Of a DNA stretch of 64,000 nucleotides, positions 1-64,000 are shown piece after piece. The DNA is from Kiritimatiellia bacterium. GTDB lineage: Bacteria > Verrucomicrobiota > Kiritimatiellia > CAIVKH01. How positions within the stretch are numbered: position 1 is the first letter of the stretch; every line of letters starts with the position of its first letter. The translations under genes were made by a program, and so were the position numbers. Under the pieces are notes generated by a model. It saw only the letters and a list, made by a program, of their open reading frames with translations. It was not told the origin of the DNA and searched no databases. The stretch covers positions 741,651-805,650 of the forward strand of contig JAOSKE010000001.1 of the NCBI GenBank assembly GCA_027493775.1. Direction: 5' to 3'.

Positions 1-756
1 CGTTTGCAACGCACCATAGAGGTCTTCGCGCACCGTCGCGCCCTCGCGCTCGAACGGCGGAATGTAAAGCGTCACGCGCGCGGGCGTGTCCTGCGTTGCG
101 CTCAGATGCGACTGCTGCAACCCGAGCAGCTTCGAGCGGCTGTACTGAAACACTTCGTTCATGATTCCACTTTCCTGCTGATTGATCGTCAGGAAGTCCG
201 CAAGCTCGGCGTTCACCTTGAACGACTCGTCCACCGGTTCAAAACGCAGGCGTCCCACATAATCCTGTTTCAATAAAAACCGACCCTTCAGATTACGCAG
301 CACCCAGTTGGCCAGCTCCTCGTACTGCTTGCTCATCGCGCGATTCGCAAACAACAAATTTTCGTTTTCACGCCGAATATTTGACGCCTCATCGGATGGC
401 CGCGACACATCCGCCTCCGCAACCCCGTGCCGCGCAGAAGGTGATGCAAGTTTTGCGGAGTCGTGTGTCGAAACGGCGGATGCGGACGCCGCGGCAACCG
501 CGCCCGGCATTTGCGCACTCGGGCCTCCCGCAATCAGCCAGCCCGCAAAGCCGAATCCGAGAAACCCCAGAACCACAAACGCCACGGCCACGCGACGCCG
601 GGCAACAATCGGGTCTGACGACGTTGACTGATTCGGAACCAACAGCGACGCGCGACAGTTCGGGCAATCCACCACCTGCCCGACCGCGCTGGACTCAATC
701 GCCAGTCGGCGGCGGCAGGCGGTGCATCGAAAAAATATCTCTCCGTTCGAGTCCAT
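1..756 (-). CDS. Hypothetical protein, partial (runs off the window start). N-terminal CxxC..CxxC zinc-ribbon, then one TM helix, then a soluble domain.
   Basis: The ATG is at 756 on the minus strand, right after an in-frame TGA. Translation runs MDSNGEIFFRCTACRRRLAIESSAVGQVVDCPNCRASLLVP, then a hydrophobic stretch VAVAFVVLGFLGFGFAGWLIA, then ...MSKQYEELANWVLRNLKGRFLLKQDYVGRLRFEPVDESFKVNAELADFL... with no stop to position 1. The ORF track misses it because it has no stop inside the window. The listed 4..276(+), 381..890(+) and 389..667(-) ORFs are Arg/Pro-rich alternative frames of this gene. Confidence 0.45.
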   Translation of the reverse strand, partial: MDSNGEIFFRCTACRRRLAIESSAVGQVVDCPNCRASLLVPNQSTSSDPIVARRRVAVAFVVLGFLGFGFAGWLIAGGPSAQMPGAVAAASASAVSTHDSAKLASPSARHGVAEADVSRPSDEASNIRRENENLLFANRAMSKQYEELANWVLRNLKGRFLLKQDYVGRLRFEPVDESFKVNAELADFLTINQQESGIMNEVFQYSRSKLLGLQQSHLSATQDTPARVTLYIPPFEREGATVREDLYGALQT

Positions 757-816
757 GCTGGCAGTGTAAATCGGTTGATGGCGTTTTCAAGAATCGGCGA
801 AAATCGGACGGACGAA

Positions 817-1719
817 TTAATCGCGGCGAATCACAATCTTCCGACCTGATTTCCTGCGTGGATCGGAGGTGTCATAAACCACGAACTTGATCCCCGGATA
901 TTCCTTGCCCAATTCCTTGTTAATAAATTTTTGAACCGCCTCCACGTTTTTCTGATCATCATCGGAAAAACCTACACTGATCGTTGTCGCCTTGGTTCGA
1001 TTGCGCACCAAACTCAGCGCGTGTTGGACAAACTCACGAATCGCGAACTGCTTCGCCTCCTCCGGACTTTCCGAACCGCCAATTTTGCGCCCCATCAACT
1101 GCTGGAACTCCGGCGACGTCACGCCACGGTACCGGCAGAGGTCAAGGAATTGCGACAGCACCTGCCGATCACTCATTCCGCTCGGATCGCCATCGAAATA
1201 CGCAATATAGCCGCGTAGGTTATCGAGCATCGCCTTCTTTTCTTCCGCCGTGAGCACACGACGAATAAAATACTCAACACCCTTCCGAATCGCCGCCGCA
1301 CTGTGTGAACGCGCGGTGATAATGGCGAATAATCGCCCCTCTATCAGGGCATTACGGAATTTCTGAAAGCTAGGCGCTCCCTTCGCCTTCCCACTGATAA
1401 TCGGACGCAACGCCTTCCGTGTATCATCCAGAAACGCGTCAATCCCACGGCTGCCAATGTCGTAAAAATCGGAGAACGCCAAATCCCAATCATTGCCGAC
1501 CGGGCGAAGGTTCTTCATCTCCCGTCGGACCCTTGCAAACTGCGCCGTTGTGACATCGTGTTTTTTCCAGCCGCTCCCCGATTTCTTTTCGAGATGAATC
1601 TTTGTTGGCATGTGGAGGATATTGTCGTCCCAGTCGAACATATAGTACTTGAGATGGAGCGGACGACCCCAAGTGAATACAGGACTTGCAGTCTTACGAC
1701 TTGTCTTCTTTTTGCTCAT
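817..1719 (-). CDS. HAD-superfamily hydrolase-like protein, possibly phosphatase/nucleotidase-like.
   Basis: 300 aa. FDWDDNI resembles HAD motif I (DxDx[TV]), FAIITARS fits motif II, and GKAKG and GFSDDD fit motifs III and IV. Its start overlaps the upstream amidase stop by 4 nt, so the two are probably co-transcribed. Confidence 0.45.
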   Translation of the reverse strand: MSKKKTSRKTASPVFTWGRPLHLKYYMFDWDDNILHMPTKIHLEKKSGSGWKKHDVTTAQFARVRREMKNLRPVGNDWDLAFSDFYDIGSRGIDAFLDDTRKALRPIISGKAKGAPSFQKFRNALIEGRLFAIITARSHSAAAIRKGVEYFIRRVLTAEEKKAMLDNLRGYIAYFDGDPSGMSDRQVLSQFLDLCRYRGVTSPEFQQLMGRKIGGSESPEEAKQFAIREFVQHALSLVRNRTKATTISVGFSDDDQKNVEAVQKFINKELGKEYPGIKFVVYDTSDPRRKSGRKIVIRRD

Positions 1720-2701
1720 TTACCCTCCAGTTGCGCACGCTTCGCTAAATTCAAATAATTGATCGTACCACGCGCAAGCGATTGCGCCAATGCCTCACGC
1801 CGGGATTCCTGCAAAAGCTGTTCCTCTTCGCGCGCGTTCGAAACAAATGCGCACTCCACCAAGACCGCCGGACACGGCGCATTCTTTAAAACCAGAAAGC
1901 GTGATCGCTTCACACCGCGGTCGTTCGCGCCCAAACGTTGCGTCATCGCGCGTTGGATCTGATATGCCACAACCGTGTTCGCGGCTTCAAAGCGATTTCC
2001 CGGTTGCGTCAAATTCGAAAGCCCGCCCGAGGTGGACTCGTAGCCGGCCGCCGCCAACACATACGTCTCCGCCCCTGCCGCTGCTGTACTGGCTGCGGAG
2101 TTGAGGTGAATACTAATAAACAAATCAGCGCCCCACCGTTGCGCCTTGCGACTGCGCTCGTCCAATTCGACGAAACGATCATTCTCGCGCGTGAGATACA
2201 CCTTGAATCCCGCATTCACCAAATGTGTGCGCAACCGACGCGCCACATCCAGCACCACCCGTTTCTCCTCCACCCCCGCTTCCCCTTCGCGCCCGTGTCC
2301 TTTCCGCCGTGCCCCGGATCAATCACAATCACCCGATGTCGCGCATTTTTCAGATAGCCCTCCGGTCGCTGCAACGGATCCAGCACCACTCGCGCGTCCA
2401 CCTCGCGCAGCGCCCACCGTCCGCGCACACGCACCATCGGAGAGTGCAGCCAGACCAGCGTGCCATCGTAAAGCACCTCCCGCCCGTCCGTTTTGAAAAT
2501 GATTTTTAGCGAGCGGTTTTGCAGCGTAATCCGCTGGGCCGCTGGCCCGACGATGTCCATTCGGTAAAGCGAGGCGATATCGCGCAACGCGATATATTTT
2601 TCCTTTTCGTGCCAAAACACGGGCAAATTCGTCGGCGCAGGCGCTGCGCGCAGGCCCGGCGCAAAAGCGAGGAGGATCGCAATAATCAGCAGGCGTCTCA
2701 T
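1716..2701 (-). CDS. N-acetylmuramoyl-L-alanine amidase (AmiC-like: signal peptide, AMIN domain, Amidase_3 catalytic domain). The frame is interrupted once at a C5 run, either a pseudogene or a sequencing error.
   Basis: The N-terminal frame (2216..2701) reads MRRLLIIAILLAFAPGLRA...VIVIDPGHGGKDTGAKG. The C-terminal frame (1716..2273) reads EEKRVVLDVARRLRTHL...ETYVLAA...VLVECAFVSN. Together these match Amidase_3. The frames switch at the ccccc run at 2273-2277. Confidence 0.7.
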
Positions 2702-2825
2702 AATTAATGCCGCGCATTCTAGGTGAGACCGGCCAGGAAACGAGAACATTGTTGTGCATCCGTGCATTCTGCTTTGCATTGTCTATTTCCACCGCGTGGT
2801 GTAGAGTTACTCCAGCGAGGTTGTT

Positions 2826-3263
2826 ATGAAGCGAATTCTTGTGCCGCTCGATTTTTCTTCAACCAGCGACAAGGTACTGGATGCTGCGATCGCTGCCGCC
2901 GAATCAATGAACGCCGAGCTTTGCCTACTCCACGTCGCAAAGCCCGAGCCGGAATTCGTCACCTACGAACCCGGCCCCGAATCCGTCCGCGAGGCGGTCG
3001 CGAGAGAGATGGCAGACCTGCACCACAAATTACAGAAACTCGAAAAAGATCTCAAAGCGCGGGGACTGAAAGTCAGCGCGCTGATGATTCAGGGCTACAC
3101 GGTGGAAAAAATTCTACAGGAGATGGAGCGCCTCAACGTTGATCTCGTCGTAATGGGCTCCCACGGACGCGGCGCGCTCTACAACATGCTCCTCGGCAGC
3201 GTCTCCGAAGGCGTCCTCCGCAAAAGCTCCCGCCCCGTGCTCATCGTGCCGGTGAGGAAATAA
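2826..3263 (+). CDS. Universal stress protein (UspA family).
   Basis: 145 aa. MKRILVPLDFSSTSDKVLDAAI... and the C-terminal VVMGSHGRGALYNMLLGSVSEGVLRKSSRPVLIVP are classic UspA signatures. Confidence 0.8.
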   Translation: MKRILVPLDFSSTSDKVLDAAIAAAESMNAELCLLHVAKPEPEFVTYEPGPESVREAVAREMADLHHKLQKLEKDLKARGLKVSALMIQGYTVEKILQEMERLNVDLVVMGSHGRGALYNMLLGSVSEGVLRKSSRPVLIVPVRK

Positions 3264-3383
3264 GCCGACCGCGGAATTGTGCGTTTTCCGCGATCAACAA
3301 TTTTACTGTCCCGTGGTGAACGATTGATTGGGCCGTGCGCTGCACAGCTTTCGAGTGTCGCGTTTCATCCCTCTGTTCCCTTT

Positions 3384-3806
3384 TCATTTAATCATCAATG
3401 TCACAATCAACCGCCCCTCGCCCTGGGGGACGCCGCCGAGGATGGTGGGTTTGTTGCGCTCTAGACCTACGCCGGTGCTGAGTAGTCGGGTGTCGCCTCT
3501 CTGCCAGGTTACTTCCACGCGATTCTTTTTTCCGCGTTGCAAATAAAGGACGTGACCGTCTTCCAACGCGACTGTGGCAGATGCGCCGTCGGGAAGAATC
3601 ACGGACGATTGCGCGAGAAGCCGGTAGGTTTCAAAACGCAGGACGGGGCGCAGCAAATAGTCCACGCGCTCCAAGCGACGATCCAGAGGGGCGGGTTCGT
3701 TCGATGCCAAAATCAGCATCGCCTCCACCTCCATCGGCGCGGCCTCGGTCGGCGTGACTACGCCCAAAAGAAACACCGCGAATAAAATGCCGGCAATTAC
3801 TTTCAT
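3384..3806 (-). CDS. Secreted hypothetical protein, third gene of the ECF sigma operon.
   Basis: Probable start MKVIAGILFAVFLLGVVTPTEAAP (signal peptide). It overlaps the anti-sigma stop by 4 nt. Confidence 0.4.
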   Translation of the reverse strand: MKVIAGILFAVFLLGVVTPTEAAPMEVEAMLILASNEPAPLDRRLERVDYLLRPVLRFETYRLLAQSSVILPDGASATVALEDGHVLYLQRGKKNRVEVTWQRGDTRLLSTGVGLERNKPTILGGVPQGEGRLIVTLMIK

Positions 3807-4291
3807 ATTCCCGCCTCGCCAACTGTACCCTCTTCGGGCGTCATCAGCCAAATAACAACTGCACCGCTCGCTTCATCCTCATACACCATAGCGCTGGAGC
3901 CCGGCAACTCCGCCTCCACCCATTCCACACGCGGAATCGCTGCATCCGCCGTCGTCGGCAACATCAAACGCACGCCGACAAATCCCAGTAATATCAGCAC
4001 AATCGCAGACGCGGCGAGCCAGCCCCAATTCCAATCGAATACACTAACTTTGCGCTCGGGCCGTCGCCCCGAAATCTGACGAAGCTCGCGTCGCACATTA
4101 TTCCAAACCACTTCCGCAGGTGGAACAGGAATCGCCTGATTGCGCAGCAACTCGCCGACCTCCGTCCACGCCCGCTCCGCCTCCGCAAGTTCCGCCGCGT
4201 GTTCAGCGCCCTGCCCCAGCTCGGCCTCGTGTGGGCGCAATTCGCCATCGCGCTTGCGACTGAGCTGTTCGAGTTGTTTTTCCAGTTTCAT
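3803..4291 (-). CDS. Putative anti-sigma factor (single-pass membrane protein).
   Basis: It sits immediately downstream of the ECF sigma gene with a 4-nt start/stop overlap. Helical charged N-terminus, then a TM segment WGWLAASAIVLILLGFVGV, then a periplasmic tail. The start was chosen at MKLEKQLEQL. Confidence 0.45.
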   Translation of the reverse strand: MKLEKQLEQLSRKRDGELRPHEAELGQGAEHAAELAEAERAWTEVGELLRNQAIPVPPAEVVWNNVRRELRQISGRRPERKVSVFDWNWGWLAASAIVLILLGFVGVRLMLPTTADAAIPRVEWVEAELPGSSAMVYEDEASGAVVIWLMTPEEGTVGEAGI

Positions 4292-4902
4292 CGCATTCCC
4301 TTCATTTGTTCCTGCACTAGCCGCCGCGCATAAAAAATACGGGACATCACCGTGCCCGCCCTGCACTTCATTACCTGACCGATCTCGCGGTACGACATCC
4401 CCTCCACCTCGCGCAAAATCAACGCCGTTCGATGTTCCGGCGACAACTGATCCAGCGCGCGCTCAAACGCTTCCTGCACTTCCTGACGCTCCAGCCCGCG
4501 ATCCGGCCGCCCATCATCCGGCCTCTGCCACTCCACCGCCGGACGCGGCTCGCGATCCGGCTCTTCATCCAGCGACACTTCCTTCCGCCGCGCGGAACGT
4601 CGGCCATGGTCCAGCACCGAGTTCACCGCGATCCGATACAACCACGTAAAGAACTGCGCATCGCCCTTGTAGCTGTCGAGCCGCTGCCACGCCTTCACCC
4701 ACGTCTGCTGCTCCAGCTCACGCGCGTCCTCCACATCACTGACCATTCGATAAATCACCCCGTACACCCTTCCATGGAACAGTTTCACCAACTCGCCGAA
4801 TGCATCCTCATCGCTTTGCCTCGCCCGAGCCACCAACTCCGCCACCACCTCCGGCGACGGGCCTTCATTTTTATTAGACGGCTCTGACGCGGGATTATTC
4901 AT
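4288..4902 (-). CDS. ECF-type RNA polymerase sigma-70 factor.
   Basis: The region-2 box reads FGELVKLFHGRVYGVIYRMVSDVEDARELEQQTWVKAWQRLDSY. The region-4 box reads LDQLSPEHRTALILREVEGMSYREIGQVMKCRAGTVMSRIFYARRLV. Start placed at MNNPASEP. Confidence 0.8.
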   Translation of the reverse strand: MNNPASEPSNKNEGPSPEVVAELVARARQSDEDAFGELVKLFHGRVYGVIYRMVSDVEDARELEQQTWVKAWQRLDSYKGDAQFFTWLYRIAVNSVLDHGRRSARRKEVSLDEEPDREPRPAVEWQRPDDGRPDRGLERQEVQEAFERALDQLSPEHRTALILREVEGMSYREIGQVMKCRAGTVMSRIFYARRLVQEQMKGMR

Positions 4903-4931
4903 ACGCGCCAAAATCAGCCGAACGCGAAAAC

Positions 4932-5043
4932 TTCCAACCCTTGGAAGTCGTTTCAGAACAAAGTTCCAACCCTTGGAACTTTTGGGACGAAAAAACTTCC
5001 AAGGGTTGGAAGTCGGACGCAAAAGGACTTCCAAGGGTTGGAA
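4932..5043. repeat. Four phased copies of a 15-bp palindrome TTCCAACCCTTGGAA (or TTCCAAGGGTTGGAA) at 32-33 bp spacing, in the ECF sigma promoter region.
   Basis: Copies lie at 4932-4946, 4964-4978, 4997-5011 and 5029-5043. The first two have a CCC centre and the last two a GGG centre. The same motif recurs twice at 21942-21989. Confidence 0.5.
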
Positions 5044-5104
5044 GTTTTAACTCGGGCGGCGGCGCACGCGCGAGAAACGGGGGTTTTGATGGAGAAAACG
5101 TGCG

Positions 5105-6046
5105 TCATTGATTTGGTGGGCGGCGCGCGGTCCAGCCGATGTCCACATATTCCCAATCCACGTTCTCTTTTCGGAGCGTCACGACGCCGAACCCTTCTTC
5201 TGTTCCAAACCACGGGCCGCGCCACCACTTCGCACACACCGCGCCGCCGGTAATGAAGGTCGTATCGCGCCAACGCAACAGTTCGTTGACGTGGTTATGC
5301 CCCTGCAACACCAACGGCAGGTGATGGCGTTTGAACACTTCCAACACTTCGCGATTGTTCACAATCGCGCGGTTCCTCGGCGCAGGCACATCGTTTCCCA
5401 GTGTTGCAGCCTGGAACGAGGAAAGCAATGGCATGTGCGTGACGAGGATAATCGGAGTCGTCGCGTCCACTCGCGAAACGTCATCGCGCAGCCACTTCAT
5501 CTGTTCGTCATCAATGAAGCCGCGATACTTCACTTCGTCGCGGGTGATTTGAACGCCGTCGAGCAGGATAACGTGATAACCGCCAGCATCGAACGAGCGG
5601 TAAATTTCTTTGATCCCTAACTCCTCTCGAAACATCGAGCGCGGGTCCGCTTCCGGCGCTGAGCCATCTTCCGGCATTGCGCCGACAATGTCGTGATTCC
5701 CCATCGCGACCTCGGTGGTCGGTTCCACTAGCTCAAACAGACTTTCACGAAACGCCTTCCAGCGCGGCGCGACAACGTCTCGTCCATTCTGGAAACCATC
5801 GGTGATGCAATCGCCCCCACAAATCACAAGGTCGGGCTTTCGCTCATTGATCAAGCGCGCGGTGAGTCGCAACGCCTCGGGTGTTTCCCATTCCACGCGG
5901 GTATGAATATCCGTAAAGAAGGCAATCCGGAGGGACTCGCGCGGGGCGTCGGGCGCGGCGGCCCAACTGGAGCGCTGCGGCCAGCCGATGGCCCAGGCGG
6001 CTGCACCTGCGCTCGTGGCCAGAAGAAACTGTCGGCGATTCATCAT
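5105..6046 (-). CDS. Tat-exported calcineurin-like metallophosphoesterase.
   Basis: MMNRRQFLLATSAGAAAWA is a twin-arginine signal. GNHD and the GDxxD/GDCITDG motifs are typical of the metallophosphatase fold. Confidence 0.75.
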   Translation of the reverse strand: MMNRRQFLLATSAGAAAWAIGWPQRSSWAAAPDAPRESLRIAFFTDIHTRVEWETPEALRLTARLINERKPDLVICGGDCITDGFQNGRDVVAPRWKAFRESLFELVEPTTEVAMGNHDIVGAMPEDGSAPEADPRSMFREELGIKEIYRSFDAGGYHVILLDGVQITRDEVKYRGFIDDEQMKWLRDDVSRVDATTPIILVTHMPLLSSFQAATLGNDVPAPRNRAIVNNREVLEVFKRHHLPLVLQGHNHVNELLRWRDTTFITGGAVCAKWWRGPWFGTEEGFGVVTLRKENVDWEYVDIGWTARRPPNQ

Positions 6047-6739
6047 AGCGCACTCACTCTGCGATCCCGTCGCTTTCGACGAGCCACATCATACCGTCCG
6101 ACAATGATCACAACAAGCACGAGCGTTCCCAAAACAATTTGCGCCTGCGCTTCCGTACACCACGTAATGATCTGGTTGCTGACCGGGCTGTGATAAACAC
6201 CGGGCCGCGCGCGCGCTTCCATTTCTGCCCGGCGATCAGGCGACCAATCGCGCCCCGACTCGCGCATACTGTGGCCGAACCAATGTTCAAGGAGTTGCTG
6301 TTCGCGAAATGCAATGGTGGCTAGGCGCGTATTTTCGCTTGGAGAATGTTGGCTGTCTCGGGAGAACTGATAGTTTCTGTCGCGCCGGAACAGTCGCACA
6401 CGAAATTCGTGGACGAACGGGTCGGAAATCGGCGTGTAGCGGCGCAAAAAGAAATCGTACTGCGCATCCCTGCCAAAGCGATTCATCTTGGATGCAACAT
6501 CCTTGGCGCGAAGTTCATCGGCGCTTTGCAAGTCTTCCTTGGTCAGGCGTGACTTGAACGTGCCCACCCCCCGCATCCGTGTGGAGATAGCCGTATTCGG
6601 TCATGACCTCCTCAAAGATGAATAAGTCGGGGCGATAGACATAAAACATCCGCCACAAGTCCGGCGTGTTCGATGCAATTCCGAACAACAGAATCAAAAT
6701 CAATCGCGTCTGCCGCCACGCCGTACGCGCGGAGCGCAC
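6043..6739 (-). CDS. Paralogous soluble domain of the upstream VanZ-like protein, frame-disrupted. Possibly a continuation of 6700..8556.
   Basis: ORF 6043..6576 aligns to the central domain of the 618-aa protein (YTPISDPFVHEFRVRLFRRDRNYQF versus YTPARDPFAHEAMVHLFRRNHYFTV). ORF 6515..6739 (…LILILLFGIASNTPDLW…) aligns to the TM stretch after a VanZ domain. The frames switch at the C6 run at 6567-6572 and the C5 run at 6774-6778. Confidence 0.4.
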
Positions 6740-8556
6740 ACCAAACGGCTTGCCGCACAGCGCGGGCGCGAAGCCCCCACCGCGAGGCCGAGCTGCATCA
6801 CTGCAACGGCCAATACGTTGATTCCGATGTCGCGGAAATCAAAATACCGGCCCGGTAGCGCCCACTGCACAATCTCATCGCCAATTCCGAGGATGCTGCC
6901 GAGTAACGTAGACACCACGTACGCGCCACGGTCGGGATAGCGCCGACTGAATGCGCGAAAGAGCAGAAGCGAAAGGATGCCATATTCGACGAGGTGCAGT
7001 GCCTCTTCCGGGCGACGCCGCAGGGCCCACGCCGTGGCCCCGTAGAGGATGAACATCCCGGCCAACACAAGACCTTGATGTCGGGTTATTGCGCCGACAT
7101 GCCGACGCAAATATGCAACCGCGCCAATCGCACCGGCAACGATAGCACCTGCGACGATCCATAAGAATGCGGTGATTCCGAAATGAGCGGCGACCCAGTG
7201 TTGAATCGCGCGGGCGAAGGGAATCAAACAGTAGATGAGAAGCGTCCAGAGAACGACCGGTCCCCAATCACGGGCCGGTGGCGACCATCTCGGTTTGCCC
7301 CAGCGAATGAAAATGAAGGCGTCCACGAGTAGAACGCAAAAAATGATCATCCATATCCCACGTTCCGTGAATCGGTGAATGAGATTTTCGCTCACCTCGC
7401 TGGTATAGCGGCGATCCAGTTGGGCATTCGCCTTCAGCGCTTCGTCCAGTTCCTCCGTCCACTGAAAACTCGTGTGCGCGAGGGTGTTTGAGAAGTAGCG
7501 TTCGAGGATTTGGTTTTCGCGATACGCGACATTCGCGTGAAATGCGTAAGACGCAGGGTCGAAGCGGTATTTGGGAAGAACGGTGAAGTAATGATTGCGC
7601 CGGAAGAGATGCACCATCGCCTCGTGCGCGAATGGATCACGGGCGGGTGTATAGACGGCCAGAAAGCGCTTGTACGCAGCAGGTGCTTTGTGCGCTTCAA
7701 TGATCGCGCCCACTTCGGCCCCGCGCTCTTTGTCCACCCAGATGAGATCGTCTCGGTCAAAACGCGAATAGAAGCGCAGGTGGTCCGGGTCTTCGTGACG
7801 CCACCCGTACTCGCTCATCGCTTGTTCGTTATCCAAGAGGAATGTTAGCGCCGGGAGTTGTTTGGAAATTTTCGCTGCGGCATAAGGCGTATTCGAGGCA
7901 CAGCATCCAAACAGCAGCGCTTGGGCGGCGACTAAAATGGTTGCACAGCGAATGCTGGCGGGGCGGATCGCCGATTTGATGAAGGGCGGAACAAAGCCAA
8001 CAGCGAGGCCGATTTGAACAAGCACAATCGCGAGCGCGTTGTGCGAGAGGTCGCGGGGGTCCCAGTAGCGGCCGGGAGTGAACCACTGCAAAATTTCGTC
8101 GGTTGTGCTGACCAGTGCGCCGATCAGCAGGACGTTCAAATAGATGAGCGGGTCGTGTTGGCGATGGGACAGTGCGCGGAAGATCAGGATGCTGAGTATG
8201 CCGTATTCAACGAAGTGAATCGCTTCCGAGGGCGTACTGGTTAGTTTGAAGGTACCGAGGAGAAAGACTCCCGCGATCGCAACGAGCGTTGCAATCCGCG
8301 CCCACGGCATACGTCGCAGTCCGCGCACGAGATGAATGAGGAGCAATACAGCAGCGACGACGATGAAAGCTACGGTGATCCATTGGAGGGATGCGTGGCC
8401 AAGATGCTGATTGAACCAGTCTTGGATTTTCCGTGCGAATGGGACGGTGCAGAAAATAGCGACCGCCCATAACGCAGCATAGAGCCAACTGACTGCTTCT
8501 TTTTTCTCGCGGTGGGGCCTGAAACAAACCGGTTCCTCTTCCGGCCTAACAGCCAA
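6700..8556 (-). CDS. Tandemly duplicated VanZ-like membrane protein, each unit a VanZ-like domain plus a soluble domain.
   Basis: Two VanZ signature blocks: STTDEILQWFTPGRYWDPRDLSHNALAIVLVQIGLAVG and GIGDEIVQWALPGRYFDFRDIGINVLAVAVMQLGLAVG. The N-terminal halves are similar too (…VPFARKIQDWFNQHLG versus IPFARAIQHWVAAHFG). The C-terminal 30 aa look frame-shifted. Confidence 0.6.
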   Translation of the reverse strand: MAVRPEEEPVCFRPHREKKEAVSWLYAALWAVAIFCTVPFARKIQDWFNQHLGHASLQWITVAFIVVAAVLLLIHLVRGLRRMPWARIATLVAIAGVFLLGTFKLTSTPSEAIHFVEYGILSILIFRALSHRQHDPLIYLNVLLIGALVSTTDEILQWFTPGRYWDPRDLSHNALAIVLVQIGLAVGFVPPFIKSAIRPASIRCATILVAAQALLFGCCASNTPYAAAKISKQLPALTFLLDNEQAMSEYGWRHEDPDHLRFYSRFDRDDLIWVDKERGAEVGAIIEAHKAPAAYKRFLAVYTPARDPFAHEAMVHLFRRNHYFTVLPKYRFDPASYAFHANVAYRENQILERYFSNTLAHTSFQWTEELDEALKANAQLDRRYTSEVSENLIHRFTERGIWMIIFCVLLVDAFIFIRWGKPRWSPPARDWGPVVLWTLLIYCLIPFARAIQHWVAAHFGITAFLWIVAGAIVAGAIGAVAYLRRHVGAITRHQGLVLAGMFILYGATAWALRRRPEEALHLVEYGILSLLLFRAFSRRYPDRGAYVVSTLLGSILGIGDEIVQWALPGRYFDFRDIGINVLAVAVMQLGLAVGASRPRCAASRLVCAPRVRRGGRRD

Positions 8557-8571
8557 CCCGAGTTTTCTGAA

Positions 8572-10104
8572 TCAGGGGTGGATGCGGCCGGTCTCTTCTG
8601 TCAGCTTACGCAGACGTTGTTTGATGTCTTCGGTAAGCATACCGGGCAGAAGGCGCCAGCGCCAGTTTCCACTTTTTGTGCCGGGCACGTTCATGCGCGC
8701 TTCGGTGCCGAGTCCGAGCAAGTCCTGCATGGGGAAAACGGCAGTGTTGGCATTGGAACGAAGGGCGAGTGCAATGAGGTCCCAGTGGATTTCACTTCCA
8801 TCGCTCTGGAGATAGTGAAGGATCGCATTGCGTTCTGCTTCGATTTCCGCGTGGCTGCGGGTGCTTCCCTCGCCCGGTTCGCTGCGGAACCAGCCGACGG
8901 TGGTGTCGTTGTCGTGCGTACCGGTATAGACGACGCAGTTGGGCGGGTAGTTATCGGGGCGATATTCCGCCGCCTTTGCATCGTTTCCAAATGCGAATTG
9001 CAGCACGCGCATTCCGGGCAAATTGAACTGATCGCGCAGAGCGTCCACATCGGGCGTAATCACGCCGAGGTCTTCCGCGATGATCGGCATATCGCCCATC
9101 TGCCGCAGCAGCGCGTTGAAGAGATCCGCGCCGGGGCCGGGAACCCATCGCCCATTGATTGCAGTCTCTGCGTCGCCGGGAATTTCCCAATAACCCGCGA
9201 AGCCACGGAAGTGGTCAATACGGACGATGTCCACCATCTCAAAAATTTTGAGCAGGCGCGCCACCCACCACTTGTAATCCTGTGCCTTATGCACATCCCA
9301 ACGATAAAGCGGATTGCCCCACAACTGACCCGTCGCGCTGAAATAGTCCGGCGGGACACCGGCGACAATGGAGCAGGAGCCGTCCTCTCTGATGTAAAAC
9401 AGTTCCGGGTTCGCCCACGCGTCCGCGCTATCGTGTGCGACAAAAATCGGGATGTCACCGATAATCTTGATTCCGCGTTCGTGGCAATAGTGCCGCAACT
9501 GCCGCCACTGTTCGTCGAACAGCCACTGCAAGATTTTCGCGTTGCGAATGGCGGTGCGATACTGTCGGCGCACATGAATGAGCGCTTCGGGGTCGCGCCG
9601 CACCAATTCCGGCTCCCAAGTGTGCCACGGCTCTAGGTTGTGCGCTTCTTTGAGCGCCATAAAGAGGGAGAAGTCCTCCAGCCACTCGCCGTTCCGCTCG
9701 CAGAACTCAACAAAAGATTGGCGCTGCGTCGGAGAGGCTTTGCGATCGAAGGAACGGCAGACGGAACGCAACACGGCAGTGCGCGCCTCGATGACGGGGC
9801 CATAGTCCACGCTATTCGACGGGAAGTGAGGGAAGCGAGTCAACGCCGTCGGATGCAACAAACCGTCTTCGACCAACATCTCCAGGCTGATGAAGAGCGG
9901 ATTTCCCGCGAAGGTGGAAAACGACTGATACGGAGAATCGCCGTAACCCGTGAGACCATGCGGCAGAATTTGCCAGAGGTGTTGTCCCATATCCACCAAC
10001 GCATCCGCGAACTCGCGCGCGCTGGGGCCGAGGTCGCCCATCCCGTACCTGCCGGGAAGCGAGGTGATGTGCATCAAAATACCACTTTCGCGTGGAAATT
10101 GCAT
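8572..10104 (-). CDS. malQ: 4-alpha-glucanotransferase (amylomaltase, GH77).
   Basis: ILMHITSLPGRYGMGDLGPSAREFADAL…GQHLWQILP…GDSPYQS… is the GH77 N-terminal signature. Start placed at MQFPRESGILMHI. Confidence 0.85.
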   Translation of the reverse strand: MQFPRESGILMHITSLPGRYGMGDLGPSAREFADALVDMGQHLWQILPHGLTGYGDSPYQSFSTFAGNPLFISLEMLVEDGLLHPTALTRFPHFPSNSVDYGPVIEARTAVLRSVCRSFDRKASPTQRQSFVEFCERNGEWLEDFSLFMALKEAHNLEPWHTWEPELVRRDPEALIHVRRQYRTAIRNAKILQWLFDEQWRQLRHYCHERGIKIIGDIPIFVAHDSADAWANPELFYIREDGSCSIVAGVPPDYFSATGQLWGNPLYRWDVHKAQDYKWWVARLLKIFEMVDIVRIDHFRGFAGYWEIPGDAETAINGRWVPGPGADLFNALLRQMGDMPIIAEDLGVITPDVDALRDQFNLPGMRVLQFAFGNDAKAAEYRPDNYPPNCVVYTGTHDNDTTVGWFRSEPGEGSTRSHAEIEAERNAILHYLQSDGSEIHWDLIALALRSNANTAVFPMQDLLGLGTEARMNVPGTKSGNWRWRLLPGMLTEDIKQRLRKLTEETGRIHP

Positions 10105-10215
10105 GAATCTTGCTCCTTCGTTTATCCTGCAAAATGCGGGCACTGTTATCTATGCCGCAAGGGATTGTCACGCTTTTTGCCTCTTCCGCGCATCTTCTTG
10201 ACACCGTGCGCGTGT

Positions 10216-10227
10216 TTGATATATCAA
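10216..10227. promoter_or_regulatory. AT-rich perfect palindrome TTGATATATCAA in the malQ/feoA divergent intergenic region. Candidate Fur-type operator for feoAB.
   Basis: The 12-bp palindrome is about 25 bp upstream of the feoA start. Fur boxes are AT-rich 6-1-6/7-1-7 palindromes, and feoAB is classically Fur-regulated. Confidence 0.25.
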
Positions 10228-10249
10228 CCAAACATTTGCTGTGCCAAAC

Positions 10250-10531
10250 ATGATCAAACCGCTGCCAATCACCTGTGTGCCACCGTCGGCGCCTCTTGAT
10301 TCCCTGAGCGCCGGAGAGAGCGCCGTGGTGAGTCACGTCGAGGCGTCCGACGATGATATGCGTCGCCTGATGACTCTGGGAATTTGCACGGGCCGGCGCA
10401 TTGAACTGGTTCAATGCGGAAATCCGATGATTGTCCGAATTTTCGGTTCACGCCTCGGAATCTCCCGCCGGCTCGCGTCGCGGGTCATGGTGCAACAGTG
10501 TCGCCATAACTCCACCACGGAATCTTTGTGA
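10250..10531 (+). CDS. feoA: Ferrous iron transport protein A.
   Basis: Small SH3-like protein (…LSAGESAVVSHVEASDDDMRRLMTLGICTGRRIELVQCGNPMIVRIFGSRLGISRRLASRVMV). Its stop overlaps the feoB start (ATGA). Confidence 0.7.
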   Translation: MIKPLPITCVPPSAPLDSLSAGESAVVSHVEASDDDMRRLMTLGICTGRRIELVQCGNPMIVRIFGSRLGISRRLASRVMVQQCRHNSTTESL

Positions 10532-12556
10532 TCGCTCCAGGCGCAACTCTTGAACAACCCGTCCGACGCTGCGTGTCCCGCGTCGTTCTGCTCGGAAATC
10601 CGAATGCGGGAAAAACATCGCTCTTCAACATGCTCTCTGGGCTGCGCGCGAAGACGGCGAATTTCCCCGGAACCACGGTTTCGCACCGGATGGCAAAACT
10701 GGAAACGGCGGGGCGCACGGTCCACCTCATAGATTTGCCCGGCTTGTACAGCTTGCAGCCGACAACGCCGGAAGAGCGGGTCGCGGCTGGCGCATTTAAA
10801 GGAGACTCCTCAATCGGCCCAAAGCCCGACGGCGCAATTCTTGTCGTGGACGCGACCAATCTTGAACGAAACCTGTTTCTGGTGAGTCAGGCGCTGGAAC
10901 ATGACACCCCCGACCGTTCTCGCGCTCAACATGATTGATGCCGCGGATGCGGATGGAATCAAAATTGATGTCGCAGGTCTGGCCATCGAACTCGGTTGCC
11001 CGGTGATTCCCGTCAGCGCGCGAACCGGGCGCGGGATTGACGACCTCAAGCGGGCGCTCGACGAAACTCTGGACAACCATACAGCGCGGAATCCGACAAC
11101 ACTACAAGCGGCGATGGCGTGCCACGCCTGCGCCATCTGTCCGTTTCAAAACCGTTACACGTGGACGGAGGGCGTCGCGAAGCGCCACGCAAAATCGAAA
11201 ACCGAAAAGCCGGACAGACACACCGAGGCGATTGACCGGATACTCACCCACCCCGTCGGCGGACTTGCGGCCTTTCTGTCTGTCATGGCGGTGATGTTCT
11301 ATCTGATTTTCCAGCTCGCAACCGTGCCGATGGATTTAATTGACCACCTCTTCGTCACCTTGGGAAGCGTGGTGGCGAAATGGATCCCGGCAGGTGATTT
11401 GCAAAGCCTAGCGGTCAATGGAATCATCGGAGGCGTCGGCGGGATTCTCGTCTTCCTTCCGCAAATCTGCATTCTTTTCTTCTTCCTCGCGCTGTTGGAA
11501 GACACGGGCTATCTCGCGCGCGCGGCATTTGTGATGGAGCGTTTAATGCGCCGAATCGGATTGCCGGGCAAGGCGTTCGTGCCGCTGCTGTCGGCCCACG
11601 CCTGCGCCATTCCGGCAATCATGTCCACGCGGGTCATTGAGGATCGCCGCGACCGATTCATCACCATTTTGATCGCGCCACTGATGTCCTGCTCCGCGCG
11701 TATTCCGGTGTACACCCTGGTCATCGCGCTGCTCTTCCCCCGCCAGCCCGGCCTCGCGGCGTTGACCTTTCTGGGCGCATACGCGGTGGGAATTGGAATG
11801 GGCCTGCTCGCGGCGTTCGTCATGAAGCGAACAATTCTTCCCGGCGAAGCGCGTCCGCTGGTTCTTGAATTGCCGCGGTATCGGATCCCCGGCGTACGCA
11901 CCGCGTTCCTCCACATGTACGATCAGGCGCGCATGTTCATCAAGCAGGCTGGGACGGTGATTCTGCTGATTTCGATTATTCTCTGGGCGCTGGCGACGTA
12001 TCCAAAATCGGAAACGCCGCAAGAGGTTCATGATATGCGCGCGGAAGCCGCGCAGCTCGCCGCCGCTGGTGACACCGACGGGGCCGCGTCGCTTACAAAA
12101 GAGGCAGCGCATCACGAGGATCAATACGCCCTTGCCAACTCCTACGCCGGTCGCCTCGGCCGTTTCTTTGAACCGGCGCTGGCGCCGTTGGGATTCAACT
12201 GGCAGATCGGCATCGGCATTGTGACTTCGTTCGCCGCGCGCGAGGTGATCGTCTCCACCCTCGCCGTGGTCTATGGCGTGGGTTCTGATCGGGCCGAGGA
12301 GGAGCCGAAATCGCTCTATGACAATCTGCGTTCCGCAAAACGCGCCGATGGATCGCCGGTCTTTACGACGGCCACCGCGTTCAGCCTGCTGATTTTCTAC
12401 ATCCTCGCCGCGCAGTGTCTCGCCACCCAGGTCGTCACGCGCAAAGAGACGGGCAGTTGGAAATGGGCCGCGCTGCAACTCGTCTATATGAACGTGTTGG
12501 CCTACGCCGCTTCGTTCGTGATTTATCAAACACTGCGCGCGTGCGGAATATCCTAG
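10528..12556 (+). CDS. feoB: Ferrous iron transporter FeoB. The G-domain and membrane domain are in two frames.
   Basis: 10528..10938 carries the G domain (VVLLGNPNAGKTSLFN, FPGTTV, IDLPG). 10901..12556 continues TVLALNMIDAADADGIKIDVAGLAIELGCPVIPVSARTGRGIDDL plus gate motifs and a polytopic membrane domain. The frames switch at the C5 run at 10907-10911. Confidence 0.8.
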
Positions 12557-12576
12557 CCGGAGAACCTCCAGCAAAC

Positions 12577-15443
12577 TCAGTGCGCGAGCTCGCGCAACTT
12601 TGCTTCGTCGGCGGAGGATATGATTTTTGAATTCGCCAGGGTCTCGCGCGCCAGCGCCGTTGCGGCTGGAGTATCGCCTTTTCGGGCGAGCCAATCTAGT
12701 TGCGCGAAAATCGCGCTGATCAACTCGGGGTTTGCATCCCGCGCAGTTTTAATTTCCTGTCCTGCACGCTCCAAATCGCCCTGTTCAAGAAACGCTCGAC
12801 CGAGCGCCTCGTGGGCGCGGGGATATTGCGGCATGCGCAGAATGGCTTCTGTGGCGGATTGAACAGCCGCATCCAACTCGCCACGTCGGCGCTGAACATT
12901 GGAAAGCTCAACGAGCACGCGGGGCGCACGCTGGCGGGCCAGTTGCTCCTTCAGAACAGCCTCGGCCAGATCCAACCGCCCTCTGGCCCGCAACAAAATC
13001 GCGAGCGCAAAATTTGCATCGTCATTGGTAGGCGCCACGGCAAGTATTTGATTCAACAACCGCTCCACGGAACTCCAGTTCTCCGTCGCCATTTCCAAAT
13101 CCAGCAGACGCTGCATGAGGGGGAAATCACCGGGACGCCGCGCAAGCGCAAGGGCGTAGTATTCGCGTGCGCCGGAAATGTCACCCTGTTGCTGGCGCAT
13201 CCGCCCCATCAGTTCCGAGACGATGGGCCAGTCTTGTCCCAAAAGCTTCATTTGTTTGAAGCTTCGCTCGACGGCGTCCGGACGGCCTTCGCGGAATCCG
13301 GCCAGCGCCGATATGATCCATGCGTCCGCAGAATCCGGGTGCGCGACAAGAAAACGCTCCAGGCGGCGATTTGCTTCGGGCGACTCGCCCTGCTCGAAAA
13401 GTCGCGTGATTATCTCCAAGTCCGGATCACTTTTTTGCGCGACTGCGTTTTCCGCGCCATTTGAGAGCAACTCCACAGCGGCGCGACTGCGTAAATGCCC
13501 ATAACGGACCGCAAGTCGCATCGGGCTGCGCGGCGGCGATCGCTGTAATTCCTCGGCAAGCAAGGTGGATGCGGCTGTGGTGTCCACCGGTTCGTCGGCA
13601 TCCCCGGCCAACACAAGGAGGTTCAACGCCGCGCTCACATTTTGGGGTTCGAAGGAAAGAGCTTTTTCGTACGCGCGGAGCGCTTCAGACGGATGTCCGG
13701 TATATTCCATAAATACTCCAACATCGTTTGCAACATGCGCGACTTGCAGGCGCAATCGCTCGACAAACAATTTACTCGTCGGGAAATTTGTAGAGAGTTG
13801 CGGCAGCGTTTTCTCCACCACATTCCAATAATCAACATTCCGCTGCCAAATCTGCTCCGGATCCAGATCCGAACGTTCCGCAGCGCCGAGGTATGTAATC
13901 CCCATCGGCACCGGCTCCAATCCCTCGATCAGCCAGATGTCCGGTCGGGTTGAAATAGCCAAGCGCTCCACTGCGGTTTCATCCTGCCGCAGCCAGGCTG
14001 AAATCAGCGGGCTGATCCCGGCCAATGCAAGACTTTGAAAACGCGGATCGTCAAATAAAGAGGAAACATACCGGCGATAGGTGAAGGCCTCGGCCTGATG
14101 CAAATTCACGTAGTTGAATTTCGCGCCGCGCCGAAACGCCTCCAGTTGCAGAAGGTCTTCCATCAAACCATCGCCCACCCACAAGGTGCGCCCGGACGCC
14201 AGGCCCAGTGTGGCGCGCGTCAGCGTGGCAGCGGCGGAGGCGGCGGATTTGGTATTGGCAGTCGGCAGATTTCTGGCCCCGACTGCGACAAATAAAATTA
14301 GGGTGCCGACGAGGAGGACAGGAAAAAACGAGCGACGCTTTCTCAGACTCCGCGTTCGAGACGCCACTCGCGCTTCATTGATCAGAGAAAATCGCGCGAT
14401 CAACAGGCCCAAGGAGTATGCGACGAGGAGATAGGGCGTGACCAGCAGGGGCGTTGTCCCCAAGACGCGCCACGGGGAGATTATTCCGTTGAAAAGAATC
14501 GTTAATAAAATACCGAAGAGCACGAGATAGAAAAGCAACATCCGCGCATTGGCTTCTTCGCGCCGTTGCGACAGCCAAAGAACGGCCCACGGCACGGTCG
14601 TCCCCACGAACAATAGCAGCCAGCCGTGGCGCGGCACGCTGGAAAGAACCAGTCGCTTCCGGTCCAACAAAAAGGTCTTCAGGACATCCCAGTAGGATGT
14701 CGCCTCGCGCCAGGTCGCCGCAGAAAGGTGATAATACTCTCGAACAGCGAGCAGGAAAAGAGAGGCGCCTAGAAGGCCGAGCAGCAAAGTGGGAGCCCCA
14801 GACGCGCGGGGTTAGCTGCCGCATTAAGAAGGACTGGTAAAACACGTAGCACGCGATCAATGGGAGAAATATCGCGAATGTGGCCACTTCCGCCAAGCCC
14901 ACGCCATAAGCGAACGCAAACGCAAAAAGCCAGGCCGGCCGGGTGGTGATGCGGTAACGCTGAAGAAGAAACAAGCTGCCGATAAGGAGAAGGAGGTCGA
15001 ACGAGGCAGGGTGAGCGCGGTTGGAAACAAGCCAAACCGGAATGCTGGTCATCAGGAATCCCGCCCCCGCCCCCGCTGCGAGTATTTTGATCCAAGGATT
15101 GCTCTGGGCCGTCGCCTTCTGAACGGACCCCGGACAGTAGCATCAGATATACGAGCGCAACACTTCCTGCGCCACACACGGCGCTAAAGAGATTCAGCGA
15201 GCGCGCAAAATGTGCCGGGGTCAGATGCGCAAGCGAGCGCGCAATCCACGACCACACCGGATATTCCATCGAAGGGAACGGCGCAATGTGGAGCATCTGC
15301 ACCAACCAGGAAGCGCTGATCTCAGGATCCACCTGAGACGAACCTGTGACAACAAATAGAGCAAGCGCCCCAAGCGACAAAATGACCGCAATCAGGCGCG
15401 CGCTTTGCTCAGCCTTTGAAGACAAGGTATTTTCGGCAGACAT
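12577..15443 (-). CDS. Large membrane protein. N-terminal polytopic domain (DUF2723/TMEM260-like glycosyltransferase-type fold, tentative), C-terminal TPR repeats. Two frame breaks.
   Basis: Three ORFs chain together. 14769..15443 gives the N-terminus (MSAENTLSSKAEQSARLIAVILSLGALALFVV…DPEISASWLVQMLHIAPFPSMEYPVWSWIARSL). 14375..15052 gives TM helices. 12577..14787 gives more TM helices and then many TPR-like repeats (LALARRPGDFPLMQRLLDLEMATENWSSVERLLNQILAVAPTNDDANFALAILLRARGRLDLAEAVL…). The frame changes coincide with C-rich runs at 15061-15076 and 14796-14799. Confidence 0.55.
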
Positions 15444-15903
15444 AATTAATCAACAACGCTGCAATTAACTTCCCAATATACGAAAAAGTCGTACTGAAGT
15501 GAAGGAATCGAATCATCGCCCACCCGAGAAAAGTTCCCACACAAACACTCGCGCCCGATACGGCATAGAACAACGCCATTTCGACGGCCCAGTGATAGCG
15601 GCCCGGCTCGAAGACCCAGAAAATATTAATCAGGTAGGCCGTCAAATTTGAAAAAATAAAGGCCAGCGCGGTGCAAATGACAAAGCGGCGGGAGCGCTCA
15701 GCTTCTTCGACATGCTCAACGGAGAGGTGCAGGCGGGTCACAAGGGGGTCATTTTCGCGCAACGCGGGAAATATCCGCCACGCGAGGAAAAAGAAAATGA
15801 CCATGTCCACAGCGGTGGCGACGCCGCCGGCAATGGCGTATTTCAGAAACTGCACGAACGGACCCGCATCGCGTTGTAGGAACTGTTGAAGAAATTCCTG
15901 CAT
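15409..15903 (-). CDS. GtrA-family membrane protein (polysaccharide/glycan synthesis accessory).
   Basis: 164 aa with 4 TM helices. FVQFLKYAIAGGVATAVDMVIFFFL… and …GKLIAALLINYVCRKYLVFK are typical GtrA-like. It overlaps the upstream TPR/membrane gene start. Confidence 0.65.
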   Translation of the reverse strand: MQEFLQQFLQRDAGPFVQFLKYAIAGGVATAVDMVIFFFLAWRIFPALRENDPLVTRLHLSVEHVEEAERSRRFVICTALAFIFSNLTAYLINIFWVFEPGRYHWAVEMALFYAVSGASVCVGTFLGWAMIRFLHFSTTFSYIGKLIAALLINYVCRKYLVFKG

Positions 15904-15915
15904 AAATCGAAGGGC

Positions 15916-17052
15916 CTATTCGCGGTTGATCAGCTCAAGGAGTTCAGCCGGAAGCGGCTGGACGGAAGCTAGGATCGCCTGCGTCTCGCCATGCTCGGAA
16001 GGCACGGTCAAACGCTCTCCGGCTGTGTGCCCGATCAGTGTCTCCGCCATTCGAGAGTTAGACGAAATGATGCCGTGTTCGGGATCGCCATCCCAAACGC
16101 CGAGGATGGAGTAGGTCTCCTTCTTACCATCGCCATATTCGAGCGTAACCACGGTACCCAGCCCCGCCTTGTCGAACGGGAGCTCGCGGAAATCGCTCGG
16201 GGCGACGCGATGCAGATCGGCCATCAGTTCGTCGCGCCGACGGAAGAGAATCGTCTGCGCCTCTTTTGCTGCCTTGTATTCATGGTTTTCGCGCAAATCG
16301 CCGTAGCTGCGCGCAAGGGCAATGTCTTTTGCAACCTGTGGAATTTCGACATTGATGATGCGATCCAGCAAATGCTGGCGTTCGCGGTAGCTCCGATGCG
16401 ATGTGATCGGCCCGCGTGACGCAACCGGCTGATCATCGCGAGCCGCAAGCAACGGGGCGAGATCCGGAGAGTTCTTCACCATGTGTCCCAGCACGGATGC
16501 GCGGTCAAGGGCGGGCCACCCGGTGGACTCCTTAATGCGCAACAGCAGGTGCTCCAGCTCGGGCCGGGATAACCGGCTCATCAAATCCTTGAGCCATTCC
16601 CGCTTTGAGAACCGTTCGCGGAGCTGGTTCTGCGCCTTCAGGCGTTCGCCGCTCGCCTCCTGTTCGGCCGCCTCCACCATAAGCTGCGCCATCAGGGCAA
16701 TCGAGCCAAGCTTCCACTCTTCGCACTTTTCAACATGGCGTCCAAGCCAGCTCAACAATTCCAATGAAGGCGTCCGAGCGTCAAAGGCGTGTTTGAAGAT
16801 TTTTGCGGCTTCCTGCTCGTAATTTGTTTCCTGGAGAAACAGCATGGCCTCGTTGAGAATCCCTATTTCGGAACCGCTCCAAACGCGCAAGCAGCAACGC
16901 CTGCACTGCTTCCTGATTTCTGCCGTACAGATAGTGCAGAAATAAACGCAGCGGGCGTGAGGGCAGTTGCTTGATCGTCTCGTCAAACACGCGGCCTTGG
17001 AAGAAATCAGGAACCCGCGCGCCATCCAGTTTCGCATCAAGTCCAAGCTCAC
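15916..17052 (-). CDS. GreA/GreB C-terminal domain protein, probably the C-terminal part of a large Gre-like factor.
   Basis: YGDLRENHEYKAAKEAQ matches the GreA YGDLSENAEYxAAKE motif, and …VVTLEYGDGKKETYSILGVWDGDPEHGIIS… is an FKBP-like C-terminal domain. The first roughly 60 aa of the ORF (Cys/Arg-rich) look out of frame. Confidence 0.6.
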   Translation of the reverse strand: MSLDLMRNWMARGFLISSKAACLTRRSSNCPHARCVYFCTICTAEIRKQCRRCCLRVWSGSEIGILNEAMLFLQETNYEQEAAKIFKHAFDARTPSLELLSWLGRHVEKCEEWKLGSIALMAQLMVEAAEQEASGERLKAQNQLRERFSKREWLKDLMSRLSRPELEHLLLRIKESTGWPALDRASVLGHMVKNSPDLAPLLAARDDQPVASRGPITSHRSYRERQHLLDRIINVEIPQVAKDIALARSYGDLRENHEYKAAKEAQTILFRRRDELMADLHRVAPSDFRELPFDKAGLGTVVTLEYGDGKKETYSILGVWDGDPEHGIISSNSRMAETLIGHTAGERLTVPSEHGETQAILASVQPLPAELLELINRE

Positions 17053-18100
17053 TGGCCGCCATCGCCAGCCGCGCCGGGGTGGCGAAATCCACGCTGGTCG
17101 CGCCTTTTAATCCGAACGCGAGGCGATCAAGCAATACGCGTTGCTGCGTCTCGGTGAACTCCTGCTCCGCTTTCCGTCCGGCAAGCTCTTCGAGAGCAGT
17201 AACGATCTTGGGAAGGCTCCGCTCGCGGGCCAGCGTGTCGAACCACTGGTCTTCCTGGGACTGGGAGCCGTCCTGAATGTGCAGGGGTTCGGAACGGCTC
17301 GCGGGGACGTAAATGGACGGATCCGCCTTGAGTTTTTTGCGCGCGGCTTCCCAAAACTTTTTCCAATCGCTCTCGTTGACAATTCCAGCGACAAGCGCGG
17401 CTTGAAGCTGGGCAACAGTCAATGGCCCCAAACTGCGCAACGCCATGCGAACCACTTCCGCCGGATTGTCCCTCACCAATACGCGAAGTTCTTCGGCTCG
17501 TTTGCGCTTCCACATCAAGAGATGGTCTTCGCCGACCGGCGACAGGCTCTCACCCGCATAGCTGAGCGACATCAGATGGCCAACGCGACGATCAAAATCT
17601 ATTTCTACCTTCTTGTTGAAACTATCCACGCGATTGACAACGCCGAGTCCCCACGTGCGGTCATAAACCAACACGCCCTCTTTCAGGCTCAGCAACATAC
17701 GCAAGCGGCGCACCGCCTCCGCCGGAGCGCCGGGGCGGGAAAAGCCAGCTTCGTCAACCAGCGCCTTTTCGGCCCACTCGCCCCCTAGGATATCCAGCGC
17801 TTCCTCCGTCCAGTTAATATCTTTCTTCCGGTCCAGCGCTGCCCATCGGGCGCGGAGATGCAATGCCTCCAGCGCCTCATCGGTTTTCTTGCGTTCAGCA
17901 AGCGTGTCCTGCAACAGCTCAACGCGTTGCTCCGCCTGCGCCGCATGTCCTCCATTGCGGAGTGCGCGCAGCGCTGCAAGCAGCAACGGCACATCTATGC
18001 GCGATTTTCCGATTTGGGCGAGAAACCATTCTTCGGTTTGACTTTCAGCGGACGGGATATCTTTTGTTTGTGATTCAGACATTGTGGGCAGCCCCTTCAA
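16781..18100 (-). CDS. Hypothetical protein, the likely N-terminal two-thirds of the Gre-like factor.
   Basis: 439 aa. The last roughly 25 aa (…NRDSQRGHAVSPGNKLRAGSRKNLQTRL) look out of frame. The alternative frame continues …ARLERSGSEIGILNEAMLFLQETNYEQEAAKIFKHAFD… into 15916..17052, so a single roughly 720-aa protein with one frame break near 16850-16880 is likely. Confidence 0.45.
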   Translation of the reverse strand: MKGLPTMSESQTKDIPSAESQTEEWFLAQIGKSRIDVPLLLAALRALRNGGHAAQAEQRVELLQDTLAERKKTDEALEALHLRARWAALDRKKDINWTEEALDILGGEWAEKALVDEAGFSRPGAPAEAVRRLRMLLSLKEGVLVYDRTWGLGVVNRVDSFNKKVEIDFDRRVGHLMSLSYAGESLSPVGEDHLLMWKRKRAEELRVLVRDNPAEVVRMALRSLGPLTVAQLQAALVAGIVNESDWKKFWEAARKKLKADPSIYVPASRSEPLHIQDGSQSQEDQWFDTLARERSLPKIVTALEELAGRKAEQEFTETQQRVLLDRLAFGLKGATSVDFATPARLAMAASELGLDAKLDGARVPDFFQGRVFDETIKQLPSRPLRLFLHYLYGRNQEAVQALLLARLERFRNRDSQRGHAVSPGNKLRAGSRKNLQTRL

Positions 18101-18177
18101 AGAGCAAGTAGCATAGAGTTTCGTGAAGCTGACTCAAGCATTGATGCACAGACTGTGCAAATCAGTGCGAACCCGAT

Positions 18178-19055
18178 ATGTTCCCACCCATGTCAACACC
18201 ACGAGTCCTCACTGTACGCCAAGTTGAACGAGGCACAAGCCTTGAACAATTCCTCATTATGCGCCTCGGCGTATCCCGCAAACAGGCCAAACGAATGCTG
18301 GACGAGCGCCGCGTCTTTGTGAACGGAAAACGAATCTGGATGGCCCGCCATGAATTGCGCTCGGGCGACGAAGTGGAGACGCCCCCGCGCCCGGCTCGAA
18401 ACCCGCCTCGCCCCGCCCCGCCACCCTTCGTGTCATCTATGAGGACTCACTCATTTTCGTAGTGGACAAACCCGCTGGCCTGCTGAGTACCGGCCCCGAT
18501 AGCGTTGAATCGCGCCTTCGCGCAATGCATCCGGAAATTTTACCCGTACACCGACTGGACCGCGAAACCAGCGGCTGCCTCATGTTCGCCCGAACTCCGG
18601 AAAGTCAGGCGACAATGGAAAAGGAATTTGAAGGGCGGCGTGTTGAAAAAGTGTACCAAGCAATTGCGATTGGACTCTTCCCCCCCACCCTCACCAAGCT
18701 GGAACGACCGGTCGGCGGACTCACCGCGCTCACCGAATTTCGCATCGTGCGTCGCAACCCCGTCGCATCTCATATTGAAGCCCGACCCCGCACCGGTCGA
18801 ACTCATCAAATTCGCGTGCATCTCCAACAAGCGGGGTTTCCACTCGCCGGTGATCGAATGCACTCCACGCGCGCCGTGAAGGACGAATTGATTCGGCAGC
18901 TTCCGCGTCAAATGCTTCACGCGTGGCGACTGTCCTGGAACGACCCCGTCAGTGGAGAACGGAAGAAAGCGCAGGCCACGCCTCCAGTAGATTTTCGCGA
19001 CACCCTCGTCGCGTTGCGGCTCGCGCCCCTGCCTAAACGCGGTGGCGGAAGGTGA
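18178..19055 (+). CDS. RluA-family 23S rRNA pseudouridine synthase (S4 domain plus catalytic domain). Frame break between the domains.
   Basis: 18178..18462 carries the S4 domain ([33 protein letters not shown]). 18462..19055 carries the catalytic domain ([19 protein letters not shown]…VEKVYQAIA). The alternative frame reads …[21 protein letters not shown] across the junction. The shift lies in ccccgccccgccaccc at 18411-18426. Confidence 0.75.
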
Positions 19056-19260
19056 TTCGACCCTTGGTCAAATCATAGGGCGACATTTCAATCTTCACAC
19101 GGTCGCCATTGGTAATTTTGATGAAGTGTTTGCGCATTTTTCCCGAAATGTGCGCAAGAATTTCGTGACCGCTCGCCAACTTCACGCGATACATCGTCGC
19201 GGGCAATACCTTCGTCACCGTCCCATCCACTTCAATAATGTCTTCTTTTCCGCCAGCCAT
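19033..19260 (-). CDS. infA: Translation initiation factor IF-1.
   Basis: 75 aa: [75 protein letters not shown]. It aligns almost residue-for-residue with the E. coli IF-1 S1-fold. Confidence 0.9.
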
Positions 19261-19694
19261 AGTTTCCTTTACGTTTTTTCAAACAACCGCGCACCATAGA
19301 CTCCCCCACCCACAAAGCGCAAGCGGTATGCACGGATTATTTGTGATCTCCAAGGTATCGGATTTTGCCATTCCTGAACTAAAATATTGCGATGGTTTCT
19401 CCGTAGCCGTCCGCGCTGAAGGCGGCGGGTGAACCAAGCCCGCGCGGTCAACACGGGCGACTACAGAAAACGACCCCTATCGCGCTCTATTGCCAGATAA
19501 ACATCTCATCATTTCCAACTACGGTTTTAACTGATAAACGCCTACTACCTGTGGTTCGTCCCCGACTCCAAGGTTCGCGCCATAAAATACAACAAGAGCG
19601 CCCGGTCACACGGCTGCTTGACTCACCCAAACGAACCGCTAGTATCGCCGACCAACGAACTCACATTTCGCCGCGTCTCACAGGATTCGCAATC

Positions 19695-20318
19695 ATGTCA
19701 AACACACCCCCACACAACCGCGCGGCGCGCTGGCGAATCAATCTCTCGCGCCTCGTCGCCATCGCGCTCCTAGTCCCCGCGCTTTTTACAGAAAGTCGCA
19801 TGGAATTGCATCCGATGGTTGAAGGTCTCCTGTTCCTTACGGGATGCGGATTTGTCGCGCTCGCAACCGTCGGCCGGCTTTGGTGCTCGCTCTACATCTG
19901 CGGCTATAAGACAAACAATCTGATCGCGGTCGGCCCCTATTCCCTTTCGCGAAATCCCCTTTATGTCCTCAGCCTGATCGGCGCAGTCGGTGTGGGCATG
20001 ACGACGGAAACGCTCACCATTTCTGCGCTCATTCTGCTCGCCTTTGCGATCTATTATCCCTCGGTCATCCGCTACGAGGAATCCGTGTTACGCGCTAGGC
20101 ACCCGGAAGAGTTCGCACGCTATTGCGCAGAGGTGCCGCGCTTCTGGCCGCAGCCCTTCCGCTTCTTTGTCGAACCGGCGGTGTATGAGGTGAAACCGCG
20201 CGCCTTCCGCAAAGCGATGGGTAGCGCGATCTGGTTTGTGATCTTGGTCGGCGTCTTGGAATTGGCCGAATCTTTGCGCGAAGCGCACATCATTCCGACG
20301 TGGTTTCAGCTCTGGTAA
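19695..20318 (+). CDS. Isoprenylcysteine carboxyl methyltransferase / phospholipid methyltransferase family membrane protein.
   Basis: …LIAVGPYSLSRNPLYVLSLIGAVGVGMTTETLTISALI…RYEESVLRARHPEEFARYCAEVPRFWP matches the ICMT/PEMT C-terminal signature. Start placed at MSNTPPHN. Confidence 0.65.
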   Translation: MSNTPPHNRAARWRINLSRLVAIALLVPALFTESRMELHPMVEGLLFLTGCGFVALATVGRLWCSLYICGYKTNNLIAVGPYSLSRNPLYVLSLIGAVGVGMTTETLTISALILLAFAIYYPSVIRYEESVLRARHPEEFARYCAEVPRFWPQPFRFFVEPAVYEVKPRAFRKAMGSAIWFVILVGVLELAESLREAHIIPTWFQLW

Positions 20319-20348
20319 TTACTTAACGCGGGTACACCCGCCTCCATC

Positions 20349-21960
20349 ATGAACACCGAGTTGCTCAACCGACCTGTTCCTTGGCACCTTCTCCTTCTGC
20401 TCGCTCTGCTCCTTTGGGGCGGCGAATACGTTCAGCGCCAACTTTGGGCGCCTGATGAGGCGCGCTATGCGCTAATCTCGCGCGAAATGCGGCAGGACTC
20501 GCACTGGCTCGTTCCGTTTCGACAGGGCGAATTCTATTCTCACAAGCCTCCGCTTATCTTTTGGCTGACCAATGCAGGCGTTGCGGCGGGACTGCCGGAG
20601 CGCGTCGCCGCGCGCGTGCCGAGCTTTCTCGGTGCGCTCATGGCGCTGTGGGCAATCACGCGCCTTGCTGTGCGCTGGTTCGATGTGCGCACGAGCTGGT
20701 GGGTCGCCCTGCTCCTTCCGACCTCTTTTCTCTTTTGGAACAAAGGCGGATTCGGCCAAATTGATGCCTTGTTGTTGGGTCTGGAAATGATGGGGCTATT
20801 CTTGCTCTTCACCTCCGATCCGACCAAGAGCGCACGCCGCATACCCGCGTATCTTTTTTTTGGCCTAGCCGTTCTCGCCAAGGGCCCGGTGGGACTGCTC
20901 ATTCCGATGGCGGTTTATGCCTCAGCCTCCTTCGCCGCCAACGAAGGCGTGCGCACGCGAGGCTGGCACTGGATTTGGGGCCCGTTGCTGGCGTTGGCTG
21001 TTCCCGGGCTTTGGCTCGCCGCCGCGTGGTGGCAGGGCGCACCGGATGGATTCTTTCGCGAGTTATTATTCAAACAAAATATCGGACGCGTCACCGGCGA
21101 ATTCGGCGGACACACCCAATCGTGGTACTACTACCTGCTCCACTTCCCGCTGGATTTTCTTCCGTGGACCCTCCTGCTGCCGCTCGCCGCGCTGGCGCTC
21201 CTGCGATGCGACAAAGATACGAAGGAATTTCGCCGACTCATCACGTGGATCGGAACCGTGATCATTCTCTTCAGCCTCAGTTCAAGCAAACGCAATCTCT
21301 ACATCCTCCTCGCCCACCCCGCCGCCGCACTGCTCATTGCAGCAAGCATTCCACATTGGTCGCTCGCCTCGGCAGCGCTGCTCCGGCGCAGCCGCATCAT
21401 CCTGCTCGCCTTCTTCGCCCTGCTTCCGGCAGGGCTGATCGCAATCGTATTCATTCCCCAGGTGCATATGCCGTGGTGGGCCAGCGCAGTGCCCGCGCTC
21501 GCGTCCCTTGCGGGTCTGATAATCGCCCTTCGCGCCACGCTGAAAAGTCCGGATTCGCCGCGCTGGCTCGCGTCGCTCGCCCTCGCCGTGTTGTTCACCT
21601 TCGCCAGCGTCGGCGCGATGATCTATCCGCAAATCAACGCGAAGAAAACGCCGCACGAAATCGAGCCCCATCGCCGCGCGCGTCCTCCAACCCGGCCAGT
21701 ATTTGATTTTATACAAACAGCAGGGCGAAATCGAAGCGCTCTATGCAAATCGGCCAGGCCGGATGGCGGACACGAAAGACGAGTTGCTTGAGCTGCTCGC
21801 CGCACAGCCCGCAAACCTCATCTTGGCAGATGCCAAGAATCTCGACATAGTGCTCTCCATCGTTGGCCCCGACCATCCGCATGGCTTTTTTGAGTACGGC
21901 GAGAAGAAACGGGTCTGGATCGAAATTGCGCCACCCCACATTTCCAACCCTTGGAAGTAG
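20349..21960 (+). CDS. ArnT-like / PMT-family (GT39/GT83) glycosyltransferase. The C-terminal roughly 85 aa are in a second frame.
   Basis: The N-terminus APDEARYALISREMRQDSHWLVPFRQGEFYSHKPPLIFWL is the GT83/GT39 signature, followed by about 12 TM helices. 21703..21960 (MILYKQQGEIEALYANRPGRMADTKDELLELLAAQ…) is the expected C-terminal soluble domain, in a different frame after the cccc run at 21666-21669. Confidence 0.7.
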
Positions 21961-21989
21961 TCCGCGAAAGTATTTCCAACCCTTGGAAC
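21942..21989. repeat. Two more copies of the TTCCAACCCTTGGAA palindrome, 33 bp apart, between convergent genes.
   Basis: Copies at 21942-21956 and 21975-21989. The first overlaps the last codons (…ISNPWK*) of the glycosyltransferase. Confidence 0.45.
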
Positions 21990-22176
21990 TTTTGCCCGAC
22001 AAAATGCAGTCAGCGAAAAGGCGAAAAAATCAGGAGAAATGGAAAAATGGGGTCAGATAGCATGAAAGGCGGTTAGATCTCCGTATTGACGGATATCGGT
22101 TTTTCTTCGCGCAATATGATGTTAGCGCCCCGCCCCTTCCCGGAGCGCGAGGGGGTCGGATGGATGTTCAGATGCC

Positions 22177-22950
22177 CTACTCGTTCTTGGCGTCGAAACC
22201 AAAGGTCCACGTCAACCCTGCCGTTGCAATGAAGTCCGGGGCATCGCCCTTGAGCTTCGATCCACCGGCAATATCGATCATGAGGCTTTCCACAGGAGTC
22301 CAGCGAAAGCCGGTGTTGTACTGCACGACCGTGTCGGCGCCGCCGGTTGTTTCCCGCTCGGCAAACACCTCGCCCACCCACTGCACGGCGTCCAGCGCCT
22401 GATAGTCAAGCGCCACGCCGTAATGGAAGACGTCCTCGTCCGGGCCGCCGATCCACGAATAGCCGACATTGAGATGTGCGCTCGCGCTTTCTCCGAGGGA
22501 ACGCGAGGCGATCCAGGACAGGTCGTAGTCCGTCTCGCCGCTTCCAAATCCCTTGTCCTCATCCGCAGTCGGGAACTTCACCGACGCGGCAAGAGCGTGC
22601 CGCGCGCCAAGCGGACAGGAATCGATGAACCGCCATTTCGCGCCGAGGGTCAAATCGCCGATGCTGCTTTCGCGGCGTGACACCTCCGCGCCGGCGTCAT
22701 CAAGCGCCTCCATTCGCCTCTCGAACTGCCCGCCAAAGCCCACGCCCGCCTCGACGTTGGGAGCCACGCCATACGCCAGACCGAACGGCATATCCCAATG
22801 CTTGTAGCCGGAATCGCGCTCGTAGGCGGCTCCCGCCTCGAACTCAAATTGCCCAACATCCACGGGGTCTGCATCGTCAATCGCCAGGGGCCGCCCGGCA
22901 AAGGCAACGCCCGCGCACGCCAACACACCCACATGACCGCCACACAAAAC
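22177..22950 (-). CDS. Outer-membrane beta-barrel protein (MetA/phenol-degradation-like transporter family, tentative).
   Basis: Alternating amphipathic beta-strand pattern (…LAYGVAPNVEAGVGFGGQFER…LTLGAKWRFID…ASVKFPTADEDKGFGSGETDYDLSWIAS…LNVGYSWIGG…VVQYNTGFRWTP…LTWTFGF). ORF 22177..23253 overlaps nikR, so the start was trimmed to a GTG/signal-like stretch (HVGVLACAGVAFAG). Confidence 0.45.
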   Translation of the reverse strand, partial: VLCGGHVGVLACAGVAFAGRPLAIDDADPVDVGQFEFEAGAAYERDSGYKHWDMPFGLAYGVAPNVEAGVGFGGQFERRMEALDDAGAEVSRRESSIGDLTLGAKWRFIDSCPLGARHALAASVKFPTADEDKGFGSGETDYDLSWIASRSLGESASAHLNVGYSWIGGPDEDVFHYGVALDYQALDAVQWVGEVFAERETTGGADTVVQYNTGFRWTPVESLMIDIAGGSKLKGDAPDFIATAGLTWTFGFDAKNE

Positions 22951-23072
22951 ATTCTCTTTTCGTTCACTCGCAATCCTCGCTCCGCTTTTCTCGCCCGTTT
23001 CACACGGACATGGCGTAATACGTATCAAGGAAACGTAATATTCTGCAAGCAGAATGGCCGGACCGGCGGCGC

Positions 23073-23486
23073 TCAGGAAAGCCGCTCGCCGGTCGTTGCG
23101 GCGGCAAGCGAAACGTGCTTCAACCCCTTCACCGCCTTGAGCCGCGTGAGCATGCGCCCGATCTCGCGGGGCGCACCCCGAACCGCGAGGATTTCCAAAC
23201 AGTTGTCGTGGTCCAGATGAATATGTTGAGTTGAAATGATGGCCTTGTGGCAATCGTGCTGAACCTCCGTCAGCGTCTTCACAATGTCCCGCTTGTGATG
23301 ATCGTAGACCATGACAATCGCGCCCGCCACCTCGTCACCCGCCTGCCATTCCTGCTGCACGAGACACGCACGAATCAAATCGCCAACGGCCTTTGATCGT
23401 GTGGGGCAGCGGTCAGCCCGAATCTTGGCGTCAAACCGCCGAACCAGTGCCGCATCGAGCGATATGCTGAAACGTGTTAACGACAT
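23073..23486 (-). CDS. nikR: Nickel-responsive regulator NikR.
   Basis: MSLTRFSISLDAALVRRFD is a ribbon-helix-helix N-terminus. The C-terminal metal-binding domain carries …IVMVYDHHKRDIVKTLTEVQHDCHKAIISTQHIHLDHDNCLEILAVRG, the NikR His/Cys cluster. Start placed at MSLTRF. Confidence 0.7.
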   Translation of the reverse strand: MSLTRFSISLDAALVRRFDAKIRADRCPTRSKAVGDLIRACLVQQEWQAGDEVAGAIVMVYDHHKRDIVKTLTEVQHDCHKAIISTQHIHLDHDNCLEILAVRGAPREIGRMLTRLKAVKGLKHVSLAAATTGERLS

Positions 23487-23808
23487 GCTGCTGCTCCCTT
23501 CGCTACGGGCGGGAAGCATAGCAGTCGGGGGATTCTGGGGCAACCGCATCGGATCCCCCTCCAGCGCATGGTGCAGGACAGGATTTTGGGTGAGCTCGGA
23601 TTCCGAGCGCACATGGCGATGGAAACGGCTCCCACGCTCAGACTTTCGTTCGTGATGGTAGGGCCCGACCGCCCTCCATAGACGGGCAAGCTGAGGCAGG
23701 CCGGGGATTGTTGAGAACGTCAGGGCTGGAACCGACCCCCGCCGCCTCAAAGAAAATGTCCTACATCCCGACGCACATCATCCGTGAACACGCGATTGTC
23801 GCGCGGCT

Positions 23809-24875
23809 CTATTTTTTCCCGTTAATCCGTCCCTCGACCCACGACACCACCACACCGGCGGCGAGAATCACGAAAACGAGCCCGAGCAGATAAACGTTGA
23901 AGCTCTCGCCGACGGCGGCCTTGAGCTGCTTGGCAAACAGCATCTTGAGCCCGACAATCATCAGCACGAGAGAGAGCGAAAGCTTGAGGTACTTGAAGCG
24001 GTCAAGCATACCGGCAAGGGCAAAATAGAGCGAGCGCAGGCCGAGGATCGCGAACACGTTGCTGGTGAAGACGAGAAACGGGTCGGCGGTGATGGCGAAG
24101 ATCGCCGGAATGGAATCGACCGCGAACACGACATCAACCGTCTCGATCATAATCAGCGCGAGCGCGAGCGGGGTGAGAAACAGCGTTCCGAGCGCGGCCT
24201 TCTGCAACGCCGGGTCGGTTGCGGCATCAATCGAGCCGGGCATGACGCCTTCGCCGGCCGCAACGGAACCGGCGCGCACGGCGAAATGTTGTCCGTGATA
24301 ATGAGCGGTCACCGGCAGGAATTTTCGCGCGACGCGCACCATGATGTTGCGGTCCGGCTGAATCTTCTCCGCCCGGGCAAAGAGCATCTTGATGCCGGTG
24401 ATGACGAGAAACACGCCGAACACGTAGAGAATCCAGTGGAAGCGGGTGATCAGCACCGCGCCGACGCCAATCATCGCGCCGCGCAGAACGAGAGCGCCGA
24501 GCACGCCCCAGAAAAGAACGCGATGCTGATAGAGGGCGGGCACACCGAAGAAGCTGAAGATCATCGCAATGACGAAGATATTGTCCACGCTCAGCGACTT
24601 CTCGACCACATAGCCGGTGACATACTTGATCGCCGCCGTGCGGCCATTGTTGATCAAACCGTCCGAGGCATCCACCGCGCCCCCATGCCCAGCCAGTGGT
24701 TCTCATAGCCGAAGTACACGAAGATCGAAAACAACAGGCCCAGCGTCACCCAGACCGCCGACCAGCCGAGGGCTTCGCGGACCGACACCACATGCGCCTT
24801 GCGATGGAACACGCCCAAATCAAGCGCGAGCATCGCGAGCACAAAAAGAATGAAGGCGGACCAGATAACGAGCAT
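23809..24875 (-). CDS. TerC-family integral membrane protein. One frame break.
   Basis: 24654..24875 is the N-terminus (MLVIWSAFILFVLAMLALDLGVFHRKAHVVSVREALGWSAVWV…). 23809..24675 carries the rest (…EKSLSVDNIFVIAMIF…). The frames switch at the C5 run at 24680-24684. Confidence 0.75.
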
Positions 24876-24902
24876 GAAAAGTCTCCGTGACGCGGCTGTA
24901 TC

Positions 24903-25396
24903 TAGCCCGGATTATTCACGAAAAAACATGAAATACCGTTAAAATAATATTGGAAAACCTTTGCAACGTGCTATTGTTTAGATTGTTACAAAAAACCATA
25001 ACACAAGGTCTTCCAACGCCTGATACTTGCACAGACTGTCTTCTTTTTCCAGAACTTTTTCACAAGCCTCTTCACGTCAAATTCTCCGACCAGCGCCCCT
25101 CCAGTGATGGCGGCCTTTTGCTCCTCAAGGCGCGTGACCGAAAGATGAATCTTTGTCCGCGTTTGGCCGATGCCATCCTGGATCGCCGAGACGCCGCCAA
25201 GGTCGAACACTCGCTGCTCACCGGCTCATCCCCCGGATGGCTCCGCTATGCCAATGAGCGCTAGCAATCGCGAGAAAAGCCGTCTCCGGCCGCGCTTTGC
25301 CGAGCTTCAACACCGCGAAAACTTCAACTCCACAAAACTCACCTTTGCCATCCCGGAATTTATGCGCGTCCCAAGAGGTTCATGAATAATCCGGGA
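24903..25396. mobile_element. Internally deleted (MITE-like) derivative of the IS4-superfamily element whose full copy is at 52383..54075.
   Basis: Left end CCCGGATTATTCACGAAAAAACATGAAATACCG… and right end …GAATTTATGCGCGTCCCAAGAGGTTCATGAATAATCCGGG match the ends of the full copy. Only about 490 bp remain, with no intact transposase. Confidence 0.6.
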
Positions 25397-25541
25397 TAGT
25401 GCGCCGAAAAATCTTTACAACACCCCAGCCCTCCAAGACAATTCCACAACCGACAGTAGACGCATACGATCAGAGCAAGGAGCACACAAACACTCGCCCA
25501 CTCAATCGGATGTGATCCTAAACCACACTCGGAGGTGAACA

Positions 25542-26213
25542 ATGAACCGATGGAGACTGAAGCAGAAGGTTGTTTTGCTGGCCATACTCGGGTTGGCCGG
25601 AGGAACCGCACACCCTGTCTTGGCCGATCTGTTTCTCGTGGATTATACGGTAACCATCAACATTGAGGACGGCGGCACCGTCTTCGGTGAATCTGGTTCG
25701 GTTTTGTTGAATGCATCCTATCTATTGGACACGGATGCTGCGCCTGTCATTCTAATCTCGGCGGGAACGTCTTTCGGGGAGTTCACGTACCCTGTGGACT
25801 GGTATGGCTATGACGCCTCTGCAGTATCCGCGTTGACGGCATCTTTCGGGACGAAGACATGGGAGGTCGATGATATAGAGTTACTGATCCCGGAATTCGG
25901 CATCCAATCCCATGTCTGGTTCGATGCTCCGCTCGTTCATGGCGCAACCCCGAACACATGGCTCACCCTCTCGGACGATGACGGAGATATAACCTTTGGG
26001 GGTAGTTTATGCGGGTCACCCAATTGCGAACTACAGAAGGAGGCGATAATTATCGAAAACACGTTAAACGATGATTATGGATATGGATCGCCGCTCACTG
26101 TAACGATAACGGCCGTGCCAGAGCCGCGAACGATCTCGCTGCTGCTGGCTGCTACAGCATCGCTCTATCTTGCACGCCGGAAAACGAGCTGCCGGAACGC
26201 GAGTCAGACCTGA
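25542..26213 (+). CDS. PEP-CTERM sorting-domain protein (exosortase substrate).
   Basis: N-terminal signal peptide. The C-terminus VPEPRTISLLLAATASLYLARRK has the PEP motif, then a TM segment, then basic residues. Confidence 0.7.
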   Translation: MNRWRLKQKVVLLAILGLAGGTAHPVLADLFLVDYTVTINIEDGGTVFGESGSVLLNASYLLDTDAAPVILISAGTSFGEFTYPVDWYGYDASAVSALTASFGTKTWEVDDIELLIPEFGIQSHVWFDAPLVHGATPNTWLTLSDDDGDITFGGSLCGSPNCELQKEAIIIENTLNDDYGYGSPLTVTITAVPEPRTISLLLAATASLYLARRKTSCRNASQT

Positions 26214-26462
26214 ATGGCACTAAGAGCCTATCCGAAAATTCATCATTTGACAGTTTTCGTGCGCTGAGGTTGTCGAGGTCGGCGTTTCATCTGCAAGCAC
26301 GTCGTTGACAAGATCGTCCATTCGACGGTCTCGCCCTTCGTGAAGGCCAGCGCTTCGGCCAATGCGTTGAGCGCCATTCGGGTCAGCCCTCAGCGGTCTA
26401 TTGGTTGTCTATTGCGGTCTATTGGGGTCGCGTCTAGACATTTGGTTCCGCTGAAAAACCCC

Positions 26463-26666
26463 CTACTTGCGGATGCGCCCTTTTGGTTTGGCGGGCTGCG
26501 TTCGGATAAGGTGAAGTTCATGGCGGTCGAGTAGTTCCCACTCGACTTCTTCACCGCCCCCCAAGCCGATGGCGGCGGCCAGCGGAATGGGGATGTTGAC
26601 GTAAAGGCGAACCTTCACGCCCTTGGATCGAATAGCCTGCACTTTTAATGGATAAGTTGTTGTCAT
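26463..26666 (-). CDS. Small AbrB/MazE-like (swapped-hairpin) protein, a passenger ORF inside the IS, divergent from the transposase.
   Basis: 67 aa. MTTTYPLKVQAIRSKGVKVRLYVNIPIPLAAAIGLGGGEEVEWELLDRHELHLI is AbrB-like. An identical ORF sits in copy B with one substitution. Confidence 0.35.
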   Translation of the reverse strand: MTTTYPLKVQAIRSKGVKVRLYVNIPIPLAAAIGLGGGEEVEWELLDRHELHLIRTQPAKPKGRIRK

Positions 26667-26713
26667 TTCGATACGCTATCTGATAGACTAGCTATTAGCA
26701 AGAGGAAATTATC

Positions 26714-28366
26714 ATGAGTCTTCCGCCTGTCCAGCAACAACGAAGTCTCTTTGAGGTCAACGTGCAATTCGCGGGCCTGTTCAAGTCGGCGCCAGCGAAT
26801 CGCTTTGGCTTCTTCAGCGACACGATCATGCCGCAACTGCGCGAACTGCGCCCGCAACTTGAAGCGATGTATTGCGCGGACAATGGCCGCCCCGCCGAGG
26901 AACCCTCGCGGATGTTGGCCGTGTTGATCTTGCAATTCATGGAGGGACTGCCCGATCGCAAGGCGGTGGAGGCATGCACCTATGATCTGCGATGGAAGAT
27001 GGCGCTATGGATGGAAACGGATGAAGCGGCCTTTCACGCCACCAGCTTGGTGAAGTTTCGCAATCGGCTCCTGGAGCACAACCTCGTCGAGATCGGATTT
27101 GACGCCGTGCTCCAAGCCATGCGCAAGGCGGGTTATCTCAAGGCCCATAAAGCGCAGCGTCTGGACTCGACGCATGTCATCGGTTTGGTCAGCCACATGA
27201 GCCGATTGGAATGCGTTCGAGAGGCCATGCGGCTGGCGATGGAAGTATTGGCGGAGTTGCCCGAAAGCACACGTCCTGGATCATGGTCCCTGTGGTGGGA
27301 ACGGTATGTGCAGAGCGCCTTGGACTTCAAAACGGATGTAGAGACGCTCAAGCAGAAGATGACTCAGGCGGGCGAGGACGCCCGCGCGATCTTGGCATGG
27401 ATCGAGACGCAGGTTGATGCGGTCAAAAGCATGAAGTCGGTGAGTGTTTTACGGCGGGTGTACGAGGAAAACTTTCAACAAGAAGTGGGCGGTCAGACCG
27501 AGCAGACCCACTCGCGACCGTCCGGTGCGGTATATAATCCGCACGACCCGGATGCGCAGTGGAGCGCCAAGGGGACTATCGCTGGCAAGAACAAGGAGTG
27601 GGTGGGTTACAAAGCCCAAATCGCGGAGACTCTGCCAAGCGCGAAGCCGGAGATGAAGGCGCCCACCGACGCGGTAATCACCGCCATGGTCACCCAACCA
27701 GCCATAACGAGCGATCACGGATCGATCTCGGATGTGGAAGAGGAGTGGAAGCGCGAAGATTTGGACAAGCCGAAAGAGCTTTATGTGGATGGCGGCTATA
27801 TCTCCGGGGAGGCGCTGGCCGATGCGGGGCGTGAAGAGCGCGAGATTCATGGCCCCGTTCAACCGGCCCCGAAGCGCGGCGACCGCTTCAGCGCTGAGAG
27901 TTTTGACGTGGACATCGATCAGCGGGTGGCGATCTGCCCGGCCCGCCATGCCAGCACCAACTGCAGTCGCCTCGATGAAGTCAGTGGTAAGATCCACTAC
28001 CGCTTCGAATGGAATAACCATCTCTGCCAAGCGTGTGAGCTTCGCAGCCGTTGCCTGGGAGCCAACCAACGCCATCGGACGCTACTGGTGGGTCAGTATC
28101 ATTCACACATTCAGGCCCGTCGCCGCGAAATGAAAACGGGGGCGTTCAAAGAGCGGATGCACAAACGCAATGGGGTGGAAGGAACGATCAGCGAGCTAAA
28201 AAGAGGCTACGGACTGAGGCGGTGTCGGTATCGAGGGTTGATAAAAACCAGTTTGCAAAACTACCTCATTGGGGCCGCCTGCAACATCAAGCGGTGGGCC
28301 CGCCGCTTGGCCTGGGAAGCGCTTGGAAATGATGAGATCGGAATAGATCAAGCAGTCAGGGCGTAA
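26714..28366 (+). CDS. IS5/IS1182-family DDE transposase (550 aa).
   Basis: The C-terminal KRNGVEGTISELKRGYGLRRCRYRGLIKTSLQNYLIGAACNIKRW is the DDE_Tnp_1_6 signature. A long helical N-terminal domain is also present. Confidence 0.85.
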   Translation: MSLPPVQQQRSLFEVNVQFAGLFKSAPANRFGFFSDTIMPQLRELRPQLEAMYCADNGRPAEEPSRMLAVLILQFMEGLPDRKAVEACTYDLRWKMALWMETDEAAFHATSLVKFRNRLLEHNLVEIGFDAVLQAMRKAGYLKAHKAQRLDSTHVIGLVSHMSRLECVREAMRLAMEVLAELPESTRPGSWSLWWERYVQSALDFKTDVETLKQKMTQAGEDARAILAWIETQVDAVKSMKSVSVLRRVYEENFQQEVGGQTEQTHSRPSGAVYNPHDPDAQWSAKGTIAGKNKEWVGYKAQIAETLPSAKPEMKAPTDAVITAMVTQPAITSDHGSISDVEEEWKREDLDKPKELYVDGGYISGEALADAGREEREIHGPVQPAPKRGDRFSAESFDVDIDQRVAICPARHASTNCSRLDEVSGKIHYRFEWNNHLCQACELRSRCLGANQRHRTLLVGQYHSHIQARRREMKTGAFKERMHKRNGVEGTISELKRGYGLRRCRYRGLIKTSLQNYLIGAACNIKRWARRLAWEALGNDEIGIDQAVRA

Positions 28367-28595
28367 TACGCCATCCAAAAGAACGAAGGCGCGGGCAAAA
28401 ATGAGCAATCGAACGAATACAGTATGGCAATGCGCATGCCACCCCGCACGTTACGTATGTGTTGTGGCGAAGCGACTGCATATAAGAATGCAGGTCTGTA
28501 AGTTTTGTTGAGCGATGAGTTTTTTAAAGAGGGGTTTTTCAGCAGAACCGAATGTCTAGACTTGACCCCAACTGCTCCCCCAACTGCTCCCCAAC

Positions 28596-28899
28596 TGCTG
28601 GTTTGCAAAATTACCTCATTGGGGCTGCCTGCAACATCAAGCGGTGGGCCCGCTGCATGGCCTGGGAAGCGCTTGGAAATGATGAGATGGGAATAGATCA
28701 AGCAGTCAGGGCGTAATACGCCATCCAAAAGAACGAAGGCGCGGGCATAAATGAGCAATCGAACGACTACAGTATGGCAATGCGCATGCCACCCCGCACG
28801 TTACGTATGTGTTGTGGCGAAGCGACTGTATATAAGAATGCAGGCCTGTGAGCTTTTTTGAGCGATGAGATTTTTGAAAGAGGGTTTTTCAGCAGAACC
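28596..28899 (+). mobile_element. Partial extra copy of the IS 3' end (transposase tail plus right end) between copies A and B.
   Basis: 28596..28716 repeats the last roughly 40 codons of the transposase (…LQNYLIGAACNIKRWARCMAWEALGNDEMGIDQAVRA*). The tail ends in GGGTTTTTCAGCAGAACCGAATGTC, abutting the left end of copy B. Confidence 0.5.
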
Positions 28900-28925
28900 G
28901 AATGTCGGTTCTGCTGAAAAACCCC

Positions 28926-29129
28926 CTACTTGCGGATGCGCCCTTTTGGTTTGGCGGGCTGCGTTCGGATAAGGTGAAGTTCATGGCGGTCGAGTAGTTC
29001 CCACTCGACCTCTTCACCGCCCGCCAAGCCGATGGCGGCGGCCAGCGGAATGGGGATGTTGACGTAAAGGCGGACTTTCACGCCCTTGGATCGAATGGCT
29101 TGCACTTTTAATGGATAAGTTGTTGTCAT
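28926..29129 (-). CDS. Small AbrB/MazE-like passenger protein, copy B.
   Basis: Differs from 26463..26666 by G to A at one position (…IGLAGGEEV…). Confidence 0.35.
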   Translation of the reverse strand: MTTTYPLKVQAIRSKGVKVRLYVNIPIPLAAAIGLAGGEEVEWELLDRHELHLIRTQPAKPKGRIRK

Positions 29130-29176
29130 TTCGATACGCTATCTGATAGACTAGCTATTAGCAAGAGGAAATTATC

Positions 29177-30826
29177 ATGAGTCTTCCGCCTGTCCAGCAA
29201 CAACGAAGTCTCTTTGAGGTCAACGTGCAATTCGCGGGCCTGTTCACGTCAGCGCCAGCGGATCGCTTTCGCTTCTTCAGCGACACGATCATGCCGCAAC
29301 TGCGCGAACTGCGCCCGCAACTTGAAGCGATGTATTGCGCGGACAATGGCCGCCCCGCCGAGGAACCCTCGCGGATGTTGGCCGTGTTGATCTTGCAATT
29401 CATGGAGGGACTGCCTGATCGCAAGGCGGTGGAGGGATGCACCTATGATCTGCGATGGAAGATGGCGCTATGGATGGAAACGGATGAAGCGGCCTTTCAC
29501 GCCACCAGCTTGGTGAAGTTTCGCAATCGGCTCCTGGAGCACAACCTCGTCGAGATCGGATTTGACGCCGTGCTCCAAGCCATGCGCAAGGCGGGTTATC
29601 TCAAGGCCCATAAAGCGCAGCGTCTGGACTCGACGCATGTCATCGGTTTGGTCAGCCACATGAGCCGATTGGAATGCGTTCGAGAGGCCATGCGGCTGGC
29701 GATGGAAGTATTGGCAGAGTTGCCCGAAAGCACACGTCCTGGATCATGGTCCCTGTGGTGGGAACGGTATGTGCAGAGCGCCTTGGACTTCAAAACGGAT
29801 GTAGAGACGCTCAAGCAGAAGATGACTCAGGCGGGCGAGGACGCCCGCGCGATCTTGGCATGGATCGAGACGCAGGTTGATGCGGTCAAAAGCATGAAGT
29901 CGGTGAGTGTTTTACGGCGGGTGTACGAGGAAAACTTTCAAGAAGTGGGCGGTCAGACCGAGCAGACCCACTCGCGACCGTCCGGTGCGGTATATAATCC
30001 GCACGACCCGGATGCGCAGTGGAGCGCCAAGGGGACTATCGCTGGCAAGAACAAGGAGTGGGTGGGTTACAAAGCCCAAATCGCGGAGACTCTGCCAAGC
30101 GCGAAGCCGGAGATGAAGGCGCCCACCGACGCGGTAATCACCGCCATGGTCACCCAACCAGCCATAACGAGCGATCACGGATCGATCTCGGATGTGGAAG
30201 AGGAGTGGAAGCGCGAAGATTTGGACAAGCCGAAAGAGCTTTATGTGGATGGCGGCTATATCTCCGGGGAGGCGCTGGCCGATGCGGGGCGTGAAGAGCG
30301 CGAGATTCATGGTCCCGTTCAACCGGCCCCGAAGCGCGGCGACCGCTTCAGCGCTGAGAGCTTTGACGTGGACATCGATCAGCGGGTGGCGATCTGCCCG
30401 GCCCGCCATGCCAGCACCAACTGCAGTCGCCTCGATGAAGTCAGTGGTAAGATCCACTACCGCTTCGAATGGAATAACCATCTCTGCCAAGCGTGTGAGC
30501 TTCGCAGCCGTTGCCTGGGAGCCAACCAACTCCATCGGACGCTACTGGTGGGTCAGTATCATCCACACATTCAGGCCCGTCGCCGCGAAATGAAAACGGG
30601 GGCGTTCAAAGAGCGGATGCACAAACGCAATGGGGTGGAAGGAACGATCAGCGAGTTAAAAAGAGGCTACGGACTGAGGCGGTGTCGGTATCGAGGGTTG
30701 ATAAAAACCAGTTTGCAAAATTACCTCATTGGGGCCGCCTGCAACATCAAGCGGTGGGCCCGCCGCTTGGCCTGGGAAGCGCTTGGAAATGATGAGATCG
30801 GAATAGATCAAGCAGTCAGGGCGTAA
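29177..30826 (+). CDS. IS5/IS1182-family DDE transposase, copy B (549 aa).
   Basis: Near-identical to 26714..28366, with a one-codon indel (ENFQEVGG versus ENFQQEVGG). Confidence 0.85.
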   Translation: MSLPPVQQQRSLFEVNVQFAGLFTSAPADRFRFFSDTIMPQLRELRPQLEAMYCADNGRPAEEPSRMLAVLILQFMEGLPDRKAVEGCTYDLRWKMALWMETDEAAFHATSLVKFRNRLLEHNLVEIGFDAVLQAMRKAGYLKAHKAQRLDSTHVIGLVSHMSRLECVREAMRLAMEVLAELPESTRPGSWSLWWERYVQSALDFKTDVETLKQKMTQAGEDARAILAWIETQVDAVKSMKSVSVLRRVYEENFQEVGGQTEQTHSRPSGAVYNPHDPDAQWSAKGTIAGKNKEWVGYKAQIAETLPSAKPEMKAPTDAVITAMVTQPAITSDHGSISDVEEEWKREDLDKPKELYVDGGYISGEALADAGREEREIHGPVQPAPKRGDRFSAESFDVDIDQRVAICPARHASTNCSRLDEVSGKIHYRFEWNNHLCQACELRSRCLGANQLHRTLLVGQYHPHIQARRREMKTGAFKERMHKRNGVEGTISELKRGYGLRRCRYRGLIKTSLQNYLIGAACNIKRWARRLAWEALGNDEIGIDQAVRA

Positions 30827-31152
30827 TACGCCATCCAAAAGAACGAAGGCGCGGGCAAAAATGAGCAATCGAACGAATACAGTATGGCAATGCGCATGCC
30901 ACCTCGCACGTTAAGTATGTGTTGTGGCGAAGCGACTGCATATAAGAATGCAGGTCTGTGAGCTTTTTTGAGTGATGAGTTTTTTAAAAGAGGGGTTTTT
31001 CAGCAGAACCGAATGTCTAGACTTGACCCCAATTCCCCTACTGCCGCGACCCCAATTCCCCGCCAATTCCCCGCGTAGCACGAGCGCCCGTCAGAACGCG
31101 AGTAGGTCCGAGGCCCGCACCAGTGGGCCGAGGTAACATGACATGCCAACGA

Positions 31153-31683
31153 TTACGGTTCAGCCGCAACAGCACCACGGTCAACGATGCTGACGTCAAC
31201 AGCGCTAAACTTCCACTGGCCGTTTGTCTCCACGACGCGGATATCGTACTTCTCGCGCACAGTCATCTTGCCCCGGGACGACACAACCACTGCAACGATC
31301 TGAGTAGGCGACTGATTGGGGAACGCTTGGAAGTCTTCCAGCTTGATGCTGTGGAAGCCCGCCCGTTCATGCGCAGCATTGAAATCACGGCCCCGAGATT
31401 CTGGAATGGCATCTTCGCGCTCAACACCCGCAATGGCTTTGCGCGCTTCGGGCGTCAGATAGAAAAGGTAATCCCGCAAATTCGCCTCCACGTTGCTCTT
31501 CAAGAACCCAAGGAACGTCTTTTGTGGGGTCGAACAGTCGCGATGCGGAAGAGTATTCGCCACCGCGCGCGAAAGCTCTTGTCCTTGAAGTGCTGCCAGC
31601 GAAGGAGACTCTTCGGGCGGGCCGCCATGCACAGACAACGCAAACGCGAGAAGAAGCGGAAATAGTGCTGTTGGCTTTACCAT
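31153..31683 (-). CDS. Secreted hypothetical protein (NTF2-like/SnoaL-like fold suspected).
   Basis: Start MVKPTALFPLLLAFALSVHG is a signal peptide. The gene lies directly downstream of, and overlaps, the 1143-aa protein gene. Confidence 0.4.
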   Translation of the reverse strand: MVKPTALFPLLLAFALSVHGGPPEESPSLAALQGQELSRAVANTLPHRDCSTPQKTFLGFLKSNVEANLRDYLFYLTPEARKAIAGVEREDAIPESRGRDFNAAHERAGFHSIKLEDFQAFPNQSPTQIVAVVVSSRGKMTVREKYDIRVVETNGQWKFSAVDVSIVDRGAVAAEP

Positions 31684-34600
31684 GATCCACCTGACTTTGT
31701 GACATTGGTCCAGACTGGCGTTCCCGACGTTTCGTCCCAATACCAATAGACGTGAGGACTACTGTTGGCATCGATGACACAGGCATTCCGCCCGACGCCG
31801 AGGTCATTGGCTTGCTTCCACGCATCCACAATAGAAGCGCCTCCGCCCAAGGCGGACAGGAAGTTGGAGATGATTCCCGCCGAACCTTGATTATCAAGCG
31901 GAGCAGACCAGTTATAGCCCAAGAAATACTTCGGCCCAGTCGGTTCCCACTGGGCACCGGGCGACCACGCTCCTCTGGCCGCATACCACTGCAGCCAAGT
32001 GCCCAAGCCGAAACTCTGTGCGCGGTAATCCTTAATATCCAAGACAGAGCACCCAGCAAGGACTACGTAGTGCATATCCTTGTCCCAATAGCCGGTGACG
32101 TCGCTTGCCGAAAAACCACCCTGCAAAACCGCGGTGTCATGGCCACCATGTCCCGAGTAGTAGAAGTAATCCGCCTGATTCATGAGCTGGCGTTTGTGAC
32201 TGATCCCACAACTGTACTCGGCGGTAAGCACCTCCCGCCCCGCCGCGATAAAGAAGGTCTCATCAACTGGACTATTCGGCGGCGTCGATTCGAGATCGCC
32301 GTAGTTGGTGCTGCGGCCTCGTGTTTCCGCAGATGAGCCGCTCTCGAACGCTTCGCCGTCCGTCAGATTGGAGGGATCGGAAGAACTGCTGCTTCCGTGA
32401 TCGATCCACGCCTTCTCCGTGACTGAATCGCTCTCCTGACTCGGCAGGACACCGAGCGAAATCAGTTGAGCGCGCGTCAGTGCAACCCGCAACTCGGAGT
32501 ACCCACTTCCCTGCGTCAACGTCGTGTTCTGCGCAGTCAACGTAAAGTCTTGGCCGCTCGGAGCGGTCTCCGAAGTCTTGATCTTCAACGTCGTGCCGAG
32601 TGCGTCGAAGATGGTTTGAAGGTCGTTTAGTTGTGGCGTGATCTTGATCTTTATCCGGGTGTCCTTGTCCGAGAGGATGACTTTCCTTTCCTCCAGGTCG
32701 GCCCATCCCGAGTCGTCCGGATCGGCGAAAGTGATGTCCACAGAGAGGACGGCCATCTTATACTCGCCGCCCAAGGTGTTCGTATAGTCCGGATGCATGC
32801 CGAGATCCTGCACGAACAAGTAAGGGCGCGTATCGGCTCCTGCGCTGGCGCTGGTCACAACCTCCTGGTCACTGAGCCAGTGGACCCCTTTTTCAGTTGC
32901 GCCCCGCCACACCACCCGAAATTCCTCTTGCGTGCGACCCTCTTTAACCCAAACACACAAATCCATATCCGCCTTTAATCCCTCGAAATAGGTTTTGACC
33001 CATCCCTCCAAGCCAATATCCGTCATTCCATCGTTTACCCAACCCGGCAGCGAAGATTCATACCTGATAACATAGGGCTGGGCCATGGTGGAGTTTATAT
33101 CGTTGGGATCGCTGTTTTGTGCCAATTCATCATAATTTGAGATGCCGTCCCCATCCGCATCCGCATACAGATTGGTGCCTGGAAATGCCATCTCCCAACT
33201 ATCGGGTATCCCGTTGGCGTTTTCGTCGAGTACCAAGGGATTCCAGCCGTTGGCGATTTCATACGGGTCGCTACCCCACCAGTCGGACACCGCGCCAGAT
33301 GGCGGCGGCCAAGGAAATATGTCGCCATCCGTCGCCCAAGTGTTGGGATTCGTGCCGTGGGTGATGCATTCGGCATAGTCGGAGAGCCCGTCTCCATCGC
33401 TGTCGGCGTTGTGGCGGTCTGTGGGTTCCCCATAAGGGTTCAGGCTGCCTGTCAATTCCTCCTGATCGGTAAGCCCATCCCCGTCTGAATCGGGAATGTC
33501 GGCGGAAGAATTGGAGGTTGGGCTGCTTGTATACTGCCAGTCCATCACTTGATCGGTATCGTGCCCGTTGAACCGCCGATAAAGGCTCCTGCCGGCCCCC
33601 GCCGAAAGGGCATTGCTGCTAATCCAGCCGGTGGTGTCCAGTCCATGCGGGTTGAAGTTGGCGGCATTGCCGCCATACATCAGGCAATCGGCCACAAAGG
33701 TATTCGTGCCCACTTCCGCTGCGAGCCGCACCGCCGCTGTTGCGTCATTGGTGAACCGGTTGGGCATGGTGAAATCCACTTCCAAATCGCGATTCGTCAC
33801 CAGCGATCCGCCCAGCAGCAGGAACCGGCCCGGATCAATCCAGGTATTAGGCGGGAACACATAAGCATTGGTATAAGCTGTATCGGCAACCTGAATGACG
33901 AAGCCACCGAGATCCACAGGATAGCGTCCGGCGGAATATAGTTCGATCCACTCCTTGCCCCAATCCGTACCCGACGCGTCGTAAAGAACTTCATTGAGAA
34001 CGACGCCCCGCGCCAGCTTGGGAGCGCTGAACCGGTCGAGCGGATCGGTTTCCTCGGCCAGTTCCTCCGCATCGCTCCACCCGTCCCCGTCGGTGTCAGG
34101 ATTTCCGGGATCGGTGCGGTGAATGAAGATTTCCGCGCCATCGGTCAGCCCGTCGCCATCGGAATCCAACCGGTTCGCCACGGCATAAAACCGGACTCGG
34201 GCACTGGTGGGAATGTTCGCATCTTCAAAGATGCCAACCCCGTTAGTCAACACCAGATTGGTTGTCAGGCATTCCCACGCGTTTTCGATGCCGTCGAAGG
34301 GCGGGGAAACCGGATGCCAAGCCGTATGGCTGTTGGTCAAAACTTCGTCGTATTCGTTGGTCCAAACCACCACGGAAACGCTGGACGTGTGCCAAACGGT
34401 ATAGGCGAACACTTCGGCGGCGCTCGCTCCGTTCGTTACCGTGATCCGCATGGAACCATTGGTCAGGCACTGAATCCCGGCTATACCGAACTCGTTTGCG
34501 CCCAAGCTGCGCAAGACCATCCCGCCGGTCTTTTTCGTTTTGGCGGTCCGGGCTTCTTCGTACTCCGCGATGCGGCTTTCGGTGTATAGGTACGGCTCGA

Positions 34601-35108
34601 CATCCTCGGAGGGAAGCAAATCCAGTTGCAAGGTCACGCGGGACGGATCGGCATCCTCCGGCCATTCTCGGAAAACTTGATCGGTACGGATGGCCGCAAT
34701 CAGCTTGCCATCGGCGTTGAAAACAAGCGTTTCCCGCGTATCGGGGTCCAGCGTCAGCGAAAGCGGATAGATTGCCACGCTGTTCTTGTCCTCTCCTAAA
34801 AGCTCGGCCAGAAACTTCTCGTCGAAGTTCCTGGCGTCGAAAGGTACCACAGCCGGGGACATTGGCTGCACCCAAGAAAATCCCGGCGGAGTCATGCGAT
34901 TAAACACACGGCGCTGGACTTCTGCGCCTTCCGCCAAGTCCTGAATGTCTAAAACCTCATTCGCCATGAAATCAGCGTATTGCTCGGCATCAATTGCGGT
35001 GGGTTCTTCGGCGCGGGGAGGAGGCGACGCAAATGAAACAAGACATAGCGCGGTCAAAAGCGCAGCGATCCCGATAGCGGCTTGGGGATGCGTGTTCGAC
35101 TTATTCAT
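31677..35108 (-). CDS. Large secreted multidomain protein: signal peptide, thrombospondin type-3-like Ca-binding repeats, a lamin-tail (LTD)-like domain, and a C-terminal caspase/clostripain-fold cysteine peptidase-like domain.
   Basis: Signal peptide MNKSNTHPQAAIGIAALLTALCLVSFASP. TSP3 repeats (DSDGDGLTDGAE, DTDGDGWSDAEE, DSDGDGLTDQEE, DSDGDGLSDYAE, DADGDGISNYDE). LTD-like segment VVLNEVLYDASGTDWGKEWIELYSAGRYPVDLGGFVIQ. C-terminal His/Cys dyad context DYFYYSGHGGHDTAVL … YVVLAGCSVLDI. Confidence 0.65.
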   Translation of the reverse strand: MNKSNTHPQAAIGIAALLTALCLVSFASPPPRAEEPTAIDAEQYADFMANEVLDIQDLAEGAEVQRRVFNRMTPPGFSWVQPMSPAVVPFDARNFDEKFLAELLGEDKNSVAIYPLSLTLDPDTRETLVFNADGKLIAAIRTDQVFREWPEDADPSRVTLQLDLLPSEDVEPYLYTESRIAEYEEARTAKTKKTGGMVLRSLGANEFGIAGIQCLTNGSMRITVTNGASAAEVFAYTVWHTSSVSVVVWTNEYDEVLTNSHTAWHPVSPPFDGIENAWECLTTNLVLTNGVGIFEDANIPTSARVRFYAVANRLDSDGDGLTDGAEIFIHRTDPGNPDTDGDGWSDAEELAEETDPLDRFSAPKLARGVVLNEVLYDASGTDWGKEWIELYSAGRYPVDLGGFVIQVADTAYTNAYVFPPNTWIDPGRFLLLGGSLVTNRDLEVDFTMPNRFTNDATAAVRLAAEVGTNTFVADCLMYGGNAANFNPHGLDTTGWISSNALSAGAGRSLYRRFNGHDTDQVMDWQYTSSPTSNSSADIPDSDGDGLTDQEELTGSLNPYGEPTDRHNADSDGDGLSDYAECITHGTNPNTWATDGDIFPWPPPSGAVSDWWGSDPYEIANGWNPLVLDENANGIPDSWEMAFPGTNLYADADGDGISNYDELAQNSDPNDINSTMAQPYVIRYESSLPGWVNDGMTDIGLEGWVKTYFEGLKADMDLCVWVKEGRTQEEFRVVWRGATEKGVHWLSDQEVVTSASAGADTRPYLFVQDLGMHPDYTNTLGGEYKMAVLSVDITFADPDDSGWADLEERKVILSDKDTRIKIKITPQLNDLQTIFDALGTTLKIKTSETAPSGQDFTLTAQNTTLTQGSGYSELRVALTRAQLISLGVLPSQESDSVTEKAWIDHGSSSSSDPSNLTDGEAFESGSSAETRGRSTNYGDLESTPPNSPVDETFFIAAGREVLTAEYSCGISHKRQLMNQADYFYYSGHGGHDTAVLQGGFSASDVTGYWDKDMHYVVLAGCSVLDIKDYRAQSFGLGTWLQWYAARGAWSPGAQWEPTGPKYFLGYNWSAPLDNQGSAGIISNFLSALGGGASIVDAWKQANDLGVGRNACVIDANSSPHVYWYWDETSGTPVWTNVTKSGGSW

Positions 35109-35141
35109 GAGTTATTTTTCGGGTCTATTGGGGGTCTATTC

Positions 35142-35566
35142 GGGTCGAGTAAAGACATTTTCTATTTAGCGCCTTCTCGCAATACAGATAAACGCATACT
35201 CGTGACGAATAGGTAGCTGAGGCGGGCAAGTGAGGTCGGCCAATACGGTGCTGTTGTAGGCGGTTGTTCAAACGAGTTGTCACAGGGTCTGACGACGAGA
35301 GCGAAGCGAGGAGGGACTCAGGGAACGAGTCGAAGCCACAGCAAGAAAGTTCATACGGTTGCAACATGTCTAGTTTTCCACGATTTTGCGCCATAATACA
35401 GCCCGCAAACGAACCACGCAGTTAACCATCAACCCTCCCCAGATCGTTGTCAACACGCCTTTTGCCTTGGCCAAAATCACCGATCATGAGAATTGATCCC
35501 CACTCCCCCGTTTTGATTTTTGGACGCGAGAACACAAACCAAATGTCGAATGTCTAGACTTGACCC
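35142..35566. repeat. REP/BIME-like non-coding element (about 425 bp) bounded by the inverted 19-bp palindromic termini GGGGTCRAGTCTAGACATT … AATGTCTAGACTTGACCCC. Copy 1.
   Basis: Left terminus at 35142-35159 (degenerate: gggtcgagtaaagacatt). Right terminus at 35548-35566. The interior is conserved with copies at 55022-55446 and 63017-63393. GGTCTATTGGGG direct repeats precede the left end. Confidence 0.55.
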
Positions 35567-35998
35567 CAACTGCTCTAACTGCTCCGGTGTCTTATTTAAA
35601 GCGTTGTTCAAATATTTTATACATACCTCAATTAGCTTTAGTCGCTCATCTTGCGCATCTACTAAACACGTGCTCAACTCTGCAGTGGCAGAGGTAGGCC
35701 ACACCTTTAATACACCACGAACATTCGGGTTCAAATAGACCTCAATACGACGCATCATGACATCACCGCTGATCCAAGTTCCAAATATAGAACACAAAAA
35801 CCTAAACAGATAGCTGCCAGCGTATTCACGCAAATATGAACCGCGCATCTCTCTTACAAAATAACCGCGACCATACGCGAGCAGGGTTATCTGTTCTTGT
35901 GGTGTTGTCGCAGAATCAACGCCTACATCCTGCCATCCATGGCGCTTCTTAATAAATTTTATATTGCTAATCTCATTCACCCGGCTCACGCCCTTCAT
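35477..35998 (-). CDS. Immunity-protein candidate for the CT3 Rhs toxin. Reads through its normal stop because of a 1-bp deletion relative to the paralogue at 55470..55877.
   Basis: The first 134 aa ([28 protein letters not shown]…CIKYLNNA) are identical to the 135-aa copy at 55470..55877. An A-run (tttaaag versus tttaaaag) shifts the frame, so the ORF extends into the REP-like element. The gene is AT-rich compared with the Rhs core. Confidence 0.5.
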
Positions 35999-36692
35999 TT
36001 TTTGGGGTTAGTTCATTTTCAATTGCCTCTCGTGCGGTCTGCTCTAGAAGTGCTTTAATCGGATGAGCCAACAGCGTCTTTAGATTAGGCCCATCATTAA
36101 TAAAATCTGCAATACCCTCAGAAGCGGGACCCTCGCCCAGAAGTGTGGTCACAATCTTCCTGATAAGCTCTTCGCTTGCCTGAATCGCTTGCCCGGGAAC
36201 CTTCAGTAGTTCTTTCGCTTGTTCTGCGAGTTGGGAGGCGACGTTGTCGTAAGCATCTACAAGATGCTCCCAAACCGCACCTGCAAAATTATTAAGCGTA
36301 TATTCTCCAGCTTTCCAAGCCGCATCGCGTGGGTTCTCTCCCAACCCAAGCGGGTCGATATAATTGACCGGATCCCCATGACAGTACAGATACAGATTTG
36401 CCTGTCCGCCCCGAAACAGTATGGGGTCTTTGGCCAGCCATCTCCCAGTCATCGGATCATAATCCCTGTAGCCAAATCGGACCAAGCCCGTGCCAGGGTC
36501 ATACATACCACCCGCGAATCCGAATGGCTGAAATCCCGGGTTCGTGTCCTCCAGAACACTGCCCCATTCGTCGTAGTCCATCCGCTGCGCAACGGCGCCG
36601 GTCTGGGCATCCACCACCAGCCGCACGCTGCCAAGATGATCTGTAATGATCCGATACACATTTCCGGTCGTCATCATGCCTATACTCTTCAT
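35973..36692 (-). CDS. Orphan Rhs C-terminal fragment: end of the Rhs core plus a C-terminal toxin domain of unknown activity (CT3).
   Basis: …[105 protein letters not shown] is the RHS repeat-associated core (DPxGL), followed by a roughly 130-aa CT domain. The same CT sits at 55852..56250. Confidence 0.7.
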
Positions 36693-36811
36693 GACGGTTA
36701 CCTCCGGGCTTCGTGGCGGGCCACCATGGCCGCGTCGTCAATTGCTTGATGGGCATTTTTACCCGCCCTTCATGTTATCTGACCCCGTTTGCCTGCTACG
36801 ACAATCACCCT

Positions 36812-36866
36812 CGCGATACCGAAATTTATCCGCGTCCCAAGAGGTTCATGAATAATCCGGGCTAAC
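36812..36866. mobile_element. Solo right-end fragment of the IS4-superfamily element (as at 54020-54075).
   Basis: CCGAAATTTATCCGCGTCCCAAGAGGTTCATGAATAATCCGGGCT matches the right terminus of 52383..54075. Confidence 0.45.
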
Positions 36867-36905
36867 CGCCTTTCATGCTATCTGACCCCTATTCCCTGAC
36901 CCCAA

Positions 36906-37619
36906 CTACTCCATCCCGTTCATCTCCCCTTGGCCATTACTGATGATCGCTTCGAACCACGATAGGTAATTCATAATGCCATGGCAGGCAATGGCAGGAT
37001 ATAGACTCTTATAGCGGTCATAAATCACTGTAATTGAAAAGATGAATATAACTCGAACAAGAAAACTCCGTACACTTGTTGTCGATGATAAGTGCATCAC
37101 CGAGTGTAGTAACGTAACAATTATCATACTCAGTGTTCTTCCCCAACGATCTCGCAAGGCTTGATAGATCATGCCTCGGTAAAGCATTTCTTCAGCAATA
37201 GGTGATGCCAATACACTGGTAAACCCGCGAACGGTTGTCAGCAGTATTACGCTTTTTATAAAGTGCTCGCCGGTGGAATCAAAAAGTATTGGGATCCTTA
37301 TAGCTGATGGAGAAACGACAACGTGTACAGTCAAGTATATGGCAAGACCAAGCACACCACCACGAATTAGGCCGCGACTGCGCTGCTCCCGCGTGAATCC
37401 AAGCAAATCCCACGTCGCAGAATGTCGGCGGAGTATTGTGCCGACTCCGACAAGGACCGCTACATCGTAAAGGAAAACGGCAACGTAGGGATTGTGTCGT
37501 AGTGAATTGCTGAAACAAACTGCGGTCCCTATCGTAACAACCAGCGCAAACGTCCACACAAAGGCGCAGTCACGTACAGACCATGGGACGCGATCGCCTG
37601 AGTGCGGAGTCGCGTTCAT
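36906..37619 (-). CDS. CPBP/Abi-family intramembrane metalloprotease (CAAX protease self-immunity). Immunity candidate for the CT2 orphan toxin.
   Basis: Polytopic membrane protein with the EEMLYRG (EExxxR) motif and HxxxH-like …LLHSVMH… It overlaps the stop of the 37616..39379 toxin gene. Confidence 0.65.
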   Translation of the reverse strand: MNATPHSGDRVPWSVRDCAFVWTFALVVTIGTAVCFSNSLRHNPYVAVFLYDVAVLVGVGTILRRHSATWDLLGFTREQRSRGLIRGGVLGLAIYLTVHVVVSPSAIRIPILFDSTGEHFIKSVILLTTVRGFTSVLASPIAEEMLYRGMIYQALRDRWGRTLSMIIVTLLHSVMHLSSTTSVRSFLVRVIFIFSITVIYDRYKSLYPAIACHGIMNYLSWFEAIISNGQGEMNGME

Positions 37620-39379
37620 TCATCCCCGAAATCCGGTTGGGTAAAGGAATCCAGAATGGGAGTGATTATATTCAACATGTCCACAGCTTGGTCTCCAGTC
37701 GCGGACGGGAGGCTGTCACGATACTCCTGGTATTGCTGATAGAAACCGAATGGAACACAGTCTGTGACATCCTTCCATGCATCGCAAAGACCTTTTCTTA
37801 CCTTGTCAATGGTGTCATCAATAAGATGGTAAATGATTTCAATTTCCTTTTTTGTCGAATCTATAATAATTTCTTGTATATCTTGAAAAAACAATTTAAC
37901 TTCTTCCCCTGTACCGTACGGATCAAATTTATTGACAGGATCGTTTCCAATATATACGTATAAATTCGCTTGTCCTCCCCGGAATAAAATAGGATCTTTA
38001 GCGAGCCAGCGACCCGTCGTTGGGTCATAATCCCGATAGCCGAACCGCGTCAGCCCGGTATCCGGATCGTACAGTCCACCCGCGAACCCGAACGGCTGAA
38101 AGCCCGGATTGCTGTCCTGTAGGACGTTCCCCCATTCGTCGTAGTCCAAGCGTTGCACCACATCGCCGCTGGCAACATCAATGACCAGCCGTACGCTCCC
38201 CAAGTGGTCCGTAATGATCCGATACACATTTCCGGTCGTCACCATATAGTCCGGCACATTTACCCTGGTGGCGTACACAAATCTGGCAACTACTTGATTA
38301 TTTGAGTTGACCTCCGCCGCCGGCGTCAGAAAGCCTTGATATACCCACCCTTTATTCAACACACCATTAACCTTCTTGCCCACGCGCCGCCCCAGCGGAT
38401 CCAAGAGATATTCGTATGTATTGGTCCCAACCCGTACCTCCATCAGGCTGCCCCGCGTATCATACCGCGTGGCTCGCGTCGGAACTGCTCCATACATATT
38501 GGTCACCTGACCGTTCGCATTGTACTGGTACTGAATCAGACCCCAGAAGCTGGCCGTCAGCCGATCCTGGGCATCGTATTGATATGTTCTCGATGATCCC
38601 GCAATCCAGCTATTAGTCCGGTTTCCATTGGCGTCATACCAGTACCGCGCGCGCAGGCTTCCATTGGTGTACACCTCGTGGAGTCGCCCCACGGAATCAT
38701 ACACATAGGCGTAATTGTTTGTGACGCCCTCGATTCTCTCCAACCGATTCGTGATCCGTCCCAGCTTGTCGTATGAGTAGTCCACGCCGTAATAGACGTA
38801 ATCGTTGTCGAATACAGCTTCGTATGAACTCATCTCTCCGAGGGCATTGTACTTCCGGCGGTCACCGATATCGCCGACGACGGCATTGGTCAACCAGCCG
38901 CTAACCGTATCGCGATATAGCGTCATCGTCCCTGCATTCGTCAACAATCCGTCCAGGTCATACCCATACGCAACCGCGCTACCGCCCAACTCGACGCTCG
39001 AAATCCGAAAGTCGTTGTTGTAGCTGTAGCTCATGCGCCCAGTGATTACACCGCTTTGCGTCAGGTTCGTCAACAGTCCTCCGTCATAACCGAAGATCAA
39101 GCTTGCCCCGTTGGTCGCGTAGATGCCGCCCAACCGCCCCCGTGCGAGTGCGTAAGCCGAGCATGGGGGCTTGGGGTCTGATCCCGCGCGCGCCGCACGC
39201 ATCGCAGGAGACATGCCAGTGCGTCGTCGCGCTGGCGCGGCTCCTGGGCGCGCGCGTCCGCCTGTGGCGAGCTTGTCGAGCCAGCGCGAGTGAGCGTACG
39301 CGAACGAGCATAACGAGCGACCAACGGGAGCGAGTAGCTCCGAGGGCCGCGCCAGCGGCCCGAGGCAAGAGACAATCAC
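37616..39379 (-). CDS. Orphan Rhs C-terminal module (YD repeats, Rhs core, and CT2 toxin domain). Rhs homology begins near 39190.
   Basis: From …CACGRLGGIYATNGASLIFGYDGGLLTNLTQSGVITGRMSYSYNNDF… onward it is about 85% identical to the main Rhs (39725..43631) through …[33 protein letters not shown]. Then comes a unique roughly 100-aa CT (…GTGEEVKLFFQDIQEIIIDSTKKEIEII…). The first roughly 85 aa of the ORF are out-of-frame GC-rich junk. Confidence 0.7.
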   Translation of the reverse strand: MIVSCLGPLARPSELLAPVGRSLCSFAYAHSRWLDKLATGGRARPGAAPARRRTGMSPAMRAARAGSDPKPPCSAYALARGRLGGIYATNGASLIFGYDGGLLTNLTQSGVITGRMSYSYNNDFRISSVELGGSAVAYGYDLDGLLTNAGTMTLYRDTVSGWLTNAVVGDIGDRRKYNALGEMSSYEAVFDNDYVYYGVDYSYDKLGRITNRLERIEGVTNNYAYVYDSVGRLHEVYTNGSLRARYWYDANGNRTNSWIAGSSRTYQYDAQDRLTASFWGLIQYQYNANGQVTNMYGAVPTRATRYDTRGSLMEVRVGTNTYEYLLDPLGRRVGKKVNGVLNKGWVYQGFLTPAAEVNSNNQVVARFVYATRVNVPDYMVTTGNVYRIITDHLGSVRLVIDVASGDVVQRLDYDEWGNVLQDSNPGFQPFGFAGGLYDPDTGLTRFGYRDYDPTTGRWLAKDPILFRGGQANLYVYIGNDPVNKFDPYGTGEEVKLFFQDIQEIIIDSTKKEIEIIYHLIDDTIDKVRKGLCDAWKDVTDCVPFGFYQQYQEYRDSLPSATGDQAVDMLNIITPILDSFTQPDFGDE

Positions 39380-39762
39380 CTAGCGCCAAGCGTAACATTC
39401 AAGGGCAAGACGGTGAACGCGGCAAAAACGACTGCAAGAATAACCAATAGAATGCCCGCGACTCGCAATGTGGCACTGTAATCGTGCGCGAAATGAATGC
39501 GCTGATTGACAACCCACAATAGAATTGACGCGGCCGCCAACACCCAAGGCAGGCACCACCAGACAGGCTGCATCACGTACAGCGAACCGGCCTTTTCTTC
39601 ATAAATTTCCAAAAGAAAAGGCCGAAGGCCGCGGACGAGAAACGCACACCCCAGCCAGAGCAACAACCCAAGAAAGGCAGAAGTCGAAATTGTTTGAATG
39701 TGTTTCAATGCGCGCTTCACAAAGTTACTTCTGTGGAGGATCGGGATCTGGTTTCTTGCCAC
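39376..39762 (-). CDS. Small membrane protein. Immunity candidate for the main Rhs CT1 toxin.
   Basis: 128 aa with 3 TM helices (…AFLGLLLWLGCAFLV…, …WWCLPWVLAAASILLWVV…, …GILLVILAVVFAAFTVL…). It overlaps the Rhs stop. Confidence 0.45.
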   Translation of the reverse strand: MARNQIPILHRSNFVKRALKHIQTISTSAFLGLLLWLGCAFLVRGLRPFLLEIYEEKAGSLYVMQPVWWCLPWVLAAASILLWVVNQRIHFAHDYSATLRVAGILLVILAVVFAAFTVLPLNVTLGAR

Positions 39763-42700
39763 ATCCTTGATCCTTCATTTGGTCCAGAATCCAGTCGATC
39801 AATCGTTGGTGCCGCCACACTTCGATCATTCCCCAGTAATTCCACTTATTGCCAGGCTGATCCAAAACAGCATCATCAACCTTATTCGCGATTTGGCCCA
39901 TAAGGTGGGCAAAACCTCCAAGAATAGATTCGCCGATGCTTTTCTCGAATTCGTTGATCACAGGGTCGGGGTGTCCAGAGGCGGGATTACCCGCTTGATA
40001 GCCTCCGACTTGGCTCGGCGGAACCCCCTGTTGTGCAACCTGCATCGCAATCGCTTGGCCTTCCTGGGCAAGACCAAGTGCGGTCTGCAATTCTTCGCAA
40101 GTGTAAAGGCCCCAGGGATCGATGTAGTTGATCGGGTCGCCGTAACAGTAAGCGTAGAGGTTCCAACCTCCTCTAAACAGGATGGGGTCTTTAGCGAGCC
40201 ACCTTCCAGTCATCGGATCATAATCGCGGTATCCGAACCGCGTCAGCCCGGTATCCGGGTCATACAGACCTCCCGCAAACCCGAACGGTTGGAATCCGGG
40301 GTTGGTGTCCTGCAACACGTTCCCCCACTCGTCGTAGTCCAACCGCTGAACCACCTCTCCGCTATCAACCTCAATGACCAGCCGCACGCTGCCCAAGTGG
40401 TCCGTGATGATCCGATACACATTCCCCGTCGTCTGCATGAAGTCCGGCACGTTTACCCGCGTCGCATACACGAACCGCGCCCGCAGGCTCCCGTCTGCGT
40501 TCAGTTCTGCGATCGGCCGCAGAAACGACTGGTAAATCCAGCCCCGCTCAAATTGGCCATTGACCTTCTTCCCAATGCGCCGCCCCAATGGATCGAGCAG
40601 GTATTCGATATCCGTTCCGTCGGGCAGTCCGACGAACGCCAAGCTGCCCCGCAGGTCGTAGTCATACGTGATGGTATCCCCGGAATTCGTGCTGAACTCG
40701 TCCACTGAAAAGTTCAACCAGCCGTTTGCGTGAAAATAGTTGGTCACCCCGCTGTACGAGGTCAACTGGTCCTGCTCGTTATACGTCCACTGGCGCGTCT
40801 GCCCCATCACCCAACTGCCGGTCCGGTTTCCATTCGCGTCATACCAGTACCGCGCACGCAGGCTTCCATTGGTGTACACCTCGTGGAGACGCCCAACAGA
40901 ATCATACACGTACGCATAGTTGTTTGTGGCGCCCTCGATTCTCTCCATCCGGTTCGTAATCCGCCCCAGTTTGTCGTATGAGTAGTCCACGCCGTAATAA
41001 ACGTAATCGTTGTCAAATACAGCTTCGTATGAACTCATTTCGCCAAAGCCATTGTACTGCCGCCGGTCGCTGATGTCGCCGACGACTGCGTTGGTCAGCC
41101 ATCCGCTCGCCGCGTCGCGGTACAACCTCATCCCTCCCGCATTCGTCAATAACCCGTCCGCGTCGTAGTTGTAGGCCGCGACGTTGCCACCGAATCCGAT
41201 CCCCGCCACCCGAAAGTCGTTGTTGTAGCTGTAGCTCATGCGGCCGGTGATTACACCGCTTTGCGTCAGGTTCGTCAATAGTCCTCCGTCATAACCGAAG
41301 ATCAAGCTCGCTCCATTGGTCGCGTAAATCCCGCCCAACCGCCCGCAGGCGCAGTCATAGACGTTGGTCACTTTGTTTTCCGGCCACTGAACACCAACCA
41401 GGAAGCCAGCCTGATTGTATTCGTTGGTGATTACGCGTCCATCAGGATACGAAATGCTCGTGAGATGGCGCGCTTCGTCCCAGGTCATCAACATGTTTGT
41501 CGGTCCGCCGACCGAAGGCGAGGAATAACGATCCAACAACCCCACGGCGGTGTAGCCCAACGTGTGCTCTGTCCTACCGGGCGGCGTTACCCCAATCGGG
41601 GCGGTTGTCGGCTGGGGTCTCAACCCGATTACAGAACTGTCGGGCAGCACAACATTCGTCACACGTCCAATAGCGTCTCCCCGCAACAATACCGATTCGT
41701 CCAATGCGTTGGTAAACGCAGCCCGAAAACCGTTTGTAGCATAGGCCAGATGCACGACCCGATTAGACTGTTGAATTTTACTCATACGGCCATAAACGTC
41801 ATAATCTACCGTCACAGGAATGATGCCGGGCATATTCCATTGAACGGGCCGCCACTGCGAATCGAATTCGACTGCGCTCGTCTTCCCCATCGGCGAAACA
41901 CTCTGTAGCGTACGATCAATGGAGCTGAAAACAACCTGTGAAGTCCGTCCATTTACCGTGATCCAGTTTGTAAACGAGAGCAGTTGGCTTGCCGGGTTGG
42001 TTGGAACGAGAAGCGAATATGACCTGCCGATGCGGATGTCGTTCGTCAATCCAGCAGGCGTACGCACCACAATTTGCGTCTCAACCATAACGGAGGAACC
42101 GAAGCGAGGATCAGCAACCGATCGGGTTAAGGTCACCATCCCATTGGGGCTGGTGACCTCGGAGGTCAGCCCGTCGGAACTGGTTCTGGTTCTCGTCACG
42201 GCGCCGGCTGAATTGATTGCTTCATCAACGCGGTCTCCATTCCAATCCGTAGATGAATTATAAACATTTGTCCGATTCAGCGAGTACGTATGTACAATAC
42301 TTTTTCGGTTATATACATTCGCTAGAGTCACCGCATCGAAGCCACCCGCCGGATCTTCCGCCCGCATGGCCTTGCCTTCGGCATCATAGGTGACCGCATA
42401 AACAAATCCTCGGCGCGAAACGATATTGGTGAGCAAACCCGATTCCGAGTATCGGAACAAGTTGGTTTCGCCGGCAGGATTAACCAATCCGGCGAGCCAC
42501 TCATTGCTGACAACAAGATCGGTCTTTAGCCCGAATGGCCCTATAATGGCGGTTACCTGCCCATTGGTCATTCTCACCAGCGTTGTGGTCAGGCTGTTTG
42601 CGTCAACGACCTCCGTCAACAGATTGTTCGTGTCGTACACGAACGTATAAATATCTGCTCCGGTCAGCGCATCGACCGTTCGTAAATGCCGCCCATCCGG

Positions 42701-43631
42701 ATCCAGGACATAGTATTCGCTGCCGTCCGTCGCAACGGCAGCAAATTCGTTTGTGGGCGGGGTATTGGTGATGGAGAAAGAACATTCGGCATATCCCACG
42801 GGCGCAATTTTTCGATCACGGCCTTGACCTTCATGTAGATACCCGCTTTTCCCGTCGTACGAATGATATAAATTGATCGTCCAGCCACCCAACCCCCGAG
42901 AGCTGGCGGGCAAAGCTCCGAGATAAGAAACATCCTTTTTTTTTGCGAGAGGTATACCAAGGGATAATCGGCCTCTGCCTCAGTTGATCTTCCGTATATA
43001 GTTCTGACTCTCCAGCTACAGAATACAAACCCGAACGCTCTGTAATCGGCTTGTTTACAATTGCATGCGGATCCAATACATATCCCCCGTCAATAGGGGA
43101 AATAGCGCCACGGCTGGAGGTGATAAATAGTCCTCCAGAATATCGTTCGCCGCTAACGTTTTCATATTCATCCAGCGTGAGTTTATCCATAAATATTGCA
43201 GTCGAGTCCACAACGGCTGGTGTTGTTCCATAAACAAAATTACTTTCGGCATCGCGACCATCCCACAAAAGGCTCCAATAGTGATTGGTGAATGGCGCCG
43301 CCTGTGTATGCCTGAATATGCGCCCGGCAATATTCACTGTTAACTCAACGGATATCATGTTGTTCGGAAATGTATTCGGGTCGGCATACCACACAACAAG
43401 GTTATACGCGGGCATATACCCGCGAGTTCTTCGGCTGGAATAGTGCAGCACAAAAGGCGTGCCTACAACCGGCATGTCTTCATGAAAGCTCGCATCGGAC
43501 AACACAATATATCCATAATTCGTGGGGGTGACGGGACTGTCGGGCGGGGTCTGTTTTGCGGCCCAGCCGTCTTGCGCAACGGCCCATACCACGCCAAGAA
43601 CGAGACCCATCAAGGAAAGGCGACGATTCAT
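39725..43631 (-). CDS. Rhs/YD-repeat polymorphic toxin (WapA-like, Sec signal peptide) with C-terminal toxin domain CT1. One frame break at an A9/T9 run.
   Basis: 42831..43631 is the N-terminus (signal peptide MNRRLSLMGLVLGVVWAVAQDGWAA). 39725..42913 carries many YD repeats (…GRITNRMERIEGATNNYAYVYDSVGRLHEVY…), the core …[33 protein letters not shown], and then a roughly 130-aa CT. The frames switch at the T9 run at 42936-42944 (…SRKKK…). Confidence 0.8.
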
Positions 43632-44278
43632 GGTTCACATCCTTTGCAGGGATTCCCTGAAATGACCCGGGGCAAAACGCGCTCAAAGCCCGATAAGGGA
43701 TTGCTCGCCATCGAGCGAGCCGCCAAATCTTGGGCAAGCGCTGGATTTGTCTCTTTCAACAACTGAAGCGCAACTATCCGATTTTGATCTTCGGCTTTAT
43801 CGGAGAGAAGCAATGCCGTCGCCGCATTTTCAATGTCGCTGGAAGAAGCCTTGGGGTCCGATTTCATCACCAGCATAGCCGTGCCGGCGCTTTTGTTTTT
43901 CACATCAAACGCCGTTTGTTTCAAAAAATCGCCAATGGCGCGTTGCTCCGAAGCCGAAACTTTCTCGCGCAGGTTTAGCTGTAAATACTGCATGATATAT
44001 TCGCGCGTAACGCGCTCGCAGTCAGTCTCGCCCGCAATCGCAATCAATCGCTGCGCCAAATTGGGAACAGGCGGCGATTTCGTTGTGATGCGCCGCAAGA
44101 GCCGATCTTTCTGTCCCAGCCATTCTCCGGCGGAAATATCCTTTGGCGGCTCTTTCATCGCAATGTAGGCCAACGCCCGTTCATCTTCGGTTAAGCCTTC
44201 ATTGGACCACACAAAGGGGTTCTGAGCCGCTGCGGAATATCCGGCAACAACAATGAACAAAATGAATAATGCCTTCAT
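43628..44278 (-). CDS. Secreted hypothetical protein between the giant LamG/TSP3 protein and the Rhs toxin (start/stop overlaps on both sides).
   Basis: Signal peptide MKALFILFIVVAGYSAAAQ. 216 aa, helical. ATGA-type overlaps at 44275-44278 and 43628-43631 indicate one operon. Confidence 0.45.
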   Translation of the reverse strand: MKALFILFIVVAGYSAAAQNPFVWSNEGLTEDERALAYIAMKEPPKDISAGEWLGQKDRLLRRITTKSPPVPNLAQRLIAIAGETDCERVTREYIMQYLQLNLREKVSASEQRAIGDFLKQTAFDVKNKSAGTAMLVMKSDPKASSSDIENAATALLLSDKAEDQNRIVALQLLKETNPALAQDLAARSMASNPLSGFERVLPRVISGNPCKGCEP

Positions 44279-47200
44279 GGTCCGCCGTGCCTCCCTATGA
44301 AGTTCGTCCCTTGGTAAACATCAATGATGTTGCAGAACGCGCCGGGTTGGTACTTGATGAACCGCACATTCAGCACGCCGGTTTCATCAAACTGCGAGGG
44401 CAGCCACTGATTGGTGATTCCACCATCTTCATACATGACGCCACCGATAATGACCTTGCCCTGAATTGACAAATCATCGAGCAAGGGACTCAGAACAAAT
44501 GGATTTTCGTACAAATAATAATCGGCGCTGCAGGCGCCTAGCCGCGTAAACCCGGTGTCCGAATCGGCTCCGAAACGAAAAGCGCGGGCTTTTGTTGAGG
44601 CGATGATCGGCCCCTGCGAACCCAAGCGGGCAACGATACCGTGTTCGTCGGGTGTCAATGCCGTAAGGCGGAATGTTCGCGGCGTTGCGTAGGCATCTTC
44701 TTCAATAATCAAATTATTGCCCGACTCAAGAAGCACATTCGTGGACAGGCCCGGAGACGTCCATGACCGGGGCACCCTATGCCAACACGCGGGGCTCTCG
44801 TCAAAGTTTGCTGAATATACGAGCACGGTAATGGCGCCATATTGAGTGGGACCAGCAGCGGGGTAATATGCGCCGGAAACCAGATAGCTTCCGGTTGAGG
44901 CAAACGTGTGGGCAATAGCAGCGCCGGCGGCAAGTCCCGTATAGTTGGAGCCACCCGTGATCGTAATGCTGTGCGTGCCTGATGTTGCCCCAACAGGAAA
45001 GGCCGATAACTTCAGTGCATCATTGAGCCGAATTGAAAGTGTGGCCCTATTCGTCAGCACATCGGTTGCAGACCACGTGACCAGACAGGTGGAAATCAAT
45101 CCGCTGTGCTGGAATTCAAAGCGGCAAGCGGTCGCATTGGTCAAGTTCAGCGGCACATTGGCGTACCACCGGCCATCAATACCGGACTGAACCGTGACTC
45201 CGCCATCAGCCGAAATCAGCCCGACGAATGGATCCGGTCCCTCCACACAGGCCGGCGAGATGGCGCTGGAAACGCTGTTTGTATCCAAGCCGCTCAATCG
45301 TGCCAGTCGGTTCTCTACCCAATCTTTCTGTCCGTCCTCATCCGTATCGGCGCCATCCAGTTGGATCAGTCGTATCGTATGGATACTCAGGCGACGGGCG
45401 TCGGATGCATTATCCCATTCAAGGGTCAGCGAATAAACACCTGCGGTCATCCATGGTGTGAAGAATCCCGCCCGCCCGCTTCCGTTGGTTTCAGCAAAGA
45501 GGATTTGTCGCCCCAGATAGGCTCCGCCTACCTTGGCTTTCAATTCATATGAGTTTAGCGTTTTCCACGACTCGCAATCGCCGCCCTCAACTTCGATGCG
45601 ATAGATATCGCCCGTGGGTATTGTCAGGTTATACCTAACGGCACCTCGCAATCCGACCGAGCACAGATAATCGCCGTCTTCAGTCCATGGCCCTAAACGG
45701 CTAACCGTAGCGGTTCCCGGCATTTCAGATACCGTGACATAATTCGTGTAGTCGGCTTGAAGCGGGTTGCTGCCGAAGTCATACACCTCCATGGCGTCAT
45801 CCAACCCGTCGCCATCACTATCTTGAGAAAAGGGATTTGTTCCGTGCTGGTATTCTTCAAGATTTGAAAGTCCATCCCCATCCGAGTCCAACAGGGCATC
45901 GCTTGGATCATTAGGATTAAGTCCGTTGATATATTCCCAATTATCGGGCAATCCGTCGGCATCGGTATCCGCACTTTGTGGATTCGTCCCAATACGATAT
46001 TCGTCCAGGTTGGATAACGTGTCGCCATCGGGATCTAAAACGGCATCTTCAGGTGCGTTTGTACTCAAAATAGCGGGCCATAAAACCTCCCATCGATCAG
46101 GCATTCCGTCGTGATCGGTGTCCTTGCTTACCTGGACGGAAATATCGTCGAAATAAACATGCCCCGGAGGGACAAGATTTACGGTCGGAGCGACAGTGCG
46201 CAGTGATATATGGGCGAACCCCGCGCGGCTGGGCACCAAGCTCGTGATTGAATAATACAGCCACGTATCTTTTGCATGTTCCGCAGTCATCCTTGCCGTA
46301 TCGACCCGTGTTTTGTGCCCATCTGTCGAGTCGTAATACTCCAAATCAATGACCGCATATCGGTCTCCGCTGAGCGCATTTGTATCGATACCATTTGTCA
46401 CGGAGGGGGTGTACAGCCAACCACCGACAACCAGTTCTTCTCCCGGATGCACGACAATCCGTTGATAGGCGCCGTCCAAGTCTCGGGCCACAAATGACCG
46501 AATCCCACTGTGAACGATTGAAGTAGAAACGCCGCCATCCAAGCCAAACCCGCCCCAATTGGGCATATTGGTATGCGAAGTGGGCGTCCCCGTTTCAAAT
46601 CCTCCGTTCCGAAAACGAGTTTTGTCTGGATCCAGCCGATAATCGGCATTGAAAAATTGCGGGCCAACCGCTTGCGGATAAACGATGTAATTATTGTAAC
46701 CGTATCCGTTTCCGAGTTCCTGAGGTTTATCGATAACCCACAGATATGATTCTTGCTGAGCATTCGTGAGCACTCGGAGAAGTATTGAATAATACGCTTG
46801 GACGTAGTTGCTTTCGACCGCCGACGGCATCGGCCACGAGAACTTGAACACCGGGAGCGTCACCTGCCCCATGGTTGGCATTCCATGGAAGGGATTCGCT
46901 GAAGCGATTACCACATTTGAATAAAATGTACCCGCATATTCGGGGGAAGCCCAATTGCTACCGTTTGTCGTCCAGGAAAATCGCAGGAACAGTTGAGTGG
47001 TACTGCCATCACGCAATCCAAGCTTCGGCGGCAAAACCAAAAATGCAGTATTGGTTTTCGAGTCGTAATCCACCATCAGGAAGCGCTGCCAGTTTTGCGG
47101 AACGGGTTCCCATGTCGCAATGCTGTCACTGGAGCGCGAATGATAAACCCAATTGCTGTTGATCCCCGTTATGGCAATCGTGTTGGTCGGATTGCGCCCC

Positions 47201-50200
47201 AAGATTAATTCTGTTCCGTCATCGATTCCATCGCTGTCCGTATCAAAAACCAGCGGACTGGTTCCGTATATAAAAAGCTCGTCGTAGTCTGAAATCCCGT
47301 CTCCATCCGTATCTGTCAGACGGGGGTCAGTACCATGAACATTGATTTCATCCCAATCAGATAAACCGTCTCCGTCAGAGTCTTGAACATTCGGATTCGT
47401 GCCCAGTTCGTATTCCTGAAGATTGGACAACCCATCGCCATCCGCATCTCCGAGGGCGTCGTACATCGTGGCCACGTCGTTGCTGGAGAGAGCGGAGGTG
47501 TAGAGACGAACGTCGTCGAGCTGGCCTTTCCAAAAATAGCTGTCGCCCGGATCGTTGGCCCAACCAATGCGCAGTTCTGGTTCCATCGCGGGTGAAAAAC
47601 TTCCGCCGTTGGAGGCGACTTCCACTCCGTCGCGATAGAGACGGGTGGTCGAACCGTCGCGGGTCAGGGTGATTTGCGTCCACTTTCCGGCAATCGGGGA
47701 TTGGTGAATCGGGAAGGAGCTTCCACCGGCACAATTAGCAAGAAAACCGCCATAGCCATTGTTGAAGTTGTCCCAACCGAGCCAGAAACCTTTGTACAGG
47801 TAGCCGCAAAGAATGAAGTCGGCGATGATGGAGGGGTAATGCGAAGTGAAGGTTCCGTCGAGATTTACCCAGGCGCTGGCCGTAAATGTCGAACCCGTTA
47901 TCATGGCCACGGGCTGCAAGACTCTTACGTAATCGTCCGTGCCGTCGAACGACAAGGCGCCGCCCAGCATCCCGGAGGTCCAGGCGTTGGTCGGCATGTT
48001 GACCAATTGCCCGTTATAGCCGCTGCCCGCCGAGTTCAATGCGTTTGTCCCTTCCGTTTCATCGAATTTCCACCAGCCCTCGCCCTCCGCGGGCACACGC
48101 GAGGTCGGATTGAATCCATGCAGCATCTCCCACCAATCCGGCATTCCGTCCGCGTCGGAGTCGGGATCGATGAGCACAAGGTTTGCGTTCGTTGTGCTTT
48201 GCGCCAGCAAAATAGGGTTGTTGCTATACGCTCCCCACGCCTCGGCGTTGTCTTTCGACGCATTCGTGTTCGAATCCCGATATGCCTTCAACCGGTAGCT
48301 GGTCTGATTGGGAATATTGCTGATCGTGTATGGGCCGGGACCGGGGATGGTTGTCGTGAAGAGGGAGAGGTTCGTTCCGGAACCTGTCGCATACAGGCTC
48401 GCTACTTCGTCGCCATCGAGGGTACGCGCGTAGATTTTCACCTCGTCAATGCGCCCCTTCCAGTAGCGATTGGGAGCCGTTGAGTATCCGTTTCCGATGG
48501 CCACGTTGTCCATGGATGGGTTGAGGCCCACCGTTCCACCCTGTCCCTGATGGGAGGAGTGAAACTTGTACGTCCCGTTGTAGTACCCCCACGCATTGCT
48601 CCGATTCCACGTCAGGACGATGTGTTGCCAGCTTGCCGTTGGCATGCTGGCGGTGTACCAACACTGGCCGGTCAGACCCAGGCCGCCCCCGATAAATTCC
48701 CCCGTGCTGTAGGCTTCAAACCGAATGCAGTCGTCCCATCCGGCATAGTCTGTGGTGAACGGGTTTCGCCAGTTTTCCACTTCATCGGGGTTAACCCAGT
48801 AGGAAATGGTTCCTTCGGGCAGTACCCCCATGGGGCCAACAAGGATGTGATCGTTGGTGCCGTCATACCAATAAGCGCCGCCGCGATAGCCATTTGTGAC
48901 ATAAACAGCGCCGTTAACGATTCCAGTATAAAGCGGTGAGATCAGGTTTGAAACGCGACTCGTGTTCGGAATGTCGAAATCGTAGTGAAGCAGAAGCCCG
49001 GCTTCGATTTCGGCGCTCACAATGATCGGCCCCGTTTGTCGCCCGCTATACGTGATCACGCCGGCAAGGTTGACGGGATAAGAATCGGGCTGAGTCGGAT
49101 CGGTGCCTGCCTGGAGTTCCAACCAGTCAGCAGCGCCATCGCCGTCGCTATCGGGATCATACAGATCAATATCCACGCCGACCTTGTCAGCGCCCAGGAG
49201 AAAGCCGTTGCCATCATAAAACCCGACGGGCTCAAAATAATCTCGCATGCCATTTCCGTTGCTGTCCAGCCAGGCCATTACCCAGTAGTTGCTCAGAGTC
49301 GGCACGTGCGCGAATGAATAGGCGCCTGTGGTTGATTGGGAGGTGGTGCGCGTGTATTCGTCCGTGAAGCTGCTGCGGTAAATCCCCGCAATTTCCGCAT
49401 CGGTCAAGGTGGCGCGATAAAGCTGCACTTCGTCCATGAGGCCCCTAAAGGTCCAACCAGCTCCAGGGGACAGGTCGCCCAGGGCAGCGGTTACGTTATT
49501 GGATCGAATGGGCTGCGTGGCGAACACCGCGCTGGTGGCCACGAGACTGCCGTTCAGATAGAGCTTCGTTTGGACGCCGTTATAGGTTGCGAAGAGGTGC
49601 TGCCAGACGCCGTTGGTGATAATTGAGTCCTTAATGGCATCGCGAACACCATTTTGGTCAGCCGGCAGTATGCGCGTTTCAACACTCGATCCGTTGTTAG
49701 CCAAAATCATGTAGAGAGAGTCATCCCCAAAATAGGTCTTGCCCAATATGCCACCGAGCCAGATGCCAGGCTCGGCCTGAATCCATGCGCCCCAACTCAG
49801 ATTGTTGATGCCGACGGCCTGATATAGTTTTCCGAGTGTGATGGTGTCATTCCCGTCGAACGAATAGGCGCCGCCATGCTTGCCATTCGTTGTCCAGGTC
49901 GCCCCATTGACGGTCAGCGGAGTCTGCCAGGCGCTGTTGTCATACGTCGGTCTTGTGGCATCAAAACTCAATGATAACGCCGGTTGGTTTGTGATTACGG
50001 GATAAGCGGTGAGCTGAATGTGCAAGGCGCCCGTCTGTGATCCCGTGTAGCCGATTCGGCCGCTGAGCGTTGCTGGGAATGAGGCAGGGTTCAGTGGGTC
50101 GGCGCCATAAAATATTTCGAAAAAGTCCGTAGCGCCATCCCCGTCGCTATCAGCGGACTGAGGGTCAGTGCCCAATGCGTATTCTTGAGCATCGCTCAAT

Positions 50201-50403
50201 CCGTCGCCATCCGTATCTGTCACGAAAAGATCGGAATAATCAATCCCTGCATCAAAAATTCCGTTCCCGTTGCTGTCCTCTATAAAGTCAGCCAGCCCAT
50301 CGCCATCCGCGTCATTCGTCGTGCCGTAATGGAAGCCGATATCCCCAATGGAATTGGTCTCGCGCAACCCGCTCGCATCCGTAGTGTAGTGGTACATTCC
50401 CAC
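44275..50403 (-). CDS. Giant (>2042 aa) extracellular protein with repeated LamG-like (concanavalin-A-like lectin) domains and thrombospondin type-3-like Ca-binding repeats. The 5' end is truncated or disrupted by the ISL3 insertion.
   Basis: Multiple LamG-type jelly-roll units (…GGAYSFDGNDTITLG…WQHLFATYNGVQTKLYLNGSLVA…, …WQHIVLTWNRSNAWGYYNGTY…, …WTQITLTRDGSTTRLYRDGVEV…). TSP3 repeats (DTDGDGLSD, DSDGDGATD, DPDSDGDGAADW, DADGDGLSNLQE, DSDGDGLSDWDE, DTDGDGISDYDE, DTDADGLPDNWE, DSDGDGLSNLEE, DSDGDGLDD). The listed start is a GTG. The frame stays open upstream to about 50520 (…ANYLHPGSPAVNAGGTNADAVGMYHY…), where the ISL3 begins. Confidence 0.7.
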   Translation of the reverse strand: MGMYHYTTDASGLRETNSIGDIGFHYGTTNDADGDGLADFIEDSNGNGIFDAGIDYSDLFVTDTDGDGLSDAQEYALGTDPQSADSDGDGATDFFEIFYGADPLNPASFPATLSGRIGYTGSQTGALHIQLTAYPVITNQPALSLSFDATRPTYDNSAWQTPLTVNGATWTTNGKHGGAYSFDGNDTITLGKLYQAVGINNLSWGAWIQAEPGIWLGGILGKTYFGDDSLYMILANNGSSVETRILPADQNGVRDAIKDSIITNGVWQHLFATYNGVQTKLYLNGSLVATSAVFATQPIRSNNVTAALGDLSPGAGWTFRGLMDEVQLYRATLTDAEIAGIYRSSFTDEYTRTTSQSTTGAYSFAHVPTLSNYWVMAWLDSNGNGMRDYFEPVGFYDGNGFLLGADKVGVDIDLYDPDSDGDGAADWLELQAGTDPTQPDSYPVNLAGVITYSGRQTGPIIVSAEIEAGLLLHYDFDIPNTSRVSNLISPLYTGIVNGAVYVTNGYRGGAYWYDGTNDHILVGPMGVLPEGTISYWVNPDEVENWRNPFTTDYAGWDDCIRFEAYSTGEFIGGGLGLTGQCWYTASMPTASWQHIVLTWNRSNAWGYYNGTYKFHSSHQGQGGTVGLNPSMDNVAIGNGYSTAPNRYWKGRIDEVKIYARTLDGDEVASLYATGSGTNLSLFTTTIPGPGPYTISNIPNQTSYRLKAYRDSNTNASKDNAEAWGAYSNNPILLAQSTTNANLVLIDPDSDADGMPDWWEMLHGFNPTSRVPAEGEGWWKFDETEGTNALNSAGSGYNGQLVNMPTNAWTSGMLGGALSFDGTDDYVRVLQPVAMITGSTFTASAWVNLDGTFTSHYPSIIADFILCGYLYKGFWLGWDNFNNGYGGFLANCAGGSSFPIHQSPIAGKWTQITLTRDGSTTRLYRDGVEVASNGGSFSPAMEPELRIGWANDPGDSYFWKGQLDDVRLYTSALSSNDVATMYDALGDADGDGLSNLQEYELGTNPNVQDSDGDGLSDWDEINVHGTDPRLTDTDGDGISDYDELFIYGTSPLVFDTDSDGIDDGTELILGRNPTNTIAITGINSNWVYHSRSSDSIATWEPVPQNWQRFLMVDYDSKTNTAFLVLPPKLGLRDGSTTQLFLRFSWTTNGSNWASPEYAGTFYSNVVIASANPFHGMPTMGQVTLPVFKFSWPMPSAVESNYVQAYYSILLRVLTNAQQESYLWVIDKPQELGNGYGYNNYIVYPQAVGPQFFNADYRLDPDKTRFRNGGFETGTPTSHTNMPNWGGFGLDGGVSTSIVHSGIRSFVARDLDGAYQRIVVHPGEELVVGGWLYTPSVTNGIDTNALSGDRYAVIDLEYYDSTDGHKTRVDTARMTAEHAKDTWLYYSITSLVPSRAGFAHISLRTVAPTVNLVPPGHVYFDDISVQVSKDTDHDGMPDRWEVLWPAILSTNAPEDAVLDPDGDTLSNLDEYRIGTNPQSADTDADGLPDNWEYINGLNPNDPSDALLDSDGDGLSNLEEYQHGTNPFSQDSDGDGLDDAMEVYDFGSNPLQADYTNYVTVSEMPGTATVSRLGPWTEDGDYLCSVGLRGAVRYNLTIPTGDIYRIEVEGGDCESWKTLNSYELKAKVGGAYLGRQILFAETNGSGRAGFFTPWMTAGVYSLTLEWDNASDARRLSIHTIRLIQLDGADTDEDGQKDWVENRLARLSGLDTNSVSSAISPACVEGPDPFVGLISADGGVTVQSGIDGRWYANVPLNLTNATACRFEFQHSGLISTCLVTWSATDVLTNRATLSIRLNDALKLSAFPVGATSGTHSITITGGSNYTGLAAGAAIAHTFASTGSYLVSGAYYPAAGPTQYGAITVLVYSANFDESPACWHRVPRSWTSPGLSTNVLLESGNNLIIEEDAYATPRTFRLTALTPDEHGIVARLGSQGPIIASTKARAFRFGADSDTGFTRLGACSADYYLYENPFVLSPLLDDLSIQGKVIIGGVMYEDGGITNQWLPSQFDETGVLNVRFIKYQPGAFCNIIDVYQGTNFIGRHGGP

Positions 50404-50510
50404 GGCATCGGCATTGGTTCCACCCGCGTTGACTGCGGGGCTGCCTGGGTGAAGATAGTTGGCTCCCCGCTGTTCTGTGTGGGTAGCCGATCGGGGGCTC
50501 TGCCCCCCGG

Positions 50511-52085
50511 ACCCCCGGGATTTTTCGCTTTGAGGCTACCCCGCAGGCGGGTAGGACAGGCGCCACGGCGGTCTGTGGCCGCCGTGGCGGCCTGCGGGTT
50601 TAGCCCCTGAGTCGGCGCTCGGGTTGCATCCCTGCAGTGCCCTATCCTCCGCTCAGGCCGCCCGGAATGTACCGCAGGGGCGTCGGATGGGACAAGTCTA
50701 TGCAGATGAACGAGCTGTTTCGGGTCGCGCTGGGGTTGGATGCCCCGTGGCAGGTCACCAAGGTCGAGTTTTCCGAATCCGACGGAAAACTCCAACTGTG
50801 GCTGGATTTCCCGGCCGGCAGCACGTTCCCGTGTCCGGTTTGCGCCAAGTCCGGCTGTGGCGCGTACGATACCGAGGAGCGAACTTGGCGGCACCTGAAC
50901 TTCTTCCAGCACCAGACGTTGCTCCACGCCCGCCAACCCCGCATCCAGTGTCCGGAACACGGCGTCAAGACCGTGGAGGTGCCTTGGGCGCGTCCCGGAA
51001 GCGGCTTCACGCTGCTGATGGAGGCGTTCATTCTCCTGCTGGTGCAAGGCGGGATGACCGCGGCTCAGGTCGGCCGCCTGATCGGTGAGCACGACACGCG
51101 GATCTGGCGAGTTCTCCAGCACTATGTCCAAGACGGACGTCGCCGGGCCGATTTCTCGGATGTGAGCTTGGTGGGGATGGACGAGACGTCGCGGGCGCGG
51201 GGGCACTCCTACATCACTCTGTTCATGGACTTGATGCCGGGCCATCGGCGCGTGCTCTTTGTCTGCCCGGAGCGCGATGCCCAGACGGTCGGCTTCTTTC
51301 GGGAAGACTTCGTGCAGCATGGGGGTGATCCCGACGCCATCCGCCGGGTCTGCATGGACATGTCGCCGGCCTTTATGAAGGGAGCGGCGGAGCATCTGCC
51401 GCACGCCCAGATCACATTCGACCCCTTCCACGTTGCCAAGCTCGCTGGCGAGGCAGTCGATGCCGTGCGACGGGAGGAACAGAAACGACGCCCGGAGCTC
51501 AAGGGGACGCGCTATCTCTGGCTCAAGAACGAGTGGAATCATACCGAGAAACAGGCCGAGCAGTGGGCGGCCATCAAAGGTTGCCGTCTCGAAACCGGCC
51601 GCGCCTGGTTGCTCAAGTCCGCGCTACAGGATGTGTTCCTGCCCGAGAACCGGGTCGATGGCCCAGCGCTTCTGACCAAGTGGTGTGCGTGGGCACAGCG
51701 TAGTCGGCTGGTCCCCATGCTCGAACTGGCCCGCACGCTCCGGCGGCACTGGACAGGCGTCGTCAACTGGTTCGACTCCCAGATCAGCAACGGCGTTCTG
51801 GAGGCCATCAACGGGTTGGTCCAAGCCGCCAAACGCCGCGCCCGCGGCTACCGCAACGTCAACCACCTCATCACCATGATCTACCTGCTGCTGGGCAAAC
51901 TCGACTTCCACTTGCCCACACTGTCACCGGCGGTTACCCACACCAAATAGCGGAGAGGCAACATTTAAGACCGTGCCCCACCGTGGTAAGGCGCGTGGCA
52001 AGCGACCTCAGGTGATCTTAACTTAGCGCCATTCAGGGCTGACCCCTTTTGGCTTGGCGAGGTCGTTTTTCGAAAAGATTTTCCA
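50511..52085 (+). mobile_element. ISL3-family insertion sequence (boundaries approximate) inserted in the 5' part of the giant LamG gene.
   Basis: The transposase has ISL3 hallmarks. The left region contains a GC hairpin GCCACGGCGGTCTGTGGCCGCCGTGGC. I could not define inverted repeats cleanly. Confidence 0.5.
50700..51950 (+). CDS. ISL3-family transposase.
   Basis: N-terminal zinc ribbon (CPVCAKSGC…CPEHG), then VGMDETSRARGH, DPFHVAK and ISNGVLEAINGLVQAAKRRARGYRN. Start placed at MQMNELF rather than the upstream-extended 50637. Confidence 0.85.
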   Translation: MQMNELFRVALGLDAPWQVTKVEFSESDGKLQLWLDFPAGSTFPCPVCAKSGCGAYDTEERTWRHLNFFQHQTLLHARQPRIQCPEHGVKTVEVPWARPGSGFTLLMEAFILLLVQGGMTAAQVGRLIGEHDTRIWRVLQHYVQDGRRRADFSDVSLVGMDETSRARGHSYITLFMDLMPGHRRVLFVCPERDAQTVGFFREDFVQHGGDPDAIRRVCMDMSPAFMKGAAEHLPHAQITFDPFHVAKLAGEAVDAVRREEQKRRPELKGTRYLWLKNEWNHTEKQAEQWAAIKGCRLETGRAWLLKSALQDVFLPENRVDGPALLTKWCAWAQRSRLVPMLELARTLRRHWTGVVNWFDSQISNGVLEAINGLVQAAKRRARGYRNVNHLITMIYLLLGKLDFHLPTLSPAVTHTK

Positions 52086-52124
52086 AATATTTTTGAGCAG
52101 GGGTTTTTCAGCAGAACCAAATGT

Positions 52125-52345
52125 CTAGACGCGACCACAACTGTTGCACGTGGTGCGAAAAGTCATTCCGGCTGAAAAGGGAAAGCAGTTGGCTGAACAA
52201 ACTGGCCTTGTGTGCGCTCATCTTGCGGGGTCTCCTGGTCGGGCTTGTTGGATATTTTCACCTTCAGCCGACCTCCAGAGCCCTTTTCTAAAAACTTGTT
52301 TTGGCTGCCTAGCCGAATATTTTCTTCAGCATCACGCAAGATGCG
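52125..52345 (-). pseudogene. 5' fragment of an IS4-family element (same family as 58120..59475), truncated by insertion of the IS4-superfamily element at 52383.
   Basis: About 95% identical to 59270-59480, including the transposase start (MSAHKASLFSQLLSLF…) and the upstream IS end (…CCCTTTTCTAAAAACTTGTTTTGG…). Confidence 0.5.
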
Positions 52346-52382
52346 ACTTTCAAGAAGCCCCTTCGACACGAGAAATCTGCCG

Positions 52383-54075
52383 CTCCCACTAGCCCGGATT
52401 ATTCACGAAAAAACATGAAATACCGTTAAAATAATATTGGAAAACCTTTGTAACGTGCTATTGTTTAGATTGTTACAAAAACCATAACACAAGGTTTTCC
52501 AATGCCTGATACTTGCACAGACTGTTTTCTTTTTCCAGAACTTTTTCACAAGCCTCTTCACGTCAAATTCTCCGACCAGCGCCTCTCCAGTGATGGCGGC
52601 CTTTTGCTCCTCAAGGCGCGTGACCGGAAGATGAATCTTTGTCCGCGTTTGGCCGATGCCATCCTGGATCGCCGAGACGCTGCAAAGGTCGAGCACTCGC
52701 TGCTCAGCCAACTCCAGCAACGCATCTTTGCTCTGGCCGCAGGCTATGCAGATACCAACCAAGCCGCCGCCCTGGCCAATGACCCGATGTTCAAGCTCGC
52801 CTGCGGACGCTCTCCTTGACGATTCGGCTCTCGCCAGTCAACCCACGCTCTCGCGCTTTGAAAATACCGCCAGCGCCTCCGATTTATATCGGATGAGTTC
52901 TGCGTTCATTGATGCCTTGCTCGCGTTGCTGCAAAAGCGTCACCGCGCTCCGCGGCGAATATGGATGGATGTAGATCCCACCTGCACTCCCACCTACGGC
53001 GCACAGCAACTGACCCTCTTCAATGGATACTATGATACGTGGTGCTATCTGCCCTTGGTCTTCACCATTTCATTCGACGCTGATCCTCGCAAATATCCGC
53101 TCGTACTGCTCTTGCGCCCAGGCAATGCGGACGCCATGCAGGGTGTTTTGCCCGTTCTTCGCCGCTTGATCCCTCGCCTGAAGACGCTCTGGCGCAAAAG
53201 CCATCTCTGGCTGCGCGCGGACAGCGCGTTTGCTCGATCCGACTTGCTCGACTGGCTTGACCAGCAGCGTATCGGCTACGATATAGGAGTCGCCTCCAAT
53301 GGCGTGTTGGCGCGTGAAATGAAAGAAGCGCTGGAGGTGGTGCGCGAGCTGGCGACACGCGACCAGGAGACGGTCACCTTCTACCTCGACACTTTATATC
53401 GCGCGAAGAGGTGGAGCCGCCCACGGCGGGTACTCTGTAAAGTTGAGGTGGTTCATGCTCTTGAGAAGGCGCCACGGGACAATGTTCGCTATCTGGTCAC
53501 GACGGGTACGAGCAGTCCGAAGCACGGTTTTGGACGGTACTACGGACATTCGGACATGGAGAATAGTATCAAGGAACTTAAGCACGATGCGGCCTTGGGT
53601 CGCTTTTCTTGCTCTCGGGCCAGCGCCAACCAGTTTCGAGCGATTCTTTCGTTGGTTGCGCTGACGCTTGTTCAGGGCTTGGCCTCCTCGTGGAAGGGCG
53701 GCGAGCTTCGTTCGCAAATGGATACGCTGCGCACTTGTTTGCTGAAGGTTGCGGTTCGGGTCAAGGAGACGGCCCGGCGAATCGTGATTGAGCTGGCCGA
53801 GGATTATCCTTGGAAACATCGCTTTCGGCGCTGCGCCCTGGGACTTGGTGCGGTTCCGATTTAGCCGCAACGACGCTCTGTAAATCCAGCCCTGCTCCCC
53901 GGCTCATCCCCGGATGGCCCCGCTATGCCAATGAGCGAAAAAAATCGCGAGAGAAGCCATCTCCGACAGCGCTCTGCAGAGCTTCAACACCGAGAACTCA
54001 TCAAATCCACGAAATTCACCCTCGCGATCTCGGAATTTATGCGTGTCCCACGGGGCTCATGAATAATCCGGGCTA
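52383..54075 (+). mobile_element. IS4-superfamily (IS4/IS701-like) insertion sequence with roughly 17-bp terminal inverted repeats CCCGGATTATTCA(C/T)GA.
   Basis: Left end CCCGGATTATTCACGAAAAAACATG. Right end …CATGAATAATCCGGGC. A deletion derivative sits at 24903-25396 and a solo end at 36812-36866. Confidence 0.65.
52502..53864 (+). CDS. DDE transposase of the IS4-superfamily element, in two frames (52502..52819 and 52656..53864).
   Basis: The N-terminal frame ends …DPMFKLACGRSP*. The second frame continues …LLDDSALASQPTLSRFENTASAS… through the DDE region (…WMDVDPTCTPTYG…, …LRADSAFARSDLLDWL…, …YGHSDMENSIKELKHD…). The break lies near 52810-52820. Confidence 0.65.
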
Positions 54076-54338
54076 GCAGCGGACGCAAGATTTGTCTCCA
54101 ATATGCGATAACCCGGCCTAAACGACACTTCTACCCCATACTTCGACCTCATCCACAATGTCAATTCGTCGTCACTCTGAGGAAGCCTTTTTTCAACGGC
54201 AACGTACTCGTTCAATGCGAGCGTGAAGTGTCGATCACGCATAGCAACAAACAACCATTTGTACAATGATATTACTAGCATCGCGGCCAACGCAAGGATA
54301 GCCAGCCACACGACGACGCGCTTTCTAATTTTTCTCAT
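54057..54338 (-). CDS. Small membrane-anchored protein. Immunity candidate for the CT4 orphan toxin.
   Basis: 93 aa with an N-terminal TM (VVVWLAILALAAMLVISLYKWLFVA). It lies directly downstream of 54359..55000. AT-rich. Confidence 0.4.
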   Translation of the reverse strand: MRKIRKRVVVWLAILALAAMLVISLYKWLFVAMRDRHFTLALNEYVAVEKRLPQSDDELTLWMRSKYGVEVSFRPGYRILETNLASAASPDYS

Positions 54339-54358
54339 CTGGCATTGCTATAGGTGGA

Positions 54359-55000
54359 TTACGGCTGCGGAAGCAGGTTTTGGCATGCTGTTCTACAGTT
54401 GTGGCCGATCAGATTATACTCCGGCTGCATAGCCGTATATGCCTCGGCACGTATGTCGGCTGCTGTTGCCTCCTCGGGACTAACCGGATGAGCAACATAG
54501 TCATCACTGGGAAGCAACTGTTTGTCGAGTGGCAGAGGGGGGCCGTAAGTAGCCAGACCGGGAACCCAATCAAGCAGCGTCGAGAGTGTTAAGTCATTCG
54601 CTGGCCGGAAGTCGAATCTGCGATAGCCATCTGGCGTCGGAATTAGCAGATATGTGTGATTAATTCCTTCTGGATTCATTCCAGTGTAGACGGCATTGCC
54701 TTCTCCCAATCCCAACGAATCCACCCAATTGACCGGGTCGCCATGACAGTAGAGATAGAGGTTCGCTTGGCCACCTCCGAATAGGATGGGGTCTTTGGCT
54801 AGCCATCTTCCAGTCATCGGATCATAATCCCGATACCCGAACCACGTGAGACCCGTATCCGGGTCGTAGAGCCCCACCCGCAAACCCGAACGGCTGAAAG
54901 CCCGGATTTGTGTCCTGTAGGACGTTCCCCCATTCGTCGTAGTCCATCCGCTGCGCAACCGCGCCGGTCTGGGCATCCACAACCAGCCGCACGCTGCCAA
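54359..55000 (-). CDS. Orphan Rhs C-terminal fragment with a distinct CT4 toxin domain. One frame break.
   Basis: The core …[58 protein letters not shown] is followed by a roughly 120-aa CT ending …[20 protein letters not shown]. The upstream part ([47 protein letters not shown]) is in another frame (ORF 54822..55073), with an extra C in the run at 54872-54875. Confidence 0.6.
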
Positions 55001-55021
55001 GATGATCCGTAACGTCTATTC

Positions 55022-55446
55022 GGGTCGAGTCTAGACATTTTACAGTTAGCGTCTTCTCGCAATACAGATGCACGTATATTCCGGGACGAACAGGTCGCTG
55101 AGGCGGGCGAGTGAGGTCGGTTAATGCGGTGCTGTTGTAAGCGGTTGTTCGAGCAAATTGTCACAGGGGTTAGTGACGAGAACGAGGCGAGGGACTCAGA
55201 GAGGTAGTCGAAACCACAGCAGGAAAGTTCATTCGGTTGCATCGCATCTACCCTTCCACGATCTCGCGTCATAATTCAGCCCGCAAACGAACCACGCAGT
55301 TAATCATCAACCCTCCGCCGCCTTAGGTCAACACGTCTTTTGTCTTGGCCAAAATCACCGATCATGAGAATTGATCCCCACTCCCCCGTTTTGATTTTTG
55401 GACGCGAGAACACAAACCAAATGTCGAATGTCTAGACTTGACCCCA
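55022..55446. repeat. REP/BIME-like element, copy 2 (GGGTCGAGTCTAGACATT … AATGTCTAGACTTGACCCC).
   Basis: Termini at 55022-55039 and 55428-55446. The interior is about 90% identical to 35142-35566. Confidence 0.55.
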
Positions 55447-55469
55447 ACTGCTCTAACTGCTCCGGTGTC

Positions 55470-55877
55470 TTATTTAAAAGCGTTGTTCAAATATTTTATA
55501 CATACCTCAATTAGCTTTAGTCGCTCATCTTGCGCATCTACTAAACACGTGCTCAACTCTGCAGTGGCAGAGGTAGGCCACACCTTTAATACACCACGAA
55601 CATTCGGGTTCAAATAGACCTCAATACGACGCATCATGACATCACCGCTGATCCAAGTTCCAAATATAGAACACAAAAACCTAAACAGATAGCTGCCAGC
55701 GTATTCACGCAAATATGAACCGCGCATCTCTCTTACAAAATAACCGCGACCATACGCGAGCAGGGTTATCTGTTCTTGTGGTGTTGTCGCAGAATCAACG
55801 CCTACATCCTGCCATCCATGGCGCTTCTTAATAAATTTTATATTGCTAATCTCATTCACCCGGCTCACGCCCTTCAT
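55470..55877 (-). CDS. Immunity-protein candidate for CT3 (intact copy, 135 aa).
   Basis: [26 protein letters not shown]…[10 protein letters not shown]. It lies immediately downstream of the CT3-encoding Rhs fragment. Confidence 0.5.
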   Translation of the reverse strand: MKGVSRVNEISNIKFIKKRHGWQDVGVDSATTPQEQITLLAYGRGYFVREMRGSYLREYAGSYLFRFLCSIFGTWISGDVMMRRIEVYLNPNVRGVLKVWPTSATAELSTCLVDAQDERLKLIEVCIKYLNNAFK

Positions 55878-57862
55878 TTTTTGGGGTTAGTTCATTTTCA
55901 ATTGCCTCTCGTGCGGTCTGCTCTAGAAGTGCTTTAATCGGATGAGCCAACAGCGTCTTTAGATTAGGCCCATCATTAATAAAATCTGCAATACCCTCAG
56001 AAGCGGGCCCCTCGCCCAGAAGTGTGGTCACAATCTTCCTGATAAGCTCTTCGCTTGCCTGAATCGCTTGCCCGGGAACCTTCAGTAGTTCTTTCGCTTG
56101 TTCTGCGAGTTGGGAGGCGACGTTGTCGTAAGCATCTACAAGATGCTCCCAAACCGCACCTGCAAAATTATTAAGCGTATATTCTCCAGCTTTCCAAGCC
56201 GCATCGCGTGGGTTCTCTCCCAACCCAAGCGGGTCGATATAATTGACCGGATCCCCATGACAGTACAGATACAGATTTGCCTGTCCGCCCCGAAACAGTA
56301 TGGGGTCTTTGGCCAGCCATCTCCCAGTCATCGGATCATAATCCCTGTAGCCAAATCGGACCAAGCCCGTGCCAGGGTCATACATACCTCCCGCGAACCC
56401 AAATGGCTGAAATCCCGGATTTGTGTCCTCCAGAACATTGCCCCATTCGTCGTAGTCCATCCGCTGCGCAACGGCGCCGGTCTGGGCATCCACAACCAGC
56501 CGCACGCTGCCAAGATGATCTGTAATGATCCGATATGTCGTTCCCGACCGCACCATATAGTCCGGCACATTCACTCGCGTCGCGTACACGAACCGGGACT
56601 TCACGCTTCCATCCGCATTCAACTCCGCAATCGGCTTCAGGAAGTCCTGATAGACCAGCCGTTGCACGGTCGTGCCATTCACACTCTTGGCGATGCGCCG
56701 CCCCAGAGGGTCAACGCTGTACCGAATCGCAGAAACCGTGGAGCTGACGGCAAGCAGGCTGCCCCGAGCGTCATAGCGGTATGCGGTTCCGACTCCGCCA
56801 ACGCTCTTGTTCGTCAGCGTGCCACGGTCATCATGCTGGTAGGTCGTCGCCCCGTAGCTCAACAGGCGATCCTGCGCGTCGTAGTGACCCACAAGCGACG
56901 ACCCGCTCAGTATGGCATTTGTGCGGTTCCCATTTGCGTCGTATTGATATTTTGCGCGCAGCGAACCATTGGTATGCACCTCAATCAGCCGCCCCGCCGC
57001 ATCATAGGAATAGGTGTATAGGTTCGTCTGATTCTGAATGCGCTCCACCCGGCTGGTCATCCGCCACATTGCATCGTACCCATAATCGAATGACAGCAGA
57101 TTTGTTCCGCCAAAATCACTGGCGGATGCCTGTAGCTCCCCAAATTTGCTAATTTGTCGCATATCGCTCACATCGCCCAGAACCGTGTTCGTCACAAACC
57201 CACTTGCGGCATCCCGATTCAGCCGCAATTGACCGGCATTGGTCAACAATAGATCAAGATCATAGCCGTATCCAATACCATCACCATTGAGCGTAATCTG
57301 GCTCAAGCGGAGGTCCGGACTCCATGCATACCCTACCCGTCCCGTGACAGAGCCACCCCCAGGTCACGTTTGTCAGCAGGCTGCCATCCCAGTCTAAAGC
57401 CAGAGAGGACCCGCTTGTGGCAACGATGGAAATCGGGTGCCCGTTTGCGTAGGCGACCGCAATCCGGTTCTCCGGCCACCGGACCTGACTCGCCTGCCCC
57501 GCCGCATTGTACTGGTTGGTGATGGTCGCCCCGCCCGGCAGCCGTATGCTCGTCACCTGGCGGCGCGCATTCCACGTGAGGAGAAGATTCGTGTCCACAC
57601 CAGCCAAGCCGGGGGCCGAATAGCGACCCAGAAGACCAACGTTGTTGTAGTCCATCTGATGTTCAGCCTTATCGGGCGGCCGTACTCCGCCCAGGTTGGA
57701 AGACTTGTCGTACCGCAGTCCGATGGTCTTCGCATCCGGTTGCAGCAGATTCGTGACCCGACCGGCGGGATCGGAATCCAGCCGGTACGACTGCAGCAAA
57801 CTGTTGGTGAGCGCGCCCCAAAATCCATTCGTTGTATAACCGAGTCCAAAAGCACGACGCAC
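55852..57862 (-). CDS. Rhs fragment (about 670 aa of YD repeats and core) ending in the CT3 toxin. One frame break at a C5 run.
   Basis: ORFs 57281..57862 and 55852..57306 abut. The paralogue 60837..63230 reads straight through the same region with cccc (62233-62236) where this copy has ccccc (57356-57360). Core …[35 protein letters not shown]…, then CT3 identical to 35973..36692. Confidence 0.7.
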
Positions 57863-57876
57863 AGCTCCAGTGTGTT

Positions 57877-58066
57877 TTGGGGTCGAGTCTAGACATTGTA
57901 CAGTTCGCCGCTTGTCTTTGAGATGGCCTCTCGATTGCGACCGCGCGACGTCACATGGTGCCGGACGCCTTCAATGTCAATTCTCAATGGCCTGCTCATA
58001 CCGATCTTGTATTCATTCTCGACACGTCGGCGCAAGCCACAATGTCGAATGTCTAGACTTGACCCT
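57877..58066. repeat. REP/BIME-like element, copy 3 (190 bp), whose interior is an inverted 5' fragment of the RAYT gene seen at 63440-63520.
   Basis: Termini GGGGTCGAGTCTAGACATT (57877-57895) and AATGTCTAGACTTGACCC (58047-58065). The reverse complement of the interior (…caagatcggtatgagcaggccattgagaattgacattgaaggcgtccggcaccatgtgacgtcgcgcggtcgcaatcgagaggccatc…) matches 63405-63500. Confidence 0.5.
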
Positions 58067-58119
58067 AACTACTCTCAACATCACTGCTGTCCAAAACGCG
58101 CGAAAGTCTGACGAAAGAG

Positions 58120-59475
58120 GGGCCCTATTCCCTGAAAAAAGCATCGTTGGGTCGTTTGCGCAAAACCGATCCCCCCCCTTTTATGAAGGACATGGGTTCT
58201 GCTGTCCAAGATCGAGTTCCCAGAACTCAGCTTGAACGAAAGGGGGCGGAAACGGCGGTGTTTCATAGGGACGCTCGATCCAGACCCACAAGTCCCGGTA
58301 GGTGAAAAGGTTCAGCCGCAGCAGCGCCACGAGGTTGGAGAGGTGCCAGCCGCATTTGGATTTGAACTGCAGGTACTTGATCAGGAGTATGGCGATCAAT
58401 GCTGTCCAAATCTGGATATGCACCGCGTTGGCGGAGGTGCCGACGAAGGTCTTGATGCGGAGATTCTGCTTGAGGTCCTTGAAGAACAGTTCGATCTGCC
58501 AGCGGGCTTTGTAGATCTGGGCGATGGTGGATGCGGCCAGATGCAGATTGTTGGTGAGAATCACCAGTTCCTCCTGTTTGTCTTCCCGCCAGACCGTGAT
58601 CCGGCGGTACTGCCTTTTGATCCGCCGTCCAGCCTGAAAGACGTGAAACTCCCCGATCTCATCGGCGCGGACGGGTGAGTCGGCAGGCACCTCGCGCGAC
58701 TCGGTGCGATACCAGTCGGCGTGCTTCTTCATCCGTGTCACGAAGAACACGCCCTCGGCGCTCCAGCGCTCAAAAAGGTGGTAATCCACATAGGCGCGGT
58801 CCATGACCACGATACTGCCCTTGGGCAACGGTAAACCCCGAGCAGTCTTTAACTCGTGCTCACGACCCTCGGTGATATGCGCAAAGACCGGAAGACAGCC
58901 GTCATGGTCCAAAAGAAGGTGCATCTTTACCGCCCCTTTGGTCTGGCGGTATTTCGCCCAGTCGAATGCGGAAGCACACAGGTCAATCACCGTGGCATCG
59001 AGGCTCATCAGTTTGTTTTTGAAGCGGAATGGCTTGCCTGGGGCGACCGCCCGACAGGTTCCAAGCAGATCGTAGAAGAGCCGTTGAAAAAGCTGCCAGG
59101 GGCGATGTTGGTTCGCGTAGGCCAGCGTCGAGCGCGCCGGACCGACACTCATCCCCAGATGGGATAGTCGGCCTTCACAACATTGCAGACCCTGCGTGAT
59201 CTCCCGGAGACTGCGACTGTTGGTGAGCTGGCAGAAGAGCATGGCCACAAACTGATCCCAGCAACTGAAGCCCTTCGATCGGTACTCGGCATTCACCTCG
59301 CGCACGTGGTGCGAAAAGTCATTCCGGTTGAAAAGGGAAAGCAGTTGGCTGAACAGACTGGCCTTGTGTGCGCTCATCTTGCGGGGTCTCCTGGTCGGGC
59401 TTGTTGGATATTTTCACCTTCAGCCTACCTCCAGACCCCGTTTCTAAAAACTTGTTTTGGACACTACTGTCTCAA
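58120..59475 (-). mobile_element. IS4-family insertion sequence (boundaries approximate).
   Basis: Contains the transposase 58181..59377. The 5' flank sequence is shared with the truncated copy at 52125-52345. Confidence 0.55.
58181..59377 (-). CDS. IS4-family DDE transposase (398 aa).
   Basis: …VVMDRAYVDYHLFERW…, …LVILTNNLHLAASTIAQIYKARWQIELFFKDLKQNL… matches the IS4 YREK signature. Confidence 0.85.
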   Translation of the reverse strand: MSAHKASLFSQLLSLFNRNDFSHHVREVNAEYRSKGFSCWDQFVAMLFCQLTNSRSLREITQGLQCCEGRLSHLGMSVGPARSTLAYANQHRPWQLFQRLFYDLLGTCRAVAPGKPFRFKNKLMSLDATVIDLCASAFDWAKYRQTKGAVKMHLLLDHDGCLPVFAHITEGREHELKTARGLPLPKGSIVVMDRAYVDYHLFERWSAEGVFFVTRMKKHADWYRTESREVPADSPVRADEIGEFHVFQAGRRIKRQYRRITVWREDKQEELVILTNNLHLAASTIAQIYKARWQIELFFKDLKQNLRIKTFVGTSANAVHIQIWTALIAILLIKYLQFKSKCGWHLSNLVALLRLNLFTYRDLWVWIERPYETPPFPPPFVQAEFWELDLGQQNPCPS

Positions 59476-59656
59476 CATGACGGGCCACTATGGCCGCGCC
59501 TTCAATTGCTTGATGGGCATTTTAATCACGCTTCGGCGTGAATGCCGCATCTACGGGCTCTAACCGCCTTTCATGCTATCTGACCCCTTTAGTCTCTGAC
59601 CCCTTTAGTCTCCGGGAGAAACGGGATACAAGAACCGATCCCATTCGTCCGGCACG

Positions 59657-60298
59657 CTAAAACGAGGATTCATTACGTCTCGCTTCGATCTCCGTAATCA
59701 TGCCATTTACAAGCCGCCGAATATCACCGCTTTCGTCGTATTTGATATTTTCAAGATATTGACTGCGACTTTCAGAATTGGTGCCCACAAAGTAGAGCGC
59801 GACGCCCAAACAGGCTTTAATGCGACCATCGCTATTTCTATATCGTTCTTCCAACTCAGCGATATTATTCGTGGGCCGGGTTAGCGCTAACGCAATAGAG
59901 AGTTCACGCTGTACCTGCCAATATTCTTCCGTTTGGACAAGCGCCAATAGGTCTGGCTCTACCGTTCCGTCTCGGAACCTACCCAGTGATTGCACGGCGA
60001 AAAAACGAATGCGCCAAGAAGGGTTCGCCAGTTGCGATACTAAAATCGGAACTGCATCCGCCTCTGTGCGCCGCCCCAAATACTGCATCGCCATGATCGA
60101 GACCGTCTCATTTGTATCGCGAACGAGATCAACAATATCGTCAGTGTGGATGATGGAGGAATGTAAATTTGTGAGAACCGAAATATCATCAGTCATCAAT
60201 AGTTCACGTAATTCATCTTTAGATATACGCTTAGAACAAGCCGTGCCTATAAATATCGCGCAAATTACTGCGCCGAGAAGCATTCCTTTTTGATTCAT
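59657..60298 (-). CDS. HEAT-repeat lipoprotein. Possible immunity or accessory protein of the CT5 module.
   Basis: Lipobox MNQKGMLLGAVICAIFIGTAC|S. PBS-lyase/HEAT-like repeats (…DAVPILVSQLANPSWRIRFFAVQSLGRFRDG…). AT-rich. Confidence 0.45.
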   Translation of the reverse strand: MNQKGMLLGAVICAIFIGTACSKRISKDELRELLMTDDISVLTNLHSSIIHTDDIVDLVRDTNETVSIMAMQYLGRRTEADAVPILVSQLANPSWRIRFFAVQSLGRFRDGTVEPDLLALVQTEEYWQVQRELSIALALTRPTNNIAELEERYRNSDGRIKACLGVALYFVGTNSESRSQYLENIKYDESGDIRRLVNGMITEIEARRNESSF

Positions 60299-60571
60299 CT
60301 ATCGGGTACGCCTTCTTGGCAGGTCTCTATATGGATTTCCCGGTGGAGGCCTATTGCCGAAATCAACACCCGAATCAAGCTCCTCAAACATATCGTAACT
60401 AATTGCATTATCGTTTAATAGCTCTACGTATGTCTCTGTAAATGTCGTAATCCCTTCAGTTACGGCGATTGGGCCACTCGGTGATGGATTAATCCAGAAC
60501 AGATTGACCGCGTCTGCACCAGTTGGCATAACCAATGCTGTTGGTTGGCGCGTGGCTTCATTGCTACTCAT
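60299..60571 (-). CDS. Hypothetical small protein (90 aa).
   Basis: ORF only, between the membrane protein and the lipoprotein, in the same orientation with start/stop overlaps. Confidence 0.3.
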   Translation of the reverse strand: MSSNEATRQPTALVMPTGADAVNLFWINPSPSGPIAVTEGITTFTETYVELLNDNAISYDMFEELDSGVDFGNRPPPGNPYRDLPRRRTR

Positions 60572-60789
60572 AAAGCACGATCACCGCTTACCTTGTTCTT
60601 GGTCGTGACCAACGTATTTATCAAAGCGACAATATCTTGTTGCAGACTTAGCCTAATGAATTGACACGCGCAGACCTGAAGACCAGCAGCAGACAAGATC
60701 ATAAAGACAAACCCCTCCACCACATTATGCCCGCTAACACTCACAACAAGAGCGGCCAAGAACATAAAACTAAATATAATCGCAGCCAA
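60568..60789 (-). CDS. Small two-TM membrane protein. Immunity candidate for the glycine-zipper CT5 toxin.
   Basis: 73 aa, MAAIIFSFMFLAALVVSVSG … FVFMILSAAGLQVCACQFI. It is the first gene downstream of the Rhs fragment. Confidence 0.35.
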   Translation of the reverse strand: MAAIIFSFMFLAALVVSVSGHNVVEGFVFMILSAAGLQVCACQFIRLSLQQDIVALINTLVTTKNKVSGDRAL

Positions 60790-60836
60790 TGTGGCGGTGA
60801 TATATTTTTTCTAATCGCTCTATTATCTATCATTAA

Positions 60837-63230
60837 TCACTTGAGGCGAGGAGTTGATGTTACCAAGGGATATGGCTCGAAGTTGATTAAATCATTTACT
60901 TCAATCAAATGATCCGCAACTGGTCCGTCACGCCAGTTGTCTACGACATCATCGATCTGATCAGGAACAGTTAACAGCTCCCAGATACCAAATATGACGA
61001 GTACAGCACCACCACCGATTACCAAAGGAAGACTTCCGATGGCCGCACCGCCACCAGCTACAATGCCTCCAAGCGCAGAAACAATTCCCTGCCATAGCAG
61101 CCCATTGGGATCAATATAGTTAATTGGATCCCCGTGGCAATAGAGGTACAGGTTGGCTTGGCCTCCTTCAAACAAGATAGGGTCTTTGGCCAGCCACCTC
61201 CCAGTCATCGGAGCATAATCGCGGTATCCGAACCGCGTCAGACCCGTGTCTGGGTCGTATAAACCTCCCGCAAACCCGAACGGCTGGAATCCCGGATTGG
61301 TGTCCTGCAACACGTTCCCCCATTCGTCGTAGTCCATCTGCTGCGCAACCGCGCCGGTCTGGGCATCCACAACCAGCCGCACGCTGCCAAGATGATCTGT
61401 AATGATCCGATATGTCGTTCCAGAACGCACCATATAATCCGGTACATTCACTCGCGTAGCGTACACGAACCGGGACTTCACGCTTCCATCCGCATTCAAC
61501 TCCGCAATCGGCTTCAGGAAGTCCTGATAGACCAGCCGTTGCACGGTCGTGCCATTCACACTCTTGGCGATGCGCCGCCCCAGAGGGTCAACACTGTACC
61601 GAATCACAGAAACCGTGGAGCTGACGGCAAGCAGGCTGCCCCGAGCGTCATAGCGGTATGCGGTTCCGACTCCGCCAACGCTCTTGTTCGTCAGCGTGCC
61701 ACGGTCGTCATACTGATATGTCGTCGCCCCGTAGCCCAACAGGCGATCCTGCGCGTCGTAGTGGCCCACAAGCGACGACCCGCTCAGTATGGCATTTGTG
61801 CGATTCCCATTTGCGTCGTATTGATATTTCGCGCGCAGCGAACCATTGGTATGCACCTCAATCAGCCGCCCCGCCGCATCATAGGAATAGATGTATAGGT
61901 TCGTCTGATTCTGAATGCGCTCCACCCGGCTGGTCATCCGCCACATTGCATCGTACCCATAATCGAATGACAGCAGATTGGTTCCGCCAAAATCACTGGC
62001 GGATGCCTGTAGCTCCCCAAACTTGCTAATTTGTCGCATATCGCTCACTTCGCCCAGCACCGTGTTCGTCACAAACCCACTTGCCGCATCCCGATTCAGC
62101 CGCAATTGACCGGCATTGGTCAACAATAAATCAAAATCATAGCCGTATCCAATGCCATCACCATTGAGCGTAATCCGGCTCAAGCGGAGGTCCGGACTCC
62201 ATGTATAGCCTACCCGTCCCGTGACAGAGCCACCCCAGGTCACATTTGTCAGCAGGCTGCCATCCCAGCCTAAAGCCAGAGAGGGCCCGCTTGTGGCAAC
62301 GATGGAAATCGGGTGCCCGTTTGCGTAGGCGACCGCAATCCGGTTCTCCGGCCACCGGACCTGACTCACCTGCCCCGCTGCATTGTACTGGTTGGTGATG
62401 GTCGCCCCGCCCGGCAGCCGTATGCTCGTCACCTGGCGGCGCGCATTCCACGTGAGGAGAAGATTCGTGTCCACCCCAGCCCAGCAGGGTGCCGAATAGC
62501 GACCCAGAAGACCAACGTTGTTGTAGTCCATCTGATGTTCAGCCTTATCGGGCGGCGTCACCCCGCTCAGATTGGAGGACTTGTCGTACCGCAGTCCGAT
62601 GGTCTTCGCATCCGGTTGCAGCAGATTCGTGACCCGACCGGCGGGATCGGAATCCAGCCGGTACGACTGCAGCAAACTGTTGGTGAGCGCGCCCCAAAAT
62701 CCATTCGTTGTATAACCGAATCCAAAAGCACGACGCACACCTCCAGTGCCGATCGCGAACTGCTGCAACCGACCGTGAACATCATATGCAACATCGATGG
62801 GATACAACCCCGGTAGCTCTATCCGCTCCGCGCGCCCGTTTGCATTATAGATTACCCTGCGGGTTCTGCCCTCGGGACTCGTCAGCGACGCCATTCGATT
62901 CGACGCCTGATACGACGCTACATACGCTGGTCGGTCATTAATGCTGAAGACATTCGTGAAGGAAACGAGGCTTAACACGTCACCGGGATCCGACAACGAG
63001 GCGGCTCGGGATCTATTGGGGTCGAGTCTAGACATTTTATATTTAGCGCCTTCTCGCAATACAGATAAACGCATATTCGGGACGAATAGGTAGCTTAGGG
63101 GGTTGTTCGAGCAAGTTGTCACTGGGTTTGGTGACGAGAATAAGGCGATGGACTCAGAGTAGGAGTCGAAGCCACAGCAAGAAAGCTCATTCTGTTGCAA
63201 CATGTCTAGCTTCCCACGATCTTGCGCCAT
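60837..63230 (-). CDS. Rhs fragment (about 700 aa of YD repeats and core) with a glycine-zipper, membrane-type CT5 toxin domain. The ORF initiates inside the REP-like element and reads across its terminus.
   Basis: The N-terminal roughly 60 aa (MAQDRGKLDMLQQNELSCCGFDS…[12 protein letters not shown]) are encoded by element 63017-63393; MSRLDP is the translated palindrome AATGTCTAGACTCGACCCC. The Rhs body is about 97% identical to 55852..57862. The C-terminus …[71 protein letters not shown]… is a GxxxG-rich hydrophobic tip. Confidence 0.7.
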   Translation of the reverse strand: MAQDRGKLDMLQQNELSCCGFDSYSESIALFSSPNPVTTCSNNPLSYLFVPNMRLSVLREGAKYKMSRLDPNRSRAASLSDPGDVLSLVSFTNVFSINDRPAYVASYQASNRMASLTSPEGRTRRVIYNANGRAERIELPGLYPIDVAYDVHGRLQQFAIGTGGVRRAFGFGYTTNGFWGALTNSLLQSYRLDSDPAGRVTNLLQPDAKTIGLRYDKSSNLSGVTPPDKAEHQMDYNNVGLLGRYSAPCWAGVDTNLLLTWNARRQVTSIRLPGGATITNQYNAAGQVSQVRWPENRIAVAYANGHPISIVATSGPSLALGWDGSLLTNVTWGGSVTGRVGYTWSPDLRLSRITLNGDGIGYGYDFDLLLTNAGQLRLNRDAASGFVTNTVLGEVSDMRQISKFGELQASASDFGGTNLLSFDYGYDAMWRMTSRVERIQNQTNLYIYSYDAAGRLIEVHTNGSLRAKYQYDANGNRTNAILSGSSLVGHYDAQDRLLGYGATTYQYDDRGTLTNKSVGGVGTAYRYDARGSLLAVSSTVSVIRYSVDPLGRRIAKSVNGTTVQRLVYQDFLKPIAELNADGSVKSRFVYATRVNVPDYMVRSGTTYRIITDHLGSVRLVVDAQTGAVAQQMDYDEWGNVLQDTNPGFQPFGFAGGLYDPDTGLTRFGYRDYAPMTGRWLAKDPILFEGGQANLYLYCHGDPINYIDPNGLLWQGIVSALGGIVAGGGAAIGSLPLVIGGGAVLVIFGIWELLTVPDQIDDVVDNWRDGPVADHLIEVNDLINFEPYPLVTSTPRLK

Positions 63231-63393
63231 AATTCAGCCCGCAAACAAAACACGCGGTTAATCATCAGCCCTCCGCCGCTCGCTGTCAACACAGACCTAA
63301 ACCACCGATAACAAGAATTCATCCCCATTCCCCCGTTTTGATTTTTGGACGTGAGAGCACAGGCGCAAATGTCGAATGTCTAGACGTGACCCC
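63017..63393. repeat. REP/BIME-like element, copy 4, directly adjacent to the RAYT gene.
   Basis: Termini GGGGTCGAGTCTAGACATT (63017-63035) and AATGTCTAGACGTGACCCC (63375-63393). The interior is conserved with copies 1 and 2. Confidence 0.55.
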
Positions 63394-63462
63394 ATCTGCT
63401 CTGAAAACAAGATCGGCATGAGCAGACCATTGAGAATCGACATTGAAGGTGGGTGGATCATG

Positions 63463-64000
63463 TGACGTCGCGCGGTCACAATCGCGAGGCCATCTATCGA
63501 GACACAAAGGATCGAGCGCATTTCCTCGATCTGCTGGAACAGCTGAGCGAGCAGCATCGCATAGAGATTCATGCGTACGTGTTGATGACGAACCATTATC
63601 ATCTTTTAGTGCGTAGCCCTGAAGCCAACCTGAGCCGGGCGCTTCAATGGCTGAATGTCAGCTACAGCATCTGGTGGAATCGTCGCCACGGGCGGTGTGG
63701 CAGTGTGTTCCAGGGCCGATTCAAGGCGGCGCTTGTTGAGGGCGGGGCTTGGCTTCTGTCGCTGAGTCAGTATATCCATTACAATCCCGTGGCCGTGAAG
63801 GGATTGGGCTTGAGTAAGCAGGGCAAGGCGCTTGAGGGACGCGGCTGGGCGACGCCGACGGCGGAAATGGTCGCGATGAGATTGAAGGGATTACGAGAAT
63901 ATCGCTGGAGTTCCTATCCGGCGTATGTCGGCTATGCAAAGCCGCCAGCGTGGTTGAATACCAAAGAAGTGCTGGCCCGAGTGAAGGGCGGAAGGCGGGG
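63463..64000 (+). CDS. Y1 HuH transposase of the REP-associated type (RAYT / TnpA_REP, IS200-like superfamily). Partial: runs off the window end.
   Basis: GTG start. …IEIHAYVLMTNHYHLLVRSPEANLSRALQWLNVSYSIWWNRRHGRCGSVFQGRFKAALVEGGAWLLSLSQYIHYNPVAVKGL…YRWSSYPAYVGY… shows the HuH motif (HYH), the GxxWQGRFK block and the YIHxNPV block characteristic of RAYTs such as E. coli YafM. No stop before 64000. Confidence 0.7.

What the first reader, a model, noticed from the sequence alone, without database searches (positions are those of the whole stretch)
1716..62240. At least ten single-base frameshifts, essentially all inside C/G homopolymers: probably a systematic sequencing artefact rather than pseudogenisation
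Frame breaks lie at the following sites. Amidase, C5 at 2273-2277. VanZ locus, C6 at 6567-6572 and C5 at 6774-6778. feoB, C5 at 10907-10911. TPR/membrane gene, C-runs at 14796-14799 and 15061-15076. rluA, 18411-18426 ccccgccccgccaccc. ArnT-like gene, 21666-21669. terC, C5 at 24680-24684. Main rhs, T9 at 42936-42944. rhs CT4 fragment, 54872-54875. rhs fragment, 57356-57360. The last case is directly demonstrable: the paralogue has gagccaccccaggtcac at 62226-62242 and reads through, while this copy has gagccacccccaggtcac with one extra C. The same holds for the immunity gene at 35580: tttaaag here versus tttaaaag in the intact copy at 55470. Essential-looking genes such as feoB, terC and rluA are affected and remain otherwise intact on both sides. 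So homopolymer-length error, from nanopore or ion-semiconductor type chemistry, is the parsimonious explanation. Annotations that call these genes pseudogenes are probably wrong. It also means apparently disrupted toxin and immunity genes may be functional.
Basis: seen in the sequence. Interest (0 to 1): 0.55.

Follow-up and report, generated by a model that had tools for sequence, protein, structure and literature searches.

The report
Homopolymer sequencing errors break genes
The many broken genes in this stretch of an uncultured Kiritimatiellia genome are almost all one-base assembly errors, typical of long-read sequencing, because 7 to 16 independent assemblies of the same species carry every checked gene intact.

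Summary

- **Source.** The window comes from a 1.4-Mb contig of an NCBI MAG, "Kiritimatiellae bacterium", locus tag M5U15_.
- **Comparison set.** Forty-six contigs from other public assemblies (Logan and ENA) match the window at 97–100% identity. They cover 1–28.5 kb and 40.8–48.3 kb, plus short pieces at 35.5–36.4 and 55.4–56.4 kb.
- **Indels.** I tallied 31,152 bp against the closest contigs (1–24.9 kb and 41.2–47.5 kb). The window has 15 private one-base indels there (12 insertions, 3 deletions) and at most about 3 substitutions.
- **Support.** At 14 of the 15 sites, every one of the 7–16 covering contigs disagrees with the window and encodes an intact gene.
- **Placement.** Nine errors are in C3–C6 runs. 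All three true C6 runs were miscalled, while none of 310 G runs was. Three are in A or T runs, and three are not in homopolymers.
- **Context.** The errors depend on sequence context: GAGCCCA became GAGCCCCA three times, and TTCGAAC was hit twice.
Two were misplaced (15061–76 is really 15120; 18411–26 is really 18382–86). Six indels in the compared stretches were missed.
- **Annotation.** GenBank lists the fragments as separate proteins, not pseudogenes.
- **Caveat.** One other assembly also has T9 at the rhs site, so that tract may vary in nature.

Ordinary artefact; low interest.

The parts
2273..2277 (.). C5 in the window, C6 in 10 of 10 other assemblies. One C is missing, which splits a 344-aa Amidase_3 gene into 185-aa and 187-aa ORFs.
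4990..4995 (.). A6 in the window, A5 in 10 of 10 assemblies. It appears to lie upstream of the ECF sigma gene as called in the other assemblies.
6567..6572 (.). C6 in the window, C5 in 11 of 11 assemblies. It lies in an 826-aa VanZ-like gene.
6771..6778 (.). Two inserted bases: GCGAGCCCCACC in the other assemblies became GCGAAGCCCCCACC (A1 to A2 and C4 to C5) in 11 of 11 contigs. Together with 6567 this adds 3 bases, so the frame is restored after about 200 nt.
8495..8500 (.). T6 in the window, T5 in 12 of 12 assemblies. It lies in the N-terminal codons of the VanZ-like gene.
10907..10911 (.). C5 in the window, C4 in 16 of 16 assemblies. It splits feoB (641/675 aa when intact) into 136-aa and 551-aa ORFs.
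14796..14799 (.). C4 in the window, C3 in 7 of 7 assemblies (context GAGCCCA). It lies in a 954-aa TPR/TMEM260-like gene.
15117..15124 (.). A T inserted in TTC^GAAC (window TTCTGAAC), absent from 8 of 8 assemblies. This is the true second break in the TPR gene.
16867..16874 (.). A G inserted in TTCGAAC (window TTCGGAAC), absent from 8 of 8 assemblies. It splits a 721-aa GreA/GreB-domain gene into 378-aa and 439-aa ORFs.
18382..18386 (.). C5 in the window, C6 in 7 of 7 assemblies. This is the true break in the pseudouridine synthase gene.
19303..19307 (.). C5 in the window, C4 in 8 of 8 assemblies. By my coordinate mapping it lies just upstream of infA, so it is intergenic.
21666..21669 (.). 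C4 in the window, C3 in 10 of 10 assemblies (context GAGCCCA). It splits a 536-aa GT39/PMT_2 gene into the 480-aa and 65-aa proteins that were deposited.
24680..24684 (.). C5 in the window, C6 in 7 of 7 assemblies. It truncates the N-terminus of terC (355 aa when intact).
28523..28525 (.). TTTAAAG in the window. The second IS copy at 30986 and the one covering contig (L107) both have TTTAAAAG. It lies near the end of the IS, outside the transposase ORF. Probably an error.
35595..35597 (.). A3 in the window, A4 in the paralogue at 55476 and in all four short-read contigs spanning this repeat. It lies three codons before the stop of the immunity gene and extends the ORF from 135 to 173 aa (167 aa as deposited). 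The contigs cannot be assigned to one copy with certainty.
42936..42944 (.). T9 in the window, T8 in 8 assemblies, T9 in 1 assembly (L113). It splits the main rhs gene (about 1300 aa when repaired) into 266-aa and 1062-aa ORFs.
54872..54875 (.). C4 in context GAGCCCCA. Removing one C restores the RHS core motif [14 protein letters not shown] and agrees with two paralogues. No short-read copy of this cassette was found, so this is inferred.
57356..57360 (.). C5 in the window, C4 in the 94%-identical paralogue at 62232. Removing one C gives a single stop-to-stop ORF of 705 codons. No short-read copy was found, so this is inferred.

Best explanation
The frame breaks are consensus errors in a long-read, most probably nanopore-type, metagenome assembly that was not fully polished. 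They are not mutations.

- **Error pattern.** The basecaller or polisher mis-estimated short homopolymer lengths, above all C runs as written on the contig's + strand. C6 became C5, and C3, C4 and C5 each gained one base. It also made one-base insertions in a few specific sequence contexts: GAGCCCA, TTCGAAC, and TTTAAAAG losing one A.
- **Consequence.** Each error shifts the frame, so the gene caller split intact genes into two or three ORFs. These were deposited as separate proteins.
- **True genes.** The real organism carries intact amidase, VanZ-like, feoB, TPR/TMEM260-like, GreA-like, pseudouridine synthase, GT39 and terC genes. The main rhs gene is very probably intact too.

Shown here: the other length state and intact ORFs in independent assemblies at 15 sites.

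Inferred: the sequencing platform, and the errors at 54872, 57356, 35597 and 28525.
For: 1. **Provenance.** The window maps to an NCBI MAG contig of 1,401,245 bp. Contigs of that length in a metagenome point to long reads.
2. **Independent assemblies.** Forty-six contigs from more than 20 SRA or ENA samples match the window at 97–100% identity. At 14 sites in 1–25 kb, all 7–16 covering contigs carry the other length. They encode full-length genes of 344, 826, 641/675, 954, 721, 253, 536 and 355 aa.
3. **Indels without substitutions.** Contigs with 0–1 substitutions against the window still differ at every indel site in their range. Examples are L082, L085, L094, L096, L121 and L123–L126. Over 31,152 tallied bp there are 15 indels (0.48 per kb, about Q33) and at most about 3 substitutions.
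4. **Dependence on run length and base.** C6 was wrong in 3 of 3 runs, C5 in 1 of 11, C4 in 3 of 81 and C3 in 2 of 324. G runs of 3 or more were wrong in 0 of 310 (Fisher p = 0.012). P(at least 9 of 15 in C runs) = 2.5e-9.
5. **Context specificity.** All three GAGCCCCA on the + strand are frameshift sites, and no GAGCCCA remains on that strand. Both non-homopolymer insertions in the TPR and GreA-like genes fall in TTCGAAC.
6. **No sign of selection.** Thirteen of the 15 indels lie in coding sequence, about what coding density predicts.
7. **Repair.** Reversing the 15 verified and 4 inferred edits restores a single ORF for every affected gene.
8. **Cluster membership.** Truncated FeoB, GT39 and amidase proteins occur only in this MAG. 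Intact forms occur on dozens of contigs.
9. **Known behaviour.** Nanopore consensus sequences retain homopolymer indels that fragment gene calls (PMC9262707). C and G runs are called worse than A and T runs, and accuracy drops above length 4–5 in high-GC bacteria (PMC8486125).
Against: - I could not retrieve the platform or assembly method of the MAG.
- I did not verify the read type of the Logan runs. I infer their accuracy only from their mutual agreement and their intact ORFs.
- Twelve of the 15 errors are insertions. Raw nanopore reads tend instead to shorten homopolymers (PMC8486125). So a polishing step, rather than raw basecalling, may be responsible.
- At 42936, one independent assembly (L113, SRR22825182) also has T9 and the same 266-aa product. 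It has no other indel against its relatives over 4–5 kb. That site may be a real polymorphism.
- Sites 54872 and 57356 have no short-read counterpart.
Confidence: 0.93

Rival explanations
1. Real strain-specific frameshift mutations. The sampled lineage would be decaying, or would be a mismatch-repair-deficient hypermutator accumulating homopolymer indels, so the genes are true pseudogenes.
For: - The indels sit in homopolymers, which are also the natural hot spots for slippage.
- One site (T9) recurs in another assembly.
Against: - There are 15 indels against at most about 3 substitutions relative to near-identical contigs. From general knowledge, mismatch-repair-deficient lineages accumulate more substitutions than indels.
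- About one third of the genes in 25 kb would be inactivated with no other lesions.
- At the 14 sites in 1–25 kb, none of the 7–16 other assemblies shares the window's state.
- Identical 7-mer contexts recur.
- The errors fall only in C runs, never G runs, as written on the contig's + strand.
Confidence: 0.03
2. Phase variation. The homopolymer tracts would be contingency loci that switch genes on and off by slipped-strand mispairing, and the MAG captured the 'off' states.
For: The T8/T9 tract in the rhs toxin gene is long enough. It is found as T8 in 8 assemblies and as T9 in the window and in L113.
Against: - The other tracts are only 3–6 nt long.
- They lie in housekeeping genes such as feoB, terC, rluA-like and amidase.
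- They show no length variation among 7–16 assemblies.
- Three errors are not in repeats at all.
Confidence: 0.02
3. The window is right and the other assemblies are wrong, for example through k-mer assembly collapse or consensus drawn from mixed strains.
For: The Logan contigs come from automated assemblies, and I did not check the read type of the runs.
Against: - Assemblies from more than 20 samples, which differ from one another by up to 3% in substitutions, all agree on the indel state.
- Their state gives full-length ORFs with complete Pfam domains.
- It also matches relatives at 65–77% amino-acid identity.
Confidence: 0.01

Closest known systems
Homopolymer indel errors in Oxford Nanopore (R9.4.1-era) consensus assemblies and MAGs, which cause fragmented gene calls
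   Same: - One-base indels concentrated in homopolymers.
- C runs are affected more than A/T runs, and the error rate rises with run length.
- Genes are split into adjacent ORFs.
- Residual accuracy is about Q33.
- The errors disappear in short-read assemblies (PMC9262707, PMC8486125).
   Different: - The platform is not documented for this MAG.
- Insertions dominate (12 of 15), whereas raw nanopore reads mostly shorten runs.
- Errors fall in C runs but never in G runs on the contig's + strand. This suggests a polisher-specific, orientation-dependent bias.
Phase-variable homopolymer tracts (contingency loci) in surface and toxin genes
   Same: The A8/A9 tract in the rhs coding strand shows two lengths among independent assemblies. 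The longer one truncates the toxin.
   Different: - Only 1 of 9 other assemblies has the 'off' length.
- No within-sample mixture has been shown.
- The window's nearest relatives have the 'on' length.
- All other sites have short, invariant tracts.
Bacterial pseudogenes formed by frameshift during genome decay
   Same: Adjacent ORFs cover one ancestral gene.
   Different: - No accompanying substitutions, stop codons or deletions.
- Except at the rhs T9 tract, the state is not shared with any related strain.
- Reversing single bases restores every ORF.

Membership tests
Long-read consensus indel artefact | The indels are private to this assembly and absent from independent assemblies of the same strain or species. 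| tested here: met
   At 14 sites, 7–16 of 7–16 covering contigs differ from the window. At 42936, 8 of 9 differ.
Long-read consensus indel artefact | The errors are enriched in homopolymers, with dependence on run length and base. | tested here: met
   C6 3/3, C5 1/11, C4 3/81, C3 2/324. Twelve of 15 lie in runs of 3 or more (P = 9e-8).
Long-read consensus indel artefact | Indels far outnumber substitutions relative to the true sequence. | tested here: met
   15 indels against at most about 3 substitutions over 31,152 bp. Several contigs have 0 substitutions.
Long-read consensus indel artefact | The errors recur in the same sequence context, that is, they are systematic. | tested here: met
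   GAGCCCA became GAGCCCCA at 3 of 3 sites. TTCGAAC was hit twice. TTTAAAAG became TTTAAAG twice.
Long-read consensus indel artefact | The assembly was made from noisy long reads without complete short-read polishing. | not testable with these tools
   Only the 1.4-Mb contig length points to long reads. No method record or paper was found.
Phase-variable contingency locus | Tract length is polymorphic among or within populations. | tested here: not met
   No variation at 14 sites among 7–16 assemblies. The exception is 42936, with T8 in 8 assemblies and T9 in 1. That site alone is inconclusive.
Phase-variable contingency locus | The tract is long enough for frequent slippage (about 7 nt or more). 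| tested here: not met
   Tracts are 1–6 nt in the other assemblies, except the T8 tract in rhs.
True pseudogene (genome decay) | The lesion is shared by related strains, or is accompanied by further degradation. | tested here: not met
   At 14 of the 15 verified sites no covering assembly shares the lesion. At 42936 one of nine (L113) does. A single-base repair restores full ORFs identical to those of relatives.
Programmed ribosomal frameshift or transcriptional slippage | A frameshift site conserved in orthologues. | tested here: not met
   Orthologues at 65–100% identity are all in frame across the sites.

The most novel reading that the evidence does not exclude
The A8/A9 tract (T8/T9 on the + strand, 42936–42944) in the N-terminal part of the main rhs toxin gene may be a real slippage-prone on/off switch.

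An independent and otherwise indel-free assembly from another sample (L113, SRR22825182) carries the same 9-nt 'off' length. It also encodes the same 266-aa truncated product as the window. Eight other assemblies carry the 8-nt 'on' length.
Probability: 0.15. Interest if true: 0.35.

Novelty: not a real feature. Interest (0 to 1): 0.08.

Why it matters
- **For this window.** The feoB, terC, amidase, GT39, pseudouridine synthase, GreA-like, VanZ-like and TPR genes are intact, and the main rhs toxin very probably is. No inference of gene loss, or of disrupted toxin and immunity pairs, should be drawn.
- **For databases.** The fragments have entered NCBI nr as ordinary proteins, for example a 551-aa "ferrous iron transport protein B". 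At about one indel per 2 kb, roughly a third of this MAG's genes may be affected.
- **Biology.** No new biology is involved.

Tried and rejected
- **Genome-contig scan with FeoB.** The closest genomes were only 77% identical. They confirmed read-through but could not give base-level truth.
- **Corrected CT4 cassette and corrected rhs fragment searched against 5.8 billion proteins.** The only near-identical hits were the MAG's own fragments. Sites 54872 and 57356 could therefore not be checked against short reads.
- **Literature searches for the MAG, its SRA runs or its platform.** Nothing specific was found.
- **TTCGAA methylation motif as the cause of the two non-homopolymer errors.** I considered this. 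Three other TTCGAA sites (1837, 2014, 13648) are correct, and only the TTCGAAC orientation is hit. I therefore report it as a context effect and make no methylation claim.
- **Antisense ORF 50280–51542 overlapping the 2042-aa gene.** I suspected a frameshift. It is a spurious ORF opposite an ISL3 transposase.
- **Metagenome-contig scan.** Not used, because near-identical relatives were seen only in Logan and ENA, not JGI.

Full report
**What is in the sequence**

The frame breaks are real.
- Pfam domains are split between adjacent same-strand ORFs. Amidase_3 profile positions 1–19 and 21–171 lie on ORFs 2216–2779 and 1716–2273. FeoB_N positions 2–106 and 105–155 lie on 10528–10938 and 10901–12556. 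S4 and PseudoU_synth_2 lie on 18178–18462 and 18462–19055.
- Relatives at 65–77% amino-acid identity, from a scan of species-representative genomes, read straight through the feoB and rluA breaks.
It lies in a roughly 730-aa GreA/GreB-domain protein.

**Where the window comes from**

Intact ORFs of the window are exact matches to proteins MCZ7591257 to MCZ7591308. These belong to an NCBI MAG named "Kiritimatiellae bacterium", locus tag M5U15_, on a contig of 1,401,245 bp.

The same proteins also occur on many contigs of Logan assemblies of SRA runs, and on one ENA metagenome assembly.

**The decisive comparison**

A protein search with the 551-aa FeoB fragment found a 675-aa protein that is 100% identical over the shared part. 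Three Logan contigs that encode it match the window at 99.7–99.98% nucleotide identity. All three have C4 where the window has C5 at 10907.

I extended this with look-ups of neighbouring genes. That gave 46 contigs from more than 20 samples. They cover 1–28.5 kb and 40.8–48.3 kb, plus short pieces at 35.5–36.4 and 55.4–56.4 kb. Indels were tallied over 31,152 bp (1–24.9 kb and 41.2–47.5 kb) against the closest contigs.

The window-private indels are these:

| Window position | Window state | Other assemblies | Contigs differing / covering |
|---|---|---|---|
| 2273 | C5 | C6 | 10/10 |
| 4990 | A6 | A5 | 10/10 |
| 6567 | C6 | C5 | 11/11 |
| 6772 | extra A | no extra base | 11/11 |
| 6774 | C5 | C4 | 11/11 |
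| 8500 | T6 | T5 | 12/12 |
| 10907 | C5 | C4 | 16/16 |
| 14796 | C4 | C3 | 7/7 |
| 15120 | TTCTGAAC | TTCGAAC | 8/8 |
| 16870 | TTCGGAAC | TTCGAAC | 8/8 |
| 18382 | C5 | C6 | 7/7 |
| 19303 | C5 | C4 | 8/8 |
| 21666 | C4 | C3 | 10/10 |
| 24680 | C5 | C6 | 7/7 |
| 42936 | T9 | T8 | 8/9 |

For 6774, the eleventh contig (L089) places its gap at 6779, which is an alignment ambiguity.

In the other assemblies the genes are whole:

| Gene | Intact length (aa) |
|---|---|
| Amidase_3 | 344 |
| VanZ-like | 826 |
| FeoB | 641/675 |
| TPR/TMEM260-like | 954 |
| GreA-like | 721 |
| Pseudouridine synthase | 253 |
| GT39/PMT_2 | 536 |
| TerC | 355 |

The rhs gene reads through the T tract in those assemblies.

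**Why this is error and not mutation**

1. The closest contigs have 0–1 substitutions against the window over 3–19 kb. They still differ at every indel site in their range. Over 31,152 tallied bp there are 15 indels and at most about 3 substitutions.
2. More divergent strains, with 1–3% substitutions, share the intact state with the closest contigs. The window's state is therefore private, not ancestral.
3. The errors track run length and base.
   - C6 was wrong in 3 of 3 runs, C5 in 1 of 11, C4 in 3 of 81 and C3 in 2 of 324.
   - G runs of 3 or more were wrong in 0 of 310 (Fisher p = 0.012).
   - P(at least 9 of 15 in C runs) = 2.5e-9.
4. The errors are context-specific.
   - The only three GAGCCCCA on the + strand are all frameshift sites, and no GAGCCCA remains on that strand.
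   - The two non-homopolymer insertions in the TPR and GreA-like genes both fall in TTCGAAC.
   - Two A4-to-A3 losses both fall in TTTAAAAG.
5. Thirteen of the 15 indels are in coding sequence. That is about what coding density predicts, so there is no sign of selection.
6. Reversing the edits restores one ORF per gene.

The rate is 0.48 indels per kb, about Q33. The pattern matches published descriptions of nanopore consensus errors:
- homopolymer indels that fragment gene calls unless polished with short reads (PMC9262707);
- C and G runs called worse than A and T runs, with accuracy dropping above length 4–5 in high-GC bacteria (PMC8486125).

The 1.4-Mb contig argues against ion-semiconductor reads. 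I could not find the MAG's method record, so the platform is inferred.

- Eight sites are exactly right: 2273, 6567, 6774, 10907, 14796, 21666, 24680 and 42936.
- Two were misplaced.
  - The second TPR break is at 15120, not 15061–76.
  - The rluA break is at 18382–86, not 18411–26.
- Six indels in the compared stretches were missed: 4990, 6772, 8500, 15120, 16870 and 19303.
- The VanZ-like gene carries four errors. The three insertions at 6567, 6772 and 6774 add 3 bases in total. That is why the two large ORFs share a frame.
- The deposited annotation does not call pseudogenes. The fragments are separate proteins:
  - MCZ7591258, a 185-aa amidase;
  - MCZ7591271, a 551-aa FeoB;
  - MCZ7591280 and MCZ7591281, the GT39 gene as 480 + 65 aa;
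  - MCZ7591296, a 266-aa rhs N-terminal fragment.

**Sites that remain inferred**

- **54872.** It is in the same GAGCCCCA context. Removing one C restores the conserved RHS motif [14 protein letters not shown] and agrees with two paralogues.
- **57356.** The window has C5 against C4 in the 94%-identical paralogue. The repair gives a single stop-to-stop ORF of 705 codons.
- **No outside check for either.** No near-identical copy of either cassette exists in the protein collection outside this MAG.
- **35597 (immunity gene).** The window has A3. The paralogue has A4. All four short-read contigs spanning this repeat have A4, including three that are marginally closer to the 35.5-kb copy. The 167-aa extended form occurs only in the MAG.
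- **28525.** It shows the same TTTAAAAG-to-TTTAAAG change relative to the second IS copy and to the one covering contig, an ENA assembly.

**The one real caveat**

A Logan contig from another sample (L113, SRR22825182) is 97% identical to the window. It also has the 9-nt tract and encodes the same 266-aa truncated product.

L113 has no other indel against four related contigs over 2.3–5 kb, so it looks accurate. Eight other assemblies have 8 nt.

The window's T9 is still most likely an error. Its nearest relatives, with 0–1 substitutions, have T8. This is also the longest tract in the region. Even so, natural T8/T9 variation in the rhs gene cannot be excluded.

**Verdict**

Noticed in passing
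window 1–24930 and 41249–47479: All nine verified C/G-run errors are C runs as written on the contig's + strand (9 of 420 C runs of 3 or more, against 0 of 310 G runs; Fisher p = 0.012). The reverse-complement contexts (TGGGCTC at 3154; GTTCGAA at 1836 and 13647) are correct. The error process is therefore orientation-dependent. This fits a polishing model better than it fits biology.
   Followed up: partly
window 14793, 21663, 54869; 15117, 16867; 28523, 35595: The errors recur in the same contexts. GAGCCCA became GAGCCCCA at 3 of 3 sites. There are one-base insertions inside TTCGAAC at two sites. TTTAAAAG became TTTAAAG at two sites.
   Followed up: partly
window 42936–42944; L113 5343–5360: The rhs A8/A9 tract is 9 nt long in one independent assembly (SRR22825182) and 8 nt in eight others. 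It may be a natural slippage polymorphism in a toxin gene.
   Followed up: partly
window 52502–53864 (+): A DDE_Tnp_1_4 transposase is split. ORF 52502–52819 matches profile positions 2–93 and ORF 52656–53864 matches 94–427. The frame change lies near 52800–52815 (KLACGR | LLDDSALASQPTLSRFEN) and is not in a homopolymer. No reference copy was available, so error and real inactivation cannot be told apart.
   Followed up: partly
window 1716–2273, 10901–12556, 20349–21791, 42831–43631: The truncated ORFs are deposited in NCBI nr as ordinary proteins: MCZ7591258, MCZ7591271, MCZ7591280 (its 65-aa remainder is deposited as MCZ7591281) and MCZ7591296. Full-length forms of the FeoB and GT39 proteins exist only in unannotated Logan assemblies. 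The 266-aa MCZ7591296 has one Logan counterpart of the same truncated length (P0334, L113).
   Followed up: yes
window 26444–31032: Two tandem copies of a roughly 2.1-kb IS (transposases of 550 and 549 aa, 98.6% identical) differ by an in-frame 3-bp indel at 27476–27478. The ENA contig L107 carries a single copy at this place.
   Followed up: no
window 31677–63230: This is an rhs locus. It has one main rhs gene (39725–43631) followed by orphan RHS C-terminal and immunity cassettes at 37616–39379, 35973–36692, 54359–55272, 55852–57862 and 60837–63230. These are interspersed with ISL3 (50637–51950), DDE_Tnp_1_4 (52.5–53.9 kb) and IS4 (58181–59377) transposases. The ORF after the 587-aa cassette (36906–37619) is an Rce1-like CAAX protease-family protein and may be an immunity protein.
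   Followed up: partly
window 15907 and 22930: One-base indel differences are shared by only a subset of the other assemblies (5 of 9 and 4–5 of 8). They look like natural strain polymorphisms. I did not map either site onto the gene calls; 15907 lies in the short gap between two ORFs.
   Followed up: no
window 50280–51542 (-): A 420-aa ORF with no family match lies antisense to the ISL3 transposase in a 62% GC stretch. It is a spurious ORF, not a fragment of the neighbouring 2042-aa Laminin_G_3/TSP3 protein.
   Followed up: yes

Follow-up and report, generated by a model that had tools for sequence, protein, structure and literature searches.

The region between 26.4 and 31.0 kb of the window, the 64,000-nt stretch of a Kiritimatiellia genome analysed here, is a pile-up of IS1182-family insertion sequences. 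The IS inserts at a fixed distance of 13 nt from the GGGG of a 13-nt motif, termed P, and makes a 6-7-bp target duplication. P is target DNA and not a part of the IS; because it survives each insertion, the site would be re-used and tandem arrays would accumulate. Divergently from its transposase, the element also encodes a 67-aa AbrB-like protein. P-directed insertion, site re-use and an AbrB-like repressor together form what we consider the likely explanation of the region.

Anatomy of the array

Two IS copies of about 2.1 kb had been predicted to lie head-to-tail at 26444-28549 and 28907-31010, and this was borne out, as were the outside flank sequences, which match exactly. The partial third 3' end reported between the copies is also present, but it starts at 28601 instead of 28596. 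The tandem arrangement is known from one MAG assembly and consists of the following features:

26424-26436: motif P, inverted (GGGGTCGCGTCTA), left of copy A
26437-26443: 7-mer GACATTT, separating P from the left end of copy A
26444-28549, plus strand: IS copy A, 2106 bp, IS1182 family
26444-26462 and 28531-28549: 19-nt terminal inverted repeats (IRs) of copy A
26463-26666, minus strand: 67-aa AbrB/MazE-fold ORF of copy A, whose stop codon abuts the left IR
26660-26692, plus strand: divergent control region of copy A
26714-28366, plus strand: transposase of copy A, 550 aa (DUF772, DDE_Tnp_1 and DDE_Tnp_1_6)
28550-28569: 7-mer GAATGTC and motif P (TAGACTTGACCCC), right of copy A
28570-28600: spacer from P to the truncated IS, made of short tandem repeats
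28601-28899, plus strand: older, 5'-truncated IS copy (the stump), last 299 bp, right IR at 28881-28899
28900-28906: left 7-bp target-site duplication GAATGTC of copy B
28907-31010, plus strand: IS copy B, 2104 bp
28926-29129, minus strand: 67-aa AbrB-like ORF of copy B
29138-29155: operator-like palindrome of copy B
29177-30826: transposase of copy B, 549 aa
31011-31030: right duplication GAATGTC of copy B (31011-31017) and motif P TAGACTTGACCCC (31018-31030)

Copies A and B are 98.6% identical to each other, and the stump is 95% identical to either. The GACATTT to the left of copy A occupies the position of a target duplication, its right-hand partner being the inverted GAATGTC. The spacer is made of about three units of CCCCAACTGCT, which start inside P at 28565.

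The element has 19-bp inverted repeats at its ends (GGTTCYGCTGAAAAACCCC) and a DDE transposase, and its assignment to an IS5/IS1182-type family holds: the NCBIfam IS1182 model matches the transposase with E = 1.6e-79 (268 bits against a cutoff of 270 bits), and Pfam finds DUF772 and DDE_Tnp_1_6 in both the 550- and the 549-aa protein. The 19-nt IR occurs six times in the window against 0.02 expected. One occurrence is a solo right end:

52100-52138: right IR (52100-52118), followed by AAATGTC and P (TAGACGCGACCAC)

This right end directly precedes AAATGTCTAGACGCGACC, as had been noted, but the label "unrelated IS" does not fit. Since its 19-nt IR is identical to that of the array IS while its interior is diverged, the fragment belongs to another lineage of the same clade.

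The 67-aa protein and the transposase promoter

As predicted, both copies hold an intact 67-aa minus-strand ORF that is divergent from the transposase, and the ORF is intact in every copy seen. It had been called an unusual passenger; it is instead carried as standard, as an accessory gene, by a large IS clade, and it is also found in IS1380 and ISNCY-like elements. Homologs number 655 (63-97% identity), and clustering at 50% identity divides the family into 479 clusters. Nine distinct homologs were inspected; every one adjoins a DDE transposase, of the IS1182, IS1380 or ISNCY-like type, and is divergent from it wherever both genes are resolved. Synonymous and nonsynonymous codon changes number 24 and 4 against the copy on contig L063, and 5 and 1 between copies A and B, a pattern that indicates purifying selection on the protein.

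The AbrB/MazE-like nature of this conserved gene is upheld by its predicted fold. The AlphaFold2 model is beta-beta-alpha-beta-beta (pLDDT 74.5), and the top seven Foldseek matches in the PDB are all MazE, AbrB or SpoVT (E of 0.4-1). By sequence the AbrB assignment is weak, as the Pfam AbrB match (E = 0.039) falls below threshold; a PDB sequence search with the 67-aa protein returned no match.

In the control region of copy A, a promoter-like -35 TTGTCA (26660-26665) and -10 TAGACT (26684-26689) are overlapped by an operator-like palindrome, GCTATCTGATAGACTAGC (26675-26692). No other promoter-like site was found there. The palindrome, of the form GCTAGTCTA..TAGACTAGC, is intergenic and always accompanies the small gene; related forms are conserved across IS1182, IS1380 and ISNCY-like hosts, and a perfect one is seen in L087 (AAGGCTAGTCTATAGACTAGCCTT). 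Within the window, the exact 9-mer TAGACTAGC is confined to the two IS copies. Because the palindrome always covers the promoter, the 67-aa protein is probably a transposase repressor. It would bind GCTAGTCTA-n-TAGACTAGC, overlapping the -10 of the transposase promoter, and once bound would repress transcription of the transposase as well as its own.

It seems doubtful that the protein is instead an orphan MazE-type antitoxin, or a targeting or architectural factor that binds P. The fold matches do include MazE and VapB antitoxins, and GTCTAGAC, which lies inside P in this genome, resembles the operator half-site GTCTA/TAGAC (the palindrome holds GTCTA..TAGAC). However, a search for a toxin gene in the 2.1-kb element found none, and lineages without the small gene (a delta-proteobacterial IS of 1839 bp, and L050) still insert beside P. 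The P of other lineages lacks GTCTAGAC, and the conserved palindrome lies between the genes, across the promoter-like -10.

Motif P, target duplication and probable re-use of the site

Motif P is GGGGTC-N7, with the consensus RGGGTC-R-N-G-Y-C-T-W. GTCTAGAC occurs at 11 sites in the window against 0.21 expected, well above chance, and all 11 are half-sites of P. Four small non-coding repeat elements of about 190-430 bp also have 20-bp terminal inverted repeats formed by P:

35141-35567: e35, bounded by inverted P, both target positions empty; its left P is degenerate (GTAAAGAC)
55021-55445: e55, of the same element family as e35, both P sites empty
57879-58066: e57, 188 bp, P-bounded; the insertion on metagenome contig L004 has its empty counterpart at the right end (7-mer 58047-58053)
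63018-63393: e63, P-bounded, both sites empty

Eight P sites in the window are without an IS. The proposal that a recurrent, repeat-associated sequence is targeted was confirmed, as other copies adjoin the same motif: of the 98 distinct flanks surveyed, 28 have GG[GA]TC beginning 18-19 nt away from the IS end, whereas any other offset from 5 to 60 nt accounts for 0-2 flanks each. The P-associated lineages in this survey have transposases only 40-43% identical to those of the window.

Thirty complete elements, comprising full IS and miniature derivatives from the window, genome and metagenome contigs, were compared; the complete relatives come from several phyla and their transposases are 40-100% identical. 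Exact 6-7-bp direct repeats abut the core IRs in 12 of the 30 (L008, L014, L023, L028, L050, L054, L071, L073, L076, L082, L085 and copy B), and near-duplications are found in three more (L015, 5/6; L062, 6/7; L081, exact 5 bp). The flanks of L003 (GCCATTC and GACGTTT) form no clean duplication. In the duplication-bearing elements P lies just outside the duplication and on one side only, as in copy B, which has a perfect GAATGTC duplication and P on its right. One delta-proteobacterial MAG with long contigs holds three copies with a duplication and a solitary P.

Empty and occupied sites could be compared directly. Contig L004 carries the same IS inserted at window position 58053/58054, which is empty in the window (100% identity over 184 nt); it shows the right junction of the insertion only. 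A left junction matching this insertion is present on L001 and L100, but its identity to the window extends over only 28-29 nt. On L008, a P-bounded element is empty at its left end and holds a miniature derivative with the duplication AGTTTTC at its right end; in L050, the corresponding left end is occupied by a full IS with the duplication GAAAATT. The duplication begins immediately after P, and a single P suffices for insertion. We infer that the transposase or a partner reads the 13-nt motif; the reader could also be a host protein.

The original prediction held that the IS recognises a REP-like hairpin, by its sequence or its structure, and inserts at the exact centre of a 19-mer palindrome, copy A and the 52.1-kb end being two such hits. 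On this model no target duplication would be made, as with IS1272 at stem-loops. Copy A, L001, L002, L032, L036 and L100 do have inverted P on either side and lack a direct repeat, and insertion at inverted repeats or hairpins without any duplication is documented for IS1272/TnSha1, of the IS1182 family (PMC4923244, PMC5678879). Nevertheless, this reading is very doubtful. No intact palindrome exists in the window, where neither GGGTCNNGTCTAGACNNGACCC with up to 3 mismatches nor GACATTY-N0-12-RAATGTC gave a match, nor in 564 kb of related DNA, where the two members of the closest inverted P pair together cover 88 nt, measured from end to end. It is also at odds with the clean 6-7-bp duplications and one-sided P of copy B and at least 11 relatives, and with the solitary P of the three delta-proteobacterial copies. 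The metagenome contigs with symmetrical flanks and no duplication (L033 in addition to the five named above) are likely chimeric assemblies across the 2.1-kb repeat, as they have flanks in common with other contigs; symmetrical, duplication-free insertion could be a genuine second mode. The determinant is one asymmetric 13-nt motif adjoining a 6-7-bp target duplication.

Copy A has inverted P on both sides without a direct duplication (GACATTT versus GAATGTC). Its symmetrical flanks are not hairpin halves but the two terminal inverted repeats of a 190-430-bp element, and its present state is probably due to a secondary event, a deletion that removed the body of this host element. Such a deletion may have been an IS-mediated adjacent one, extending to the second P site of the host element, or may have come from recombination between two IS copies inserted at both element ends.

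With P-directed insertion, P and one duplicated 7-mer would stay intact beside the IS, so that the landing site is regenerated and can be hit again. Two copies and a fragment are adjacent because the IS lands a fixed 13 bases from the motif and leaves the landing site intact. Copy B would have landed at a GAATGTC/P site already held by the older copy that is now the stump, and the outcome would be a head-to-tail pair with exactly the 7-bp duplication between. The GAATGTC at 28900-28906 doubles as the spacer of the abutted IRR-IRL junction.

IR-IR junctions are formed by circle or dimer intermediates in IS30, IS911 and IS256, and the IRR-7 bp-IRL junction at 28881-28925 resembles them, as do abutted IRR-6/7 nt-IRL junctions in L048 and L081. 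A rival reading takes the array for a transposition intermediate of the (IS)2-dimer or circle-junction type, or for an assembly artefact of such an intermediate, in place of successive independent insertions. This is unlikely, as the left partner of the junction is the stump, 95% identical to copy B against 98.6% between A and B, and the spacer equals B's right-hand target duplication beside P, as site re-use predicts. Distinct SNPs and a 3-bp indel mark the A-B block, the two transposases are listed individually (MCZ7591286.1 and MCZ7591288.1) on one 1.4-Mb contig, and IS1272 circles were not detected by others.

It is highly improbable that P belongs to the IS, with true IRs of about 42 bp (TTGGGGTCGCGTCTAGACATTTGGTTCCGCTGAAAAACCCC) and with e35, e55, e57 and e63 as non-autonomous MITEs having only the outer 20 bp in common: a 42-nt, 90% complementary inverted repeat does span the A-B block, these 20 nt are found at either end of the e-elements and P accompanies the IS clade across phyla, but the position of the duplications between core IR and P largely refutes this, the left end of copy B and the right end of L004 are without P, the 6-9 nt that separate IR and P differ from one near-identical copy to the next and agree with the opposite flank, and no duplication is detectable outside P in the e-elements.

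Comparison with known systems

Palindrome or hairpin targeting has already been documented for the IS1182 family (PMC4923244, PMC5678879). IS1272/TnSha1 of staphylococci have a transposase of the same family as the array IS; both show a preference for inverted-repeat targets, return to these in either orientation and are accompanied by extra copies of one end sequence (PMC4923244, PMC5678879). The AbrB-like gene of the array IS is absent from these IS1272 descriptions, according to which IS1272 follows no primary-sequence consensus, makes no target duplication and deletes or replaces the stem-loop (PMC4923244, PMC5678879). In contrast, the array IS uses a 13-nt motif at a fixed offset, which is present once and preserved, and makes a 6-7-bp duplication.

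The loop of REP/BIME hairpins is where IS1397 and ISKpn1 (IS3 family) and other REP-targeting IS insert. The original prediction drew this analogy, and the array IS is likewise specialised on a short, repeated, palindrome-associated intergenic sequence. However, no short hairpin is involved: P, which either stands alone or makes up the terminal repeats of 190-430-bp elements, works as an asymmetric half-site. IS4321 and IS5075 (IS1111 group) target the 38-bp IRs of Tn21-type transposons with a DEDD transposase and without duplication. The array IS likewise enters another, mobile-looking element at a single set point within its terminal inverted repeat, but its transposase is of the DDE, IS1182 type and a 6-7-bp duplication is made; the P-bounded elements are putatively mobile. 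Abutted IRR-spacer-IRL junctions and head-to-tail arrays are shared with IS30, which forms (IS)2 dimers and targets IRs. In the array described here, however, one side of the junction is the diverged stump, and an ordinary target duplication at a site used more than once explains the spacer.

AbrB-type antitoxins are reportedly found in Tn3-family transposons. The 67-aa protein resembles the swapped-hairpin AbrB, MazE and SpoVT proteins in its predicted fold of about 50 residues, its small size and its basic tail. It differs from them in forming a tight, separate family by sequence and in having no toxin partner; moreover, its gene is invariably divergent from that of a DDE transposase and comes with a conserved palindrome of its own. 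In its presumed role, that of an element-encoded DNA-binding limiter of transposase expression, it resembles InsA of IS1, OrfA of IS911 and the Tn5 inhibitor. These small regulators are derived from the transposase frame or N-terminus, whereas the 67-aa gene is independent, lies on the opposite strand and is common to three transposase families at 63-97% identity.

The IS array and its family

The region at 26.4-31.0 kb is a real and well-supported mobile-element structure. It consists of two full copies of an IS1182-family element (copy A and copy B) and, between them, the 3' end of a third copy (the stump):

26444-28549, IS copy A, 2106 bp, head to tail with the rest of the array
28550-28600, spacer of 51 bp between copy A and the stump
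28601-28899, stump, the last 299 bp of a third IS copy
28900-28906, GAATGTC, the seven bases between the stump and copy B
28907-31010, IS copy B, 2104 bp

The array anatomy was re-derived, and the coordinates and sequences quoted in the original prediction proved essentially right. Copies A and B are 98.6% identical to one another, and the stump is 95% identical to each. The full copies end in 19-nt terminal inverted repeats (GGTTCYGCTGAAAAACCCC; 18-19 of 19 positions match), and this sequence occurs six times in the window against 0.02 expected. The source contig (1.4 Mb, Kiritimatiellia MAG) contains at least six transposase genes of this IS (MCZ7591286.1, -288, -313, -318, -446 and -502), and an identical transposase is annotated on it. 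An exact-protein look-up with the 67-aa ORF and the copy B transposase gave no match, and Rfam gave none across the whole window.

The transposase (550/549 aa) matches Pfam DUF772, DDE_Tnp_1 and DDE_Tnp_1_6, all above threshold. The NCBIfam IS1182 model NF033551 scores 268 bits (E=1.6e-79, model positions 37-487 of 488), which is 2 bits under its equivalog cutoff of 270 bits; the next family reaches 82 bits only. The element thus has the DDE transposase and the bounding inverted repeats of an IS1182 member, and it departs from the single transposase ORF of the family by a second conserved ORF of 67 aa on the opposite strand. IS1182 elements range from 1.3 to 2 kb; the 2106 bp found here are slightly longer because of this extra ORF. 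Relatives that lack the AbrB-like gene exist and measure 1839 bp.

Target motif and origin of the array

Elements with transposases only 40-43% identical to that of the window end in the same 19-nt repeat, as do miniature derivatives of 89-395 bp. Such elements are present in many metagenome contigs and in MAGs that are labelled as Verrucomicrobiota, Armatimonadetes, Planctomycetota or delta-proteobacteria; contigs carrying relatives are numbered with the prefix L. Since about nine matches to the 19-mer are expected by chance, as estimated from the size of the genome collection, only those beside a transposase were accepted as IS ends. The ends were paired for 30 complete elements, and 12 of these have exact direct repeats of 6-7 bp abutting the 19-nt repeats: L008, L014, L023, L028, L050, L054, L071, L073, L076, L082, L085 and copy B, in which GAATGTC is present at 28900-28906 and 31011-31017. 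Near-duplications were found in three more (L015, 5/6; L062, 6/7; L081, exact 5 bp). Target duplications in the IS1182 family are variable, 0-60 bp according to ISfinder, and the 6-7 bp fall inside this range. For ISPse1, a target duplication of 4 bp was reported (PMC3281130).

In the elements with a duplication, a 13-nt motif, here called P (GGGGTC-N7; for example GGGGTCGCGTCTA, GGGGTCACGTCTT and GGGTCAGGCTAT), lies directly outside the duplication and on a single side only. Its consensus is RGGGTC-R-N-G-Y-C-T-W, with GGGG at a fixed distance of 13 nt from the duplication. Of 98 distinct flanks, 28 have GGGTC beginning 18-19 nt from the IS end, and every other offset between 5 and 60 nt accounts for 0-2. 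The nucleotides that separate the repeat from P vary even where copies are nearly identical, and they recur on the opposite flank; moreover, eight P sites in the window are unoccupied. These observations show that P belongs to the target and not to the IS. The possibility that P belongs to a long inverted repeat was rejected, as the duplications lie between the core repeat and P; P and the IS's own inverted repeat have GGGGT alone in common, which is not convincing as a similarity.

The insertions had originally been placed at the centre of a 19-mer palindrome. There are 11 occurrences of the sequence GTCTAGAC in the window, where 0.2 would be expected, and every one is a half-site, either ...TCTATTGGGGTCGAGTCTAGACATTT... 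or the inverse ...GAATGTCTAGACTTGACCCCAACTGCTC...; two forms of the intact palindrome were searched in the window and neither is present. Close inverted pairs of P were sought in 564 kb (the window and related loci), where none is shorter than 88 nt end to end and the pairs span 88-425 nt. A duplication of TA or CTAG inside GTCTAGAC, which would put the IS ends at GACATT...AATGTC, was rejected because the left junction of copy B and the right junction in L004 have no TAGAC. The proposed analogy with IS1397 and REP hairpins fails, as no intact short palindrome (20-40 nt) was found and a solitary P suffices. The target motif often lies in inverted-repeat elements, yet it is no hairpin itself. 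The mechanism is revised from insertion at a hairpin centre to an insertion that is directed by the motif, forms a duplication, hits the terminal repeats of small repeat elements and re-uses the site. For annotation, this means that seeming palindromic targets or long inverted repeats can turn out to be surviving termini of a host repeat element.

Apart from four half-sites beside IS ends, the half-sites bound four small elements, all P-bounded and non-coding:

35141-35567, e35
55021-55445, e55
57879-58066, e57
63018-63393, e63

These elements are 190-430 bp long, have 20-nt terminal inverted repeats (GGGGTCGAGTCTAGACATT) and lie directly upstream of minus-strand genes, namely RHS-type modules (54359-55000, 57281-57862 and 60837-63230) and a 1143-aa gene (31677-35108). 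Target duplications outside the elements were sought and none was found, and their outer flanks are conserved and asymmetric. They may be MITEs, cassette boundaries or regulatory repeats. At the right ends of all four, a tandem 7-mer, (A/C)AATGTC GAATGTC, stands beside P (35540-35556, 55418-55434, 58040-58053 and 63366-63382); it looks like both copies of a duplication after loss of an IS, perhaps an excision footprint. In several unrelated genomes, short tandem repeats with units of 9-18 nt (e.g., GGTCTATTG x3 and CCCCAACTGCT x3) directly adjoin P on its outer side, that of GGGG: at 26390-26423, 28565-28599 and 31025-31075 in the window, and in L014, L036 and L041.

Comparison of empty and occupied sites supports the target rule. 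In L004, from a near-identical strain, the right end of the IS is joined to window positions 58053 to 57870 at 100% identity, which places the insertion between the 7-mer GAATGTC (58047-58053) and P of e57, a point that is empty in the window. L001 and L100 have the complementary left junction (P + GACATTC / IS), in which identity to the window ends after 28-29 nt; as the partner of the L004 junction, it is suggestive only. In L008 (Armatimonadetes MAG), the left end of a small P-bounded element is empty and its right end contains a 185-bp derivative with the duplication AGTTTTC, while L050 has a full IS in the corresponding left end, with the duplication GAAAATT. The L008 locus (DPJP01000075.1, 5251-5564) is nested like a Russian doll: an 88-nt P-bounded element, also seen in L044 and L062, lies inside the 185-bp derivative, and this derivative in turn occupies a terminal repeat of a larger P-bounded element.

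Beside an inserted IS, P and one of the duplicated 7-mers are preserved, which regenerates the landing site for re-use. In copy B, the left duplication comes immediately after the right repeat of the stump, an older copy, and the right duplication stands just before P, which is what is expected of a second hit at the same site. Equivalent junctions, in which two repeats are separated by 6/7 nt, also occur in L048 and L081. Alternatively, the tandem might be an (IS)2 dimer or a circle junction. The geometry of such a junction (IRR-spacer-IRL) is present at 28881-28925, and its left member is the 299-bp stump, not an equivalent full copy; copy B is no dimer partner of the stump because the two differ by 5%. 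With the target rule, tandem and nested IS arrays can be explained without dimer intermediates.

Copy A has inverted P on both sides, and its 7-mers are inverted, not direct (GACATTT / GAATGTC). In the simplest reading, copy A would be flanked by both terminal repeats of an e-type element that lost its body. This may have come about by an IS-mediated adjacent deletion that reached the element's other P site, or by recombination between two IS copies, one at each end of such an element. The metagenome contigs that show symmetrical flanks like these have flanks in common with one another and are probably chimeric across the 2.1-kb repeat.

The solitary IS end at 52100-52118, previously attributed to an unrelated IS, is that of a diverged IS from the same clade: about 54 nt only resemble copy A, at 87% identity, and the end adjoins a 7-mer and P. 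That it is the right inverted repeat of a neighbouring ISL3 element was rejected, because that element owns repeats at 50458-50489 and 51931-51962. The DNA to the left of the solitary end (51963-52099) holds CCCTTTTGGCTTGGCG, which resembles the IS left-end region GCCCTTTTGGTTTGGCG, where the C-terminus of the AbrB-like ORF is encoded; this suggests a miniature deletion derivative that the ISL3 insertion truncated.

Several other mobile elements are present in the window:

50458-51962, ISL3-family element with a 437-aa transposase and 32-nt imperfect inverted repeats
52146-54076, IS1380-family element (transposase 52656-53864)
24902-25399, internally deleted IS1380 derivative of about 500 bp, just upstream of the array
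58181-59377, IS4-family element

The ISL3 element lies about 55 bp beyond the start codon of a 2042-aa RHS-locus ORF (44275-50403, minus strand), and its flanks show no duplication between them, which suggests later rearrangement. The IS1380 derivative matches the window's IS1380 element in segments of 97% and 84% identity. The IS4 element's ends begin with GGGGTCAGATAGCATGAAAGG and hence also with GGGGTC, and solo ends elsewhere (22046-22085, 36862-36903 and 59552-59603) are followed by tandem repeats containing TGACCCC. Paralogous blocks of RHS/YD-repeat C-terminal modules lie on the minus strand at 94-95% identity (35134-36656 vs 55014-56535; 56231-57872 vs 61107-62748; 37964-40517). With these blocks and several IS families, the region looks like a recombination-prone island.

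The small protein and its operator-like palindrome

The 67-aa ORF lies on the strand opposite the transposase and ends in a stop codon that abuts the left repeat. Three findings mark it as a real gene: 655 homologs share 63-97% identity with it (almost all of them on contigs about 2 kb long), its family forms 479 clusters at 50% identity in a library of 1.84 billion proteins, and codon changes are mostly synonymous (24 synonymous to 4 nonsynonymous against L063; 5 to 1 between copies A and B). PF04014 (MazE_antitoxin) scores 14.3 bits (E=0.039), below its cutoff of 24.7 bits, and a profile search of PDB sequences gave nothing meaningful. The AlphaFold2 model (pLDDT 74.5) is beta-beta-alpha-beta-beta, with strands at 8-12, 20-24, 41-45 and 51-55 and a helix at 27-32, and the seven best Foldseek matches in the PDB are all MazE, AbrB or SpoVT (probability 0.57-0.82, E 0.4-1.1). 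This weak but consistent signal from the model suggests an AbrB/MazE/SpoVT half-barrel fold. No toxin gene, as would accompany a MazE-type antitoxin, was found beside the small gene; the only other family-supported ORF is the transposase.

In the neighbourhoods inspected, all nine distinct homologs adjoin a DDE transposase, divergently wherever both genes are resolved, and the transposases belong to three families.

Table. Elements carrying the small-protein gene, by transposase family.
IS1182: window, L028-37, L038, L061 and L063, degenerate in L025; tblastn matches to the window transposase
IS1380: L026 (2302-4402); NF033539, 348 bits; small gene inside 25-bp repeats
ISNCY/IS5-like: L087 (/L091), L095 and L096; NF033593, score below cutoff

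Besides the window, L028 is the sole IS1182 locus in the table scored with NF033551 (257.6 bits against the 270-bit cutoff). In the IS1380 and ISNCY/IS5-like elements, the small gene is about 63-70% identical and divergent from the transposases. The intergenic region always has a related palindrome (GCTAGTCTA-n-TAGACTAGC), which is perfect in L087 and which, in the window, overlaps the -10 (TAGACT) of the sole promoter-like site upstream of the transposase; the exact 9-mer TAGACTAGC is found nowhere in the window outside the IS copies. The conserved palindrome in the promoter region indirectly suggests that the small protein may dimerise and bind DNA. Because the palindrome is conserved and overlaps the promoter-like -10, a role as repressor of transposase transcription and of its own is favoured, and we propose that the window IS carries a portable AbrB-like control gene. 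The small protein is not needed for targeting, since lineages without its gene (the 1839-bp delta-proteobacterial IS and L050) still insert beside P. We found no literature report of an AbrB-type accessory gene in IS1182 or another IS, which is weak negative evidence.

Comparison with known systems

A wider reading is tentative, and less likely than not. A widespread IS1182 clade (Kiritimatiellia, Verrucomicrobiota, Armatimonadetes, delta-proteobacterial MAGs and diverse unbinned metagenome contigs) would have a 13-nt landing pad of its own (RGGGTCRNGYCTW), which would be recognised at a fixed offset, renewed by each insertion and often supplied by co-resident miniature inverted-repeat elements, themselves nested in IS derivatives; the small protein and its operator would be a portable cassette exchanged between three unrelated to distant DDE families (IS1182, IS1380 and ISNCY/IS5-like). 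If true, two kinds of mobile DNA would form a safe-harbour partnership that builds tandem and Russian-doll arrays, and a control module moving with its operator between three IS families, at 63-97% identity, would be an unusual case.

To our knowledge, the IS1182 family is mechanistically almost unstudied, and palindromic targets are reportedly described for it by Siguier et al. in 2015. The present system differs from IS1397 and REPs in having no intact short hairpin, and from (IS)2 in that the junction partner is a diverged stump. That members of the IS1182 family target palindromes or hairpins has been documented before: the insertions of IS1272/TnSha1 follow no sequence consensus and leave no duplication, and the stem-loop is deleted or replaced (PMC4923244, PMC5678879). 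In contrast, the present clade has a defined asymmetric motif at a fixed offset, makes a 6-7-bp duplication and preserves the target, which is hence re-used. The insertion of IS1272 at hairpins without duplications, the sole well-described behaviour in the family, offers no sequence rule. The rule found here is simple (a 13-nt motif, a fixed offset and a 6-7-bp duplication), holds across transposases that are only 40% identical, and provides a handle on site-directed insertion by a DDE transposase.

Follow-up and report, generated by a model that had tools for sequence, protein, structure and literature searches.

The window, that is, the whole 64-kb stretch of DNA that was analysed, contains an rhs gene on the minus strand (39725..43631; main rhs) whose product has a Sec signal peptide, a teneurin-type FN-plug and a YD shell, and ends in a tip, CT1 (39728-40105). 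It matches Pfam TEN_YD-shell, RHS_repeat and FN-plug and NCBIfam Rhs_assc_core and YD_repeat_2x. Direct reading showed a frameshift in a run of nine A residues (42936-42944) that breaks the gene into two open reading frames (ORFs), 42831..43631 and 39725..42913; with eight A residues, the two ORFs fuse. The 266-aa split product has no record elsewhere. CT1 is followed by Imm1 (39376..39762, minus strand), a basic protein of 128 aa (pI 10.3) with approximately three transmembrane (TM) helices as judged from hydropathy. No homologues of CT1 or Imm1 were detected, and Imm1 has no Pfam match. An identical copy of the Imm1 gene is present in nine Logan contigs, and CT1-Imm1 is found in identical form elsewhere. 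The remaining rhs copies of the window all lack their 5′ part.

As the first-pass annotation had proposed, two 5′-truncated rhs fragments with different cut points and distinct tips, each with a downstream partner gene, lie behind main rhs, and the ORFs of these modules are all on the minus strand. The longer fragment, orphan 2 (37913..39139), keeps about 409-413 codons of core, equivalent to residues ~523-934 of the main ORF, and matches Pfam TEN_YD-shell with an E value of 1.7e-29. Its start is as abrupt as had been described: by blastn and alignment, homology begins at 39139, which corresponds to 41344 in the main gene (GRLGGIYATNG), and DNA comparison revealed no similarity to main rhs upstream of 39139. 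The core length of about 400 aa given earlier also held, but a uniform identity of about 85% did not. Overall identity is 75% at the amino acid and 72% at the nucleotide level, and the alignment is a mosaic with blocks of 91-93% and a middle of 38-55%. Orphan 2 is without a signal peptide, an N-terminal trafficking part and a frame-conserved upstream start. It represents the 3′ portion of an rhs gene that was probably displaced, and both junctions of the module were confirmed by independent contigs. Because exact identity runs of 29-33 nt are kept between the orphan 2 core and the main gene, CT1-Imm1 could be exchanged for CT2-CPBP by homologous recombination.

The distinct C-terminal region that had been placed after DPYG in this module was recovered as CT2, an acidic tip of 98 aa (pI 4.1; 37619-37912, or 37616..37912 on the minus strand with the stop codon). 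CT2 had no Pfam, NCBIfam or PDB match, no homologue by a word-indexed search and no predicted TM segment. Its AF2 model was all-helical but of low confidence and uninformative; CT2 is probably a small, acidic, helical tip. Profile searches with the tips, as had been suggested, were productive only in part: CT1 and CT3 yielded no homologues, and CT2 gave a weak match to the tip motif of related CPBP loci described below (11.7-12.1 bits, rank 1 of 5001 including shuffles), which is marginal at an E value of about 0.05-0.1. All of the tips are small and acidic, and carry no enzymatic signature or known toxin fold.

The TGA stop codon of orphan 2/CT2 overlaps the ATG start codon of the next gene (36906..37619, minus strand), as seen by direct reading of the ATGA sequence, and the CT2 and CPBP genes are translationally coupled. 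The downstream gene encodes a CPBP/Abi (Rce1-like) intramembrane protease of 237 aa, the presumptive CT2 immunity factor. The family assignment, first made from the sequence alone, was upheld by Pfam PF02517 (Rce1-like/CPBP; E 2.9e-16; score 60 bits, cut-off 22.4), and the protein carries EEMLYRG, H176 and H213xxxN217. The CT2-CPBP pair recurs in contigs from other samples. An exhaustive search for relatives of CPBP identified 22 proteins with E<=1e-10 among 1.84 billion, with P0002-P0012 as the subfamily. The nearest relatives show 23-33% identity and keep the catalytic residues; E143, E144, R148, H176, H213 and N217 are invariant throughout the subfamily.

Eight of the nine relatives examined lie directly behind an Rhs tip (or, on a short contig, behind a tip-like tail), at −8 to +18 nt relative to its stop codon. 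The relative at L007 overlaps the Rhs stop codon by 8 nt, that at L008 follows an orphan rhs fragment within another array with a 4-nt overlap, those at L010-L012 are located 4 nt downstream of a full 1975-aa RHS gene, and those at L179 and L180 are 4 nt downstream of Rhs tips; at L004 and L006, both short contigs, the relatives come after homologous tip tails. L013 is the one less tight case, with the Rhs core ending ~1.2 kb upstream, and L005, which encodes the close relative P0003, is the sole unrelated context, having no adjoining Rhs gene. The subfamily is, then, located almost only directly behind Rhs tips. Its loci range from 32 to 56% GC and have differing flanking genes, and therefore represent independent lineages. 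Most of the tips upstream of subfamily members share a motif of ~50 aa, YxxYQxxRDxxPPGxPxTGxPxVD, at the extreme C-terminus of an otherwise variable sequence. In leave-one-out scoring, five tested tips reached 17-57 bits, and the score of the L180 tip was not significant. The tips are acidic and the partner proteins basic.

The earlier proposal that CPBP is a presumptive immunity protein is much strengthened by this adjacency to Rhs tips, given that none of 159 generic CPBP control loci had an Rhs core within 4-5 kb. Judged from sequence and gene context, CPBP is a credible cognate immunity factor of CT2 and would act as its protective factor. Because the catalytic Glu and His residues are invariant, a proteolytic mode is favoured: CPBP would probably cut the tip at the inner membrane, in the manner suggested for bacteriocin immunity proteins of the Abi type, and mere sequestration seems less likely than cleavage. 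The protease-type partner would also point to CT2 as a membrane-directed toxin. Immunity of the protease type was not described for Rhs toxins in the literature searched, and the CPBP pairing suggests that it exists. A close precedent is provided by the Abi proteins SkkI, PlnI and PlnL, which function in bacteriocin self-immunity (Kjos et al. 2010, cited in PMC8538875). In the account given in the citing source, these proteins resemble CPBP in belonging to PF02517, in keeping all three catalytic motifs, in being encoded directly downstream of the toxin gene and in being membrane-embedded, the last of which is the reason why proteolytic inactivation of a membrane-acting toxin has been proposed as the mechanism. 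They differ, according to the same account, in that they protect Gram-positive bacteria from small class II peptide bacteriocins, whereas the window CPBP is paired with a tip that is encapsulated within a large Rhs protein. The window CPBP also has low identity to any CPBP outside its subfamily.

Alternatively, CPBP might not confer immunity but function as a dedicated protease for processing or sorting, cutting the conserved C-terminal tip motif in the producer, as a myxosortase would. The best NCBIfam similarities of CPBP are indeed to MrtJ, MrtS and Mrt_core, its catalytic residues are invariant, and the shared motif sits at the very end of variable Rhs tips. These Mrt scores are, however, far under the cut-offs (40 against 75, 32 against 130 and 21 against 100), and the tips do not carry a tripartite signal, having no invariant Cys motif and no TM helix (maximum KD19 <1.5) and ending in an acidic rather than Arg-rich sequence. 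Moreover, like an immunity gene, the CPBP gene travels with orphan cassettes, both at L008 and in the window. An Rhs core frees its own tip through aspartyl autoproteolysis at DPxGL, which also counts against a sorting protease. The myxosortase-type CPBPs MrtX, MrtC, MrtJ and MrtS cleave C-terminal sorting signals and thereby process the tags of secreted proteins (PMC11980579). The window CPBP is like them in its genetic linkage to proteins with a common C-terminal motif. It differs from them in falling under all NCBIfam cut-offs, in facing tips devoid of a Cys motif, a TM helix and a basic tail, and in being paired with its tip 1:1 in a cassette, whereas a sortase-type enzyme is one gene serving many substrates. 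We consider this explanation distinctly improbable and retain CPBP as the putative protective factor for CT2. PrsW, a further membrane-embedded peptidase associated with polymorphic toxins and a distant kin of CPBP, is fused N-terminally to the toxin and was proposed to release it (Zhang et al. 2012, PMC3482391); the same paper names CPBP solely as a PrsW relative. Unlike PrsW, the window CPBP is encoded by a separate gene in the immunity position.

The second fragment, orphan 3 (36342..36680, minus strand), keeps about 113 codons of core, equivalent to main-ORF residues ~826-936, and scored 81 bits against NCBIfam Rhs_assc_core. It ends at DPLGL in CT3 (35973..36341 with the stop codon, minus strand), an acidic tip of 122 aa (pI 4.6) without Pfam match or homologues. 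The composition given before for the module at 35973..36692 (about 100 aa of core, then CT3) stands. The partner ORF, Imm3 (35477..35998, minus strand), had been given as 135 aa; it is 173 aa here, and the 135-aa form is its duplicate at 55470..55877. Alignment of the two copies showed that a 1-nt deletion in a T-run (35598-35600) abolishes the Imm3 stop codon and extends the ORF into a MITE. Imm3 is basic (pI 9.4) and soluble, with no TM segment, no Pfam or PDB match and no homologues, and its AF2 model was of low confidence and uninformative. Its position behind CT3 and its co-duplication with CT3 make it a candidate immunity gene. We rejected CT3 as a sequence unique in the window, since CT3 and its partner ORF recur with ~100% identity at 55.4-56.5 kb; the second CT3 copy (55852-56220) differs by one silent SNP over its entire length, and the orphan 3 core is 94% identical to 56222-56535. 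In the two arrays, CT3, the partner gene and the first 100 nt of the MITE are ~100% identical, whereas the flanks are 80-94% identical, which argues for a recent gene conversion or duplication. Orphan 3 is the shorter version of a module that belongs to a second array, 20 kb distant, and was recently homogenised with that copy.

Mobile-element sequence borders this module on both sides. At its 5′ end (36693..36905), a left-end remnant of an IS4-like element (36862-36903 and 36714-36759) is interrupted by an end fragment of another IS of ~70 nt (36798-36864). The debris matches 59478-59603, part of a full IS4-like copy with its transposase at 58181..59377, and also 54009-54075 and 25339-25398. 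Contigs from other samples have the IS4-like end uninterrupted behind the CPBP gene. Because the 5′ cut of orphan 3 adjoins the IS4-like debris, it was probably made by an IS-associated deletion rather than being a clean displacement junction. At the other end, a MITE (35131..35590) closes the array. Its terminal inverted repeats are those of the IS1182-like elements found at 26.4-31.0 kb, and its insertion point lies a few nt past the stop codon of native Imm3. It was defined from repeat families D5, D13, D14, D17 and D20 and the inverted-repeat listing, and recurs at 55011-55457 and at 63008-63405. DDE_Tnp_1_6/DUF772 domains are present in the IS transposases.

Given the frameshift in main rhs and the lost Imm3 stop codon, the locus may be inactive, although these indels may be sequencing errors. 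One could go further and regard the whole region as a non-functional graveyard in which rhs fragments, tips and partners are pseudogenes broken by IS and MITE activity, as the two lesions, the debris and MITE between and after the modules, the at least five IS copies in the 64-kb window and the 5′ truncation of every remaining rhs copy would suggest. Against this stand the intact CT2 and CPBP ORFs, near-identical (at most three substitutions) in contigs from several independent samples, and the identity of CT1-Imm1 elsewhere. Furthermore, the three indels (main rhs A-run, Imm3 T-run and the C-run of the GC-rich tract described below) are all in homopolymers, which fits long-read sequencing error, and for two of the three another run length is on record, in other samples for the C-run and in the second array for the T-run. 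In an orphan array, immunity genes also retain their value while the toxin portion stays silent. Wholesale decay is therefore unlikely. We lean instead towards a partly decayed array of spare tips behind a Sec-exported teneurin-like Rhs gene, in which CPBP protects against CT2.

Such an arrangement has counterparts in the orphan rhs-CT/immunity modules of Enterobacteria (E. coli, Salmonella, Dickeya and Serratia; Poole et al. 2011, PMC3150448; Starsta et al. 2020, PMC7043789). Here, as there, 5′-truncated cores homologous to an upstream full-length gene each end at DPxG(L) in a different tip followed by a small partner gene, the homology is sufficient for recombinational tip switching, and tips and partners are lower in GC than the cores. 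The last point agrees with the AT-richness noted before in the immunity genes: CPBP has 47.8% GC (42% in its 3′ half), Imm3 43.5% and CT2 40.5%, against 54-56% in the Rhs cores. In contrast to the enterobacterial modules, no PAAR, VgrG or T6SS context was found for the window main Rhs or for L011, the only full-length gene with a CT2-like tip that was checked for this; the former combines a Sec signal with a teneurin-like FN-plug, and the latter has NHL repeats but gave no PAAR match. The window tips, small and acidic, also lack a known toxin domain, and orphan 3, probably cut by IS activity, appears to be a converted duplicate of a second-array module. Spare silent tip cassettes behind a secreted Rhs toxin gene are in themselves ordinary; the CPBP pairing is the unusual part.

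A GC-rich palindromic spacer (39140..39375) separates the stop codon of Imm1 from the point at which orphan 2 homology begins. Its GC content, put at roughly 70% in the first-pass annotation, is 70.8%, the top value for 236 nt in the window (mean 55.7%, sd 5.1). The description of the tract as rich in GAGCG and GCGCGCG repeats could not be sustained, since each motif occurs just three times and no tandem repeats were found; the GCGCGCG copies sit within the arms of a long imperfect palindrome. The tract is identical in metagenome contigs from other samples, save for C4 versus C5 at 39173-39176, and is, therefore, not an assembly artefact. This difference breaks the frame, in agreement with the earlier view that no sensible protein is encoded, and the tract is apparently a non-coding palindrome cluster at the Imm1/orphan 2 junction. 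A passive recombination scar, as suggested in the first-pass annotation, is possible; a functional element in its own right (REP-like, a terminator/insulator or a small RNA) is conceivable but doubtful. The tract matched no Rfam family even at E<=1, a search for a T-tract terminator was negative, the sense strand folds no more stably than shuffled sequences (z = −0.5), and the identity across samples, which would favour function, was observed among near-identical strains only. The plus strand, on the other hand, folds with z = −3.5, a value as good as which was given by none of 200 shuffles. The first hairpin of the tract, at 39330-39365, has just two copies in the 64 kb, and its 26-mer was not found in 185,579 species genomes. 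It is located 13 nt past the Imm1 stop codon, and the second copy (31098-31133), whose stem carries a compensatory G/C swap, is likewise located 12 nt past the stop codon of another minus-strand ORF (31153..31746), a putative gene.

All of the relevant genes of the locus lie on the minus strand, where a gene for a 2042-aa LamG/TSP3 protein (44275..50403) comes first in the 5′ to 3′ order, followed by a 216-aa ORF and the main rhs gene. A frameshift at the A9 run 42936-42944 splits the main rhs gene in two. One half is an ORF (42831..43631) that encodes a signal peptide of the Sec type together with an FN-plug match below threshold (25 bits, with a cut-off of 27.8) and is separated by the frameshift from the shell; the other half is a 1062-aa Rhs ORF (39725..42913). 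Downstream of the main gene lie Imm1, a 128-aa membrane protein with about three TM helices (39376..39762); a 236-nt GC-rich tract (39140-39375); orphan 2 (core 39139-37913, tip CT2 37912-37619); the CPBP gene (37619-36906); 213 nt of IS debris (36693-36905); orphan 3 (core from about 36680 to 36342, tip CT3 36341-35976); the CT3 partner ORF, Imm3 (35998-35477); and a MITE (35590-35131), the last element of this array (array I). The Rhs membership of the locus is solid, as YD repeats, TEN_YD-shell and Rhs-associated core all exceed their thresholds. The Pfam families PF05593 and PF25023 match the main gene and orphan 2, TIGR01643 of NCBIfam reaches 63.7 bits, and TIGR03696 (Rhs-associated core, cut-off 32.5) gives 79 bits for the main gene and 81 bits for orphan 3. 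The core boundaries preceding the tips read DPWGL, DPLGL and, in orphan 2, the variant DPYGT. No PAAR domain was detected in the N-terminal region of the main rhs by profile search. From the LamG/TSP3 gene through the 216-aa ORF to rhs, successive genes overlap one another by 4 nt (43628-50403), which suggests that the three form one operon. The annotated GTG start of the LamG/TSP3 gene adjoins an ISL3 element (transposase 50637..51950). The GC content of this stretch is the second highest in the window, and the giant gene may be 5′-truncated.

Both orphans carry 5′-truncated cores homologous to the rhs gene upstream on the same strand. In orphan 2 the homology begins exactly at 39139, corresponding to main-gene position 41344, and nothing upstream of 39139 aligns to the main gene, in agreement with the abrupt core start described in the first-pass annotation. 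The same annotation had put the identity of this core to the main gene at about 85%. The core is a mosaic in which blocks of 91-93% identity stand on both sides of a middle of 38-55%, so that the estimate is true of the blocks only; over the whole common core, the identity is 75% for protein and 72% for DNA. Seven exact runs of 20-33 nt are common to orphan 2 and the main gene. A promoter scan of the region upstream of orphan 2 found promoter-like sites no more often than in shuffled sequence, although translation may start at a site inside an orphan. The GC content is 40.5% in CT2, 42% in the 3′ half of the CPBP gene and 43.5% in Imm3, against 54-56% in the cores; the partner genes are indeed AT-richer than the Rhs core, as had been noticed from the sequence.

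The ATG of the gene that follows CT2 overlaps the TGA of orphan 2. Its product is a CPBP/Abi intramembrane protease homologue, as the first-pass annotation had recognized: it matches PF02517 (Rce1-like/CPBP) with 60 bits against a cut-off of 22.4 (E 2.9e-16), and the catalytic residues E143, E144, R148, H176, H213 and N217 (motifs EExxxR, FxxxH and HxxxN/D) are invariant in 10 members of its subfamily. Hydropathy shows four separate hydrophobic stretches, as in a polytopic membrane protein. A word-indexed search with the CPBP sequence returned only the protein itself, on short contigs of other samples in Logan (a collection of contigs from sequencing runs), where the same CT2-CPBP pair occurs with three substitutions or fewer. 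An exhaustive HMMER search yielded 2156 CPBPs at E<=0.001 and only 22 at E<=1e-10; the best relatives are full-length and 23-33% identical.

The genomic context of the subfamily was surveyed by inspecting the locus of each of nine relatives (P-numbers; L-numbers denote the loci or contigs), and eight of the nine are associated with Rhs tips, if short-contig tails and one case at a distance of 1.2 kb are counted. In L007 the CPBP gene (P0005) and the stop of an Rhs protein with DPFGL and a 105-aa tip overlap by 8 nt, and in L008 (GCA_003551625.1) the gene for P0006 has a 4-nt overlap with the stop of an orphan rhs fragment, itself located behind another rhs tip module. In L010-L012 (P0007), the gene begins 4 nt past that of a full-length RHS protein of 1975 aa, which has NHL repeats and gave no PAAR match; in both L179 (P0011) and L180 (P0012), it begins 4 nt past an Rhs tip. 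On two short contigs, L004 (P0002) and L006 (P0004), the upstream tail is homologous to CPBP-associated Rhs tips; in L013 (P0009) the end of an Rhs core lies 1.2 kb upstream; and in L005 (P0003) the neighbour of the CPBP gene is unrelated to Rhs. The GC content of the loci varies from 32% to 56% and their flanking genes differ, so that they represent independent lineages. As controls, we used the matches from genome and metagenome scans with CPBP alignments, which are almost only generic CPBPs. None of the 159 control loci (79 from species genomes and 80 from metagenomes) had an Rhs core within the fetched flanks, which argues that the association with Rhs tips is specific to the subfamily and rules out that the CPBP gene is a chance neighbour of CT2. 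The first-pass annotation had presumed that the CPBP protein is the immunity protein of CT2; the linkage on which this depends is borne out by the survey, and protection itself is what we infer from it.

The three tips, CT1, CT2 and CT3, are 98-126 aa long, strongly acidic (pI 4.1-4.7), devoid of TM segments and not alignable with one another, and their partners are basic (pI 9.4-10.3). Profile searches of the tips, which had been proposed in the first-pass annotation, gave no significant Pfam, NCBIfam or PDB match for CT1, CT2 or CT3, nor for Imm1, Imm3 or the related tips, and a profile built from the tip alignment likewise linked CT2 to no PDB entry. With CT2 as the sole query, the word-indexed search found no homologues. 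A concatenate of CT1, Imm1, CT3 and Imm3, a non-standard query, had no matches in that search, not even to itself, which we attribute to these genes not being on record in that collection in their present form. Single-sequence AlphaFold models of CT2 (pLDDT 52) and Imm3 (pLDDT 43) were too poor for fold searches. The tips located 5′ of related CPBP genes have in common a C-terminal core some 50 aa long, Y-x-x-Y-Q-x-x-R-D-x-x-P-P-G-x-P-x-T-G-x-P-x-V-D, after which comes an amphipathic acidic helix. Leave-one-out profiles of this motif gave 57 bits for L006, 41 for L004, 29 for L007, 27 for L008 and 17-19 for L010; the L180 tip was not significant, and a metagenome scan with the motif found nothing. 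CT2 of the window scored 11.7-12.1 bits, ranking first against 5000 shuffles. Its copy in L003 was the best non-training match among 15,189 background ORF segments (E about 0.1), and the full-length window ORF carrying CT2 had an E of 7.8. CT2 is, at best, a divergent member of the motif-sharing tip family, and the robust signal is the linkage of CPBP genes to Rhs tips and not the motif homology of CT2. The part of the related tips that is N-terminal to the motif is rich in aromatic residues. In L179 (1-879), an Rhs tip of another metagenome has an Ala/Gly-rich hydrophobic region of about 100 aa, of membrane type, and a CT2-like C-terminal motif, and is followed by a subfamily CPBP gene. The aromatic or hydrophobic N-terminal parts would fit a membrane-directed action of the related tips, and L179 hints that the CT2-like motif may be a module appended to membrane-acting tips.

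The main alternative to an immunity function is that the CPBP protein processes its neighbour in the manner of a myxosortase. We disfavor this explanation, because the NCBIfam Mrt models all score below threshold (MrtJ 40 against 75, MrtS 32 against 130, Mrt_core 21 against 100), because the tips are acidic and lack a Cys motif, a TM helix and a basic tail, and because the CPBP gene moves one to one with the orphan cassettes. Immunity by CPBP/Abi proteins is known for Gram-positive bacteriocins (Kjos 2010, as cited in PMC8538875), and by analogy with these Abi-type proteins, the CPBP protein would most likely cleave or capture the tip at the inner membrane. We tentatively advance, as a possible reading rather than an expected one, that the CPBP subfamily confers an enzymatic immunity, in which intramembrane proteolysis would act on undescribed, small, acidic, membrane-directed tips (YxxYQxxRDxxPPG...VD plus an amphipathic helix) borne by Sec-exported, teneurin-like Rhs carriers in diverse uncultivated bacteria. 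In what we regard as the most likely mechanism, the partner genes would protect against the tips, and orphans 2 and 3 would serve as silent reserves. The seven exact runs would in principle suffice for RecA-mediated tip switching, and a switch to orphan 2 would delete CT1 and Imm1.

Arrays of orphan rhs modules are familiar from earlier work (PMC3150448, PMC7043789), and a comprehensive 2012 survey of polymorphic toxins named CPBP only as a relative of PrsW (PMC3482391). In the literature searched on CPBP, CAAX or Abi proteins with Rhs, T6SS, T7SS, CDI or polymorphic toxins, no report of CPBP immunity was found; one candidate, PMC8163844, was discarded since "CPBP_" is a locus-tag prefix there. 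The array is thus ordinary as such, and the family of tip-CPBP cassettes is of moderate interest and open to a direct test. The new elements are a specific subfamily of CPBP/Abi proteases, which accompanies Rhs tips in lineages that span 32-56% GC, and a candidate toxin family without a Pfam, NCBIfam or PDB relative. To our knowledge, nearly all known immunity proteins of polymorphic toxins are stoichiometric binders. Immunity of the protease type, if true, would tie Rhs systems to the question of how Abi proteins confer immunity to bacteriocins, and with a tip of 98 aa and a protease of 237 aa it would offer a tractable pair for testing the mechanism.

Orphan 3 has a duplicate. The region 35134-36656 is repeated at 55014-56535, within the second rhs array (array II). 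Between 36470 and 35465, a stretch that takes in the core end, CT3, Imm3 and the initial 100 nt of the MITE, a single silent SNP and a 1-nt indel are the sole differences between the copies; in the flanks, identity falls to about 94% on the core side and to about 80% in what remains of the MITE. A near-identical center with divergent flanks points to a recent gene conversion or duplication between the two arrays. The Imm3 copy of array II (55470..55877) ends with NNAFK and is 135 aa long, whereas in array I the stop codon is lost and 38 extra codons run into the MITE, giving 173 aa; the 135-aa immunity ORF that the first-pass annotation placed behind CT3 is therefore the form found in the duplicate. 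Upstream of orphan 3, the debris at 36693-36905 corresponds to an IS4-like left end that is split by a terminal fragment of a second IS. A full IS4-like copy is present at about 58080-59603 (transposase 58181..59377), and in other samples an uninterrupted IS4-like end follows the CPBP gene. Both arrays have the order IS4 end, rhs-CT3, Imm3 and MITE, and array I is missing the remainder of the IS and some 1.2 kb of core, a pattern that points to an IS-associated deletion, rather than a clean displacement junction, as the probable origin of the orphan 3 truncation.

The MITE is about 450 nt long and has no transposase gene. The window holds three full copies (35131-35590, 55011-55457 and 63008-63405), each of which adjoins an rhs module, and one partial copy (57872-58078). 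Its terminal inverted repeats, GGGTCGAGTCTAGACATT and AATGTCTAGACTTGACCC, and its subterminal repeats are shared with two adjacent IS1182-like elements (26422-28571 and about 28880-31033, that is, within 26.4-31.0 kb), and judging from the match to these resident elements, the MITE is evidently derived from an IS1182-like element. An outward-reading ORF of the MITE provides, at 63230, an in-frame ATG to a truncated rhs fragment; the fusion ORF is 797 aa long and has no signal peptide. Array II (54359-63405, minus strand) comprises three more 5′-truncated rhs modules. The first (60837..63230, minus strand) has a glycine-zipper hydrophobic tip and is followed on its 3′ side by a gene for a HEAT-repeat protein whose N-terminal segment is hydrophobic (59657..60298, minus strand); the second (57281..57862 plus 55852..57306, minus strand) ends in CT3 followed by the 135-aa Imm3; and the third (54359..55000, minus strand) carries a further tip. 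A DDE_Tnp_1_4 IS (52656..53864) and the full IS4-like element lie among these modules. The arrays appear to have been shaped by IS elements, MITEs and gene conversion, besides C-terminal displacement.

The tract between the Imm1 stop and orphan 2 has a GC content of 70.8%, the maximum of the 64-kb window, in keeping with the unusual tract of about 70% GC that had been pointed out at the 5′ junction of module 2. It consists of a set of palindromes, and "GCGCGCG" runs form the arms of a long imperfect one. The plus-strand fold was better than all of 200 shuffles (z = -3.5), and the gene-sense strand folded no better than shuffles. The tract had no Rfam match at gathering or E<=1, no tRNA hit beyond chance, no tandem repeats and no T-tract terminator, and a terminator/promoter scan was at chance level. 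In Logan, contigs of at least five other sequencing runs carry CT1 and Imm1 together with the tract and the core of orphan 2, and across these segments they are identical to the window except for C5 in place of C4 at 39173-39176. The occurrence of the same tract in independent assemblies excludes a misassembly specific to the window. The C4/C5 difference means that the frame of the ORF extending orphan 2 upstream through the tract is not kept in other samples; a coding function was therefore rejected, and the tract is most likely non-coding, as the failure of the first-pass annotation to find a sensible protein there had indicated. The window has two copies of a GC-rich hairpin motif of 36 nt (CCTCGGSCCRCTGGYGCGGSCCTCGGASCTACTCGC), at 39330-39365, 13 nt past the stop codon of Imm1, and at 31098-31133, 12 nt past the stop of a putative minus-strand ORF (31153..31746), with a compensatory G/C exchange in one stem pair. 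The hairpin may be of REP-like nature or act as a terminator in this genome, and the tract may be either a scar brought with the CT1-Imm1 cassette or a resident REP-like element. A 26-mer of the tract was absent from the representative species genomes, a set to which the source species does not belong.

The frameshifts would also be expected if the locus were a non-functional graveyard, which we consider unlikely, as all three indels fall in homopolymers: the A9 run of the main gene, a T-run in the partner ORF of CT3 (35598-35600, T3 versus T4 between the duplicate copies) and the C-run of the tract. This suggests uncorrected long-read errors rather than real pseudogenization, and it is for the C-run alone that a difference from other samples was actually seen. 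Alternatively, the three length differences may reflect phase variation.

Two further features were observed elsewhere in the window. A near-perfect inverted repeat with the unit AAAACTTCCAACCCTTGGAAGT lies at 4927-5048 (57-nt arms, 82% complementary, 8-nt spacer). For a FeoB-like ORF at 10901-12556, the match to the FeoB N-terminal G-domain profile sets in only at profile position 105, and this gene may be 5′-truncated or its start may have been miscalled.
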